IMG/VR virus record: IMGVR_UViG_3300018080_000031
Location: 1 to 51,418 of that record
Length of the DNA stretch: 51,418 bases
Source of the DNA: a virus
Lineage: Duplodnaviria; Caudoviricetes
Strand: one strand, 5' to 3'
The notes under the pieces were generated by a model. That model saw only the letters and a program-made list of their open reading frames with translations. It was not told the origin of the DNA and ran no database searches. Shown here piece by piece: positions 1 through 51,418 of this stretch (the stretch's first letter is position 1; each line of letters starts with the position of its first letter). The position numbers and the translations under genes were made by a program.

Positions 1-123
1 AAAGATGTCGAAAGAGGAAATTGCCGATCTTGACGGCACGACCTTTGATGCCAATGATGTAGGTAAGAAGATCAAATCACGATCAGAAAAGATCAATGAA
101 TTCATTACAGCCTTCGTCAATGC
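1..123. repeat. Terminal direct repeat, left copy (assembly overlap indicating a circular or circularly permuted genome)
   Basis: Bases 1-123 are identical to 51296-51418. Confidence 0.97.
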
Positions 124-202
124 AGGTGTTGACAAAGAACAGGCCGTCGTACTAGCAACAAATGCTGTTGACAATCCGCAACTTTTGACCATTAAAGAAT
201 AA
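5..202 (+). CDS. 3' part of the junction-spanning hypothetical protein starting at 51120
   Basis: Same frame as the 51120 ORF through the terminal overlap. Confidence 0.8.
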   Translation: MSKEEIADLDGTTFDANDVGKKIKSRSEKINEFITAFVNAGVDKEQAVVLATNAVDNPQLLTIKE

Positions 203-233
203 ATATTAACCTAGCAATCGGTAGAACAACCTA

Positions 234-269
234 AAAGGTCAATGATTAAGTTCATTGGCCTTTCTTTTT
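234..269 (+). terminator. Rho-independent terminator
   Basis: AAAGGTCAATGA-ttaagt-TCATTGGCCTTT hairpin followed by CTTTTT. Confidence 0.85.
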
Positions 270-306
270 GCACACATCTAATGTAATTAACCTGGGGATA
301 TGACAT

Positions 307-331
307 AGATCGTTTAATTATTGAACGGTCT
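307..331. repeat. 25-bp quasi-palindrome copy 1
   Basis: AGATCGTTTAATTATTGAACGGTCT. Confidence 0.9.
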
Positions 332-356
332 ATGGTTAAATGTACGTAATTTTATG

Positions 357-385
357 TTGACAACACTACGTAGATCAATTATTAT
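357..385 (+). promoter_or_regulatory. sigma70-type promoter
   Basis: TTGACA-17 nt-TATTAT. Confidence 0.7.
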
Positions 386-475
386 GGTTATTATGGTTAT
401 TATGGTTGATATTTCTATTAGGCTATTACATATATCTCTAAAAAAAAAATTATAAACATATATGTATTAGCCTAA
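380..475. repeat. Three tandem TATTATGGT repeats plus an 18-bp inverted repeat (418-435 / 458-475) around an A-tract
   Basis: Read directly from the sequence. Confidence 0.8.
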
Positions 476-543
476 CAGCCTTAAGCACCTTAAGAGCCAT
501 ATCAGCCTATTGAATTGAACATTTGAAGTGAGGAGGATTTAGT

Positions 544-765
544 ATGGGACATAAGTTTAAAGAGTGGAGTGTTGAAGATGTGATGGAGTACTTTGATGAA
601 TGGTTGGAGGGAGATGAAAATATGGCAGAAGAGCTTATGTGTAGAGTGGAGGACATGATCGGCCGTGGCAACTATAACCATTTAATGAGAGGATTCAGAG
701 ACTATTTGAAGGAAGTAGTAGGTATCAAAGGTATTCCATTTGCTACTTATAGGAGGGTCAGGTAA
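544..765 (+). CDS. Hypothetical protein
   Basis: GAGGAGG RBS; stop overlaps next start. Confidence 0.8.
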   Translation: MGHKFKEWSVEDVMEYFDEWLEGDENMAEELMCRVEDMIGRGNYNHLMRGFRDYLKEVVGIKGIPFATYRRVR

Positions 766-1526
766 TGGCTAAGAATTATGGATATAAGAGAAGAGATCCT
801 TATAAAGAAGATAGTACAAAAGGAGGAGCTTTGCTCAATCCTAAGACGTACAAAGGTGATGTGTTGGTTCAGTTGTGGATAGATAGTAGAATATTAGCCA
901 CGTTGAGCAACTGGTTGGACAATGGAGGTATGGTGACTAGGTTTATGAGTGATGTGGTGAGGACCACGTTGGAACAGGTAGTTGAGCATTTGAAGGAACA
1001 AGGTGAAGTTGAAATGGTTGAGCTTTGTAGAGATGCTAGGGATTTGTTGAAGAGGAAGTATAGAGTAGATTTAAATCCAGGTGGGAAAGGTGGAAGGAAT
1101 AAGCTGCACAATCTCACACTTGATGAGAGAAGGAAGAGAAATAGAGAAGTGGACGTAAGACAGAGCAGTTATACTGATGAGCAACTGAATAGAGCCATGG
1201 AGAAGTATGATGTAGAGAAGAGAATTGAAGATGCTAAGAGAAGAGCTGAAGAAGTTAGGAAGAAGTGGGAAGTAGATGAAAATGGTGTAGTTCAGAATAC
1301 AGGTAGACCATATGATGTAGATCCTAATACAGTTAATATAGAAGAAATGAAGGTGGAGAAGAAAAAAGAAGACAAATCTTCAATTGTGGAAGTTAGTGTT
1401 AAGAAAGAGAAAGAGAAAAGAGAGAGTGGTGTGCCTAAGCAGAAGACAGAAGAGGAGATTGAAGATCATATTGATAGGATAGCTAAGAAAGATAAAGAAT
1501 ATGAAGAGAAGTTGAAGAGGATGTGA
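765..1526 (+). CDS. Hypothetical protein, possible N-terminal ribbon-helix-helix-like DNA-binding region and charged C-terminus
   Basis: 253-aa ORF; VQLWIDSRILATL...MSDVVRTTLEQ pattern; function is inference. Confidence 0.7.
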   Translation: MAKNYGYKRRDPYKEDSTKGGALLNPKTYKGDVLVQLWIDSRILATLSNWLDNGGMVTRFMSDVVRTTLEQVVEHLKEQGEVEMVELCRDARDLLKRKYRVDLNPGGKGGRNKLHNLTLDERRKRNREVDVRQSSYTDEQLNRAMEKYDVEKRIEDAKRRAEEVRKKWEVDENGVVQNTGRPYDVDPNTVNIEEMKVEKKKEDKSSIVEVSVKKEKEKRESGVPKQKTEEEIEDHIDRIAKKDKEYEEKLKRM

Positions 1527-1529
1527 ATT

Positions 1530-1554
1530 AGATTGTTTAATTATTAAACGATCT
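1530..1554. repeat. 25-bp quasi-palindrome copy 2
   Basis: AGATTGTTTAATTATTAAACGATCT. Confidence 0.92.
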
Positions 1555-1600
1555 AACCGCCCGTGACACTTTTGGCCAAAACTGTAAATGAAAATAACAC

Positions 1601-1629
1601 TTGACAAGGGATTATTTTTATGATATAAT
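1601..1629 (+). promoter_or_regulatory. Consensus sigma70 promoter with extended -10
   Basis: TTGACA-17 nt-TATAAT with TGn. Confidence 0.9.
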
Positions 1630-1685
1630 AAGGGCGTGAAAATAAAGAATGAAATAAAGATCGTTTGAAAGGAGGTGAGTGATAG

Positions 1686-1856
1686 ATGTTGATGGCAATC
1701 TTAGACATTCGTGAAGATTGTGTGTTGGGTACTTTTAACAAATATGCTTACAATAAGTGTAGGCATATAGTTGAAGGTGAACCTACGTTGGAAGTTAGAG
1801 ATAACAAGATACAGGTAATGTACTATGATAAGCAAGAAGAAGTTGTACAAAGGTGA
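1686..1856 (+). CDS. Small hypothetical protein (56 aa, absent from ORF track)
   Basis: GGAGGTG RBS; MLMAILDIREDCVLG...VVQR*; first gene after the promoter. Confidence 0.6.
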   Translation: MLMAILDIREDCVLGTFNKYAYNKCRHIVEGEPTLEVRDNKIQVMYYDKQEEVVQR

Positions 1857-2073
1857 GTTTAATTACTTTGGTGAGACTTATAAACTGTTTACGCAGGCCG
1901 AGTCAGAGGTATTTGCATTCTACAATTTCATCAATCAGTTGAGGAAGAAACTAAAGGTGTCAAAGAATAGGTTGTTTTATTACTTTGATGGAAGTAGGGA
2001 TAACTATTATATTAGAGAGGAGGTGAAAAAAGATGAAAGCCAAGACCGCACGAAGATTCTTGCGAAGGAATAG
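1825..2073 (+). CDS. Hypothetical protein
   Basis: ORF in the early gene cluster. Confidence 0.65.
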   Translation: MISKKKLYKGEFNYFGETYKLFTQAESEVFAFYNFINQLRKKLKVSKNRLFYYFDGSRDNYYIREEVKKDESQDRTKILAKE

Positions 2074-2173
2074 TTGGACTATTGCTAAGCATAACTTAGG
2101 CATTCATGTTAGTCCTAGCATTAAGCGAAGGATTAAAGAAGCAATAAGGGTAGTTACTAAGTCTATGAAGTAA
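2033..2173 (+). CDS. Small basic hypothetical protein (46 aa)
   Basis: GGAGGTG RBS; MKAKTARRFLRRNSW... Confidence 0.6.
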   Translation: MKAKTARRFLRRNSWTIAKHNLGIHVSPSIKRRIKEAIRVVTKSMK

Positions 2174-2188
2174 ATAGGAGAAGATACT

Positions 2189-2380
2189 GTGGGAAAAGTG
2201 ACGATCCTTGGACAGAACATTCGGATAGTAAGGCCAGAGAAAGTTAACAATCCTATCGTTTATAAGAAGGATAGACCTCAGGCTAGGTATCATCTCAGGC
2301 CAAAGTTGATTAAAACTAACTTACAATGGATTAAGGATAGTATAACTATTCCACCAAGTCCTAGTTATTGGATGAAATGA
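2189..2380 (+). CDS. Hypothetical protein
   Basis: AGGAG RBS, GTG start. Confidence 0.6.
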   Translation: MGKVTILGQNIRIVRPEKVNNPIVYKKDRPQARYHLRPKLIKTNLQWIKDSITIPPSPSYWMK

Positions 2381-2404
2381 GATCGTTTAATTATTAAACG
2401 ATCT
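2380..2404. repeat. 25-bp quasi-palindrome copy 3 (perfect arms)
   Basis: AGATCGTTTAATTATTAAACGATCT. Confidence 0.95.
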
Positions 2405-2418
2405 GATTGGAGATTAAG

Positions 2419-2745
2419 ATGACAGCAGAAGAAAGGAAAGAGCTGGAGCGTCAAAGAGCTGCAGCGAAGGTTCATTGCAATGAAGTCTACAGCATTATTC
2501 TTCAGATGAAAGGGATGCTTGATACTTATTATAAATATTACTATCGCTGGAAAGATAAATACGAAAAGGCTGATCGACAACTGGCCGAGCAAGACAAGTT
2601 GCATAAAGTTAAGGCGCAAGCTTCTGGATCACGTAAGAAGCAACCTGAGCTTGAATTGAAGTTGACTAAAGAACAGGTAATTAGGATTGCAGACGAGCTT
2701 GGAATTAAACTTGAATTAAGCTTTGATGATGAAGGAGGTGAATAA
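2419..2745 (+). CDS. Hypothetical coiled-coil protein
   Basis: GGAG RBS before ATG 2419. Confidence 0.75.
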   Translation: MTAEERKELERQRAAAKVHCNEVYSIILQMKGMLDTYYKYYYRWKDKYEKADRQLAEQDKLHKVKAQASGSRKKQPELELKLTKEQVIRIADELGIKLELSFDDEGGE

Positions 2746-2747
2746 AG

Positions 2748-2924
2748 ATGAATGAACACAGACTTGATTTCAAACTGACAAGGGCAGCCAGAAAATCTGG
2801 CGGTGACAGGTATGAGTGCAATCTTGCTAATGAACCTAAGCCAATGGTTATCTACATTCCGCAGGTAATCTGTAGAGAAAATGGCAAGCCTAAGGAAAGG
2901 TTGACTTTGACCATCTCGGATTAA
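2748..2924 (+). CDS. Small hypothetical protein (58 aa)
   Basis: GGAGGTG RBS; MNEHRLDFKLTRAARKSGGDRYEC... Confidence 0.65.
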   Translation: MNEHRLDFKLTRAARKSGGDRYECNLANEPKPMVIYIPQVICRENGKPKERLTLTISD

Positions 2925-2941
2925 ATGTACCAAAAATTATG

Positions 2942-2970
2942 TTGACAACGAACTGATCTTCCATTATAAT
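2942..2970 (+). promoter_or_regulatory. Consensus sigma70 promoter
   Basis: TTGACA-17 nt-TATAAT. Confidence 0.9.
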
Positions 2971-3089
2971 GGAATTTCATTGTTGAGTTAACGTACAAGA
3001 AAGGGGGTGATGAGACGTTGAAATAGAACTGTTGTTATTAGGCATTTTGTTAACTGTATTACTAACACTTTAATGGGAGGATTTAAAAG

Positions 3090-3464
3090 ATGATTCAAAA
3101 AGAAGTCACGGCAAAAGTACCTGTAAAGGAAGGTAGGAATTCAGAAGAGCTCGGGCCTGCAACTATTCTCGTTGACTATCCCGAGACAGTCGAAGAAGCC
3201 ATCGAGTGGACTACGGAGGAAGCACTGTTGTCCAACGCTTTCGCGAACTGGAGAGTGACAATCCAAGCCAATATGCGAACTGCCTTGCTTGGAGGAATGG
3301 ATGAGGAGGCTATTCAGAACAAGTTGGGTAAATCTGTAATGGGTGTTGCTCAGACTGGTGGAAGGGTTGATGTACAGACTGCTTTCATCGCTAAGTTTAA
3401 AACTGCCACGCCAGAGAAGCAGGCTGAGATGCTTGAGATGTTAAGGACTGCAGCGCAAGATTAA
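3090..3464 (+). CDS. Hypothetical protein, monocistronic
   Basis: GGGAGG RBS; own promoter and terminator. Confidence 0.85.
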   Translation: MIQKEVTAKVPVKEGRNSEELGPATILVDYPETVEEAIEWTTEEALLSNAFANWRVTIQANMRTALLGGMDEEAIQNKLGKSVMGVAQTGGRVDVQTAFIAKFKTATPEKQAEMLEMLRTAAQD

Positions 3465-3496
3465 AAGCATTCTCCTTTCATTGTTCACCTCGTTGG

Positions 3497-3527
3497 AGCG
3501 TCCTAGGTTTGTCCTAGGGCGCTTTTT
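3497..3527 (+). terminator. Rho-independent terminator
   Basis: AGCGTCCTAGG-tttgt-CCTAGGGCGCT followed by TTTT. Confidence 0.85.
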
Positions 3528-3565
3528 AAAAACTTAAAAATGAACATTTTAGGTATGTAATGAAT

Positions 3566-3590
3566 AGATCGTTTAATAATTAAACAAACT
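3566..3590. repeat. 25-bp quasi-palindrome copy 4
   Basis: AGATCGTTTAATAATTAAACAAACT. Confidence 0.88.
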
Positions 3591-3611
3591 TGACGCAAGG
3601 AGAATAAGAAG

Positions 3612-4058
3612 ATGAAAGCATTAAAAGAAAGACTTGCTGATAGAAAAGAAGAATATGAAAATATAGTTAAGGCCGAACATCTTGTTGAATCCTACCTTGA
3701 AAAAATAACTCCATTATTCCCGCCTAATACAAGCATAACTGGGACTATCTACGAAAAAAGTGCATTTCTGTACTTCTCAGTTGAATCAGTTGAAGAGTTT
3801 GAAGAGAACACAATTTCTAAATTATCAGATATGTTCAACATTCCTTGGAAAAGAACTGTTAGTGAAGATGTAATATATCATTCCGTAGATCTTGTAATTG
3901 ACGAGGGTGAATATGATCTTTATTTAACAGTGAGTTCCAAACCAACTGAGTCATGTAGAATAGTTAAGGTGTCTACTGGGAAAGTGAAAAAAACTAAGAA
4001 ATGGGTAGAGGTTGAGGAAGCAGAATTTGAGTATGTAGTGGAGTGTTCAGATGACTAA
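3612..4058 (+). CDS. Hypothetical protein
   Basis: AAGGAG RBS; overlaps ligase start. Confidence 0.8.
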   Translation: MKALKERLADRKEEYENIVKAEHLVESYLEKITPLFPPNTSITGTIYEKSAFLYFSVESVEEFEENTISKLSDMFNIPWKRTVSEDVIYHSVDLVIDEGEYDLYLTVSSKPTESCRIVKVSTGKVKKTKKWVEVEEAEFEYVVECSDD

Positions 4059-4899
4059 CCAATGGCAGCGTTGGAAAGGGATAATGAAGTGTTATCCTTT
4101 CGAGGAGAAACGACTTGCTAAATGGAAGCCTCCTTTCATTGTCCAACCTAAATACGATGGAGTTCGCTGTCGAGCTATTCCACTCGAGAACGGCAAATAC
4201 ATCTTGTTGTCAAGTGAAGAGAATGTAATCTTCTCAGTACCTCACATCAATGAGATTCTTGAGAAACTACGTTTAACCGCCGAGCTTGACGGTGAACTCT
4301 ATCGGCATGGGATGAGTTTTGAGGAAATAACTTCTATTACATCCAGAACTGTGAACATTCATCCTGGGTATAAACAGATGAGATTTCACATCTTTGATGT
4401 AGTCAATGCTCAACCCCAGATGCAGCGCACGCTAGTGATTGAAAACCTACGTGGAATTTCTCCGTTGTTAGAAGTTGCGCCATTCTGGCTTTGTGAATCA
4501 CTTGATGATGTAATGAGAGTTTATGACAAGCTTATTGAAATGAACTATGAAGGAATAATTGTTAGGCATAATTTAGCTCCTTATGAAAGGAAGAGGAGTG
4601 CATTAGTAATGAAATTTAAACCTAAAAAAGAAGATGTTTACAGAATCACTGGATGGAAAGAAGAATTCACTATCAGTGGAGAACCGAAGGGTAGAATAGG
4701 AGCTATTATCTGCAAAAGCCAAGATGGAGACGAGTTCTCTGTTGGATCAGGCCTCACCGACATAGACAGGGAAGCTCTTTGGCTTATAAGAGAATCATTA
4801 AAAGGGCAACAGATCAAAGTTCAATATCAGCACATAACTTCTGGGAAGAAAGTACCACGCTTCCCAGTGTTCGTGGAGGTGATTGAAGATGTACAATGA
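4051..4899 (+). CDS. lig: ATP-dependent DNA ligase
   Basis: Motif I KYDGVR, LDGELY, FHIFD, YEGIIVR, MKFK; OB fold with VGSG and PRFP. Confidence 0.93.
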   Translation: MTNQWQRWKGIMKCYPFEEKRLAKWKPPFIVQPKYDGVRCRAIPLENGKYILLSSEENVIFSVPHINEILEKLRLTAELDGELYRHGMSFEEITSITSRTVNIHPGYKQMRFHIFDVVNAQPQMQRTLVIENLRGISPLLEVAPFWLCESLDDVMRVYDKLIEMNYEGIIVRHNLAPYERKRSALVMKFKPKKEDVYRITGWKEEFTISGEPKGRIGAIICKSQDGDEFSVGSGLTDIDREALWLIRESLKGQQIKVQYQHITSGKKVPRFPVFVEVIEDVQ

Positions 4900-5218
4900 A
4901 AAAGAAGAAGTAGAAGACAAAGGAAAAGAATGGTCATTCTATGTTGCGGGCGTGAAGTTCCATGATGCTTATAAGTGCATAGATAGAATGAAAGTCGGAG
5001 ACAAACTTCAAATGATAGCTGAGCCTGAGAACAAGTTCGACCCTAATGCAATTAGGCTTGAATTTGAAGATATTATGATCGGCTATGTCAAAGGGAAGAT
5101 CAGCGCAGAGGTCAGCGCCGCTACTATGTACGGTCGACTTGACTGCTCTATCATTGAACTAAATCTTGAAGCAAAACCTTGGGAATCAATCAAAGTAAAG
5201 ATAACGGAGGTAGTGTAA
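4889..5218 (+). CDS. HIRAN domain protein
   Basis: FYVAGVKFH...EPENKFDPNAI...IGYV signature. Confidence 0.85.
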   Translation: MYNEKEEVEDKGKEWSFYVAGVKFHDAYKCIDRMKVGDKLQMIAEPENKFDPNAIRLEFEDIMIGYVKGKISAEVSAATMYGRLDCSIIELNLEAKPWESIKVKITEVV

Positions 5219-5616
5219 TGAAATCTGTATTTTGTGCTTATTGTGGAAAACAACTATTTGTATATCGAAAGGCTGTACCATCAAAGATGAAAATCTACGA
5301 CTTCATCGAGCCTCATAATTGTCTTGGTGAAGAGGAAAGGCCTGAGGAGTTTAAATTTGAACTTGTTGAAGATGAGAAGAAGCCACCTATTGACCTTCCA
5401 CAAAGGTTTGGTAAACAAAAGATCGTTCAATTATTAAACGATCTTGAGCCAAAAACCACTAACCCATTGCAGATGAAAACTGGTGACAAACGAAACAAAG
5501 ATCATCTTCGCAAAGAACTATCATCAACTGCACCTAAGAGCTTAATAGATAACATACAAGGATTATCAAACTCAACACCAGAAGGAGATATAGACAAAGA
5601 ACCTGAGGAGGCCTAA
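5218..5616 (+). CDS. Hypothetical protein with putative Zn finger
   Basis: CAYC...HNC; contains repeat copy 5 in frame. Confidence 0.75.
   Translation: MKSVFCAYCGKQLFVYRKAVPSKMKIYDFIEPHNCLGEEERPEEFKFELVEDEKKPPIDLPQRFGKQKIVQLLNDLEPKTTNPLQMKTGDKRNKDHLRKELSSTAPKSLIDNIQGLSNSTPEGDIDKEPEEA
5420..5444. repeat. 25-bp quasi-palindrome copy 5 (inside CDS)
   Basis: AGATCGTTCAATTATTAAACGATCT, read as KIVQLLNDL. Confidence 0.9.
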
Positions 5617-5617
5617 A

Positions 5618-5908
5618 ATGGCTAAGGTATTTGTAGTCAACAAATCAGCTCATGATTTTAGTCCTGCAGAAAGATACGGCGAAATCATCTTTTTGTCCGA
5701 AGGTGCTATGAACCGATATGCTACTAATCATATGCATAGGAAGTTCACTGAGATTATGAAAAATTCTAACGAACACGACTACATCGTACCATGTAGCCTA
5801 AATGTAATGAATAGTATTGCCTGCGCTATTTTTGCAAGAATCCACGGCAGGCTTAATTTGTTGCTGTTTAAGGAAGGAGATTATATTGAACGTAACTTAG
5901 TAATCTAA
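5618..5908 (+). CDS. Hypothetical protein
   Basis: GAGGAGG RBS; tightly packed. Confidence 0.8.
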   Translation: MAKVFVVNKSAHDFSPAERYGEIIFLSEGAMNRYATNHMHRKFTEIMKNSNEHDYIVPCSLNVMNSIACAIFARIHGRLNLLLFKEGDYIERNLVI

Positions 5909-5929
5909 AAAATGAAAGGAGAAAAAGCA

Positions 5930-6118
5930 ATGGCGATAACTGAAAGAACGTTGAAGAAATGGAGGAGAGAAGCACTTTGGTTTAAAGAGTCTGAACCAAT
6001 TGAGGGAACTATAGATGCTAATTTAACTTATGTTACAAAAGTACAGCTCTGTGATCGCATCCTCCGCATGACGCAGGAACTTCTTGACCAACACTTGCTT
6101 CGAAAGGAGGTGCGATGA
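5930..6118 (+). CDS. Hypothetical protein
   Basis: AAGGAG RBS before ATG 5930; ATGA overlap with the nuclease. Confidence 0.7.
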   Translation: MAITERTLKKWRREALWFKESEPIEGTIDANLTYVTKVQLCDRILRMTQELLDQHLLRKEVR

Positions 6119-7086
6119 ACTTTCCAATTCAAGAACATCCAACATGGAAGAAGCGCGACTCGTCTAAACTTGACACTTATCTCGAATGTCCTCGAAAGTA
6201 TTTCTTCGAATACATTCTTGGTTGGCGTCCTGATCGGCCAGCACATGACCTCTATTTCGGCGAGTCTTGGCACAAAGCTCGTGAGTGGCAACTGCTCCAC
6301 GGCTACGATGATGTAGGAGGTGCATTCAAAGCTTTTATTGAATACTACCGTAAACAGTTCCCACCAGAAACTGACGACCTTTATCGACCGAAAGATCCAA
6401 CGGCAGTAGGTAAAGCTCTAGTTAAATTCGCAGATGAACGGCAAGGTGATTTGACTGAAAATGAAGTCTTGTTAACTGAAACTAGCGGAACAGTGCCTGT
6501 CGACGAGAACCGATTCCTCTATTATCGAATGGACTCTGTTATGCGTAGAAAAGAAGATGGTAAAATCTTCTCTTGGGATCATAAGTCTGCGAAGAAATTC
6601 AGTCGTCAATGGGAAGAGAAGTTCTTTCTCTCAACTCAAAACGGAACCTACACACATTGCCTTTATTGCATGTATCCTATTAAACAAGTACTTGGAATCG
6701 AATTTTGCGGAACTGCATTTGAATATCTAAAGCGTGGCAGTCGTTACCGCTCACAAGGTTATCACATTAACTTTCAACGTGTCCCTGCTTTCAAGTCACC
6801 TGAGATGATGAACGTCTGGCTTTGGCAGGTAAATGATTACCTAGATGATATCGACAGAGATATGGAACGACTTTTTGATTGCAAGGAAAACGAACCAGTA
6901 ATGATGGCTTTTCAGCAACGTACTACTTCGTGCCCTAACTACTGGGGCTGTGCTTATCATGACTATTGCATGGCCTGGCCTAATCCCTTACAACAATGCT
7001 ATGAACCGCCCTTAGGTTTTCGCATTGAGAGATGGGACCCAGAAGCAATAGAAACTACTAACAAAAGGAACTTGGAGTGGAAGTAA
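6115..7086 (+). CDS. PD-(D/E)XK exonuclease, Cas4/RecB-like, probably Fe-S
   Basis: SSKLDTYLECPRKY, FGESWH, RMD...DHKS, C-terminal CxxxxxCxxxxxC. Confidence 0.85.
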   Translation: MNFPIQEHPTWKKRDSSKLDTYLECPRKYFFEYILGWRPDRPAHDLYFGESWHKAREWQLLHGYDDVGGAFKAFIEYYRKQFPPETDDLYRPKDPTAVGKALVKFADERQGDLTENEVLLTETSGTVPVDENRFLYYRMDSVMRRKEDGKIFSWDHKSAKKFSRQWEEKFFLSTQNGTYTHCLYCMYPIKQVLGIEFCGTAFEYLKRGSRYRSQGYHINFQRVPAFKSPEMMNVWLWQVNDYLDDIDRDMERLFDCKENEPVMMAFQQRTTSCPNYWGCAYHDYCMAWPNPLQQCYEPPLGFRIERWDPEAIETTNKRNLEWK

Positions 7087-7307
7087 TGACCACTAACAAC
7101 ATAGAAATATGTTTCACTAAAGAACAACTTGAGGAAGAATTTAGATTATTTCCTGGATACCCTATTTTCTTCGTCAAGGATACTGATGCAAGTAGGAGAT
7201 TAGTAGAGAAGATGACCAGAAATCTTGATCCTGGGAGAATAATAATGCTAGAACTTGATGAGTACAAAGCACTTAAAATAGAAGCTGTAACAATGAGGTT
7301 ATCATGA
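7086..7307 (+). CDS. Hypothetical protein
   Basis: TAATG coupling to the upstream gene. Confidence 0.65.
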   Translation: MTTNNIEICFTKEQLEEEFRLFPGYPIFFVKDTDASRRLVEKMTRNLDPGRIIMLELDEYKALKIEAVTMRLS

Positions 7308-7492
7308 AATGTCCTGACTGCGAAACTGTTTGGTTAGATGAAGAGATAATAGACATGGACAAAGCAAAGGATTTGTTTGAAGTAGTTTACAAATGTCCTA
7401 AGTGTAACACTGTGTTCTTCGGTACTATGTACCGAGACTTGGAACAATCAACTGGAAAAATAGACTGTGAAAAATGCGAGGAGAAAAAGTAA
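7304..7492 (+). CDS. Zn-ribbon protein
   Basis: CPDC, CPKC, CEKC. Confidence 0.7.
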   Translation: MKCPDCETVWLDEEIIDMDKAKDLFEVVYKCPKCNTVFFGTMYRDLEQSTGKIDCEKCEEKK

Positions 7493-7668
7493 TGAATGCA
7501 AAAGATTGGGAAAGCCTAAGAGGTAAACTTATTCATGTAAAGGTATTGAGTGTTGTTCCTCTTGCACCAAGAAGTCACATGATTCAACTTGAAATCGTAG
7601 AAACTGATGATTATGCAGATGTTGAAGTCTTCGAATATGACGAGGAGGGACAGAGAGATGCCTTATGA
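7492..7668 (+). CDS. Hypothetical protein
   Basis: GAGGAG RBS, TAATG coupling. Confidence 0.6.
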   Translation: MNAKDWESLRGKLIHVKVLSVVPLAPRSHMIQLEIVETDDYADVEVFEYDEEGQRDAL

Positions 7669-8500
7669 TCCTATGAAAGAACTAAAAAGAGTAACAGACT
7701 ATTACAACAAAGACCCCTTACAAAAGCGCTTCAGTGCAATAGTTACTGGAGAAACTAATGCAGGTAAGACTTATTTATTAAGAAGCGCAAGGTTTCCTAT
7801 CCACATAGATTCATTCGATCCTGGAGGAACAAAGTGCTTAGGTGACTTAATAAGATGTGAAGAAAACCCTAACGGCCAAATCATAGCTGACACGACCTTC
7901 GAGAACGAAGATCCTTTCAATCCATCTGCTTATGCTGAGTGGCAAAAGGTAACTAACTTAAGATTGGAAACAGGCTACTTCAATCTCTTCGGAACCTATT
8001 GCTTAGATGGCTTAACAACCTTTGGCAAAGCAGTAATGAACTTTCAACTTGCATCGAAAGGCCGTGAAGGTGAAGTTCCTCAAATGCGTAAGGACTTCAA
8101 TCCACAAAAGAACTTCATCGAAAATTACATACGAAAACTAATGAACCTATCCTGCGATTTCATCTTGACTGGCCACTTGAAAGAAATCGAGGAATTGCTA
8201 GCTATCGATTCTAGCTCAGGAATAAAACGAAAGGAGGTGAAATATCGTCTTTATGTAACTGGCCAAGCAGTAATAACAATTCCACTTTTATTCGATGAAC
8301 TTTACACTATAATCGGAAAGGGCAATCCGCCCAAGCGAGAGATGCTTATCGACTCTCTCGGTAAATATATAGCTAGGTCAAGACTAAAAAGAAATGGCAA
8401 ACTGGATGCGGTCGAAGAGCCTAATATTAGAAAGTTATTGAAGAAAATTGGCCTAAAATGGGAAGATAAACCAAGGCTTGAAACAAACAAGACCGTTTAA
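7658..8500 (+). CDS. AAA_24 / Sak4-like P-loop ATPase (ssDNA annealing recombinase)
   Basis: Walker A GETNAGKT, Walker B CLDGLT, ILTGH; context with exonuclease and SSB. Confidence 0.78.
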   Translation: MPYDPMKELKRVTDYYNKDPLQKRFSAIVTGETNAGKTYLLRSARFPIHIDSFDPGGTKCLGDLIRCEENPNGQIIADTTFENEDPFNPSAYAEWQKVTNLRLETGYFNLFGTYCLDGLTTFGKAVMNFQLASKGREGEVPQMRKDFNPQKNFIENYIRKLMNLSCDFILTGHLKEIEELLAIDSSSGIKRKEVKYRLYVTGQAVITIPLLFDELYTIIGKGNPPKREMLIDSLGKYIARSRLKRNGKLDAVEEPNIRKLLKKIGLKWEDKPRLETNKTV

Positions 8501-8514
8501 TTATTAAACAATCT
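8490..8514. repeat. 25-bp quasi-palindrome copy 6 (overlaps stop codon)
   Basis: AGACCGTTTAATTATTAAACAATCT. Confidence 0.9.
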
Positions 8515-8532
8515 AACCAACGGAGGTACTTA

Positions 8533-8928
8533 ATGGAAGAAAAAACCTACCTAATAACTCACGAAAATGGAACTCGTAGGAAGATCACAGTTCCAGCTGA
8601 TTGGAAAGTCACTTTCGGCCCTGCAGCTAAGGGCCTAAAGCATGATGGTACAAGAGGCCTCAAAATCCCCTTGGCCCTTCGCTTCTATGAAAGTGACACA
8701 AAGCAACGAGCCATATTCACTGATGTTGTAAGCTTCAGGGATACTTCTATAAAAATAGAAGAGGAAAAAGTAAGAATCCAAGAAAAAGATGGCTACACTG
8801 AATGTGAAGGTGTCAGACAACGCACTACATTTCAGGCCAAGGTTAGAGAATGGATAAATCCTGATGCAATAGCCGAAACACCTGCTTTACCGTCTGACAC
8901 CAAGATGTTTGATATGGATGAAGAATAA
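8533..8928 (+). CDS. Hypothetical protein
   Basis: CGGAGG RBS. Confidence 0.8.
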   Translation: MEEKTYLITHENGTRRKITVPADWKVTFGPAAKGLKHDGTRGLKIPLALRFYESDTKQRAIFTDVVSFRDTSIKIEEEKVRIQEKDGYTECEGVRQRTTFQAKVREWINPDAIAETPALPSDTKMFDMDEE

Positions 8929-8958
8929 ACACTAACAATTTAAACGGAGGTACTTTTT

Positions 8959-9372
8959 ATGCTAAGTGATTACAGTGATCTGGAACAAGAAATTGCCGAC
9001 GCTCCTGAGCCTAAAGTTCTTAAGGCCGGAACAGAGGTACATGCAAGAATCATCAACGTACGAACTGGAGTCAGCGACAAGAATGACTGTGTCTGGTACA
9101 CACCAGTCTTCGACGTCCCTGACGATCCTATGGTAATCGAGTTCAACGATTTCTTCTGGGATCTTGATCGTGAAAAGCTTGATGAAAAGCAGTTTCAAAG
9201 AAACCTTTTTAAATTCAAGAACTTCGCCACAGCATTTGGCATCGACTTCTCACGTCCCTTCTCTTGGGAAGATGACTTGCCAGGCAAAACCGGCTGGTTG
9301 ATTACTGGAGTTAGGAAAAGTGAGGAGTATGGAGAACAGAACATCGTGAAGAAGTACGTTGTGCCTAAGTAA
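8959..9372 (+). CDS. Putative single-stranded DNA-binding protein (DUF669-like OB fold)
   Basis: CGGAGG RBS; follows the Sak4-like gene; EYGEQNIVKKY C-terminal pattern. Confidence 0.6.
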   Translation: MLSDYSDLEQEIADAPEPKVLKAGTEVHARIINVRTGVSDKNDCVWYTPVFDVPDDPMVIEFNDFFWDLDREKLDEKQFQRNLFKFKNFATAFGIDFSRPFSWEDDLPGKTGWLITGVRKSEEYGEQNIVKKYVVPK

Positions 9373-9422
9373 TTAACCAAACCGTACAATTTACAAAACT
9401 TGGAAAAAATTCACTAAACAAT

Positions 9423-9519
9423 TCTCGGCGACTTCATCTGAAGTCTGGGGCATGGGAGCTGGTAATTACTTGTGATTGTCTATTGATTTAGATATTGGAG
9501 CCAGGAGCCAGTGCCGAGA
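9423..9519. other. Multi-stem structured intergenic element (candidate ncRNA)
   Basis: TCTCGGC/GCCGAGA closing stem enclosing GACTTC/GAAGTC, TAATTAC/GTGATTG and TCTA/TAGA hairpins. Confidence 0.4.
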
Positions 9520-9541
9520 TCGTTTAATAATTAAACAATCT
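9517..9541. repeat. 25-bp quasi-palindrome copy 7
   Basis: AGATCGTTTAATAATTAAACAATCT. Confidence 0.92.
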
Positions 9542-9556
9542 AATGAGGAAACGAAG

Positions 9557-9808
9557 ATGACCAACGAAGAATATCGTCCAAAGTTTTCTTTCGAGATCAG
9601 TGAAGAGCTAAAACAACGAGCTAATCGCACACTTGCTGTCTACGGCTTGCGTAAAAGTATCTTCACACCCATTCTTGAAGATGTCTTAGACCTAATCGAG
9701 AAGCACGGCCAGATGTTTGTCGGCGCTATTCTTGATCAAGCTATTAAACCGCACGAAGTGATACCAACTATTGCAAAAGCCGAGAGGAAAGTCAATGGCA
9801 AATCTTGA
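9557..9808 (+). CDS. Putative ribbon-helix-helix DNA-binding protein
   Basis: RPKFSFEISEELKQRA strand-helix pattern; GAGG RBS. Confidence 0.55.
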   Translation: MTNEEYRPKFSFEISEELKQRANRTLAVYGLRKSIFTPILEDVLDLIEKHGQMFVGAILDQAIKPHEVIPTIAKAERKVNGKS

Positions 9809-10004
9809 AGATCTAAAAATACCTGCCTTAACAAATATGTCTCAAGACGAGGCAATAGAATACCTACGTCAACTCCGATTATCTCGCCGAGTCCCTGTGA
9901 AGAAACAGTCTAAATCAACTGTTAAAAAGAAAGCAAAAGCTAAAGCTATTCCAAAGGTGAATGCTAAGCAAGCACAGGAACTATTAAAAATACTCGGAGG
10001 ATGA
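9795..10004 (+). CDS. Basic hypothetical protein
   Basis: GAGG RBS; Lys-rich C-terminal half. Confidence 0.7.
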   Translation: MANLEDLKIPALTNMSQDEAIEYLRQLRLSRRVPVKKQSKSTVKKKAKAKAIPKVNAKQAQELLKILGG

Positions 10005-10007
10005 ACT

Positions 10008-10172
10008 ATGAACAATGCACAGAGAGACATAGATAGAACAGTATTAGTTCTTGATGTTACGCTAGAGATGCTTAGATGTATGGAAAGTCTGTCTAATTGG
10101 AGACTATGGATAGCTTTAACGTTCTTAGGCAAAAGATTTTCAAAATCTCTACTGAAACTGAAGGAGCTATAA
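10008..10172 (+). CDS. Small hypothetical protein (54 aa)
   Basis: GGAGG RBS; fills the gap before ParB-MTase. Confidence 0.55.
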   Translation: MNNAQRDIDRTVLVLDVTLEMLRCMESLSNWRLWIALTFLGKRFSKSLLKLKEL

Positions 10173-10174
10173 CT

Positions 10175-11488
10175 ATGAACAACATAGAAGTTGGCAAGGT
10201 AGCTATGATTAACTTAGCTGACATAGAAGTTGGCGAACGAACTAGGCAGGAAATGGGAGACATTGAAGGGCTTGAAGATTCACTTAAGGAAAGTGGATTG
10301 ATCAGCCCTTTAGCAGTCAAAGCATCTGACAATGGCAAGTACTTGCTCTTAGCAGGCGAACGGAGATACATTGTTCTGCGCAAAAACAAAGTTGAAACAA
10401 TCCCTGCTCGCATCTATCCACCTGACATATCTGAGATTGAGATAAAGGTAATTGAGAAGTCCGAAAACTTTTATCGTAAAGATATGGAATACTATGAATA
10501 CGATGCTTTGGTTCTTGAAATACATAAGCTTCAACAATCTATCTACGGTGTCAAGGCGCCAGGGCCTGGTCACTTGGGTCATTCAGTTGAAGACACCGGC
10601 AAGATGATAGGTAAGACAAAGGGACACGTATCATCTGCAATCAAACGAGCTGAAGCACGTGAGGCTTTTCCTGAACTCTTCGACCGTTGCAAGACACAGA
10701 AAGATGCAAGTAACCTAATGCAGAAGATGGACGAGATGGTTGTGAAGGAAGCTTTGGCTAAGAAAATAGAATTAAACAAAGCTAGCAACACAGTCCAACA
10801 GCTGTCCAACTCATTTATCGTCGGAGACTTCTTTGAAAAAGTTAGGGAAATTCCAGATAGTATCATGCACTTGGTTGAAATTGACCCTCCGTATGCTATC
10901 AACTTGCAAGCAGCAAAGAAATCTGAAGGCGAATCACATTACATGAAAGAAAATTACAACGAAGTAGACACACGAGACTATGAATCCTTCATGACTCAGA
11001 CATTTGCTGAGTGCTACCGAGTAATGTCCGATCACTCATGGTTACTATGTTGGTTTGGACCTGAGCCGTGGTTCAATGATATTTACCTAGCATTGCGCTC
11101 AGCTGGGTTTAACACAACTCGTATGTGTGGCATTTGGTCAAAGCCTTCAGGTCAATCTAAACGCCCCGAGATGCATCTAGCTAACTCATATGAAATGTTC
11201 TTCTACGCATGGAAAGGTAGGCCTGCACTCAACCAACCTGGTAGGCGCAACATCTTCGATTTCTCTCCAGTCCCACCGCAACAGAAGACGCATCCAACTG
11301 AACGACCAATCGAGTTGATGAAAGAAATCTACAACACCTTCGCCTTCCCAGGATCTCGTGTGTTAATACCTTTCCTCGGCTCAGGTAATGGCATCTTAGC
11401 TGCGGACGACTTAGGTATGTCAGCAGTTGGTTTCGAACTATCCAAAGCATATAAGGATAGTTTCTTGGTTAAGATATGTAATAAATAG
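10175..11488 (+). CDS. ParB N-terminal/HTH domain fused to a beta-class N6A/N4C DNA methyltransferase
   Basis: GLISPLAV, LLAGERRY, EN motif, HTH-like SVEDTGKMIGKTKGHVSSAI; DPPY, HPTERP, PFLGSG; AAGGAG RBS at ATG 10175. Confidence 0.9.
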   Translation: MNNIEVGKVAMINLADIEVGERTRQEMGDIEGLEDSLKESGLISPLAVKASDNGKYLLLAGERRYIVLRKNKVETIPARIYPPDISEIEIKVIEKSENFYRKDMEYYEYDALVLEIHKLQQSIYGVKAPGPGHLGHSVEDTGKMIGKTKGHVSSAIKRAEAREAFPELFDRCKTQKDASNLMQKMDEMVVKEALAKKIELNKASNTVQQLSNSFIVGDFFEKVREIPDSIMHLVEIDPPYAINLQAAKKSEGESHYMKENYNEVDTRDYESFMTQTFAECYRVMSDHSWLLCWFGPEPWFNDIYLALRSAGFNTTRMCGIWSKPSGQSKRPEMHLANSYEMFFYAWKGRPALNQPGRRNIFDFSPVPPQQKTHPTERPIELMKEIYNTFAFPGSRVLIPFLGSGNGILAADDLGMSAVGFELSKAYKDSFLVKICNK

Positions 11489-11511
11489 ACCGTTTAATTA
11501 TTAAACGATCT
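11487..11511. repeat. 25-bp quasi-palindrome copy 8
   Basis: AGACCGTTTAATTATTAAACGATCT. Confidence 0.92.
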
Positions 11512-11523
11512 CGAGGAGAAAAG

Positions 11524-14028
11524 ATGAAGCGAACTTATGTCCCACCTTCTGGCAATCGCCAAGCTAAGATAGCCATCTGCGGTGAACAGCCTGGAGTTAT
11601 GGAGATTAGACAAGGCAAACCTTTTGTAGGTCCTGCAGGTCATGGTCTTGATGAATGTTTAAAGATGACACGCATTGCTAGGATTGATCTGTACTTAACA
11701 AATGTCATAAAAGACCTCGATCTACCTCTTGCCAAATACATAGACCTACGAAGCTCTGGCAAATACACTATATCAAAAGAAGGCTATCAATACATAGAGG
11801 AACTCGGCGAAGAACTTAAAAAGCTAAACCCTAATGTAGTGGTAGCCTTCGGCAACATTCCTTTGATTGCACTAACAAATCGAGTGGGAATAACAAAGTG
11901 GCGTGGCAGTGTACTTGAGTCAACTATTGTACCTAACCTAAAAGTAATACCTACCTTCCACCCTGCCACGTTCATCCCACCTAAGTTCAACTTCCTAAAC
12001 AAACCTTTAATATGTGAAGACTTACTGAGGGCTAAAGATGAATCAGAATACAAGGAAATCAGAAGGATACCAAGAAAAGTTATCATCAAACCAAGCTTCA
12101 GACAGTCTATCCAATTTCTTGAATACTGCTATGAAGCTGGAGTTCATGGACAGACTATTGATCTTGACATCGAGGTCATCAATGGGGAGGTCGATTGCAT
12201 ATCACTTGCTTATTCTCCTACGGAATCAATCAGTATCCCATTCATTGATTCGAGGGGTGATTATTTTACTGTTGACCAAGAGCTTGAGATTATGTTACTG
12301 GTTGCGAAGATCTTATCCTCGAACAGATTGGCTAAGCGGGGAGCTAACTTTATATTCGACACTCAGTTCCTATTTCATAAGTACGGTATCGTCCCACGAG
12401 GCAACATACACTGCACACAAATAGCCCAAAAGATTGCCTTCCCAGACTTCAACGCAGGATTAGACTTCGTAACTACAATGCACACAGACATTCCATACTA
12501 TAAACAAGACGGAAAGCAATGGATGAAAAGAGGTATCGGCACCTGGGAACAATGGTGGACTTATAATGGAATGGATACTATAGCAACAGCAGCTTCGCAC
12601 CAAAGTCAGATACAAGAACTAATCAAACAAGACAACTTACACACCTACGAGAGACAACGTAAGTTAATCAAACCACTCATTTACATGGCTGAGCGTGGTA
12701 TTAGAATCGATGTAGATGGAATGGTCAAGTACAAAGCAGTCGAAGAAGCTAAACTATCTCAGCTGGCCGAAGATCTAAATGCCGAAGTCGGTTATGAAAT
12801 AAACTACAACTCACCTATTCAATTAATGCATTATTTCTACACTGAACTAGGCCTAAAACCTTATAAGAAAAAGAATGCAAAAGGCAAGTACGTTGACACA
12901 TCAGACGTCGACGCACTCAAACGCATAGCTAGGCGTGGTTACAAAGCAGCACAAATAATGTTAGACATTCGCAGCCTTAGCAAACGAATCTCAACTTACC
13001 TAAACATAGGAAAGGTAGACAAAGATGGACGCTATCGAAGTTCATATAAACCAGTTGGAGCTGAAACAGGTAGACTCTCTTCAGGTGAAACTATCTTTGG
13101 AACTGGAGGCAATCAACAGAACTGGCCTCACGACTTACTTCGATTCTTTCTTTTTGACGAAGGTTATATTGGATACTCTTTCGACCTCTCTCAGATTGAG
13201 AATAGAATCGTTGCTTATGTCGGCGGAGTCCTCTCGCAAATCAAAGCCTTCGAGGAAGGAATCGACCTCCATCGAATGACCGCTTCAGTTATCTTCAACA
13301 AACCATATGATAAGATCTCAGCTGAAGATGGTTCCTCAACACTCGGCGATGGTAGACAAAGCGAGCGCTTTTGGGGTAAGAAAGGTAACCATGCAACTAA
13401 CTACGACGTAGGTTACAAGACCTTCGCTCTCAAGAATGAAATGACTGAGACCGAAGCCAAGCGCACACTTGAACTAATCCACCGAGGGTATCCACAAATC
13501 AGAGGTGGCTATCACCTCGTAATCCAACAAATGTTGAAGAAGAATAGAATAGTAACAAACCTAATGGGTCGCAATAGATTATTCCTAGGGCCTATCATAC
13601 CTTCTTACCCAAACGTACCTAAAGGTGCTTGCCTTAACACCTACCGTGAAGCTTATGCGCAACTTCCACAATCAACAACTGCCGATAAGATTAACGAACA
13701 AGGAATTGAATTCATCTATTACAACCAAGACCTATTCAAACCTGTTGAACTTCTAACTCAAATCCATGACTCAGTGGTCTTCCAAATACCTTTATCAGTC
13801 CCTTGGAATGAACAAGCTAAGATATTACTTAGAATAAAACGCTCACTTGAGCAACCTCTTTACTGGCACAAACAGGAAATCAAAACACCTGCTGATCTAT
13901 GCATTGGCTATAATATGTGCAAAGAGGATATGGTAGAATTGAAAAGCAAAGAGATACCAAGTAGCATAACATCACTTGCAACCAAACTAGAGGAGGTTTA
14001 CAATGAGCTTAAAACAAAGCATGCTTAA
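11524..14028 (+). CDS. polA: DNA polymerase family A with N-terminal uracil-DNA glycosylase-like domain and 3'-5' exonuclease
   Basis: GEQPG...PFVGPAG...TFHPA (family 4 UDG); DLDIE exonuclease; TGRLSS, DLSQIENR, RFWGKKGNHATNY, QIHDS. Confidence 0.93.
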   Translation: MKRTYVPPSGNRQAKIAICGEQPGVMEIRQGKPFVGPAGHGLDECLKMTRIARIDLYLTNVIKDLDLPLAKYIDLRSSGKYTISKEGYQYIEELGEELKKLNPNVVVAFGNIPLIALTNRVGITKWRGSVLESTIVPNLKVIPTFHPATFIPPKFNFLNKPLICEDLLRAKDESEYKEIRRIPRKVIIKPSFRQSIQFLEYCYEAGVHGQTIDLDIEVINGEVDCISLAYSPTESISIPFIDSRGDYFTVDQELEIMLLVAKILSSNRLAKRGANFIFDTQFLFHKYGIVPRGNIHCTQIAQKIAFPDFNAGLDFVTTMHTDIPYYKQDGKQWMKRGIGTWEQWWTYNGMDTIATAASHQSQIQELIKQDNLHTYERQRKLIKPLIYMAERGIRIDVDGMVKYKAVEEAKLSQLAEDLNAEVGYEINYNSPIQLMHYFYTELGLKPYKKKNAKGKYVDTSDVDALKRIARRGYKAAQIMLDIRSLSKRISTYLNIGKVDKDGRYRSSYKPVGAETGRLSSGETIFGTGGNQQNWPHDLLRFFLFDEGYIGYSFDLSQIENRIVAYVGGVLSQIKAFEEGIDLHRMTASVIFNKPYDKISAEDGSSTLGDGRQSERFWGKKGNHATNYDVGYKTFALKNEMTETEAKRTLELIHRGYPQIRGGYHLVIQQMLKKNRIVTNLMGRNRLFLGPIIPSYPNVPKGACLNTYREAYAQLPQSTTADKINEQGIEFIYYNQDLFKPVELLTQIHDSVVFQIPLSVPWNEQAKILLRIKRSLEQPLYWHKQEIKTPADLCIGYNMCKEDMVELKSKEIPSSITSLATKLEEVYNELKTKHA

Positions 14029-14191
14029 ATCTTTCGACGCTAAGGCAGTTATTAAGTTCGAAGGTCTTGACAAATCATCTGTTGCATCAGATGTATTCAA
14101 ACTAGTTCAACATTACCTAAACTACAACCTCTCCCACCAAATCATGATAGACACAGTCAACACTACCATCTACATAGGACGAAAGATATAA
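14003..14191 (+). CDS. Hypothetical protein
   Basis: GGAGG RBS. Confidence 0.55.
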   Translation: MSLKQSMLKSFDAKAVIKFEGLDKSSVASDVFKLVQHYLNYNLSHQIMIDTVNTTIYIGRKI

Positions 14192-14195
14192 CAAG

Positions 14196-15410
14196 ATGCC
14201 AAAGCGAGAGCTTCCTGACTGGATCGCAGGGTTCATGGAGTATACTAAAAACTCTGAGCCACCTCCTTTATTCCGCAAGTGGTGTGCCATCTCAACAATC
14301 GCTGCAGCTATGCAAAGGAAGGTACGTGTAGACTGGGGATCAGACTTGATAATGTACCCTAATATGTACATCATCTTAGTAGGCCCTTCCGCAACTGGTA
14401 AGGGTACAGCTATGAACTCAGCCCTTAACATAATTAAAGAAGTCCCTGCAATCAAGATGAGTGCCCAAGCAACTTCACTCCAAGCACTAATCCGCAGACT
14501 AAAGGAAACTAACTTAACCGACATAGACATCGGCACAGGCAATCAACAATACCATAGTTCAATGACAATATTTTCCAAGGAGTTTACCGTATTCTTGGGA
14601 TACCACAATAGAGAACTAATGGCATCTCTATGTGACTGGTATGACTGTGATAGTAGATGGTCTTATGAAACTATTTCAAGAAAGAAAGAAGAGATCATCG
14701 GAGTTTGGGTTAACCTCCTTGGAGGAACAACTCCTGATTCAATACAAAGTTCCCTACCTATAGAGTCAATAGGTGGTGGTCTAACGAGCCGAATCATCTT
14801 TGTCGTTGCAGAGAAGAAAGGTCAACTCGTCGTCTTACCAACTCAGACTCCGGAAGAAGTTGAACTACAATTACTTCTAATCCACGATCTTGAGAGAATA
14901 TCTATGCTCTCGGGCGGTTTTAAGTGGACTGAAAACTTCGCATCCTCCTGGTCTGACTGGTGCTATTACGCTGAAGACCATCCACCTTTCTACGACCCTA
15001 AGTTCGATGGATACATGGGAAGACGTCGATCTCATGTGATGAAACTTTCAATGATCCTAAGTGTATCTCACGGTAGGCACGGACTTGTGTTGACCAAAGA
15101 TGACTTCGATGAAGCTGTTAAACTGATTGAAGAAGTAGAAATCAAAATGCCTTTGGTGTTCAAAGGTGTGGGCAAAAGTGACTCGGCCAGCTCATTGCAT
15201 AAAGCAGTTGCATTCATAGAGAATTCAAAAACTAGCGAAATACCTTTCTACCAATTCGCTCGTTACTTCAGTAATGATATGGATAAGGTAATGATGGATA
15301 GAGTGATCGGCACTTTGGAATCGATGAAGGTGATCAAGTTCTTACATAAACCAGGTGGGGATGATTTAATTAAGATATTGCCTAAAGATGATAATAACGA
15401 GACCGTTTAA
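14196..15410 (+). CDS. DUF3987-like P-loop NTPase (putative replicative helicase)
   Basis: YPNMYIILVGPSATGKGT, GGTTP, GLTSRIIFV. Confidence 0.75.
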   Translation: MPKRELPDWIAGFMEYTKNSEPPPLFRKWCAISTIAAAMQRKVRVDWGSDLIMYPNMYIILVGPSATGKGTAMNSALNIIKEVPAIKMSAQATSLQALIRRLKETNLTDIDIGTGNQQYHSSMTIFSKEFTVFLGYHNRELMASLCDWYDCDSRWSYETISRKKEEIIGVWVNLLGGTTPDSIQSSLPIESIGGGLTSRIIFVVAEKKGQLVVLPTQTPEEVELQLLLIHDLERISMLSGGFKWTENFASSWSDWCYYAEDHPPFYDPKFDGYMGRRRSHVMKLSMILSVSHGRHGLVLTKDDFDEAVKLIEEVEIKMPLVFKGVGKSDSASSLHKAVAFIENSKTSEIPFYQFARYFSNDMDKVMMDRVIGTLESMKVIKFLHKPGGDDLIKILPKDDNNETV

Positions 15411-15424
15411 TTATTAAACAATCT
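15400..15424. repeat. 25-bp quasi-palindrome copy 9, at the convergence of the two arms
   Basis: AGACCGTTTAATTATTAAACAATCT, overlapping both stop codons. Confidence 0.92.
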
Positions 15425-18400
15425 ATTTTTTCAATTTCTCATACTCATCTAAAAATTTATCACTAATAACTCCTCCAGCTGTAGATATAATATTAAACTC
15501 TTTCCACAACTGCTTTCTTTCATCTTCACTTGATATCTCAAGTCTGTCATAAAACATCTTAGCCCTCGCTTCTGGCAACAACCCTTTCATTCGTCTCCAG
15601 AAAGACTTCTCAGGTAAGTTTTTAATAGCTATCTCAAATTCATATCTATCAAACAGTCTGTCTTGTGTATCTATATCTTTAAAGCTCTTCAAGTAACTAA
15701 ACACTTCCTTCTTACTAACATTCTTATCATACAAATAACCTTCAACCAGCGTGTCGAAACCTCTATTCTCCACAAAGTTCTTAAGCACACTCTCCTGCTC
15801 AACCTCACTAAACTTCTTTGCATGCTTCGAGTAAGGATTAGTTACACCAAAGAACCTTTTAATAACTGGAATCTTACTAATAACCTGAGCTAAATGCTGC
15901 TCTTTCTTACTCTTAGGTAAGTCACTAAAAGCTGCATCATATCCCTGCCCCAATAAGTAAGACCAAACTGTTCCATTGGTAACAAGTTCCTCAACCATAT
16001 ACTTAGTCCGCTCAGGCGAAAGCCCTGTCAATTTACCTACGTCCTTATAGAACTCCGGCGTATTCTTCGTATACTCCTCTCTACTCTCAGGCCAACTAAA
16101 TGGTTTATCAGTCTTCCGCCAAATATCTTCGTTCAACCAGAAATCTTTATTAGTAACATAACCTAACAATCCACTAATACTTGGTGGCAATTCAGTCACA
16201 CCAACAGGGCTTTGTTCCTTAAGTGAATCAACTACTCTATCAACATCAACTTCATTCCCTAACCACTTATCAGCCGCTGCTTCGAAGAATGTTTTAAAAA
16301 ATTTCTGCCCAGGATCTAACGGTATCTTAATATAAGGATACCTCATATTGCCATGCTCGTCTTCAAATCCAAACTGATCACCTAAAGGAATACACAAGTT
16401 ATTCTGCATATCTATATTACCTTTAAGATTCTTAGCAGTCTGCGGATGCATCTTTTGCATAGCTATGTAAATACCAGTAGTTAACGCACCTAATTGTGCA
16501 AGCTTATAAGTACTTCTAACTGGATTATCTTTAAACGATCTTAACAAACCTCTTGTTCCCTGAATAGCTGCATTTAAATAAGGAATACCATTATCAGCTG
16601 CTTTCCCAATCCCTCCGCCTTGACCGAAGTCCATATAGTCCCTAGCAGCGAACGTAGCTTCTTGTGGACTCTTTCCTTTCCTCAGTGCTCTCTCACGAAT
16701 CGCTAACCTAGTCATTATCTCAGACGTCTCGCCGAAGTAACCGAAGAAATCATAAAGCTTATCAATAGGCCCTTCAATATGTCTACCTCTTTGAAGTAAC
16801 CTACCTTGGTGTACCATAAACTCCATGCCACCGCCTTCGTTGATATAATTCTCATACCTACCTCTTCTCAACACAGCGTCTGAGAATACAGATGTTAAGT
16901 CATGAGTCATCTGTATACCAAAGACAGGCATATTAGCATTATACAGCGGTTTCCACTTACCATTCTCAAACGTCCTGGCTGCAAACCAAGTATGCATCAC
17001 ATCCCTTGGTAAGTTAGCCAATGCAAATCCCCAGTTGATTCCAGTCGCAAATGTCCTTAACACGGCAGAGCCTGACAACCACCTGACCATTTGACTAAGC
17101 CTATAGCTCATCTCTGGATTACTAACAATCCATTCTTTAGACATCTCCGGCGACAAGTAAATAGTCTTTCTCTGCCCTTCCTCGTAAACAAAGAACCTGT
17201 TCCAACCACTAGGTATCTTATCACCTTTCTTTTCCTTAATCCTGACAAATGGATTAGTTTCATCTTTCCTAGCTAACTCAAGCAATGCTCGATTAGCTTT
17301 GTTATTCATCACTCTGCCATAAGCTCTATTAAAAACTTCAAGCGCCATTACTTGTGAACTAGGTTCAAATACATCTGTGTCCCTACCTCTTGCAAGCGAC
17401 TCCACACCTGAGTCATAAACAGTTCTTTTCTTCTTCCCTACCTTCGCTTGATATTTCTTATCATAAACATCTACAAGTTTCAACCTACGATAATTGTGAG
17501 AACTTAAATCAGCAAACTCTTGTTCACTAATCAATCCTTCACTTAACATATCTTGCAATGGCTTCTTCATCCATTCAAAGTATGCATCGACTCTTCTTGA
17601 TAATGTAGAAGCTTGTTCCGGAGAAAGTTTCTCAATCTCAGGAAACAATTCTAAATAAGCAATTGAGTTCTTGGGTTCTATTTCTTTAGGAAACTTAAAT
17701 TGCTTCGGAGTTTTATACCTACCAATGTCTACCATTCTTGATGCAAGTATTAAATTATCAAGTACTCTTTTCTCTGTCTGCGTAAGCCCGCCATAAACCT
17801 CTTTCCCCATCTGCTTAAGCATCCTTGCAGCAATTGATGAAGAACCTTTGGCTAAGTACATTCTTTGAATAACTTCATAACCTTCACTACTTAACTTATC
17901 AAGCAAGTCTTTTCTAATATTCCCTGACCTGTCAATAAAGCTTCTATTAAACTCATCCCTAATCATCTTAGCTGCAACTTTTGGCTTAAACGCCTTCATA
18001 CCTCTTGCATACTTCGTATACTCAGCAACTTTGCGTGCACCTGCTACTATGTCCTTAGCTGCTTGATCAAGAGGAATGCCTGAATAGAGTTTGGTTCCAG
18101 CTGTTACGTCAGTAAGATTACCAACACTATCAGCAAGTCCTTCTCCATAAAGCATCTCGTCCAATGATTCCCAAGGTGGGACTAACTTCCTGGCTTCAGA
18201 ACTCATATTCATACGATGCTCGGCTAACCTAGCCTCCATTTCACCAGGAGTTGTCTTATAAACCTTACGAGCTTCTGACTTAGGTATAGCTATATACTCG
18301 GCAATCATCTTAGCATCAGCAGGACTGGACGTTTCAGCCACATCTCTTATAGATCTTATTGTGTTACCTACATCAGCAGTACCCTCATCCATCTCCATTA

Positions 18401-21374
18401 AAAGCTCACCAAGACTTCTTCTTACATATTGATCTCTAGCTAAATCATACATTTCTTCAACATACTGTCTAACCAATTTCTTCTGTTCTGCTTTTACAGA
18501 AGTACCCATAAATGCATTCATTCTTGTATTAATAGCATGTTGAAGCTCATGAAAGAAACTTGTTTTATCTCCAAATCGTTGAAGAAAGATGAAGCTACCA
18601 GACTGCTGACCTGCTGGCTCTAACTTAGGATCAAAGATAACTTTTAGATTCTTCGCTTCTGGTATAGCCTTATACAATTCAGGATAGTCAAGTATATCAG
18701 TAATAGGTCTTTGTGCAGTCTTACCTGCAATATTTAAAGTTCTAACAGCCTGAGGTACATTATACTTAGCTTTCGTATCATCTATCTCATACCTCCACTT
18801 TCCATCCCTTCCAAGCCAGAAGCCAGTGTGATCGAAAAGAGGTTCGTTGCGATAGAGACTACCTACCTTAATATCGTATCCGTACTTTCCTCTCTTTACC
18901 CTACCAGGAAATAAATCCTTGAACTTCTTTATTGTATCTACAACTGCAACTGGAATCGAATCCAAAGGAATCATCATATTAAGATCAACAGTAGGAACCT
19001 CAGCCCTCTCCGCTCTCCTAGCCCACTTAGCTGCTTCGGAAATAGTTTCTTTCCAATCAAGATGTTCGGCGCTATCTTCAAACAACATTCTAAGTTCATC
19101 AGCTCTTGCTGCTAACTCACTTAAATAATCCCTCGTTGCAGCTACATCTACATCCTTGCCATCCAAATACCTATTCATGTCATTCAGTAATTTCGCCGTA
19201 GTAACATTAATATCTCTAGCAGGCATATTAGGGTCTTGGTTAATGAGTTCTTCTACGCTCGGTGAGATACTCTTCCTCGATTCAAACAACTTATCCCTAA
19301 ACTCAGTAACCTTAGGTTCTTGACGGAAAGGACTTTTATGTGTAGATAATTCAACAGGTTCCCTCGTACCTGTTTGAAGATCGAGGTCGGTGATTGGTTC
19401 TTTTGGAGCTTTGTCTTCCCAGTACTTCAACATCTCTTCATATTCATCAAGCGTACGTACTGTCTTCTTAGTATCCATTCTATACATACGCATTACATCA
19501 GTTTCAAAATCCAGCTTAGCAGTTTCAAGTGCTTCTCCAAGTGGAAGATCATAGATTCTTTCATACAACTTAGCAACATTACTTACAGTAATAGCATCAG
19601 GACCAGGACCTTTTCCTTTTATTTCCCACTTGACTTTAGGATATTTTTTCTTTAATTCATTAACCTGCCTAAGCGCTACATCTGCTCCTTGATCAGTGAA
19701 CGCTTCAATATCTACAATAACTTTAGTAGGTTTGGCTCTATTAGCGGACTCATAGTAATCATTGTGAGCTATGTACTTACCACGTCTTGCAGTTGGCACT
19801 TCAACTTGTACTTCATACTCACCTACCCAAGATCTATCTTTTGTTAGGTCAAGTGCAGAACCTCTGTCTAAACCCTTTGAAAGTATTCCATCAAGTCTGT
19901 CAAGAGTAGTTCCATGAGTAGGGACTGGTTCAACCTCAGCCTTCGGTTCAGACCGTTTAATTTTTAAACGATCTTTTCCCTTCAACGCCTTATCAATTTG
20001 AACATCTACCAGCGCTTTCTGAGGTTGACTTTTAATTTTATCAATAGTCTTCCTCTTACTACTCAAATCCTCCTTTATCATCTTACCATAATCTAAATTA
20101 GCTTGAATCTCAGCAGCTTCCATTTCCAGCTGATTCTTCTCCATGTCAAGAATCTTTTGCTGAACTAACCTGATTCTTTCATCAACAGTTTGCTTCAGCA
20201 ACTCTTCACGATCAATAACTTGCTTCGCCCTTCTCGTTATGCTCTCAGCCTTCGCAGTAACTTCCCTATTAGCGCCTTTGTAAAGCCTACCAAGCGCTAC
20301 CAATCCACCTATGTCACCTGCGAACCTGGCCAGCCCTCTTAAATTTGGATAGTCTTTCAATGACTCTGACTCACTAACAGCTTTCCCAACTTCAGACAAC
20401 GCCAAGGCCGGAGCCATAGCTGTTGAACCAACTAACTGCGTCTCTGCACTAGGCTTACCTAAAAGCGGTTCAACTCCACCTTTCTGCCACCACTCCATTG
20501 CTTCACTCATCCCGTCAGAAGCTGCGTCATAGAGTTCTTCAAAATCAAATGGTCTACCCATTCTCTCAAGCATCTTCTGGCCTGCAGTCAAAATACCTAT
20601 ACCAAAACCAGGCAATGACAAGACAAACTCAGCACCTCCCCTAACGATCTCCATAGGGTTCTTCGCAAGCTCAGCATACCCACTCAATGTATCAACAAAG
20701 TCAGCTTTAAACTTCTCAGTCAATATAGGATTGATCCTGGTTTCATCGTACTCTTTAACACTCTTACCTAACGCAGTGTCCATTCCCATACTGAAAATGC
20801 TTGGCTCACCTTCACTAACCTCAGCAGGCCCAAACTCTGGTTCGTCAACTACTTCATCACTTAAATCAGGCTTAACATACTTAGATGCATTAATTTTCTC
20901 TAAATAACTAGAAGTTTCCTTAGGCACCCTACCTCTAGCAATCGCAGTAGGCCCTGCATTATAGGCCATAATAGCCTTATCCCAATCTCCGAACCTTTTA
21001 TACAGCTTACTTAAATACTCTGCGCTGTAATCAATAGAAGCACGTGGATCAGTTGGGTCAATATCTGGATGATATTTAGGCATTATCTGTGCAATACCAA
21101 CTGCACCTGCAGGTGACTTTGCACTAGGATCAAATTGACTCTCTGTCTTAATCACATTAGCAAGCAAATTCTCAGGCAATCCATACTGTTTCTCAGCCTG
21201 AGCAATCTGGTCTAAATAAGGCTGAGCACGGTCAGAAGGTTCGAAGGAATAAAGTGGCTGACTACCAGGCTCAGCATACATCTGATCAGTCAAACTCGGC
21301 TGACTAAACATTTGATCAGTTAAAGACTTAGACTCTTCACTCTGAAACATCTGATCTGTTAAACTAGTTGGCAT
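15423..21374 (-). CDS. Large polyvalent internal virion (ejection) protein: lytic transglycosylase, ART-like, LPD23-like, zincin and LPD38-like regions
   Basis: ESQF...GAVGIAQIMP...AYNAGP (SLT); HGTT..GILSKGL; GRDGKWRYEIDD; HELQH; MDFGQGG...PYLNAAIQG; likely start MPTSL after GAGG. Confidence 0.85.
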   Translation of the reverse strand: MPTSLTDQMFQSEESKSLTDQMFSQPSLTDQMYAEPGSQPLYSFEPSDRAQPYLDQIAQAEKQYGLPENLLANVIKTESQFDPSAKSPAGAVGIAQIMPKYHPDIDPTDPRASIDYSAEYLSKLYKRFGDWDKAIMAYNAGPTAIARGRVPKETSSYLEKINASKYVKPDLSDEVVDEPEFGPAEVSEGEPSIFSMGMDTALGKSVKEYDETRINPILTEKFKADFVDTLSGYAELAKNPMEIVRGGAEFVLSLPGFGIGILTAGQKMLERMGRPFDFEELYDAASDGMSEAMEWWQKGGVEPLLGKPSAETQLVGSTAMAPALALSEVGKAVSESESLKDYPNLRGLARFAGDIGGLVALGRLYKGANREVTAKAESITRRAKQVIDREELLKQTVDERIRLVQQKILDMEKNQLEMEAAEIQANLDYGKMIKEDLSSKRKTIDKIKSQPQKALVDVQIDKALKGKDRLKIKRSEPKAEVEPVPTHGTTLDRLDGILSKGLDRGSALDLTKDRSWVGEYEVQVEVPTARRGKYIAHNDYYESANRAKPTKVIVDIEAFTDQGADVALRQVNELKKKYPKVKWEIKGKGPGPDAITVSNVAKLYERIYDLPLGEALETAKLDFETDVMRMYRMDTKKTVRTLDEYEEMLKYWEDKAPKEPITDLDLQTGTREPVELSTHKSPFRQEPKVTEFRDKLFESRKSISPSVEELINQDPNMPARDINVTTAKLLNDMNRYLDGKDVDVAATRDYLSELAARADELRMLFEDSAEHLDWKETISEAAKWARRAERAEVPTVDLNMMIPLDSIPVAVVDTIKKFKDLFPGRVKRGKYGYDIKVGSLYRNEPLFDHTGFWLGRDGKWRYEIDDTKAKYNVPQAVRTLNIAGKTAQRPITDILDYPELYKAIPEAKNLKVIFDPKLEPAGQQSGSFIFLQRFGDKTSFFHELQHAINTRMNAFMGTSVKAEQKKLVRQYVEEMYDLARDQYVRRSLGELLMEMDEGTADVGNTIRSIRDVAETSSPADAKMIAEYIAIPKSEARKVYKTTPGEMEARLAEHRMNMSSEARKLVPPWESLDEMLYGEGLADSVGNLTDVTAGTKLYSGIPLDQAAKDIVAGARKVAEYTKYARGMKAFKPKVAAKMIRDEFNRSFIDRSGNIRKDLLDKLSSEGYEVIQRMYLAKGSSSIAARMLKQMGKEVYGGLTQTEKRVLDNLILASRMVDIGRYKTPKQFKFPKEIEPKNSIAYLELFPEIEKLSPEQASTLSRRVDAYFEWMKKPLQDMLSEGLISEQEFADLSSHNYRRLKLVDVYDKKYQAKVGKKKRTVYDSGVESLARGRDTDVFEPSSQVMALEVFNRAYGRVMNNKANRALLELARKDETNPFVRIKEKKGDKIPSGWNRFFVYEEGQRKTIYLSPEMSKEWIVSNPEMSYRLSQMVRWLSGSAVLRTFATGINWGFALANLPRDVMHTWFAARTFENGKWKPLYNANMPVFGIQMTHDLTSVFSDAVLRRGRYENYINEGGGMEFMVHQGRLLQRGRHIEGPIDKLYDFFGYFGETSEIMTRLAIRERALRKGKSPQEATFAARDYMDFGQGGGIGKAADNGIPYLNAAIQGTRGLLRSFKDNPVRSTYKLAQLGALTTGIYIAMQKMHPQTAKNLKGNIDMQNNLCIPLGDQFGFEDEHGNMRYPYIKIPLDPGQKFFKTFFEAAADKWLGNEVDVDRVVDSLKEQSPVGVTELPPSISGLLGYVTNKDFWLNEDIWRKTDKPFSWPESREEYTKNTPEFYKDVGKLTGLSPERTKYMVEELVTNGTVWSYLLGQGYDAAFSDLPKSKKEQHLAQVISKIPVIKRFFGVTNPYSKHAKKFSEVEQESVLKNFVENRGFDTLVEGYLYDKNVSKKEVFSYLKSFKDIDTQDRLFDRYEFEIAIKNLPEKSFWRRMKGLLPEARAKMFYDRLEISSEDERKQLWKEFNIISTAGGVISDKFLDEYEKLKK
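19950..19974. repeat. 25-bp quasi-palindrome copy 10 (inside CDS)
   Basis: AGACCGTTTAATTTTTAAACGATCT, read as DRLKIKRS on the - strand. Confidence 0.88.
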
Positions 21375-22542
21375 ATCTAACCTCACTGGTCGTTCCATCA
21401 GGCCATTCAACTACGAATATAAAAGTTCTTCCCTCAACCCTAGACTTGTTCATATCTATCTTACCACCAGCAGCTGAGATTTTACCTCTTACATAGTTCT
21501 CGACTTTCTGAATTTTCTCTTTCTCAGTGCTATCAACTGTATCAATTCTAAACTCACGAGAAGTTTTGTAGCTTTCAACATCCTTCGCAAATCCCTTAGG
21601 ATCAGTAAAATACTTCTTACTCTTCACATCAGCCTGAGCTTCCCAAGACTCTTTCTTCTCACCTAAAGAAATCCTTGTAGCTCCAGCTTTCTTTTGTTCA
21701 AAGAAAAACTCCTTAAAACCTTCATCAGCTTCAGCTAAGTCATAAATTTCCTTAATCGTAGGTTCATCTACCTGATTGGCCCACTCATTATAAGGCATCA
21801 CACCTTCACCCCTTTGTTTCGCATCAAAGGCATAATATGAGTAAGCCTTAGTCTTAGTATCAAGCGACTTCCAATCATCAAAGCTTAACTCACCAAGACC
21901 TGGAACTTCCAGTGGAGAAGTCCTCAACATCTCAGCCCAACCTCTCATTTCTTTTGAAGTAGCAATCCTTGACTGTGTCTCAGCTTGCTTCATCAAGTTC
22001 ATCTTATAAGCAGCATCAACAAGGTCACTAAACTTCTTATCCTTCAACTGCGATTCAAAACTCGCAACACTAGAAGCACCACCAAATGCCTTCGCAACAT
22101 CGCTCGGTGTCAGCCCTACTAGGTTGGCATCTGAAATTGTACCTAGTGGACTAGAGGAAGGGTTTAGGAATCCAGGGATTCTCGGTTGCTCTCCTGCACC
22201 AACACTACCACCAGCTGTCATAGGACCTGACTGATATGGAGTGAACTCATCTCCATATTCACCTGTCAAGCCACCTTGATTTTGACCTCCAGAAGCTAAC
22301 GCAGAAGTAGGCACCTTAAACGACAAATTATCTTTGTCACCAGACATCTTCGCGCCTGCAGGCATACCACCTAACATCTGCCTAAGCATCTGCAGATACT
22401 GCTGTTGCAATCCAGCTGCACTCTTAGCACCTAAATACTGCTGTCCAACAGGTATCATACCTGATATTGGATTCTGCCCTTGCAACAACGACTGACCACC
22501 ACCTAACATAGCAGCCATAAGCAAATTCTGATTAATAGCCAT
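21364..22542 (-). CDS. Putative internal virion/ejection protein
   Basis: Gly/Gln/Met-rich N-terminus; lies just before the SLT protein. Confidence 0.65.
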   Translation of the reverse strand: MAINQNLLMAAMLGGGQSLLQGQNPISGMIPVGQQYLGAKSAAGLQQQYLQMLRQMLGGMPAGAKMSGDKDNLSFKVPTSALASGGQNQGGLTGEYGDEFTPYQSGPMTAGGSVGAGEQPRIPGFLNPSSSPLGTISDANLVGLTPSDVAKAFGGASSVASFESQLKDKKFSDLVDAAYKMNLMKQAETQSRIATSKEMRGWAEMLRTSPLEVPGLGELSFDDWKSLDTKTKAYSYYAFDAKQRGEGVMPYNEWANQVDEPTIKEIYDLAEADEGFKEFFFEQKKAGATRISLGEKKESWEAQADVKSKKYFTDPKGFAKDVESYKTSREFRIDTVDSTEKEKIQKVENYVRGKISAAGGKIDMNKSRVEGRTFIFVVEWPDGTTSEVRYAN

Positions 22543-22553
22543 CTATTCCTCCA

Positions 22554-23483
22554 TTATAAGAAAGCAGACGCAGCACCTAACACACCGCCTATTACAGCAC
22601 CAGGTACTCCACCACCTACCATCGCACCCATAGCAGCGCCACCCATAGCTCCGCCGAGCATAGATTGCATCATAGATGGTTCCTCATTCGTACCAGAAGT
22701 ACCACCACCTATCGCTGCCAGTACATTAGCTCCGTACTGAAATACGCTCAGGTCCCACAATCCGTCTTTCTCACCAATCTTTAAGTTAATATCAGTTTCT
22801 TCCTTCTCAGCAACTATCTTAATTCTCTTCCCCTCAATCACTGTCTTCATATAAGACTCTTCCCAACTAATTCTCTGAAGCATTAGATGAAGCATTTGCT
22901 GAGCACCATTCATACGAATCTTCTCAACCTCTACATCTTTAAGCAAGTTTGCTTTGGCAGCTGCTACCCTTAACTCGGTTCCATGTTTAGCTACATCTCT
23001 GTCCCTGAACCCCTCAATAATAGCTTGACCAATGACAAAAGCTGAACTGACAACTGCATTAATATCTCTCATTCCAGCCTGAAACCTAGGTAAGACCTTT
23101 GCAGTTATCTCGTCATCCAGAACATCTGCAAAAGCATCTACATCATCATCTATATCATCATCAGTTATTCCATCTACTTCTACCGACGCAATAGCTTGTG
23201 TGTAAAGTGCTGCCCAATCTGTCGTGTCAGTAATACCTGCTAAAATTGCAGCGAAGGCTGTAATAGCAGCTTCGTATGCAGTGATATCAGCTGAAGGATC
23301 GTAAGCTGTCTCACCGCTCCAAGGTGAGCTACCATAAGCAGAGTTAATTGCGTCAGTTACTGAATTAGTAGCGGTATCACTTCCTCCATTATCCAACCAG
23401 CTTCCATGAATAGTCTCCATGTAATCAGGATAATCAACAACTCCGGAACCTCCTCCGCCACCACCACTTGATCCTTTTCCCAT
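22554..23483 (-). CDS. Putative internal virion/ejection protein
   Basis: Gly-rich termini with a glycine-zipper hydrophobic C-terminus. Confidence 0.65.
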   Translation of the reverse strand: MGKGSSGGGGGGSGVVDYPDYMETIHGSWLDNGGSDTATNSVTDAINSAYGSSPWSGETAYDPSADITAYEAAITAFAAILAGITDTTDWAALYTQAIASVEVDGITDDDIDDDVDAFADVLDDEITAKVLPRFQAGMRDINAVVSSAFVIGQAIIEGFRDRDVAKHGTELRVAAAKANLLKDVEVEKIRMNGAQQMLHLMLQRISWEESYMKTVIEGKRIKIVAEKEETDINLKIGEKDGLWDLSVFQYGANVLAAIGGGTSGTNEEPSMMQSMLGGAMGGAAMGAMVGGGVPGAVIGGVLGAASAFL

Positions 23484-23485
23484 AG

Positions 23486-23962
23486 TTATTCTCCGCCGAG
23501 ATCGTTTAATTTTTGAACGATCTTTTTAACGTCAAAAGAAATGAATGTGAAAGATGTGTCTCCACCTAGCCTTTTAACTAACTTAACAACTCCTGGTCGA
23601 TCAGTGTAGGCCATCACCTGTGCACAGCCCTTTGATTTAGCATATTTTGAAAGTGTATTAAGGCCTGAAAACCAACTTTTATCATCAACATCTTCGTACC
23701 CATAAAGGCAATAGATTAACAAGTTCTTCGTATTAGAAACATCGTCGTAGATCATCTTAGTCAACACAAGGCCTTCAAACTTAACCTCAGGATTCCTTGT
23801 ATAAGAAGCCCAACACTGTGTTTTACCAGCTAACAATGATGAGAGAACACGATTCATCTTGTCTGGGCTTTCATAAGCAACAGGTGGTAGCGACTGTTCG
23901 ACTGCATACTTAACGATATCCCAAAGAGATGAAATCTGCTCAGGTAATAATCTAACAAGCAT
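23486..23962 (-). CDS. GNAT-like virion assembly protein (position of P22 gp14 / T7 gp13)
   Basis: YAKSKGCAQVMAYTDRPG; synteny after the nozzle gene. Confidence 0.55.
   Translation of the reverse strand: MLVRLLPEQISSLWDIVKYAVEQSLPPVAYESPDKMNRVLSSLLAGKTQCWASYTRNPEVKFEGLVLTKMIYDDVSNTKNLLIYCLYGYEDVDDKSWFSGLNTLSKYAKSKGCAQVMAYTDRPGVVKLVKRLGGDTSFTFISFDVKKIVQKLNDLGGE
23499..23523. repeat. 25-bp quasi-palindrome copy 11 (inside CDS 3' end)
   Basis: AGATCGTTTAATTTTTGAACGATCT, read as KIVQKLNDL. Confidence 0.88.
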
Positions 23963-25365
23963 TATCTTTGTCCTCGTAAAGGTGGTGCATAGACGCCTCT
24001 GATCCCTCTTAAATCAGTCATCTTATACCTCACCTTGATATAGCTAAGTCTAATTGATCTGTAAATGAAGTTAAACTTCAACTCAACGACAAAATCACTT
24101 CCACCACCTGCAATGATTGCTGCAATTCCTTCATTATTCATAGGTACATAATCACTATATCCCCACTCCTCCATCGTGTTCATCCAACCTACTCGTGCCC
24201 TAACACCTAACAATACCAAAGCATTTGACTCGACACTGAAAATGGTCTTATCACCTCGATAACCAAAATCTAACATAGCTGTAGCAATTATAGGATCATA
24301 ATCAGCTACTGTATTAGGTAACATAACAGTCTCATCGTCATAAGTAGGTATGTACCAAACTGCTGATGGATGCTGTGGTGATTCAGTTGCACCATAAGGT
24401 GAGAGTAACAAAGTTGATTCGCTATCACCTATGTAAAAGTCCTTTTTATTCTTATCATATCGTACTAAAATGTCACCTTCATCCATGTTACTTATGTATG
24501 AGTAATAGCCAAGTTCTCTAATTCCTTCCCTTGTTATCTCCCTAACAACAAGGTCACTTCCAACATAGACATGACGGCTTAACGTACCATCTATCGCACC
24601 TCTATTAATAAGCCCTATATCATCAAGCTCGGTGAATCTAAATGTCGGAGCAGGGTCGCTAACAGGTGTCATTAACACTACACCTTTATCTGAATAACCA
24701 ATCACTGAGTCTTCCAACCTTCTAACATGATAAACCTCACCACCATAAGGGTCACGGCGATATCCAGATACGTTACCTTGATTAAGCGTAAAGTTTGCTT
24801 CACCAATCTTACTCCATACATAAAAGGTCTCATCACAGTCGTACCATTCACTTAACACACAGCCACCTATCATCTGCCCCTTGAAATTGCAGACAGTTCG
24901 CATCATAGGTATGTCGTCATCTGCTATAACTTCATGCCAGTCGTCAATAGTTGTATTCCAATAGATCATTATAAATCCATTGGTCATAAAGGCGTACTCG
25001 CCGAAGTCAGCAACTTCCGTCAAGGTACCAGTGCCGAAAGTAGCTACGTCGCAATCGAAGATGTGAGTGACTACATAATCATCAGTTATGTGGTAGAACT
25101 TATCTTCCATATTAACCACTGCATCCCTGATAATCAAGAAGTTATATCTCTCACCTTGAATGAACTGAGGAAAAGGCCAAGAGTAAAGCATATCAACTGA
25201 TCCACTCAAAGGATCATCTGTACATGCTTCATAACCTTCAATTCCTCTTCTACCTATTCTAAACCCAAGAGCGCGCCACAAGAAACTTGGATCGGTAGGT
25301 ATCGTATCAGTTGGGTCAACACCTTTCTTCAACGCTTCGTCAATGATTAGTTCATATTCTCTCAT
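23962..25365 (-). CDS. Putative podovirus tail nozzle/stabilisation protein
   Basis: 467 aa, beta-rich, YVWS motif; synteny. Confidence 0.6.
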   Translation of the reverse strand: MREYELIIDEALKKGVDPTDTIPTDPSFLWRALGFRIGRRGIEGYEACTDDPLSGSVDMLYSWPFPQFIQGERYNFLIIRDAVVNMEDKFYHITDDYVVTHIFDCDVATFGTGTLTEVADFGEYAFMTNGFIMIYWNTTIDDWHEVIADDDIPMMRTVCNFKGQMIGGCVLSEWYDCDETFYVWSKIGEANFTLNQGNVSGYRRDPYGGEVYHVRRLEDSVIGYSDKGVVLMTPVSDPAPTFRFTELDDIGLINRGAIDGTLSRHVYVGSDLVVREITREGIRELGYYSYISNMDEGDILVRYDKNKKDFYIGDSESTLLLSPYGATESPQHPSAVWYIPTYDDETVMLPNTVADYDPIIATAMLDFGYRGDKTIFSVESNALVLLGVRARVGWMNTMEEWGYSDYVPMNNEGIAAIIAGGGSDFVVELKFNFIYRSIRLSYIKVRYKMTDLRGIRGVYAPPLRGQR

Positions 25366-25538
25366 TGAACCACTCCGAATTTCCTTTTTAGCTTATCAAG
25401 GAACTTTCCATCTTCTGCTGAATGATGCTTCTTCGCCCTATAAGCCTTATATGCCCTCTCACAGGAGGACTTGCTAACGTACATTCAATCACTTGATCCC
25501 AAGCGATACTTGCCGTTACTTCATCTTATGCAAGGCAT
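25362..25538 (-). CDS. Candidate selenoprotein, 58 aa: MPCIRUSNGKYRLGSSDUMYVSKSSCERAYKAYRAKKHHSAEDGKFLDKLKRKFGVVQ
   Basis: GGAGG 6 nt before ATG; exactly fills the gap with an ATGA overlap to the next gene; in-frame TGA at 25521-25523 and 25485-25487, each followed by a hairpin. Confidence 0.7.
25453..25470 (-). promoter_or_regulatory. SECIS-like hairpin 2
   Basis: GUCCUC-CUGUGA-GAGGGC, starting 15 nt after the second UGA. Confidence 0.5.
25488..25507 (-). promoter_or_regulatory. SECIS-like hairpin 1
   Basis: AUCGCUUG-GGAU-CAAGUGAU, starting 14 nt after the first UGA; G-first apical loop. Confidence 0.6.
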
Positions 25539-25539
25539 C

Positions 25540-26046
25540 TCATTCCTCCGGCGGTTCTATTTTATCAAGCTCGTCGATTAAGAAACTACGCATCTTAACT
25601 TCCTTAACATCAGGCGCCCACATTAGACATATCCATGCCTCGGTGATTTTCTCTTCCGGATCAATAGGATCAATGGAGACTATTAATCTATCACATGAAT
25701 AGACTTGCTTATCAGGCTTGACAAGAAGTGTTTTTCCAGTCATTATATAAGTATGCGCAGACTCATCTGCATCGCCTGCTAAAGTAACTGTAACTCTAGC
25801 ACCTGCTTTGAGTTTCTTATCAATCCTAACTGCGCCTTTAAATATAACACCTCTAGATGCAAACAAGTATCTTAATATCTCACCTTTTACATCCTCTCCG
25901 ACTACGCAGTTAGATATCGGATAAGGTGTAGTCATAGCAGTTATTTTCTTCACAGATCGACGAAGAAGTCTTAGCAAGACTGTTTCAATCTTAGATATTC
26001 TCTTCTCATCTATTGGGGAGTCTTTTTTAAATATCGGCTGTTTCAT
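25540..26046 (-). CDS. Hypothetical virion-operon protein
   Basis: 168-aa ORF, tightly packed. Confidence 0.75.
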   Translation of the reverse strand: MKQPIFKKDSPIDEKRISKIETVLLRLLRRSVKKITAMTTPYPISNCVVGEDVKGEILRYLFASRGVIFKGAVRIDKKLKAGARVTVTLAGDADESAHTYIMTGKTLLVKPDKQVYSCDRLIVSIDPIDPEEKITEAWICLMWAPDVKEVKMRSFLIDELDKIEPPEE

Positions 26047-26047
26047 C

Positions 26048-26770
26048 TTAATCCTCTATCTGGCTAACTTCAGCAATTAGTTCTTCAACCAAGTCCATGC
26101 CAATTCCAGTTGTTTCGGCCTTTATTGCAGCTGTCCAGTCGTTAACACCTTGTGTGTTTCTATTAACAACTTCTAAATATCTCATAGCAGACATGACAAG
26201 TGTTAGTGGATGAACCACTGACCAATAGTTTGTATCAGTCTCTGCAGATAGCTCGTGAGAATAATAAAGACCTTTTATTTCCAATGAGATCTTTTCATCT
26301 GTAGGCACGTTAATTAAGATTGCATTATACTCATGTACATTCCCTGCAGGTATATCTACCCAACCAACGAAAGATTCTATGTCAGTCACATCTGCATCTT
26401 CTGGAACATAACGAGTTATGCAAGGTGAGTAATAAAGAGGAGTGCCAGTATCACGAGAAGCAGGCAGTTCTGTCATATAACCACTGATTAATTCCTGCAA
26501 AGGAACTTTCTCAAGCTGCCAACGTTCACTAATCGATGCAGCCCAAACCTCTTTAATCGCCCTACAGAGTGGAAAGAAGGCACTAAATCCACCTACTTCA
26601 ACAAACCTAAAGCTTGAAGCCCAAGATTTTTGTGTTTCATCTAATCGATCAAGGTACTTCCTTCCCTCGTTGAGGTAGAAGTCAGCGCCGTTATCTGAAC
26701 CGTCTTCATTAACCAAGTCAAATCGGCCTGAGATTTTTCTAAACTGAGTTCTTAATTCTAATAAATTCAT
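26048..26770 (-). CDS. Putative head-tail adaptor protein
   Basis: MNLLELRTQFR...YLNEG, TGTPLYY; immediately after the capsid gene. Confidence 0.65.
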   Translation of the reverse strand: MNLLELRTQFRKISGRFDLVNEDGSDNGADFYLNEGRKYLDRLDETQKSWASSFRFVEVGGFSAFFPLCRAIKEVWAASISERWQLEKVPLQELISGYMTELPASRDTGTPLYYSPCITRYVPEDADVTDIESFVGWVDIPAGNVHEYNAILINVPTDEKISLEIKGLYYSHELSAETDTNYWSVVHPLTLVMSAMRYLEVVNRNTQGVNDWTAAIKAETTGIGMDLVEELIAEVSQIED

Positions 26771-26786
26771 CTTACCTCCACCAATG

Positions 26787-26811
26787 AGATCGTTTAATTA
26801 TTAAACGAACT
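26787..26811. repeat. 25-bp quasi-palindrome copy 12
   Basis: AGATCGTTTAATTATTAAACGAACT. Confidence 0.9.
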
Positions 26812-26839
26812 GGCGGGCAAGGAGGTGGAATCCCGCCAG
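26803..26839 (-). terminator. Putative terminator after the major capsid gene
   Basis: CTGGCGGG/CCCGCCAG stem followed by TTCGTTT on the - strand. Confidence 0.55.
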
Positions 26840-26868
26840 CCCGTTATTGGCCTATTGGGAGGTTAGCA

Positions 26869-28164
26869 TTACACAGTGTTGTCTAGGCCAACTCCATTAA
26901 GAACAGCGCATTTTTGAGGAAGACCAAACTCAAGACCACATTCAGTCAAGTACTCCTCATTAGTACCATCAATCCTACGCTGTCCGTAGCCTTCAGGATG
27001 AGACTTAGAAGAATTCTCACCGTAGAAAGCAGTGTCATCGATGTACTTATACTCCAGTTCCTTCGGCTCAATGATAACTCCCATGTTACGAGTAGTTGCG
27101 TCGTAAGAGAACAATGGATGAGTTTTCATATATATAGAACCAAAAGGTGTAAGCCACTCGCGAATTTTCATGCCGTAAGTTTTCTGGCCAGGATTTAAAA
27201 GTACATTACCACCTGCCATCGCAAGTGCATCGATACCGAGGAGAAAACCACTACCACAAAGACACAGTTTCTCCTCAGCACCATAACGGAAGATTTGCTC
27301 AAGGTAATATTTCAACCAAGTTTCACCGCCTGCAGCCCAGGTCTGACCTGAATAAGTTGCGTTCAACGAATAGTCATCACAGTTAGCTGCAGCATAGGTG
27401 CGAATGAAGTTGATCACACCCATAGTTGTTCGTTCCGGCTTGCCGTTATCGCCAGTGTTTTCAGTCCTAATTCCCCACAAGAACGCCAGCTCCATCTCCC
27501 ACGAATGCATCTCGAGACATTCAGCTTTGGCCTTCTGATAATCATTACCAGTGCGAAGCCTTGTCTTTCGAGCGGTTCGAGTAATGGAAAGAGGTGAGCG
27601 GAAGATCTGCGTATAATTGTAGACCTTCGTAGGGTTAAGCGCAATAGCATCTGGCATCTCACCACCCTCAGGATTGATGTTTCCAACAATCTTGAAAGTG
27701 TCGCAGTCGCTAAGATCATGCGTTGTTGAGTTGTCATCGGCTTCGAGTAATCTCACAGCAAGCACTGAGTTGACTCCGCCGTAAGCGATGTCGACTACCT
27801 TACCAATCACATCTACAGTGTAATCAGAAGCATCACGAAGAAGAATCTGATGGCCTGCCCTGACGCGGTTAGCGAGGGTTGTAGTGATTACACAATAAAG
27901 AACATCACCTGCCACACCGCCAGTCACATAAGCTGTCGTACAACCAGCATCTGTGTAGATGGCATCTACGTCACCGCCCACAGATGTCATTTCCTGTGTC
28001 CACCAATGAAACTGAGGATCGTCAACTTTCTTCGATCCCATCATTGACAAGATAGCGGTAAGTGGTGCTTGGCCGTTAGGGTAAAGTTTCAGTATCTGTT
28101 GGCGCCAGTTTAGGGGTCTCTGATCAGTGACCCAGTCGCCGGTGCCTCTCATTCCTAAGAACAT
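26869..28164 (-). CDS. Major capsid protein (SU10-like / DUF5309 type)
   Basis: NYTQIFR, ELAFLWG, RTTMGV, TPFG, EYLTECGLE. Confidence 0.88.
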   Translation of the reverse strand: MFLGMRGTGDWVTDQRPLNWRQQILKLYPNGQAPLTAILSMMGSKKVDDPQFHWWTQEMTSVGGDVDAIYTDAGCTTAYVTGGVAGDVLYCVITTTLANRVRAGHQILLRDASDYTVDVIGKVVDIAYGGVNSVLAVRLLEADDNSTTHDLSDCDTFKIVGNINPEGGEMPDAIALNPTKVYNYTQIFRSPLSITRTARKTRLRTGNDYQKAKAECLEMHSWEMELAFLWGIRTENTGDNGKPERTTMGVINFIRTYAAANCDDYSLNATYSGQTWAAGGETWLKYYLEQIFRYGAEEKLCLCGSGFLLGIDALAMAGGNVLLNPGQKTYGMKIREWLTPFGSIYMKTHPLFSYDATTRNMGVIIEPKELEYKYIDDTAFYGENSSKSHPEGYGQRRIDGTNEEYLTECGLEFGLPQKCAVLNGVGLDNTV

Positions 28165-28184
28165 AGTTTATTCCTCCATAATTG

Positions 28185-28625
28185 TTATAGTCTATATGCC
28201 ACGAAAGTGTCCGCAGCAGTCTTCCTAACCCTGAAGGTACCAGAGCTAGGAAATTCAGAGTTAACATGAGCAGACTCGATAAGAGCTTGCCCGACAATTG
28301 AAAATCCTGTGTTAGCTGTTAAGGTTATAGTGTCAGCAAGAGCTGCAGACAAGTTGATTATAGTGAAATCAAACGAATCATTGTTGATAACAAAAGATGT
28401 CAACGCATCATCCATGTCTGAACCAAGTGGCAACGTGTAAGCTTGTGTTGCCCCAGCTGAATGTGTACCAGTTATTAGGCCTCCCTTAAGGGCAGCTGCG
28501 GTAATCGTGGCAGCTACGGTCATTGCCGTAGGTGCAGTCTGCCTTTTACCGACTAATGTTCTAAACATTATTTCGGTATCACTGGTCATTATGCCACGCT
28601 TTAGTAAAAAACTTCGAAGACCCAT
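28185..28625 (-). CDS. Putative capsid decoration protein
   Basis: Ala/Thr-rich, YTLP, FDFTIIN; adjacent to the capsid gene. Confidence 0.6.
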   Translation of the reverse strand: MGLRSFLLKRGIMTSDTEIMFRTLVGKRQTAPTAMTVAATITAAALKGGLITGTHSAGATQAYTLPLGSDMDDALTSFVINNDSFDFTIINLSAALADTITLTANTGFSIVGQALIESAHVNSEFPSSGTFRVRKTAADTFVAYRL

Positions 28626-28647
28626 TAGTTAATTCCTCCAAATAAAG

Positions 28648-29016
28648 TTAAAGTACTTTGACAAATATCTGATCAAAGATAAATTTCAGCGCTCCAAGCA
28701 TATGCCAATAGAGACCATCGCTGTAAAGCAAAGCAGACTCGCATTCATTGAAGAACTCAATATCAGTCCAACATTCTGAGTCTCCTCTATCGGTGATGGT
28801 TATAGTGTTGACAGCATCTACGTCACGGCAGAGTATGCTATAAAATCTTCCTTTAGCTTCAGCGACTGGAGGTAATGTAATAGTGATCGGCCCAGTCTCA
28901 TCATTAGCTATTGGTCTCATAACGTAATTACGAGTGTTCATTTCATAGTTAGCGCCAGGATCGTGATACTTGTCAACTATAACCTTATCATGTTGAGCGC
29001 CTCTATCTTCAAGCAT
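28648..29016 (-). CDS. Virion protein, paralog of the N-terminus of 29519-30403
   Basis: Shared GAQH..DK(Y/F)HDP..ITITLPPVA(E/D)AKGR.YSIL. Confidence 0.75.
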   Translation of the reverse strand: MLEDRGAQHDKVIVDKYHDPGANYEMNTRNYVMRPIANDETGPITITLPPVAEAKGRFYSILCRDVDAVNTITITDRGDSECWTDIEFFNECESALLYSDGLYWHMLGALKFIFDQIFVKVL

Positions 29017-29025
29017 TTGAAACTC

Positions 29026-29343
29026 CTATTGAGCAAACTTCTCGTAAAGGGAAAAATGGTTTTCAGTTAGTTGCCTTCTGTCATTGAGTTGCTTTAGCAA
29101 GCCTTTAATGATTGGAGTTATAGTGCCATTTAGCTCGATTTCAACTTCACCTATTTCATCTGCAGCTTCAGGTATCCAAGATACTTTACCTCCATCTTGT
29201 TTGAAATCAAGTTTTTTAAGCTCCTCTGCATTAAAAGAAATCGCTTCTCGCCCCTCCCTGACAAGTTTTAGGGAAAGAAAGTCTCCCTTATACTCAGCCA
29301 ACATACCACCTAGTAATACTCTCTCCATCACTGATAATCTCAT
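29026..29343 (-). CDS. Hypothetical protein (possible fibre chaperone)
   Basis: AAGGAGG RBS. Confidence 0.7.
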   Translation of the reverse strand: MRLSVMERVLLGGMLAEYKGDFLSLKLVREGREAISFNAEELKKLDFKQDGGKVSWIPEAADEIGEVEIELNGTITPIIKGLLKQLNDRRQLTENHFSLYEKFAQ

Positions 29344-29378
29344 TTTCCCCTCCTTAGAGAAATAAGGTTAGTGGTTAG

Positions 29379-29474
29379 TTACTTCTTAGGCACAGATTTA
29401 GTGCCTTTTGGTTTCTTCTTAGGCAATGCCTTGATAGCATCAACCCTAGATTTAACTGCTTTCTCTTCAGCCAT
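29379..29474 (-). CDS. Small Lys-rich peptide (31 aa)
   Basis: GGAGG RBS; MAEEKAVKSRVDAIKALPKKKPKGTKSVPKK. Confidence 0.5.
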   Translation of the reverse strand: MAEEKAVKSRVDAIKALPKKKPKGTKSVPKK

Positions 29475-29491
29475 TAGTTGTCCTCCAAAAA

Positions 29492-29516
29492 AGATTGTTT
29501 AATTATTAAACGGTCT
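29492..29516. repeat. 25-bp quasi-palindrome copy 13
   Basis: AGATTGTTTAATTATTAAACGGTCT. Confidence 0.9.
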
Positions 29517-29518
29517 GA

Positions 29519-30403
29519 TTATGCCCACGCCTGATCGTCAGACAGTGCTAGGTAATAAGTATCACCATTTATACGGCATTTTAAGAACCCATCAGCAGCA
29601 TTTGCAGTATGATCATAGAAGAAATCACCTGCACCACTCGTCACGCCGTTGATGTCAAAGAGAAATCCAGCGTCATCAAATTGAGTCGCTTCATCACCCC
29701 AGACATTTACGCCAAGTATTGCTATAGGAACTCCACCACCTACGTATGATGTAGGCAGGTTAACTTCAGCTTCATACAGCCAGTAAGTTCCACTTCCACC
29801 AGGAACTGCTCCACCAGGCATGTCAAGTTCGGCGCAGACTACACCGATGAGACCAGTTACATAACCGCTATCCATTAAGTTAACAACTGCACAAACTGCA
29901 TTTCCCCATGCTCCGAGCTGAACATCTGAGAACAGTGTGACTCGCATAGTCTCGCATTGATTTACAGCAGAAGCAGCGTCCAAAATCAACTGGACACGGT
30001 CAGTGTTAATGTTGTAAGTGTTATCCACCCTAGAAGAAGTGAACTGAGCTGCCCTAACACCACTAGGGAAGATCATCCACTTTCGACCATCAGAGTAGAA
30101 CCACGCACCTTGGCCATCCTCATAAAACACAATGTCAGCGATCCAGTCTTCACTGTCATCATTGTTGTCTTCCACAGTGACAGGGTAAGCAGCACTGGCA
30201 CCACCGTCAGGGATTAGGATAGAATACATCCTACCTTTCGCATCCGCCACAGGTGGAAGAGTTATAGTAATTGCAGCGGCTTCATCAACAGCATTTGGTC
30301 GCAGTGTGTAGTCACGGGTAGTCATTTCGTAATCCACTAAGGGATCATGAAACTTGTCCGGCACTGCCATCTGGTGTTGAGCGCCATTTCTTTCAAGAGC
30401 CAT
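29519..30403 (-). CDS. Putative head fibre/decoration protein
   Basis: N-terminal domain paralogous to 28648-29016; fibre-like LKCRINGDTYYLAL C-terminus. Confidence 0.65.
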   Translation of the reverse strand: MALERNGAQHQMAVPDKFHDPLVDYEMTTRDYTLRPNAVDEAAAITITLPPVADAKGRMYSILIPDGGASAAYPVTVEDNNDDSEDWIADIVFYEDGQGAWFYSDGRKWMIFPSGVRAAQFTSSRVDNTYNINTDRVQLILDAASAVNQCETMRVTLFSDVQLGAWGNAVCAVVNLMDSGYVTGLIGVVCAELDMPGGAVPGGSGTYWLYEAEVNLPTSYVGGGVPIAILGVNVWGDEATQFDDAGFLFDINGVTSGAGDFFYDHTANAADGFLKCRINGDTYYLALSDDQAWA

Positions 30404-30406
30404 AAG

Positions 30407-31300
30407 TTATACCTCCGATAAAGTTTTATTCATTTGGTCAATCTCATTTTGAATGGGAGTGACATCTGGTTTAGTTGATTTTTGTCTAGGTTGACTCTTT
30501 TTACGAGGCAGCCTAGGTTTAGGTTCCTGTGGTGACTGGTTAGGGTTAATAGCTTTTTTGTAAAGCTCAAGCCGCTTGCGAGATTCTTTTTCCACGTCCT
30601 CAAGTATCTCTTCCATTCTCTTGTCAGGGTTATTAGCTGCAACTTCCTCAAATACGGCGCTGACAACTCGTTTAAATGGCTTGAGGTCCTCGTTAGCTTC
30701 GTAGAAATCCTCGCTTGCTTTTCGTAACGAGATTACAGTTGCTACGTTGTTCTTTACAATCTCAGGTAAGGATCGCAAGATGTTTTCACCGAGTACTTTT
30801 CTGGCCGAGTCAATGCCTTGTGTGTAGACCTTATTTAAAAGCTTATTCAACTCAGCCGGGTCTCTGGTTAAATCATCTACATCCACACCACCTAAGAAGT
30901 CAACTTCTTCTATTTCAAGTTTTTCTGGTTTAGGTTCAGGTTTAGGTTCTTCCTTTGGTTCTGGTTTAGGTTCAGGTTCTTTAGGTGCTGAGAGATCATC
31001 TACTCGCTTTCTCAGCTCCTCATTTTCTCTTTTGATCCTGTCGAGTTCTGGTTCTTCTGGTTTAGGTTCTTCTTCAATTTCTTCAGGTTTCTCTTCAGTT
31101 GTTTCTTCAACTTTTTCCTCAACTTCTTCCTCGCCTTTTCCTTCCTCTTCATCTCCTTCAGACTCGGCAGATTCATCTTCCTTTACTTCCTCCTTAGGTT
31201 CTTCAGGCTCAGGTTCAGGCTCCTCTTCAGAAACCGTAACAGAAGGTTCATCAGTTACTTTTAACATCTCATCAATTTGGTCCTCAATACTTTGTGGCAT
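30407..31300 (-). CDS. Capsid scaffolding protein
   Basis: Very acidic Glu/Pro-rich N-terminus, coiled coil; between portal and capsid genes. Confidence 0.75.
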   Translation of the reverse strand: MPQSIEDQIDEMLKVTDEPSVTVSEEEPEPEPEEPKEEVKEDESAESEGDEEEGKGEEEVEEKVEETTEEKPEEIEEEPKPEEPELDRIKRENEELRKRVDDLSAPKEPEPKPEPKEEPKPEPKPEKLEIEEVDFLGGVDVDDLTRDPAELNKLLNKVYTQGIDSARKVLGENILRSLPEIVKNNVATVISLRKASEDFYEANEDLKPFKRVVSAVFEEVAANNPDKRMEEILEDVEKESRKRLELYKKAINPNQSPQEPKPRLPRKKSQPRQKSTKPDVTPIQNEIDQMNKTLSEV

Positions 31301-31316
31301 AGCTAACCTCCGATTA

Positions 31317-31341
31317 AGATTGTTTAATTATTAAACGGTCT
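31317..31341. repeat. 25-bp quasi-palindrome copy 14
   Basis: AGATTGTTTAATTATTAAACGGTCT. Confidence 0.9.
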
Positions 31342-31809
31342 TTATACATTCGCAGCTCGGTCGACCTCTCTCCAATAACCATCTGTTCCGGCTCCGTCAC
31401 CTCCTACGTTGACAAGAACTAGTACATCATCTATTGCAGGGCTGTAGTCACCACCTGCAGGGGCTAGGTTTAAGTGAAACGTACCGTTAGCTTTTGTATT
31501 GCTATCGGTTATGTCTATGTTTGTGTCTTGGAAAATTAGCATCTTAATCATTCCTTGAGTTCCGCCGAGGAAGGCTGTCAAAGCACAAGCAGCACCTGAG
31601 TTTGAGATAATTAAGGTTTCGTAACCTTCTTCACTTAACTCAGTTCCGATAGTAAGTGTCGTCGCTCCGGCGATGTCCAGTGATTGCGCACCTACTGCAC
31701 CAGTACCTGATAAACTAATTGAGTTCATCTCAACTCTATTAGCTCTTATATAACTCGGCAGTTCACTAACTAAGACACTATCTTCAGGTTTCGTCGCGTC
31801 TATTGTCAT
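31342..31809 (-). CDS. Putative virion protein
   Basis: GGAGGAG RBS before MTIDATKP; beta-rich, WREVDR end. Confidence 0.7.
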   Translation of the reverse strand: MTIDATKPEDSVLVSELPSYIRANRVEMNSISLSGTGAVGAQSLDIAGATTLTIGTELSEEGYETLIISNSGAACALTAFLGGTQGMIKMLIFQDTNIDITDSNTKANGTFHLNLAPAGGDYSPAIDDVLVLVNVGGDGAGTDGYWREVDRAANV

Positions 31810-32083
31810 TCTTTTGCTCCTCCAATATTTGTAAGAAAATGTCAGGTAAAGACAATAGATAATCAACTGTCTTTATTCTTCCATTTAAGTCGCCTAAATG
31901 TGTTAGTACAGATGCAGAGCTTGGATTAGTTTCAGCGATGTCTTCTACCATGGTTCTAGTTTCTATTTCAAATCCTTTCTTCCAAGCACCTAATTCACGT
32001 TTAATGTCTTTCCATATGAAAGATTTTTTAAATTCAAGTATCTGATCCTTTGTAGCTCTAACTAATACTTTTTTATCTTCCAT
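31784..32083 (-). CDS. Small protein downstream of portal (Bbp19-like position)
   Basis: FKKSFIWK...LNGRI...LLSLP; synteny. Confidence 0.65.
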   Translation of the reverse strand: MEDKKVLVRATKDQILEFKKSFIWKDIKRELGAWKKGFEIETRTMVEDIAETNPSSASVLTHLGDLNGRIKTVDYLLSLPDIFLQILEEQKNDNRRDET

Positions 32084-34035
32084 TAAGCAGCTCCTATGGG
32101 AACTAAGTTACCTGCCTGAGCTTGTTGTTCAACTTGTTCATCAGGCATAGTTTGACCTTGAACTTGGTTAATATTTCGTCTAAAATCTTCTACATTCTTA
32201 GCACCTAATTGCTGAGCTATGTACATGAAGATTCTTGTTACATCAAACTGTTGCATAAGTTCAGGTGTTGTACCAATGATCTTAAACATCTCAACCCAAA
32301 CTTCAGAGAAGTTACCTCCAGGTATTGAACCGTCCCTTGGTATGAAGTCTACTCCAACAGCTAAGTCGTAAGGCGAAACAGGTATTGAACCTGAGGTTTT
32401 TCCAAAGTTTTTTGCAAGCTGTTCTCGGTACCTTCCTGTAATTCTTACGAATTGTTCTTCTGATAAATACTGCTGTGTATGAACTGCATATTGAGTACCT
32501 ATATCTTGCATGAACTGCATACCTATTAGCATAGCAATTCGTTGTAAGCGTGACATTGCGCTACTTCGAGTCCCTTGGAATTCACCTCTTGTGAGTCGCT
32601 CAGGACCTGATTGACGAAGCGCGCCTTGCATAGAGGTGTCGGCACCACTTATTCGATCCATCCAGCTTGTTATGTATGCTGAGTCAGCTATATTGTTTCT
32701 TGTTATGTCATTTACACCAAGTTGCTGTACAACCTTGTCAACTCCACGTCCCCAAGCAGGTCGACGTAACCTGATTAATTTCCCAGGTTCTGGGTCTTTC
32801 AAGTCATTAATATTAACCAGATAAGGATCAACAACCAGCATATCATTAATGGCTTTGCGTACATTAGATACATGGCTATTAAATAGGAAATCAAGAGTGT
32901 GCTGAAGTCCATATAACACCTCCATTCGGCCGATAGGTGTTGCTGAGTAACCGTCGAACTCAGGTGATGCCACAGCAACTGGATACATCCCGTGGTTGTG
33001 AGTTGCTTTCTCACACCTTGTTATTACATCATCTGCTGATAATGTGAAGAACCATTTCTCAGGATATTCACTATCGCCGAGTTCCCACTCTTTTGGAATT
33101 AAGTTAACATACATATTAATGTTGTCTACAGGACTTGTAGAACCTGTCAAGCCACGGCGCACGTCAGTTGCACCACCTAACTTTGTTTCCCTTTCTGATT
33201 GATCATTCGCTAATGATGATTTCTTATCTTTCTTAGCATGAAGATACCTAACATTAAACATTCCTGAGTTAGGTTGATTTTCTTCAGAAAGCATATTCAT
33301 TAAGTTATCACGATCTACCCAGCCTACAAACTCACCGTCTTGAGTGTTATTAGATGAGACAGATGGATCAGGTAGAAACATATAAGGGTCGATGTTGCTT
33401 AGATCATTGCCTTCGAATAGTAAAGATTCTATGTAATTTACTGTGTTCTCAGTCTGCTCACCAATATCTGACCTGGTTACAATAGAAGACTTAATTGCTT
33501 TTTTACCATATATCTGCTTCCACCCAGGTATTGCCGGACCTATACCGTAACATAGTGAATCGCGCAGTGATGTGTGAACTGCTAATGGCACCTTATTCTT
33601 AATACAATGAAGGCGAATAACTAACTCCATTAACATTGCACCTATTGTGTCGTCATCTTCCACTCCTTCATATTGAAACATAGGGTCTTGAAAGAAAGCC
33701 ATTGTCAAATAAGTCAACAACGCTTCGAGCATTGAGTAAGAATAAGGAAAGACTATTGACACAGGCTTTGATGTATCTTTCTTTTGCAGTGCTTGTTCCT
33801 TGTCTTTCAACGGAATGTAGATAGTCATCTTCCTATCAACTTCTCTCCAAGCAGGAAAGCGCTTAGACATTTCATTCCTTGACTCCCTAGCACGAGTCCA
33901 GATCTTGTTTCGTAAGTTAGTGTGAAACTTAGAATCTGGTTTTAGATCAAGCTCATAGGGATAGTCATAGTCATATTCTTTTCTTGTGTAGTCAACTTTC
34001 GTAGTGTCAGACTCACCTGTTACAATATAAGGCAT
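32083..34035 (-). CDS. Portal protein
   Basis: 650 aa; DSLCYG, IDPYMFLPDP, PGKLI, RISGA...TRGE; Gln-rich C-terminus. Confidence 0.85.
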   Translation of the reverse strand: MPYIVTGESDTTKVDYTRKEYDYDYPYELDLKPDSKFHTNLRNKIWTRARESRNEMSKRFPAWREVDRKMTIYIPLKDKEQALQKKDTSKPVSIVFPYSYSMLEALLTYLTMAFFQDPMFQYEGVEDDDTIGAMLMELVIRLHCIKNKVPLAVHTSLRDSLCYGIGPAIPGWKQIYGKKAIKSSIVTRSDIGEQTENTVNYIESLLFEGNDLSNIDPYMFLPDPSVSSNNTQDGEFVGWVDRDNLMNMLSEENQPNSGMFNVRYLHAKKDKKSSLANDQSERETKLGGATDVRRGLTGSTSPVDNINMYVNLIPKEWELGDSEYPEKWFFTLSADDVITRCEKATHNHGMYPVAVASPEFDGYSATPIGRMEVLYGLQHTLDFLFNSHVSNVRKAINDMLVVDPYLVNINDLKDPEPGKLIRLRRPAWGRGVDKVVQQLGVNDITRNNIADSAYITSWMDRISGADTSMQGALRQSGPERLTRGEFQGTRSSAMSRLQRIAMLIGMQFMQDIGTQYAVHTQQYLSEEQFVRITGRYREQLAKNFGKTSGSIPVSPYDLAVGVDFIPRDGSIPGGNFSEVWVEMFKIIGTTPELMQQFDVTRIFMYIAQQLGAKNVEDFRRNINQVQGQTMPDEQVEQQAQAGNLVPIGAA

Positions 34036-34055
34036 TTTATAACCTTCTCCATAAG

Positions 34056-36605
34056 TTAAAAAGGAACATCATTCATCTCAACAATATCTTCTGCCGGAAC
34101 TGTGTTTATTTTAGAGTAATCAGTTACTGTGTTTACAGTTTTTAATCCACTCGGAGCATCACCTGAATGAGTTATCACGAATGTAGGATCTGCGCCCAAG
34201 TAAGCAGCTGCTAAACACGAATCAGGTACGTCTACAGTAACTGTTTCGTTTATAGTAATGCTATAAGCTGCTACAGCTGGTAGAGTTACAGTTACTACAG
34301 TATCACTTGTACGAACAACTTCATTAAAATCTAACTCACCAGCAGTGATCATCTGAGCATCCCAACCACCTGCTTGTGCCTGATTCGAGTCCATTCCAGC
34401 TATTAATGCAGTGGTCTCAGCACTGTTATTACCAACATCTGCATCCCATGTAGTGTTGGTTACAGTTAGAATGATAGTCTCACCACCAGCTATTATCTCA
34501 GACTCATCGACGTTGTCAGCTACCGTTCCGGTAAGTGTGAGGATAACAGAAGCATCATCTTCCAATACAAGAAAAGTTGGAGACGCAACTGGAGTTGTAC
34601 CAGTTGATGTTATACAGCTGTCAGGAACTGTGATGGTTATAGTTTCATTAGCAGTTATAGCATAAGCAGCTTCGGCCGGTAAAGTTATTGTAACAACTGT
34701 ATCGTTTGTGCGAACTATGTCTGTGTGATCTAAGTCTGCCTTAACCTCTGCGTCCCAGCCATTAGCCTCTGATTGCGCCGAATCTATCCCTGCAATCAAA
34801 GCTGTAGTCAAAGCATTATTGTCTCCAACTGTGGCTTCCCATTCACAGTTGCTTAAGGTAATGATAATAGTTTCACCACCAGCTACTACTTCTGACTCTA
34901 AGACATTTCCAGATACTGCAGTTCCAGATAATGCAGCTGAAGGTACAGCTCCACCGGTGTAGACATAAGCGCCTCTTTCCCATGAGCCATAGGTGTCCTG
35001 GTCTACTGTTCGAACAGTTGGAGGAAATGTAGACCAGTCTACATAAGAATCATCTAAGCAATCATCCCAGTACATGTTGTAAGTTATACCTTGTACTGTA
35101 ATGCTTCCAGCAAGACCACTTAAATCCTTTCCATTATCTTTGCATGCAGAACCACCTGTTAATGTGTAGTCATACCCAGCTGCATTATTAAATCCAGGAT
35201 CTCCATCTGCCCCGGCCGGAGCATCATTCTCCAAACCGTAAGATGCCTGCAACGTAGCGACTGACCTATCTCCACCTGAGTAATAGACAACTGACGTTTG
35301 TCCTGGCCAGTAATACTGGTCATGTTCCAAAGATGTAATAGCTGATGAATTAGTCAAGTCCATTTGAACATAGTCAGCTTCATTAGGACGGTTTTTGTAT
35401 AAGATATTGTTCTTAATATTAACTTCAGAAGAAGCAACTCCAGTGCCTATACCAATCCCAGAGACCGAGCCACTTATTGGATTCGTTGCATTTTCACAGA
35501 TTGTGTTGTTGTAGATATTGACATTCTTGACTTCATCACTATCTGCATATCTATGAACTTGAATCCCTGACCATTTTGAGGATTTATAGATAACATTAGC
35601 CCATATATGGACGTTTTCGCAGTCTATTCCATTTGTACCATAGTGGTTGCCATCACCTGTGTCGTGATAAGGAGTTACAAAGATATTTATAGCATTATCC
35701 CATACTCTATTTCCATATATATAAAATCCATCCACATCAGCAGCAGCAGATATTCCCATACTTTCATTACTAGAGTCATGGCCGTAGACATCGTTAAATC
35801 TTATGATAAAATCTTCTCCACTTTTCCCACCGATACCGTCTTCCTGGCTACCCCAGTTATGGTTGAATACCTCATTATACTCAATTAAAAAGCGCTTAGA
35901 CATAACAGCACCGGCACCCTCCCAAGAGATACCGGCAGTTCCGTAGTTACCTTCTGTACCGTCCGCCCAGGACTTATTATAACTGATTATACAATCAGTA
36001 GTATAGGCAGCTTTTACATCATAACCAGCTGTCCCAGAACCGATATTTTTAAAGTTGTTTCCATCACCAGATGCTCCACCTATTGTTATGTATGTGTTCG
36101 GAGTGGAGTAGTTAGACGATCCAAAGATGCCCCTGTTTTCTATATGATGGATGTAGTTACGACGTATAGTAATATGATCACTACCACCAGTTCCATTACC
36201 GTATACTATTCCCTCACCACAGTCTCTGATCTCAAAGTCTTGAATTATTATATAATCATTAGTTGAATTTAAAGATATTCCATGATCACCAGAGCCATAG
36301 CTGTCTAAGTCAATAGTACAATGTGTCCCACCTGGAGCACCTATAGGATCGTAGTCACCACCTTGATATCCATCAAATGTAACTGGATTTCCAGATGTAC
36401 CATATATCTGCGGAGACACCTTTGTTGTGATATTCGCTGTAGTGTCGAAGTAATAAGTGTTACCACCTTTGTCTCCAGTCAAGGCATTGAAATCAGCTAC
36501 TGAATAATCTGTTAATACACCAGACTGAGAAACAGTAAAGTTAGCTGCATGAGCAGTTGTTAGAAATAGACTTAAAATCAACGTAAGTAATAGTAATCTT
36601 TTCAT
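34056..36605 (-). CDS. Signal-peptide right-handed beta-helix protein with two tandem C-terminal domains
   Basis: MKRLLLLTLILSLFLTTAHA; I-x-x-N beta-helix repeats; WERGAY; duplicated ESE(V/I)(V/I)AGGETII...VPDSC domain. Confidence 0.85.
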   Translation of the reverse strand: MKRLLLLTLILSLFLTTAHAANFTVSQSGVLTDYSVADFNALTGDKGGNTYYFDTTANITTKVSPQIYGTSGNPVTFDGYQGGDYDPIGAPGGTHCTIDLDSYGSGDHGISLNSTNDYIIIQDFEIRDCGEGIVYGNGTGGSDHITIRRNYIHHIENRGIFGSSNYSTPNTYITIGGASGDGNNFKNIGSGTAGYDVKAAYTTDCIISYNKSWADGTEGNYGTAGISWEGAGAVMSKRFLIEYNEVFNHNWGSQEDGIGGKSGEDFIIRFNDVYGHDSSNESMGISAAADVDGFYIYGNRVWDNAINIFVTPYHDTGDGNHYGTNGIDCENVHIWANVIYKSSKWSGIQVHRYADSDEVKNVNIYNNTICENATNPISGSVSGIGIGTGVASSEVNIKNNILYKNRPNEADYVQMDLTNSSAITSLEHDQYYWPGQTSVVYYSGGDRSVATLQASYGLENDAPAGADGDPGFNNAAGYDYTLTGGSACKDNGKDLSGLAGSITVQGITYNMYWDDCLDDSYVDWSTFPPTVRTVDQDTYGSWERGAYVYTGGAVPSAALSGTAVSGNVLESEVVAGGETIIITLSNCEWEATVGDNNALTTALIAGIDSAQSEANGWDAEVKADLDHTDIVRTNDTVVTITLPAEAAYAITANETITITVPDSCITSTGTTPVASPTFLVLEDDASVILTLTGTVADNVDESEIIAGGETIILTVTNTTWDADVGNNSAETTALIAGMDSNQAQAGGWDAQMITAGELDFNEVVRTSDTVVTVTLPAVAAYSITINETVTVDVPDSCLAAAYLGADPTFVITHSGDAPSGLKTVNTVTDYSKINTVPAEDIVEMNDVPF

Positions 36606-36607
36606 AT

Positions 36608-37165
36608 CTAAATCTCAATCACCGTGCTGTCGGGTCTGAAGTAAATTGTATTAGCGCTTAGTGCAAAACCTATTCGTTGAACTTGGTCACCTGCACCTAC
36701 AGGAGCAGTTTGAGTCATTGCGCCTGTTGTGCAAGAGACATATAAAGGACCTGCAGACCATCCCCAGGCGGTGTTACAGATTTGACCTTCTAACAATACC
36801 TTCTTAGAACCAGCTCCTGCTTCAAGCGCCATAGCGACACAGAGCATAGTCGCTGCAGAATCTGCGTCTGTGCGCTCGTAGTGGAAATCATTAGCGCAGT
36901 ATAAAGGATTGCCAAAAGCAGCACTTGCATCGTCTACAGTCACCGTCATTATGGTACCTTGATAGGTACCGTTTACTGTTAATATACCCTCATGAACCAG
37001 GTCTTCAGCTTCAGGGGCTGGGTCACCTAGCCTTAACACGTCATTTGCGTCAGTAGGTGCTCCGGCCTTTATTGGAGCATCAGTTTCGATGGCAGAGTCA
37101 AAGTCTCCATCGTCGTAAGCTACGATATCTTCAGCACTTCCTATTCTTACAGTTTGTATTGCCAT
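36608..37165 (-). CDS. Putative head decoration/cement-like protein
   Basis: GPLYVS..GAMTQTAP...VQRIGFALSAN pattern. Confidence 0.6.
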   Translation of the reverse strand: MAIQTVRIGSAEDIVAYDDGDFDSAIETDAPIKAGAPTDANDVLRLGDPAPEAEDLVHEGILTVNGTYQGTIMTVTVDDASAAFGNPLYCANDFHYERTDADSAATMLCVAMALEAGAGSKKVLLEGQICNTAWGWSAGPLYVSCTTGAMTQTAPVGAGDQVQRIGFALSANTIYFRPDSTVIEI

Positions 37166-37166
37166 A

Positions 37167-37191
37167 AGTTCGTTTAATTATTGAACGATCT
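37167..37191. repeat. 25-bp quasi-palindrome copy 15
   Basis: AGTTCGTTTAATTATTGAACGATCT, overlapping KIVQ-stop. Confidence 0.87.
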
Positions 37192-38827
37192 TGTTTGATA
37201 AATCGTCTAGCTTTAAGTCAATAATTCTATGTATTCCAATAGATGGAATTTCACTAAATACATAAGCACCTATTTCCCAGCCAGGGCCGTAGTCATCTTG
37301 GTCTAGTGTCAAGACTAAGTCAGTCCATCTACTAAGCCACTCTAAACCATATAGCAAATCATCACCAAGGTCTGTCCCTGCATCACGGCATGGAGATAGA
37401 GGCATGATGTGGAAGTCATCGTTTGCGGCATCTGCGAAGTGGGGATTGGACGAAACAGCACCAGTTCCCGCTGCAAAGGTTGCCGATCCTGTGGCATTCC
37501 ACCTATCTTGAGTAGCATGATTATAATAACAGTTATAATTTATGGTAGGCTCTGTAGAGTTGTTTATGACATAAATACCATAAGGACTTGTGCTGAGTAT
37601 ATTGTTTGCCCAGGTTGAAGCAGGAGCACCATCATTCCCTGGGTCATCTATTCTTACATTCATTTGGGTGTTGTTGTAACAGGTATTATTATAAAATACA
37701 TTACCTGTTGAATTGTCATTTGACAATCTTAAACCAATATCGTTGGCGTAGCATATATTTCCAAATACCACACTATCGACAGCATAATAGATATTTATAC
37801 CTGCCGAAGTATTATTTGTTCCACTATCGCAATCAGTGACTTTATTTCTTCTAATTATACAACCGTCAGACAAATAATCAGTTTTTTCGTATGCAAAATC
37901 AAGGATAATCCCATCACCATCCCCGGCTCCATTGTTCTCAACTGTTGTGATAACATTATCCTCCACAATAAGCCCACGACACCACTGAAGTTGCATACCA
38001 TTGACGCTTGAGTTTGTTCCATTACCGATAGTTGTCAGTCCATTCCGTGCGATGTAGGATGTTCCACCCGTACTTTTTATCCCAGATTGGTACTGAATCG
38101 CGGCTTTTGTTGTATCTGTAAATATGCAATCTGTGACTTGGATATTATATGGTGAAGAGTCATTAGCCCCACAAGCCGCCTCAACGCTATATGTCCGTAC
38201 ACCATATACAGACCCGGAAAATGTGCAATCATTAACTACAACAGTATGGAGGACCCCAGTTCCTCCCTGTGTAAAATTGATAGCTTCAACTGCACCAGAG
38301 AAAGTACACCCATCAATTGTTATAGTGGATATTGTATTGCCAGCGTCAGCATACCCATAAATACCATATGTTCCTGTACCCCCTGAAAAAGTACAATCGT
38401 TAAATGTGATTGTGCTATCTCTCAGAATATATGCTATTTGACCTGCCCCGCCCTGCCAAGTACCTCCGTTTATGGTTGTATTTGCACCAACCCTCACTGT
38501 ACTGGCAGCATCGGTTGAAATAATCGTGGCTCCGGTTGCGTTGATTGTGACTGCTGTATCTGCTATTTCAAAAGAGTGATCAGCATCAAGTTCAGCGTCT
38601 GTGTATGTTCCAGCACATATATTAAGTGTTCCACCTGCGCCAGCGTCTGTTACGGCTTTTGCGGCGGCTTCTAAATCTCCCTCTGTGTCGGCATCTGTAA
38701 CCTCATCACAACTTGCAGCACCCGATTCATAGTAAATTGAGCCACCAGTTTCTTTTACATAAACCGTTGCCCCCCAACAAGGCCAGGCAAACAACAAAAT
38801 CGCAATTGTAAGTAATAGTTTTTTCAT
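37178..38827 (-). CDS. Signal-peptide right-handed beta-helix protein
   Basis: MKKLLLTIAILLFAWPCWG; DCTFSG and YNNT repeats; SPCRDAG...WEIGAY. Confidence 0.85.
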   Translation of the reverse strand: MKKLLLTIAILLFAWPCWGATVYVKETGGSIYYESGAASCDEVTDADTEGDLEAAAKAVTDAGAGGTLNICAGTYTDAELDADHSFEIADTAVTINATGATIISTDAASTVRVGANTTINGGTWQGGAGQIAYILRDSTITFNDCTFSGGTGTYGIYGYADAGNTISTITIDGCTFSGAVEAINFTQGGTGVLHTVVVNDCTFSGSVYGVRTYSVEAACGANDSSPYNIQVTDCIFTDTTKAAIQYQSGIKSTGGTSYIARNGLTTIGNGTNSSVNGMQLQWCRGLIVEDNVITTVENNGAGDGDGIILDFAYEKTDYLSDGCIIRRNKVTDCDSGTNNTSAGINIYYAVDSVVFGNICYANDIGLRLSNDNSTGNVFYNNTCYNNTQMNVRIDDPGNDGAPASTWANNILSTSPYGIYVINNSTEPTINYNCYYNHATQDRWNATGSATFAAGTGAVSSNPHFADAANDDFHIMPLSPCRDAGTDLGDDLLYGLEWLSRWTDLVLTLDQDDYGPGWEIGAYVFSEIPSIGIHRIIDLKLDDLSNKIVQ

Positions 38828-38834
38828 TTTTCCT

Positions 38835-39236
38835 CTATTTATCAAATTCAGATGAAATTTGAATCTTTGCAGGAGTCCCGTTAGCTTCGCTTATGTATCT
38901 AAATGACCTTATCCAATCACCGTTAGTTATTCTTAAACTATAGGTTTTATACAAGATATGGCCAAGACCTACCGTCGGCAAAGATTCTTGGACAGGATCG
39001 ACTCCGCCTACTGTCCATCTAATGTGTGCATCTTCACAGGTAATGTAAACAGCAGCTGCTTTGTTAGCCCCTGTTACGGCTATTACATTAGCAGGAAGGC
39101 TTTGTGCAGCGTCAGTTGAGTAAGCGTATTGAGTAGCAGTGAACACAGACCCTTGTGTAGTCATTACTTTGTCGGTAGCAAGTGACAATGTAGGAATTGT
39201 GAGTAATATGAGAGTTATTATTAGTTTTCTTAACAT
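38835..39236 (-). CDS. Signal-peptide hypothetical protein
   Basis: MLRKLIITLILLTIPTLSLA; GGAGG RBS. Confidence 0.75.
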   Translation of the reverse strand: MLRKLIITLILLTIPTLSLATDKVMTTQGSVFTATQYAYSTDAAQSLPANVIAVTGANKAAAVYITCEDAHIRWTVGGVDPVQESLPTVGLGHILYKTYSLRITNGDWIRSFRYISEANGTPAKIQISSEFDK

Positions 39237-39251
39237 CTTCTCCTCCAATAA

Positions 39252-39276
39252 AGTTCGTTTAATAATTAAACGATCT
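39252..39276. repeat. 25-bp quasi-palindrome copy 16
   Basis: AGTTCGTTTAATAATTAAACGATCT. Confidence 0.88.
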
Positions 39277-39278
39277 GT

Positions 39279-39557
39279 TTAACATAATGGATTGTAGACC
39301 TTCATCTCTGCCCATTTGCCATGAAGTCTTACATCCCCAGCGAATACAACATAAGCTTGGAGTCTCCAAGTTCCTTTTTGATCTAAAGTATCTGTGTTAG
39401 TGTCGTAAGACATGACTGTGCTAAGAACTGTATCAGGAGTCCAGTAGCCAGTTGTCTTGTCAGGCTTTTCGTACTTTATTCTCGCTTCTGTGTAATCAGT
39501 TAAGTCGATACTTGTACTGAGTGTTATAGTTACACTATCACCTACGAAAGTTTCCAT
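39279..39557 (-). CDS. Small beta-sandwich virion adaptor-like protein (BppU-N-like)
   Basis: IDLT...KPD..GYW...LDQKGTWRLQAYV. Confidence 0.6.
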   Translation of the reverse strand: METFVGDSVTITLSTSIDLTDYTEARIKYEKPDKTTGYWTPDTVLSTVMSYDTNTDTLDQKGTWRLQAYVVFAGDVRLHGKWAEMKVYNPLC

Positions 39558-40095
39558 TATAGTCTCGCTTTTTAGCTATTAGTATGGCTTCTCTTTCTCC
39601 ATTCCAGCGTTCGTATTTTAGTAAAGTATCACCTGGTAACTTAATATCGTTTATGTTTAAGACTGGAGATAGATGACTTGGATTCTCACTCCCATTCGGT
39701 TCGATAGGGAAGATAAGGCACATAACTGAAATGCTAATATTCCACATACGAATTAGCTTATCGTCTCTGTCTTTTAAATGTTCAATAGTATGTGCGCAGT
39801 AGACATTTCTACATGAGATGTCTTTGAGAAGCGCATAACTTCTTACATTATGGTCTGATGCAATGAGACGTTTTATGTGACTTATTTCACATCCTACAAC
39901 GTCATAACCTAGCATTTTCCATACTTCAACTTCAAATCCATCTCCGCTGCCGAAGCATAGGACGGGTTCGTCTATTGGAAAGTAAGGTGCAGCTTCTCCA
40001 ATGTTTCTTAGTACTCGAAAGCGCTTCTCGGTATTACGAGTATAGTCACAATGTCGGTCTTGTAATTCTGCGATATTCAAAAGTCTTTTCCCCAA
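39538..40095 (-). CDS. Class I SAM-dependent methyltransferase
   Basis: VLCFGSGDG, GCEIS, HTIEHL. Confidence 0.75.
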   Translation of the reverse strand: MGKRLLNIAELQDRHCDYTRNTEKRFRVLRNIGEAAPYFPIDEPVLCFGSGDGFEVEVWKMLGYDVVGCEISHIKRLIASDHNVRSYALLKDISCRNVYCAHTIEHLKDRDDKLIRMWNISISVMCLIFPIEPNGSENPSHLSPVLNINDIKLPGDTLLKYERWNGEREAILIAKKRDYNGNFRR

Positions 40096-41018
40096 GGTGG
40101 ATTTGCAAGAAGTTCCTCAAATGAAATCTTTTGGTTTTCAAGAATCCATTGCCGTTCTTCTTCACCTATTTCCTTAGCTATTCTTAATGCTTGCTCGACG
40201 TCAGCGAAGTAGCGTTCCATTTTAGTTTTTGTAAAGTTATCTCGAAGAAACTGTTCTCCACCGTAGATGTAAGCTGCCACGGCGTGGCCAGTGCCAGGTT
40301 GATAATCTCCATGTCGGCCGTAGAGTCTGTATTTAACATAAGGTCTGCACGGCTTAGGATACTCGCCAAAGTGATAGCTTACTCCATGAGGTATGCCCCA
40401 GTTTTCGTAGCCAAATATCCAAGGCTTGATGCCTAGGTAAGGGATTAGTCCTCCCCATCCTACATTGTGTTTCGCTAGACAGCCGTAACCACCTATTGCA
40501 TGGTAGACATCTTTGCGAATCATATGAGGCATGCCTTTCCAAGTTATTTTAAGTTCCTTGTTAGTCATCTTGCCCCATGAGCCTAGGCAGTTTCTATGAA
40601 GACGAAAGCTCATCTTTCTTGCATGGCTAGAGTTGTGCGCCCATTGGATAGGTGCGTGTACGAAACCTATTGGCTCACCCTCATGTCGACGGAAGAAGCG
40701 TAGACAAGATGTAATTACATCTCTTCCAACCAATGAATGGGAGTCTGTGTAGAAGATGTATTCGCCTTTAGCTTCAACTGCAGCTCGCTCCATAGCTTTG
40801 GCTTCGCCTGGGATGTCTTGACGAATTAGTCGAGTCGTGCCATCTTTGATCTGGCCGCTTAAGATCATCTCGACACACTCAAGGTATTCTTTGTCTGAGT
40901 TGTCTACAACGACAATCTCACCATCGATACCTTTCATTGCCTCGACTGCGGATAAGACTGTTACGAGAAGCATCTGCAGGTCGTTTCTGTTAGCTATTAT
41001 TACGGAGACTTTTTTCAT
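40077..41018 (-). CDS. Glycosyltransferase family 2
   Basis: VSVIIANRN, EIVVVDNSD, AKGEYIFYTDSH, IGGY. Confidence 0.88.
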   Translation of the reverse strand: MKKVSVIIANRNDLQMLLVTVLSAVEAMKGIDGEIVVVDNSDKEYLECVEMILSGQIKDGTTRLIRQDIPGEAKAMERAAVEAKGEYIFYTDSHSLVGRDVITSCLRFFRRHEGEPIGFVHAPIQWAHNSSHARKMSFRLHRNCLGSWGKMTNKELKITWKGMPHMIRKDVYHAIGGYGCLAKHNVGWGGLIPYLGIKPWIFGYENWGIPHGVSYHFGEYPKPCRPYVKYRLYGRHGDYQPGTGHAVAAYIYGGEQFLRDNFTKTKMERYFADVEQALRIAKEIGEEERQWILENQKISFEELLANPPWGKDF

Positions 41019-41209
41019 TAATCCATCTTCTCAACAGTAGACTTAAACTGACCGCACCAATCATCTTTGCCAGTCAAGGGCCATACAAGCTTATATTCGT
41101 CATTTTCTTCAGTTTTCATAACAGAAGGGCTCGGAGCATTTGCTTTACATACTCCAAAGTTCCTCTCACTCATGTCCATCTCCCAAAATTTACAGTCTGC
41201 ACATCTCAT
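41018..41209 (-). CDS. Small Cys-rich protein
   Basis: CADCKFW...GVC...WP...DWCGQF. Confidence 0.75.
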   Translation of the reverse strand: MRCADCKFWEMDMSERNFGVCKANAPSPSVMKTEENDEYKLVWPLTGKDDWCGQFKSTVEKMD

Positions 41210-41233
41210 TTTAAATCCTCCTTAGGTTTAAGG

Positions 41234-43717
41234 TTACCAACAAATTTCTGATTCCAGTCTTAATTCTCTTGAAATTATTGACATGAATATGAGATCATCT
41301 AAGATCAAAGAATCTGCTTTTAACTCTGTCATAATACGTGAAGTGAGGTATCTTTCACATATTGGTCCTGGTGTTGTTGTAGTAGTTGTAGTGGTAGTAG
41401 TTGTTGTTGTACTGGTTGTTGTGGTAGTTGTCGTAGTAGTTGTAGTTGTGGTTGTGGTTGTGGTTGTTGTACTTGTTGTAGTCGGACCTGCAGTTGTTGT
41501 TGTAGTTGTAGTCGTAGTTGTAGGTCCTGCAGTGGTAGTCGTTGTAGTTGTAGTCGTAGGTCCAGCTGTGGTTGTAGTAGTTGTTGTAGTGGTCGTTGGT
41601 GCTGCTGTTGTGGTAGTGGGAGCAACAGTGGTTGTAGTAGTGGTGGTAGTAGTTGTAGTAGGTGCTAAGGTTGTAGTTGTCGTCGTTGTCGTGGTAGTCG
41701 TAGGAGCTAATGTTGTAGTCGTAGTAGTTGTAGTCGTTGTAGGAGCAAGCGTAGTTGTAGTAGTACTTGTTGTAGTACTAGTTGTTGTGGTAGTTGTAGT
41801 TGTCGTACTTGTTGTAGTAGACGTAGTCGTTGTTGATGTAGTCGTTGTTGTAGTTGTAGTAGACGTTGTGGTACTAGTTGTCGTTGTAGTAGTTGTCGTA
41901 CTTGTCGTACTTGTAGTGGTTGTAGTAGATGTAGTAGTTGTAGTTGTAGTGCTCGTTGTAGTACTAGTGGTTGTAGTAGTCGTCGTAGTACTAGTCGTGG
42001 TACTCGTAGTAGTTGTGGTTGTCGTGGTACTTGTAGTTGTAGATGTTGTCGTTGTAGTGGTAGTAGTACTAGTAGTTGTACTGGTAGTAGTCGTAGTGGT
42101 TGTTGTACTGGTTGTAGTACTAGTCGTTGTCGTTGTAGTGGTTGTACTTGTAGTAGTGGACGTTGTTGTAGTCGTTGTTGTCGTCGTAGTTGGAGCAACA
42201 GTTGTAGTTGTAGTTGTTGTCGGCGCAGCTGTGGTCGTTGTAGTAGTCGGAGCAGCGGTAGTTGTTGTAGTGGTGGTGGAGCCAGCCGCCTCTATATGAC
42301 TTGCCCCAATCCAGAACGGTGTGCCGTTATCCCTTGCCGTTCCTGCGATGTCTTCAGTTACGCCAGAACCGTAAAGGTTGTCGCCGTCATTGACTATTTC
42401 AAGATTTGTAGAATCTCCATCAGGGTCTAAACGGTAATCATTTGAACCATAATTTTCAAAGACTGAGTTTGTATGAACGTCTGTATCATCGTAATCTTCG
42501 TCTGGACTCGTGCCATCTTCAGAGATATTTTTGGCATGGGTATCCCAATAACTTGTATTTGTATAACCTGTTGAATTGCCTTGGCATAAATTATTTTTTA
42601 AAACATTTGTGCCACTGTCCCTATTATTTGCAATTCCTATCGAACAACCAATAACAGTGTTATTGTAAACATTCAAATCCCCATAATTATATTTTTCAAT
42701 TCCTTCTTTTGACGATATCCCATAGACAACACAATTTCTCACTGTTGCGTTGTATGAATCTGTCCGAATAGCTATCCCAGTCTCGCTATTGCTATCACCA
42801 TATACTAATAACCTATCAATTAGTATGCTATTGCCGCTGCCAGCGTCAGTGGCATCAACCCCAAAATTATCTGTACCTCTGGTGTCTAATGCAAGATTGG
42901 TGACTGCAACATAATCCATTTGACCTTGTGTTGCAGCATTAAGAGATATTTTATTATATGTTCCATAATTTATTCTTGCACCATTTCCATAGGCCCCGCC
43001 ATCATGTTCATCTCCTGGATATGCTGTGATTAATAGAAGGTGTGAATTTGTTGTGTCTATATCAAATGTAACAACAGATGATATTGATGTTTCTTCGCTT
43101 TTGTGTTGTAACGTCAGATTACCTATCAACTGTGCATCAACATTTAATTCTGCGTCTGCCAAATCCGTAGCATCACAACCAGCCGCTCCAATAGTATACT
43201 CACCACTTGTCCAAGACGCCTTTCTATCAAAAAACTCATGATCTTTTCTTACTGCAAGATCCTCATGTAATAAGTAAGTCGTAAAATCTCTATCCTGATA
43301 AATATATGGTGATACTTTTTCATAATCGAAAAGCGTTTCAAAGTGGGTCTGTGTTATCCAATTTTTGTCAAGCCAATCCTTTAAATCAATAAACCAATCC
43401 CTGACCCGTTCTGTTTTTGTTTCTTCATTATAACCAATGTCCCAGGGATAACGCCCTTTATCGTCTGTTACATATAGATATTTTTTTAGTGCATAGACAG
43501 AAGGTTTTGTAGATTTCCAATCTTCCCTTGATGATGTAGTCCCCCTAATTTTCCAGTAATCATGAGGGGTTTGAATAACACAACGATGCGGGTTTGGACT
43601 TCCGTCATAGTATCCATCAGGACGGATATCAGCGACTTGAAAATTAGTCCAATATTTTAACCGTTCTGCTAAGTCGGCAGAGGGCTTTTTGTTACCTATT
43701 TTGATTGATATTTGCAT
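41234..43717 (-). CDS. Beta-helix protein with a ~300-residue mucin-like poly-Thr stalk
   Basis: YNNT/KNNL beta-helix repeats, WIGA; Thr tract; short C-terminal domain. Confidence 0.85.
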   Translation of the reverse strand: MQISIKIGNKKPSADLAERLKYWTNFQVADIRPDGYYDGSPNPHRCVIQTPHDYWKIRGTTSSREDWKSTKPSVYALKKYLYVTDDKGRYPWDIGYNEETKTERVRDWFIDLKDWLDKNWITQTHFETLFDYEKVSPYIYQDRDFTTYLLHEDLAVRKDHEFFDRKASWTSGEYTIGAAGCDATDLADAELNVDAQLIGNLTLQHKSEETSISSVVTFDIDTTNSHLLLITAYPGDEHDGGAYGNGARINYGTYNKISLNAATQGQMDYVAVTNLALDTRGTDNFGVDATDAGSGNSILIDRLLVYGDSNSETGIAIRTDSYNATVRNCVVYGISSKEGIEKYNYGDLNVYNNTVIGCSIGIANNRDSGTNVLKNNLCQGNSTGYTNTSYWDTHAKNISEDGTSPDEDYDDTDVHTNSVFENYGSNDYRLDPDGDSTNLEIVNDGDNLYGSGVTEDIAGTARDNGTPFWIGASHIEAAGSTTTTTTTAAPTTTTTTAAPTTTTTTTVAPTTTTTTTTTTSTTTSTTTTTTTTSTTTSTTTTTTTTSTTTSTTTTTTTTSTTTSTTTTTTTTSTTTSTTTTTTTTSTTTSTTTTTTTSTTTTTSTTSTTTTTTTTSTTTSTTTTTTTTSTTTTSTTTSTTTTTTTTTSTTTSTTTTTLAPTTTTTTTTTTLAPTTTTTTTTTTTLAPTTTTTTTTTTTVAPTTTTAAPTTTTTTTTTTAGPTTTTTTTTTAGPTTTTTTTTTTAGPTTTSTTTTTTTTTTTTTTTTTTTSTTTTTTTTTTTTTPGPICERYLTSRIMTELKADSLILDDLIFMSIISRELRLESEICW
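41372..42277 (-). repeat. Low-complexity Thr-codon tract (about 302 codons)
   Basis: ACN codons interrupted by Ser, AP and AGP units. Confidence 0.95.
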
Positions 43718-44125
43718 CTACTGCCAACCACTCCAATCAAAATTTGTATTTGATTTGCTTACTACAATATCCTCGGTTATTCTTGTCCTTATTTCTGGTG
43801 AATTATCATATAGAATAATATTTGAAGTAAGTTCTTTATATTTATTCCAATCTCTTTGTTCTTCTGGAGTATTTCTAAATTTATCCATAAAATTAGAAAG
43901 CCTGTAAATATCTGGGGATTTATTTAAATCCGATTTTTGCGCTTCAATCATTACATCATATGAACGACCCCTGGTAATCCGTTTTGCGCTTATTTGACAA
44001 TATGGGCATTCATAGATAGAAATATCTTGTGAATCATCTAAATCTACTTCTCGTTCCCACAATCCCCATTCATCTTCTGGTGCCGTAATAAAACCACAAT
44101 ATTTACATTTAACTATTGTTTTCAT
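43718..44125 (-). CDS. Hypothetical Zn-ribbon protein
   Basis: CKYC...CPYC; GGAG RBS. Confidence 0.7.
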   Translation of the reverse strand: MKTIVKCKYCGFITAPEDEWGLWEREVDLDDSQDISIYECPYCQISAKRITRGRSYDVMIEAQKSDLNKSPDIYRLSNFMDKFRNTPEEQRDWNKYKELTSNIILYDNSPEIRTRITEDIVVSKSNTNFDWSGWQ

Positions 44126-44237
44126 ATTGTTTACTCCATGCCCTATGCCACCAAGGGCTATTCACATATCCAAGGTGAATGTTTATTATTCTGCCGAAAA
44201 CCCAAAGCCAGAAGGACTGCCAGGTAAGTCGGCAATA

Positions 44238-44262
44238 AGATCGTTTAATAATTAAACGGTCT
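44238..44262. repeat. 25-bp quasi-palindrome copy 17
   Basis: AGATCGTTTAATAATTAAACGGTCT. Confidence 0.92.
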
Positions 44263-44621
44263 CATTTTGATTTCAGTTCCTCAAGAGACTTGAGGACTTC
44301 GCTATTTACTTTACGTTGTTCGTGCTTGAATTCTTTTAAGTCTTCCTTGATAGTCTCAAGAGACTGTGTTATTAGTTTTGTGTTAGTTTTGCAGTCAGCT
44401 AGTTTCTCACGGTGCTTTTCGACCTTTTGCTCTATTCTCTTTATCTCCTCGGCCTTTGCAACTTGACGTGAGTCGTAAGCGCCATAGACAAGCATTGCTA
44501 TGATTCCAAGTGCTGTTACGATAACTGCAACAGTTGTTCCTAAATAACCTTTTGAAACTTTAGTGTTTAAGCATTTGATAAGCTCTAATTTACATTTAGG
44601 ATCAGGACATTCATCTATCAT
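44262..44621 (-). CDS. Single-TM coiled-coil membrane protein (possible lysis function)
   Basis: Hydrophobic TVAVIVTALGIIAMLVYG followed by coiled coil. Confidence 0.65.
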   Translation of the reverse strand: MIDECPDPKCKLELIKCLNTKVSKGYLGTTVAVIVTALGIIAMLVYGAYDSRQVAKAEEIKRIEQKVEKHREKLADCKTNTKLITQSLETIKEDLKEFKHEQRKVNSEVLKSLEELKSK

Positions 44622-46150
44622 GCATATCTCCAGTTTTCAAGTGTAGGTTCGTAGTCAAGTTCTTTGAATTCAGCTTCAATGTCAGCAGGGTCTTCTTTTG
44701 GACTGAAGTAGCGTTCACCGAGTTCTAACATCTCAATGATGTAAGCTAAGCAGTCCATTAAGTCCCAGAGACGAGAACGAGGAAACATTAAGAGTTGTTG
44801 TTCAAGCTTTTTAACAGTCGCACATGCAGCATTATGGTAGATGTAGCCTTGTCGATAATAAGGAACTAGTTCCTTCACACGCAGTTCTTTCTTCATCCCT
44901 CCACGAGCTTTTAGCCAGATGAGTTCGAAGAATTTGCCGGTTTTAAACATCTGGTTTTTAATTGGCTGCTTGATGAATTCGTTGAGGGAAGTTTCCTCGA
45001 TGCCAAGAACTTTGGCATTTAATCTAATTCCCATCCCGAATAAGGCATCATAAATCTCGTCAGGATACATCTTTTCGGAAATTGCATCTCGGACGTAAAG
45101 TCGAGCGCTGTTCAAGTCTATGCCCACGCCTACTATGGCTGATTCAGCTGAGTGAATCTTGACTGTCTTAGCAGGGTCAAGGATTACTACAGTTTCTACA
45201 TTTTGATCAGATTGCACATCAGGTTCTGACTTCTTTATATCAAACTCGCTGACTGAATTTTCTATTGGTTTATTGTAATATCTAAAATAACCTTGTTGGA
45301 AAGCAGAGTCTTTAGTTGAAATTGGAAGGTTTCGTAGTTCGCGGAAAAAGACGTCGGTCTGTCCAGATGCCTGATGTTCTTCCCATTCCTTCATTATTTC
45401 TTCATCAGACATGAAGATTGGCGCTGTTGAATGAAAGTCGTCGTCGCAAGCTTCTAGGCGGACAGATTTCCATTCTTCAGATTCGAGCAACTTTTGTAAC
45501 ACAGAGTCTTCGTGCTTCAAGGTGTCAATGTAGACGATTTTCCAATTTCTGTGAAGGCGAGGGACTGCTTTGATTACGTCTGCGTAGAGCCACTCGTACC
45601 AAGCTTTTCTTATCTCGTCGTTGCGTATCTTTTCAGGGTCTTCAAGGTCGTCTATTACTATTAAACCAGGTCGATCATTCTTGAATAAAACACCACGAAC
45701 TTGCTGACCTGCTCCACGTGGCCAGACAAGTGTGTCATAAGCAACCCATGCTTTTTTGCTAAACACTTCATCAAATTCATTATTACCTACACTTCGTGTT
45801 CTGAAGTCGCCGAAGAAGTGTTTGATCATTCTGTTGGTTACAAGTTCTCGGCGCAGATTTTCAGTTTGAAGTGAAGCTGCATCGTGAGATTTGTTAATGT
45901 AGCAAATAAATCCTGTGTGACGAAATAAGATGTAACGAGCCATTAAAGCAAGGGCGACGATAGAAGTCTTACCCCAACCTCGAGGTGCAGCAATAGCTAC
46001 TTTATTATCAGGACCATCGATTAGGTCAAAGATCTTCCCATGAATGTTCTTGGCGAAAGGTGCGTAGAAACGTTCAGGGAAGAAGGTTTTAGCCATTACT
46101 TCCGTGTCGATGGAGCTAAGAGATAATATTTGTTCTGTGGTTTTGTCCAT
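44618..46150 (-). CDS. terL: Terminase large subunit
   Basis: Walker A APRGWGKTS, Walker B IVIDDLE, nuclease LDPA, GIEE, DLMDCLAY. Confidence 0.93.
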   Translation of the reverse strand: MDKTTEQILSLSSIDTEVMAKTFFPERFYAPFAKNIHGKIFDLIDGPDNKVAIAAPRGWGKTSIVALALMARYILFRHTGFICYINKSHDAASLQTENLRRELVTNRMIKHFFGDFRTRSVGNNEFDEVFSKKAWVAYDTLVWPRGAGQQVRGVLFKNDRPGLIVIDDLEDPEKIRNDEIRKAWYEWLYADVIKAVPRLHRNWKIVYIDTLKHEDSVLQKLLESEEWKSVRLEACDDDFHSTAPIFMSDEEIMKEWEEHQASGQTDVFFRELRNLPISTKDSAFQQGYFRYYNKPIENSVSEFDIKKSEPDVQSDQNVETVVILDPAKTVKIHSAESAIVGVGIDLNSARLYVRDAISEKMYPDEIYDALFGMGIRLNAKVLGIEETSLNEFIKQPIKNQMFKTGKFFELIWLKARGGMKKELRVKELVPYYRQGYIYHNAACATVKKLEQQLLMFPRSRLWDLMDCLAYIIEMLELGERYFSPKEDPADIEAEFKELDYEPTLENWRYA

Positions 46151-46175
46151 AGATTGTTTAATAATTAAACGGTCT
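46151..46175. repeat. 25-bp quasi-palindrome copy 18, occupying the entire terL upstream gap
   Basis: AGATTGTTTAATAATTAAACGGTCT directly abutting the terL ATG. Confidence 0.92.
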
Positions 46176-48613
46176 TAAGACCCATCTACCTCCACAACAG
46201 TTATTGTTATTAGAATCTCATTAGATCCATCTGGAAGAAGCCCAGCTGCAGTTTGGTATACAGAACCGAACTTGTTAAACGCAACAACGTGTTCTTGCCA
46301 GTACATTACAGAAGTATCACCAGTCCAATCTGTTGAATCTATTGTAACAGTATCTGCAGTACCTGATGCTACACCTCCATAGGCAACCTTAGCCGTAACA
46401 TCCCCAGCAGTGATAGCAGCATGCGCTCTAGCTGATATAGCCCAAACATACACATCCTTTCCATTAACGTACCAAGGCTGCTCTGTTTCAGTGTCTCTTA
46501 AAGCATTGGTATCGACAGCTACATTTGCAGCCACGTCTTTTATATAAAAGGAATATTCATGCTTTGGCCAGCTCGTTTCACCTGTTATATGATCTGCATT
46601 GCTGAAGTAGTAATTGGCAGTTACTATGTCTCTGAAGTAATTTTGACCTAGATAAAGTCCATCAACGTCATGAGATGCATCGACTCCACTGCAGGAAATT
46701 CCGTAGTTTCCATCGGACATGAAATTTCCTTTTATTATCAAGTCGTCTACGAAAGATCCTACACCAGACCCATTAACACCAGTTGAAATACAGTGGAAAG
46801 CAGCGGCAGTGTCTCTTATTTGATTATTAAAGATTGATACTTCTGTGACATTAATAGCATATATCCCATGAGATGTAGTTGTATCGATTATATTACCGTC
46901 TATGGTAATCTGGGACGAGTGAGTAACATCGGTTGAGTCACCATCAACTCTTATACCGTAGCCTACAACATCATAAATGTTATTTCCTTTTATTACTACA
47001 TTCTCTACATTAGCTGTAATATCGACTGCAGCACTAGCACCAGTTCCTGGATCATCATCTGTGTCATTTATAACGTTACCTATTATGTTAATGTTTCTTT
47101 GTCTGTTCTGCAAAAAGGTAGAATACACCGCTATCGGAGATCCATCACAACCTTCTATTACATTACCTACTATGTTTCCAAAACTAGAGCCAGATGAAGC
47201 GTAGATAGCGTGCCGACCTACACCATTAAATATATTATTGGTTAGATCAAATCTCGTATTATCAGTGTCGCATAAGATACCATAACCTAATGTATTGTCG
47301 TCTTTGTAAGGGATGTCGAAGAAGAAATTGTTTGTGGATATAAAGTCGTCAGAGTCATGGAATTGAAGGGCTATTGTAGATTTGGAGAAGGAACAGTCTT
47401 GAACTATTGAATTTGTACTATCTTCAAAGTAGACAAGGCGTTCCTCGGTAGTGTCGTCGTCCGAGCCAATGAAAGATATGTCATTAATCTCTACATTGCT
47501 TTCAGTATCTACATGGACTGCATTGATTCCAGCCGTTGTAATCTGTATTACCGATACGTCTCTTCCAAGACCTCTAAGGGCCATGTTTGAGTCTAAGAGA
47601 ATTTCGGCGTCTACGTTGTAAGTTTTAGCCCCAAGCTGCACAATACCAGAGGTTCCAACTGCATCAACAGCATTGTTTATTTGAACATCATCAGCCGTTC
47701 CATCTATACCCCACCACTCAGGGAGAGCTACTTTATGATATGTAAGATTAGCTACACCAGTTCCAGCTAGATTAAATATCTGATATTCCCCTGCAATGAC
47801 CTCTGATTGAAGAGTTAAAACATGGCCTGTTTCAATAGTTATAAGGCAGCCTTTTTTAACTTCCAATGCTTGATAAGCATCGAGAGTTGTGTCAAATTCT
47901 ACTGTCTCTGGTTGATCAACGTAGATGGTGAGATTTACATCTTCATCTGCGGTAAAATTTACGGCTGAACGAATACGGTTGAACCAAGATGTGTGAACTA
48001 TCGAACCCGCAAGAAAATCAAAGTCATTTGCGCCAGAGAAGATTTGGTAAGTTCCAGCTTCAATCTTTTTTAGGCCATCTAATGTAAACCCTCCATCTGT
48101 TATGATGAAAGGAGATTCCCAACGAAGAGTTACATTATCGCCTACAGTAGCATCTGCAGTGAGTGTTTCAGCACGTGAGATAACCATTGTTAAGGTATCA
48201 TCACTTGTAACATCGAGAGCTTCGTCAAGGTCGTCGAACCAAGCTGAGCGGACTGTAGCACCAACAGGAAAATCAATGTCTCCAGCACCAGAGAAGATTT
48301 CCCGATCACCTGCGTCGATGTCATAGGTTTGTAATGTTAGCTGAGTTGTCACAGCAAGGGAACCGTTAGACATAAATTTTAATCTAACATTAATAGGTAT
48401 TGTTAAAGTACCTACTGCTTCCTCACCAGTGATGATTAAGATTCGCTCATTAGCTCCAATAGCAGTTATAGCATCGTCGATAGTTGTATATGCACGAGTG
48501 TCGACCCACTTACCACCGATACCTGTGACAATTACTAATGGGAAGTATTCGGCAAAAGCAACTACAGCAACGACGAAGATTGCTAAAAGAGATGATAGGA
48601 TAATCTTTTTCAT
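46175..48613 (-). CDS. Signal-peptide tailspike-like beta-helix protein (pectate-lyase-like fold)
   Basis: MKKIILSSLLAIFVVAVVAFA; three N-terminal repeats (IFSG...WF); PEWWG..DD..INNA; GN-I beta-helix repeats. Confidence 0.82.
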   Translation of the reverse strand: MKKIILSSLLAIFVVAVVAFAEYFPLVIVTGIGGKWVDTRAYTTIDDAITAIGANERILIITGEEAVGTLTIPINVRLKFMSNGSLAVTTQLTLQTYDIDAGDREIFSGAGDIDFPVGATVRSAWFDDLDEALDVTSDDTLTMVISRAETLTADATVGDNVTLRWESPFIITDGGFTLDGLKKIEAGTYQIFSGANDFDFLAGSIVHTSWFNRIRSAVNFTADEDVNLTIYVDQPETVEFDTTLDAYQALEVKKGCLITIETGHVLTLQSEVIAGEYQIFNLAGTGVANLTYHKVALPEWWGIDGTADDVQINNAVDAVGTSGIVQLGAKTYNVDAEILLDSNMALRGLGRDVSVIQITTAGINAVHVDTESNVEINDISFIGSDDDTTEERLVYFEDSTNSIVQDCSFSKSTIALQFHDSDDFISTNNFFFDIPYKDDNTLGYGILCDTDNTRFDLTNNIFNGVGRHAIYASSGSSFGNIVGNVIEGCDGSPIAVYSTFLQNRQRNINIIGNVINDTDDDPGTGASAAVDITANVENVVIKGNNIYDVVGYGIRVDGDSTDVTHSSQITIDGNIIDTTTSHGIYAINVTEVSIFNNQIRDTAAAFHCISTGVNGSGVGSFVDDLIIKGNFMSDGNYGISCSGVDASHDVDGLYLGQNYFRDIVTANYYFSNADHITGETSWPKHEYSFYIKDVAANVAVDTNALRDTETEQPWYVNGKDVYVWAISARAHAAITAGDVTAKVAYGGVASGTADTVTIDSTDWTGDTSVMYWQEHVVAFNKFGSVYQTAAGLLPDGSNEILITITVVEVDGS

Positions 48614-48622
48614 TTTGGCTCC

Positions 48623-48647
48623 AGCTCGTTTAATGATTGAACAGTCT
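48623..48647. repeat. 25-bp quasi-palindrome copy 19 (degenerate)
   Basis: AGCTCGTTTAATGATTGAACAGTCT. Confidence 0.7.
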
Positions 48648-48862
48648 TATATTCCATCTGAAGGAGTTCCAGGTGGAAGAGGAGATTGTTTGAGATACAT
48701 AGCAGCTGCAACGATTGCACTTACAAGGGCAACCATTCCAAGTTTGCCTGCGCTGTCCTGCATGTTAAAAGCAATTGGGTCAACTATCATTACTGTAATC
48801 GAGTTCGCTGCCCCACCTATGATCGCGCTGATTAGGCCTTTGGCCCACTTATGCCATTTCAT
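48647..48862 (-). CDS. Putative holin
   Basis: 71 aa with two hydrophobic segments; YLKQSPLP. Confidence 0.65.
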   Translation of the reverse strand: MKWHKWAKGLISAIIGGAANSITVMIVDPIAFNMQDSAGKLGMVALVSAIVAAAMYLKQSPLPPGTPSDGI

Positions 48863-49020
48863 TTAAAGTACTCCACTGGAGATTTGTCGATGAATAGTTG
48901 ATTGATGTCTTCGACTGTCGGCTCGCCTTTGTCAAAGGCTTTGGAGATAGTGATTACGGCTGTAGGTCCGTAACGAAGAATTGCTTGAGCGATAGCGATT
49001 GTTAATGCAGCACTTTCCAT
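48859..49020 (-). CDS. Small hypothetical protein (53 aa)
   Basis: GGAGG RBS; MESAALTIAIAQAILRYGP...; ATGA overlap with the holin. Confidence 0.65.
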   Translation of the reverse strand: MESAALTIAIAQAILRYGPTAVITISKAFDKGEPTVEDINQLFIDKSPVEYFK

Positions 49021-49021
49021 C

Positions 49022-49396
49022 TTAGTTTTCCTCCTTTAAGATGATAGGTTTTAGGTATTCTAGTAAATCTGCAAGGCGTGCCGAGACATCTGCGGCGGAT
49101 TTGAGGTAAATGTCCTTGTTTTGGTCAGTCGCTAACATTTTATAATTAAGAAGTGCATTAACTGCTTCGTTATGAGTCACCATGTAGACGTTTCCGATCT
49201 TAATTGCTTCTGTTTTTTGCTCTTCGGACATAAGACCTTGTTTGTAAAGGTCTCCGGCGACGTTAAGTGTTGAGTCATAAGTTGCCTTGCTAACTGCTAA
49301 AGTGTCAAAAGACGACTTTATGAAGGAGTTAGCACAGGCAACTAAGGTAAATGTTAAAAAAAGGAGAAATGAAATGTTTCTTATTTTGCTTCTCAT
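49022..49396 (-). CDS. Lipoprotein
   Basis: Hydrophobic signal with LVAC lipobox. Confidence 0.75.
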   Translation of the reverse strand: MRSKIRNISFLLFLTFTLVACANSFIKSSFDTLAVSKATYDSTLNVAGDLYKQGLMSEEQKTEAIKIGNVYMVTHNEAVNALLNYKMLATDQNKDIYLKSAADVSARLADLLEYLKPIILKEEN

Positions 49397-49407
49397 GATT
49401 ACCTCCC

Positions 49408-49432
49408 AGATTGTTTAATAATTAAACGGTCT
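49408..49432. repeat. 25-bp quasi-palindrome copy 20
   Basis: AGATTGTTTAATAATTAAACGGTCT. Confidence 0.92.
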
Positions 49433-49710
49433 CATTTCGGATCATACTCACAATGAATATGATTACCTTCATCAACAACATCCCATTGAGGACTTAGTAC
49501 TTGTTTTATTAAGTGAATTTCAATCCCAGGTTGTATATCAAATGCTAAACCTACATAGTGGAGAGACCCAGGACTGTGATTTCCGTCTCGTATAGACGTA
49601 ACATAGAGGTCATGCCCGTGCCCTTCGTACGCATGAGCAACTCGTCCAAGCCCTTTCTGTGCCACTGACTTCAAGCATCCACAAACTCCTTGTTTAATCC
49701 ACAGTGTCAT
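49432..49710 (-). CDS. Peptidase M15-like (Hedgehog/DD-peptidase fold) putative endolysin
   Basis: VTS..D..H..SLHYVGLAFD...HIHCEYD (HxxxxxxD plus HxH). Confidence 0.75.
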   Translation of the reverse strand: MTLWIKQGVCGCLKSVAQKGLGRVAHAYEGHGHDLYVTSIRDGNHSPGSLHYVGLAFDIQPGIEIHLIKQVLSPQWDVVDEGNHIHCEYDPK

Positions 49711-49757
49711 TTGTCATCTCATCATTTGGCAAGCCGCCGAGGATTCGCCGGTTGGAC

Positions 49758-50294
49758 TTATTTAGACTCACCTTCAACCTCAACAATCATCCCAGATGCT
49801 TTCGCAGCAGCAATTCCTCTTTTCTTAAACTCTTCAATTTCTGCAAGAGTGGCAGTGGTGTTAAAAGATTGAGATTGAACTCTTGTCGGGACACGCAAGC
49901 CAGACAATTCAAGTACGACGGTGTCAGCAGCTTTCTTCTGTAAATCTTTCGAGGTGTTCCCGTCTTCGTTTTCGAACAAGTCATCGTAGACCTTAAGTGC
50001 TTTATCTGTTAAGACTCGGATTTTTTCACTAACGACGCTTGCTTCTTCGTCTCTTGATTTGCGCAGTTTTGCAAGTTTTCTCTCGCCCAATTCAGAATTT
50101 AATGTATTAGAGACCGTCTGAGGTGAGATATTCAAGATTTCGGCAATCTCAGTTTGCTTAAACCCTCTGACGGCCAAATTCACTATTTCATGATTCCTCT
50201 GCCACAAAGACTTAACATTATAAGTCTTGCGATCCTCTGATCGGCGCAGGTCAGGTTCCCTCATCTCGAAACCGTATAGAGAATTTCTATTCAT
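49758..50294 (-). CDS. HTH protein, putative terminase small subunit
   Basis: GFKQTEIAEILNISPQTVSNTL HTH; near the start of the late arm. Confidence 0.65.
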   Translation of the reverse strand: MNRNSLYGFEMREPDLRRSEDRKTYNVKSLWQRNHEIVNLAVRGFKQTEIAEILNISPQTVSNTLNSELGERKLAKLRKSRDEEASVVSEKIRVLTDKALKVYDDLFENEDGNTSKDLQKKAADTVVLELSGLRVPTRVQSQSFNTTATLAEIEEFKKRGIAAAKASGMIVEVEGESK

Positions 50295-50295
50295 T

Positions 50296-50649
50296 TTAGA
50301 GGACCTGCAAAGCGTTGGGATCGCCAGGAGGCGGCGAGACAACTGGCAAAACATTTGTAGGAGGGACGAAGACCTCATGCGTGTAAGTTACTGTATTACT
50401 AGGTCCACTCTCACCTGCTTCATTATAAGCTGTTGCGTGGAAAGTGTACTCAACACCTGGAGTTAGGTTAAGCAAGTCCATATTGCAGGACCTGACATCT
50501 CCAACGACGTTGTAATTGTAGTTATTAGTTCCGTCTGTGAAATAGATAATAAACCCATCTGCTCCATCATGATCCCATTGTAGCTCGGCCGCGACCACTG
50601 GTAAGGGCAGAATCAACAAAATACCTAAAATAATACCTAAAATCTTCAT
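50296..50649 (-). CDS. Signal-peptide fibronectin type III domain protein
   Basis: MKILGIILGILLILPLPVVAA; LQWD...LTPGVEYTFHATAYNEAGESGPSN. Confidence 0.85.
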   Translation of the reverse strand: MKILGIILGILLILPLPVVAAELQWDHDGADGFIIYFTDGTNNYNYNVVGDVRSCNMDLLNLTPGVEYTFHATAYNEAGESGPSNTVTYTHEVFVPPTNVLPVVSPPPGDPNALQVL

Positions 50650-50694
50650 AACTAACCTCCTAAGCAGTTATTACTTTAAACTTATCCTGCATCC

Positions 50695-50723
50695 ATTATA
50701 CGTGTAGAACAATGTTTTGTCAA
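50695..50723 (-). promoter_or_regulatory. Consensus sigma70 promoter heading the structural arm
   Basis: TTGACA-17 nt-TATAAT on the - strand. Confidence 0.88.
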
Positions 50724-50781
50724 CATAATTTTGTGTAATTTTTCGTTTCTACAAATTATACAGAAATTTTCATTTAAAACC

Positions 50782-50806
50782 AGATCGTTTAATTATTAAA
50801 CAATCT
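50782..50806. repeat. 25-bp quasi-palindrome copy 21, between the divergent promoters
   Basis: AGATCGTTTAATTATTAAACAATCT. Confidence 0.92.
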
Positions 50807-50968
50807 GCCGTCCCTCCAAATTTCCCAGCACTCACTTAACAACTAACACATCCAGTTATTGTAATCATACAATTTGGTACATTTATTAAATCTTCCCACA
50901 AAATGTAGAGGAGTCAACCCGCGCAGATTTAAGTCGAGCTTCCCCCTTCGAGGCTGAAAAAATAAATG

Positions 50969-50996
50969 TTGACAAGCATGGTGGTTGTGTTATTCT
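50969..50996 (+). promoter_or_regulatory. sigma70-type promoter for the 51120 gene
   Basis: TTGACA-16 nt-TATTCT with TGn. Confidence 0.65.
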
Positions 50997-51119
50997 ATAA
51001 TTGAAAATTAAATATTGATTTTGTTCTTTGATAATTTGAAGTACGTTGTTTGACGCTTGGCGGTATTGACAATGTGCAAGGTTCTACCGATTGCGCATCG
51101 AACACAACGAGGTGCAATT

Positions 51120-51418
51120 ATGGAGAATACAATAGGTGAAGCTATTGGTATACAGATAGACAATTTCTCGGTCAAGAATGATGCAGGCGATACGGTCAAG
51201 ATCAGGGTTAAAATAGATTATTCAAATATGTCCGATCTTGATATTATGAACTGTTTGAATGGTAACAGGCGTATCCCATTACAGCGTGTATTGAGAAAGA
51301 TGTCGAAAGAGGAAATTGCCGATCTTGACGGCACGACCTTTGATGCCAATGATGTAGGTAAGAAGATCAAATCACGATCAGAAAAGATCAATGAATTCAT
51401 TACAGCCTTCGTCAATGC
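51120..51418 (+). CDS. Hypothetical early protein (~125 aa), 5' part; continues across the junction to the stop at 202
   Basis: ATG at 51120 after GAGGTG; MENTIGEAIGIQIDNF... is in frame with MSKEEIADL at 51300 (=5); promoter upstream, terminator at 234-269. Confidence 0.85.
   Translation, partial: MENTIGEAIGIQIDNFSVKNDAGDTVKIRVKIDYSNMSDLDIMNCLNGNRRIPLQRVLRKMSKEEIADLDGTTFDANDVGKKIKSRSEKINEFITAFVN
51296..51418. repeat. Terminal direct repeat, right copy
   Basis: Identical to 1-123. Confidence 0.97.

Follow-up and report, generated by a model that had tools for sequence, protein, structure and literature searches.

Dispersed 25-bp palindromes in a podovirus genome as candidate docking sites for a phage ParB-methyltransferase

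Introduction

We asked what a 25-bp palindrome could be doing at 21 places in one phage genome, and which protein might read it. The window (the whole stretch of DNA analysed here, 51,418 nucleotides) is the entire virus record with its direct terminal repeats (1–123 = 51296–51418), so that the wording of a preliminary description of this DNA, that the palindrome tiles the whole genome, is literal. The genome is complete and podovirus-like (51,295 bp plus the 123-bp terminal repeat), and its source is an uncultured, lytic-type podovirus with two convergent arms. The copies had been likened to the stoperators of mycobacteriophage L5 and to parS arrays; a literature search found no published description of the array.

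Results

Distribution of the palindrome. A search with the consensus of the preliminary description, allowing up to 3 mismatches, recovered all 21 copies at the starts it had listed and no further match; none of 100 dinucleotide-preserving shuffles, run as the control, gave a match (i.e., a chance expectation of 0). Eleven copies have 0 mismatches, and the worst (48623) has 3. The site is built as 12-1-12, with an A/T-rich centre and outer clamp bases that contain G/C. The 21 sites in 51,295 bp have a mean spacing of 2,443 bp, a smallest gap of 785 bp and a largest gap of 5,850 bp (31317 to 37167), matching the earlier estimate of about one site per 2.4 kb across both arms and a largest gap of about 5.8 kb. 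Spacing was more even than chance in all five genomes tested (the window phage and relatives): the coefficient of variation (CV) of the gaps was 0.51–0.66 in 5/5, and the probability of a CV at or below that observed was 0.0016–0.030 for uniform placement and 0–0.0066 for random gene junctions.

Position relative to genes. Nine of the 21 copies overlap or contain the stop codon of a neighbouring ORF (2380, 8490, 11487, 15400, 37167, 44238, 46151, 48623, 49408) and four more (1530, 29492, 31317, 39252) have a stop 0–3 nt upstream, which bears out the earlier remark that copies sit mostly at or just after stops. A Shine-Dalgarno sequence (SD) and start codon follow within 21 nt at 12/21 sites, and two copies (46151, 37167) directly abut an ATG. 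From the left end, palindrome 307–331 (1 mismatch) follows both the ORF spanning the terminal repeat and its terminator-like hairpin (234–263); 1530–1554 (0 mismatches) comes 3 nt after the stop of ORF 765–1526; the perfect copy 2380–2404 overlaps the stop of ORF 2189–2380 and is followed by an SD and ATG; 3566–3590 is 21 nt upstream of ATG 3612; the TAA in the left palindrome arm of 8490–8514 is the stop of a Sak4-like gene (7607–8500), with an SD and ATG 8533 following; 9517–9541 is 15 nt upstream of ATG 9557 (a conserved 83-aa protein); and 11487–11511 overlaps the stop codon of a ParB-methyltransferase gene, with the DNA polymerase ATG 12 nt downstream. As first described, one copy (15400–15424) marks the exact convergence of the two genome arms, with the stop codons of the two converging genes overlapping it, and another (50782–50806) lies in the divergent control region between the divergent promoters. 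Elsewhere, 26787–26811 comes directly after the GC-rich hairpin that follows the major capsid gene; 29492–29516, 31317–31341 and 39252–39276 lie between ORFs (29519–30403 and 29026–29343, 31342–31866 and 30407–31300, and 39279–39557 and 38835–39248, respectively), as does the most degenerate copy, 48623–48647 (between 48647–48862 and 46175–48613); the centre of 37167–37191, 1 nt from ATG 37165, holds the stop of a beta-helix tailspike gene (37178–38845); 44238–44262 and 49408–49432 overlap the stops of ORFs 44262–44621 and 49432–49710; and 46151–46175 overlaps the stop of a tailspike gene (46175–48613) and, with no intervening SD, abuts the ATG of the large terminase (46150).

Two copies are in frame within long or conserved genes: 5420–5444 (read as KIVQLLNDL) in a Cys-rich ORF (5218–5616), whose homologue in the relative G002 likewise carries its own palindrome in frame, and 19950–19974 (DRLKIKRS) in a linker of the gene for a 1995-aa virion protein. 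The 3' end of ORF 23486–23962 reads through 23499–23523, which is followed by the SD and ATG of ORF 22554–23483. T9 is changed to C at 5420, abolishing the TAA, and on the sense strand at 23499; these variants at arm position 9 (GTTCAA) are present because the ORFs read through the TAA.

A candidate reader. Our leading proposal, a tentative one to which we give a little less than an even chance, is that the palindromes are docking sites of the parS/NBS/OB kind for the phage's own ParB-methyltransferase (10175–11488, plus strand; 437 aa from ATG 10175). In this protein a GERR-bearing ParB N-terminal fold is followed by a helix-turn-helix (HTH; residues 137–164, 10583–10666, plus strand) and then by an N6/N4 DNA methylase domain, which stands where the C-terminal dimerisation domain of ParB usually sits. 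It matched ParB_N (4.3e-10) and N6_N4_Mtase (3.2e-21) in Pfam, and Noc, ParB and Spo0J by sequence in the PDB (7e-10 to 1e-6), and carries the motifs GERR and ENFYRKD. The AF2 model has helices at 138–145 and 149–164, and its best Foldseek matches were Noc-DNA, ParB and KorB (up to 230 aligned columns), at modest model quality (pLDDT 65, TM 0.3–0.46). The gene belongs to the core of the clade (7/7 genomes examined); ParA was not found in the phage genome.

Related phages have their own versions of the palindrome at the same kinds of location. The versions are genome-specific and both arms are changed together: CGTTTAAT in the window phage and G002, AATTAAAT in G005, CCGTWWAAT in G003, ATATAAA in G004 and GTCCCAA in a Desulfofustis phage. 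The HTH appears to be the part of the ParB-methyltransferase that best follows these versions, on suggestive evidence: its columns ranked 1, 2, 3, 5, 6, 7, 9 and 12 of 300 (43 non-identical rows). When the covariation was re-run, 9 of the top 15 columns fell within residues 137–162, and the two top scores (8.8, 8.7) exceeded every column of the control proteins (primase, PolA, the 83-aa protein and an SSB-like protein; maximum 7.3), whereas primase had reached 8.8 and PolA 8.0 in the first control run; the permutation scores leave shared ancestry in. The turn motif T[DN]AS was present in 8/8 rows with ATTAAA-type palindromes and in 1/35 other rows, a pairing found at 3–4 places when the tree was built with the HTH columns left out; the independent contrasts, 2 on supported branches (4 on all), were all concordant (sign test p = 0.5). 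The HTH residues of the window phage (KTKGHVSS) and G002 (VSKATVSQ) differ despite nearly equal palindromes. Two distant relatives, Microcystis phage Mel-JY34 and Vibrio phage VS-ABTNL-3, have distant ParB-methylase-like genes (23% and 22% identity, respectively), and no repeated palindrome family was found in them when arms of 7–9 bp were searched. Because of the high control scores, the few independent contrasts and these two relatives, the covariation is not decisive, and the support for the ParB-methyltransferase as reader is suggestive. Named earlier for testing, this protein is the best candidate, its HTH columns showing the strongest covariation with the palindrome versions.

Two other proteins put forward as binders fell away. 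Neither the recognition helix of the 49758 HTH protein, which is homologous to small terminases, nor the 83-aa product of ATG 9557 tracks the version of the palindrome.

Promoters and other phage proteins. The palindromes might instead be duplex-DNA sites for another phage protein (a global regulator, transcription roadblock or boundary insulator), comparable to the phiC31 conserved inverted repeats or P1 C1 operators. We consider this unlikely, and yet the strongest of the alternatives: the evidence for duplex reading given below applies to it equally, most sites lie at gene boundaries just before an SD, many small early ORFs carry no annotation, and the covariation favouring the ParB-methyltransferase is statistically not decisive. 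Furthermore, of the five strongest matches to sigma-70-type promoters (357–385, 1601–1629, 2942–2970 and 50969–50996, plus strand; 50723–50695, minus strand), three have a palindrome 25–58 bp upstream of the −35: the −35 of the match at 357 is 25 bp downstream of palindrome 307, the match at 1601 is 46 bp downstream of 1530, and 50782 precedes the −35 of the perfect match 50723–50695 by 58 bp. However, none of the 21 sites overlaps any of these five matches; the earlier statement that no −35 or −10 is overlapped holds for them, and a few weak 9/12 matches, of a kind no more frequent than in shuffles, do overlap sites. The failure of the small-terminase HTH and the 83-aa protein to follow the palindrome also counts against a different reader, and the even spacing, together with the in-frame copies and the one at the convergence of the arms, suits a coverage function more than control of promoters.

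Duplex site or hairpin. The transcribed strand reads AGACCG...CAATCT at 8490, 29492, 31317, 46151 and 49408, as reported, and also at 15400, and the C-A rather than G-U mismatches there had been held to argue against a hairpin. We examined 234 oriented sites from the window phage and relatives (478 unpaired arm positions). The sense strand had 72 G-T, the other strand 131; on the sense strand C-A exceeded G-T (131 vs 72) as A-A exceeded T-T (129 vs 76), so the C-A excess is a strand-composition bias with no structural signal, and that argument lapses. Arm positions 3 and 5 were complementary in 56% and 52% of sites, and in G003 (20 sites found by the outer motif alone) the inner arms are A/T-rich and often non-complementary. 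Since neither strand prefers wobble pairs and the G003 inner arms often fail to pair, protein-read duplex DNA fits better: judged by its base pairing, the palindrome is most likely a duplex-DNA docking site rather than an RNA or DNA hairpin, and the earlier conclusion in favour of a duplex site for a dimeric protein survives on these other grounds.

The same counts make it improbable that the palindromes extrude as DNA hairpins or cruciforms (as ssDNA priming or loading signals, or as starts of recombination-dependent replication), for base composition rather than pairing accounts for the strand asymmetry of the large sample, roughly half of the sites lack pairing at arm positions 3 and 5, and the high-scoring columns of the primase-annotated protein are scattered, with no cluster. 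Such a role would suit the A/T-rich centre clamped by G/C-containing outer bases, the even spacing of about 2.4 kb, the encoded DUF3987-type P-loop protein (annotated primase), Sak4-like annealase and exonuclease, and the template strand of the window phage, which taken alone keeps more wobble pairs (21 vs 5).

Slot occupancy among relatives. The post-capsid slot (26787) is filled in roughly 43/76 related loci among the matches listed (counted by eye) and the slot at the ParB-methyltransferase stop in 21/51 non-identical related loci; the arm-convergence slot (15400) is also filled in G002, G003, G004 and G005. Varying occupancy might be expected of selfish or recombinogenic repeats (miniature mobile palindromes or gene-shuffling "linkers") with no further phage function, and in-frame copies do lie in variable linkers, a 125-aa insert in the giant gene of G002 is bounded by a palindrome and a decayed look-alike, an extra gene in L138 is inserted beside a palindrome, and indels between 17-bp repeats are reported for Cluster O mycobacteriophages (PMC4351075, in the text available). 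We nevertheless rate this as very improbable: spacing is far more even than a random choice of gene junctions would give (5/5 genomes), the L138 insertion has a palindrome on one side only, and Pfam and PHROGs showed no transposase (HUH or other), integrase or homing nuclease in the phage genome.

Least probable of all are intercistronic mRNA hairpins (processing in the style of T7 RNase III sites, stabilisation or partial termination), which would accord with 13/21 sites at or just after a stop, 12/21 just before an SD, the copy at 26787 after the capsid-gene terminator hairpin and terminator-like flags in a scan for 15400 and a few others, but sense-strand mismatches are mostly non-wobble (G-U 72/478, fewer than C-A), a T-run follows few of the copies and the terminator-like calls fall mostly on the antisense strand, in-frame copies in the 6-kb and Cys-rich genes would cut or stop their own mRNAs, and a purely structural signal has no need of near-identical sequence within one genome.

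Discussion

Of the analogies offered in the preliminary description, the evidence favours the parS array. ParB-parS, Noc-NBS and KorB-OB likewise pair palindromic sites in cis, many of them dispersed on the replicon, with a protein in which an HTH comes after a GERR-bearing ParB N-terminal fold. By eye, we judge the inner half-site of the phage (GTTTAAT) to resemble parS (GTTTCAC). The L5 analogy fails because the phage site is symmetric and neither a repressor nor an integrase was found in the phage genome, as had already been noticed. L5 stoperators are asymmetric, lie in one orientation to transcription and are read by the immunity repressor of a temperate phage; they share with this array the many copies of one short site, on both arms, at short intergenic positions.

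The parS and NBS sites are about 16 bp long, and the phage site, at 25 bp (12-1-12), departs from the 13–16 bp or so of parS, NBS and OB (the OB core is printed as 13 bp in PMC11790492). Further differences are the methylase domain in place of the dimerisation domain; the absence of ParA, KorA or another known partner; about 20 evenly spaced sites that span an entire phage genome; and the nature of the replicon, a lytic-type podovirus instead of a chromosome or plasmid. The greater length of the site, the missing C-terminal dimerisation domain and the lack of a ParA count against the ParB reading.

Dispersed palindromes are known from Cluster O mycobacteriophages, which have more than 30 genome-wide copies of a 17-bp palindrome (TGTTCGG-N3-CCGAACA) with a 3-bp A/T centre, mostly intergenic with some inside genes, as here, and absent from the host; the authors suggested binding of a dimeric protein and thought a transcriptional role unlikely (PMC4351075). 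Phage group, sequence and length are unrelated to ours, and the available text of that paper reports neither a reader protein nor a spacing analysis. The LUZ24-group phage tf is also a podovirus with two convergent arms, and its capsid gene is distantly related to that of the window phage; it has about 14 phage-specific localised nick sites (TACT/RTGMC), for which co-evolution of nick site and enzyme was proposed (PMC3517423). That motif is 9 bp, asymmetric and nicked in a single strand only; nicks in both strands of a palindrome would sever the genome.

If the palindromes are docking sites for the ParB-methyltransferase, two HTHs would read the two arms, and some 20 loading points, none more than about 6 kb from the next, would let the protein act on the flanking phage DNA. 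Spreading or sliding, with methylation of the phage genome, would be the most likely action; KorB, for comparison, loads at OB sites, slides and acts at a distance (PMC11790492). Alternatively, the protein might have a regulatory or organising role like that of KorB or Noc. Fusions of a ParB-CTPase fold to an N6_N4 methyltransferase, with the same domain architecture as the phage protein, are frequent in phages and enriched in prophage regions (PNAS 2025, PMC12704722); to what is available of that survey the present analysis adds a proposed target array and a possible recognition segment. A common, unexplained class of phage enzymes, the ParB-like DNA methyltransferases, would thereby gain a testable DNA target.

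Genome organization and placement of the palindromes

The window is a complete virus record with direct terminal repeats (1–123 repeated at 51296–51418), giving a unit genome of 51,295 bp once the 123-bp repeat is counted single; one ORF crosses the repeat, running from 51057 through it to 202. ORF listing with PHROGs and Pfam scans revealed two convergent arms. Replication genes occupy the plus arm (+ strand, from about 50.9 kb via the repeat to 15.4 kb), namely ligase, exonuclease, Sak4-like annealase, a ParB-methyltransferase (10175–11488, +), family-A DNA polymerase and a primase-annotated P-loop protein of the DUF3987 type; virion genes occupy the minus arm (– strand, from 50.65 kb to 15.4 kb) and include a 1995-aa SLT/LPD protein, the major capsid (26869–28164), portal, two beta-helix tailspikes and large terminase. 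The product called “DNA primase” by PHROGs (14196–15410) is a DUF3987-type protein with the Walker A motif GPSATGKGT, and no separate replicative helicase was recognised in the window. The ORF scans gave no match in the window to RNA polymerase, integrase, repressor or transposase families. Perfect sigma-70 consensus matches (TTGACA-17-TATAAT) were located at 1601–1629 (+), 2942–2970 (+) and 50723–50695 (–), and a near-perfect one (TTGACA-17-TATTAT) at 357–385 (+); one of the four drives the start of the 35-kb virion arm. At four-fold degenerate sites of all window genes the sense strand was T- and A-rich with C above G (A 0.32–0.34, C 0.13–0.18, G 0.09–0.11, T 0.40–0.45), while whole genes were instead purine-rich.

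A consensus search allowing up to 3 mismatches returned exactly the 21 palindromes listed in the preliminary description, and 0/100 shuffles matched. The placement it had reported, mostly at or just after stop codons, was borne out: nine sites overlap or contain the stop of the adjoining ORF, four more lie 0–3 nt past one, the two arms meet at one site, and another lies between the divergent promoters. About 30% of all gene junctions in the window are occupied. A Shine-Dalgarno sequence and start codon follow within 21 nt downstream at 12/21 sites, and two sites abut an ATG. The ATGs of large terminase (46150–46175 with its palindrome) and of ORF 36608–37165 (37165–37191 with its palindrome) come 0–1 nt after the palindrome without a Shine-Dalgarno sequence, which suggests termination-reinitiation coupling or misplaced starts.

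ORFs translate through three sites (5420, 19950 and 23499). Site 5420 is read in frame as KIVQLLNDL within a Cys-rich conserved protein, and the homologue in the complete related genome G002 has its own palindrome version at the same place, also in frame; the product of this ORF (5218–5616) is a conserved protein of 132 aa with a CxxC...HxC N-terminus and the palindrome in mid-protein. Site 19950 contributes the residues DRLKIKRS to a linker in the giant virion gene. Changes of T to C at arm position 9 (GTTCAA variants) are explained by the reading frame: they occur exactly where the frame would otherwise hit TAA. In G002 (L210) the giant virion protein has a 125-aa insertion (residues about 597–735) between the similar peptides KADRLSLDPILEKP and KADRLKIEPTEKP, the second of which is encoded by a palindrome copy; the linker that holds this insertion has a single copy in G003 and none in the window.

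Palindrome versions among related phages

The nearest named phage was Desulfofustis phage LS06-2018-MD01 (capsid identity 52%), with phages of the LUZ24/119X type far more distant, and a near-identity search of phage records found no close cultured relatives. Scanning IMG/VR with the capsid protein yielded 132 related stretches; the 80 retained (identity 74–85%) carried similar palindromes. A GC-rich hairpin, terminator-like and located in the window at 26812–26868, followed the capsid gene in every related locus printed (L121–L200). A count by eye put a 25-bp palindrome, followed directly by a Shine-Dalgarno sequence, in this post-capsid slot of roughly 43 among the 76 printed related loci; the remaining loci had the hairpin but no palindrome. 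Several relatives (e.g., L133, L138, L141, L165) had extra genes between the hairpin and the next conserved gene. Integron attC-like cassettes were considered and discarded, as the extra gene in L138/L140 has a palindrome on one side only and no integrase was found.

Five complete relatives were compared with the window. The palindrome version differed among genomes (AGWYCGTTTAAA... in G002, AGWCCGTWWAAT... in G003, AGATAYATAAA... in G004, AGWTRATTAAAT... in G005 and CTATGTCCCAAWTTGGGACATAG in the Desulfofustis phage), and versions among relatives included AATTAAAT-type and ATATAAA-type sites. There were 21 copies in the window and 16–22 in each of four relatives, and the arm-convergence slot was also occupied in G002–G005. 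The palindrome array is a clade-wide, genome-specific feature maintained by selection, whichever protein reads it. The start of the Desulfofustis palindrome (OP947158, L221), TACTATGTC, present in the copies at 7684, 15470, 29966 and 37109, equals 8/9 bases of the LUZ24-group nick-site form TACTATGAC described in a paper that reports 14 strand-specific nick sites in phage tf (PMC3517423); this likeness may be coincidental.

No repeated palindrome family with arms of 7–9 bp was found in Mel-JY34 or VS-ABTNL-3, but neither is a clean negative control since both have distant ParB-methylase-like genes (22–23% identity), a combination that itself weighs against the ParB-methyltransferase as reader of the palindromes. 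Kuura had neither a ParB-methylase-like match nor a palindrome family. A match to a host regulator box, which the preliminary description had named as a way for its view to fail, did not emerge: within the genome collection 62 stretches contained the 17-mer core, about as many as expected by chance and without host enrichment, and the AG...CT ends were present in only 1/62 (L256). Three core matches in one Thiotrichaceae MAG were set aside as belonging to a different repeat, GAGGCGTTTAATTATTAAACGCAAT, which lies beside a GC-rich hairpin on three contigs of that MAG (L249, L252, L278).

Candidate reader proteins

We tentatively favour the ParB-methyltransferase, a core protein of the clade, as reader of the palindromes, at somewhat less than even confidence, with the palindromes as its candidate docking sites. 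Pfam placed ParB_N (PF02195, E 4.3e-10, above cut-off) and an N6_N4 DNA methylase domain (PF01555, residues 232–429, E 3.2e-21) in this protein. LLAGERRY (GxRR, box II) was invariant in the alignments and ENF(Y/F)RKD was also present. Its PDB sequence matches were Noc, ParB and Spo0J (7e-10 to 1e-6), in alignments that are unreliable past residue 130. Pfam returned no HTH domain in the protein; the AF2 model (overall pLDDT 65) has predicted HTH helices at 138–145 and 149–164, with local pLDDT near 77–80. The best Foldseek matches were Noc-DNA, ParB and KorB (N-domain plus DNA-binding domain) over 186–230 aligned columns, with TM only 0.3–0.46.

Two other proteins were tried and rejected. The HTH protein at 49758–50378, which matches the annotated small terminase of the Desulfofustis phage, carries an identical recognition helix in the window and in G001 and a near-identical one in G005, genomes whose palindromes differ. 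The 83-aa protein at 9557–9808 (RHH-like by eye) was present in 7/7 genomes, and its N-terminal FSFEI segment, the presumptive strand, was unchanged across palindrome types; its single-sequence fold was poor (pLDDT 55, all-helical).

We examined whether any protein varies together with the palindrome version. A scan with the 83-aa protein provided 80 loci that also contained the neighbouring ParB-methyltransferase gene, from which 43 non-identical rows, each with two or more palindromes, were taken, and mutual information with the half-site consensus was scored by permutation. Columns of the ParB-methyltransferase HTH ranked 1, 2, 3, 5, 6, 7, 9 and 12 of 300 in these 43 rows, by permutation scores that ignore shared descent. 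On re-running, 9/15 top columns fell in residues 137–162, and the two top scores (8.8 and 8.7) were the turn residues T148 and K149; the maximum for four control proteins was 7.3, with high columns scattered, and in an earlier control run scores had reached 8.8 for primase and 8.0 for polymerase. The motif T[DN]AS in the turn accompanied ATTAAA-type palindromes in 8/8 rows and was found in only 1/35 other rows, a pairing seen at 3–4 positions in a tree from which the HTH columns were excluded. Independent contrasts numbered 2 on supported branches and 4 in all, every one concordant (sign test p = 0.5). The window and G002 have a common palindrome type and different HTH residues. Taken as alignment evidence, it is suggestive that the ParB-methyltransferase HTH best follows the sequence of the palindrome array; that another protein acts on duplex DNA at the palindromes is, in our estimate, unlikely.

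Immediately 3' of the ParB-methylase gene a palindrome was present in 21/51 loci versus 0/42 at the polymerase 3' end and 27/1,100 random windows, but this adds little, since the occupancy is near the general level of about 30% for window junctions.

Duplex DNA, hairpins and spacing

The sites could alternatively act as a DNA hairpin or cruciform in replication. The window alone showed more wobble pairs on the template strand (21 vs 5), and a template-strand hairpin of the N4-promoter type was considered; it was rejected when a larger sample of 234 non-redundant, oriented sites showed a compositional strand bias, no RNA polymerase having been found. In that sample sense-strand mismatches were C-A 131 vs G-T 72, A-A 129 vs T-T 76 and C-C 16 vs G-G 6, which represents A/C enrichment of the sense strand and not conservation of pairing. 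Arm pairs 3 and 5 were complementary in only 56% and 52% of the sites, respectively, the conserved parts being the outermost AG...CT and positions 7–11. With this strand bias and such unpaired arms, a DNA hairpin is quite improbable. The bias in strand composition was 1.7–1.8-fold only and the site is symmetric, so that the analogy to L5 stoperators drawn in the preliminary description was abandoned, there being also no repressor or integrase family match.

The gaps between palindromes were more even than chance in 5/5 genomes tested (coefficient of variation, CV, 0.51–0.66). The probability of a CV at or below that observed was 0.0072, 0.0016, 0.0026, 0.030 and 0.025 for uniform placement, and 0.0002, 0, 0, 0.004 and 0.0066 for random choice among predicted gene junctions. 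The largest gaps in the five genomes were 4.3–7.1 kb; in the window all gaps ranged from 785 bp (P = 0.0006) to 5,850 bp. Coverage this even, which in-frame copies sustain within long genes as well, speaks against selfish insertion at random and against a role tied purely to promoters. Palindromes of a selfish (REP/RAYT- or MITE-like) or recombination-linker kind are therefore very improbable, the more so as no transposase family was matched and spacing was more even than among random junctions in every genome tested.

Least probable of all is a hairpin at the RNA level, whether terminator or RNase III site: G-U made up just 72/478 unpaired positions on the sense strand, a sense-strand T-run followed few copies, and the 20 G003 sites gathered with only the outer motif (AGWCCG-N13-CGGWCT) had inner arms that were often non-complementary, with A/T-rich inner 13 bases and two adjacent inner mismatches in 8/20. 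Weak pairing, few T-runs and the in-frame copies together favour recognition as duplex DNA, in which the outer bases and a part of the inner ones would be read directly around an A/T-rich centre. The earlier inference of a double-stranded site thus stands, whereas the C-A mismatches on which it had been based reflect strand composition only. A search of public runs found no RNA run for 23000–32000, the sole match being a DNA run from a sediment metagenome, perhaps the one from which the window derives.

Discussion

If the ParB-methyltransferase is the reader, two HTHs would read the two palindrome arms, and the protein, once loaded at the sites, would act on neighbouring DNA. The same loading step could alternatively lead to long-range regulation as for KorB, or to organisation as for Noc. 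A more specific version is a nucleotide-gated ParB clamp that would load on phage DNA only, slide, and methylate the whole phage genome fast and selectively. Its sliding range would bridge the distances between about 20 parS-like loading sites, at most about 6 kb from one to the next. Host DNA would escape this self-targeted anti-restriction methylation, and the site would evolve together with the HTH as an address code specific to each lineage. We regard this clamp version as doubtful. At an observed/expected ratio of 0.77, an intermediate value for a 4-mer palindrome, GATC in the window showed no unusual depletion that would indicate GATC avoidance or a Dam link.

The array is proposed to work like the parS, NBS and OB arrays of ParB-family proteins; RK2 has 12 OB sites. 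Canonical ParB systems have a C-terminal dimerisation domain and ParA or KorA, whereas here that domain is absent with the methylase domain in its place, and no ParA-like or KorA-like partner was found among 59 ORFs (PHROGs) and 46 ORFs (Pfam). Our tentative reading is an array of ParB-type sites linked to a methyltransferase in a phage of lytic type; the system is not a canonical member of the ParB/Noc/KorB group. KorB is described as loading at OB sites, sliding and acting at a distance (PMC11790492). Fusions of N6_N4 methylases to the ParB-CTPase fold are frequent in phages and among their commonest ParB-like proteins in a 2025 survey, which in the sections available assigns them no DNA target or role (PMC12704722). 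Activation of phage thymine dioxygenases by ParB-like proteins, shown in a 2026 report (PMC13229309), is a precedent for ParB folds serving DNA modification. Literature searches, supplements excluded, returned no paper that ties a phage ParB-methylase to a dispersed site array.

The window and its more than 100 uncultured relatives give a concrete predicted target sequence for the ParB-methylase fusions and a candidate recognition segment (the HTH turn and first helix residues) with natural variants, and the spacing rule suggests spreading from loading sites. If true, the ParB loading principle, familiar from the partition of chromosomes and plasmids and from the silencing of plasmid genes, would also cover DNA modification in lytic phages, and dispersed phage palindromes that have been noted without explanation, such as the more than 30 17-bp palindromes that Cluster O mycobacteriophages are described as carrying (PMC4351075), would be accounted for.
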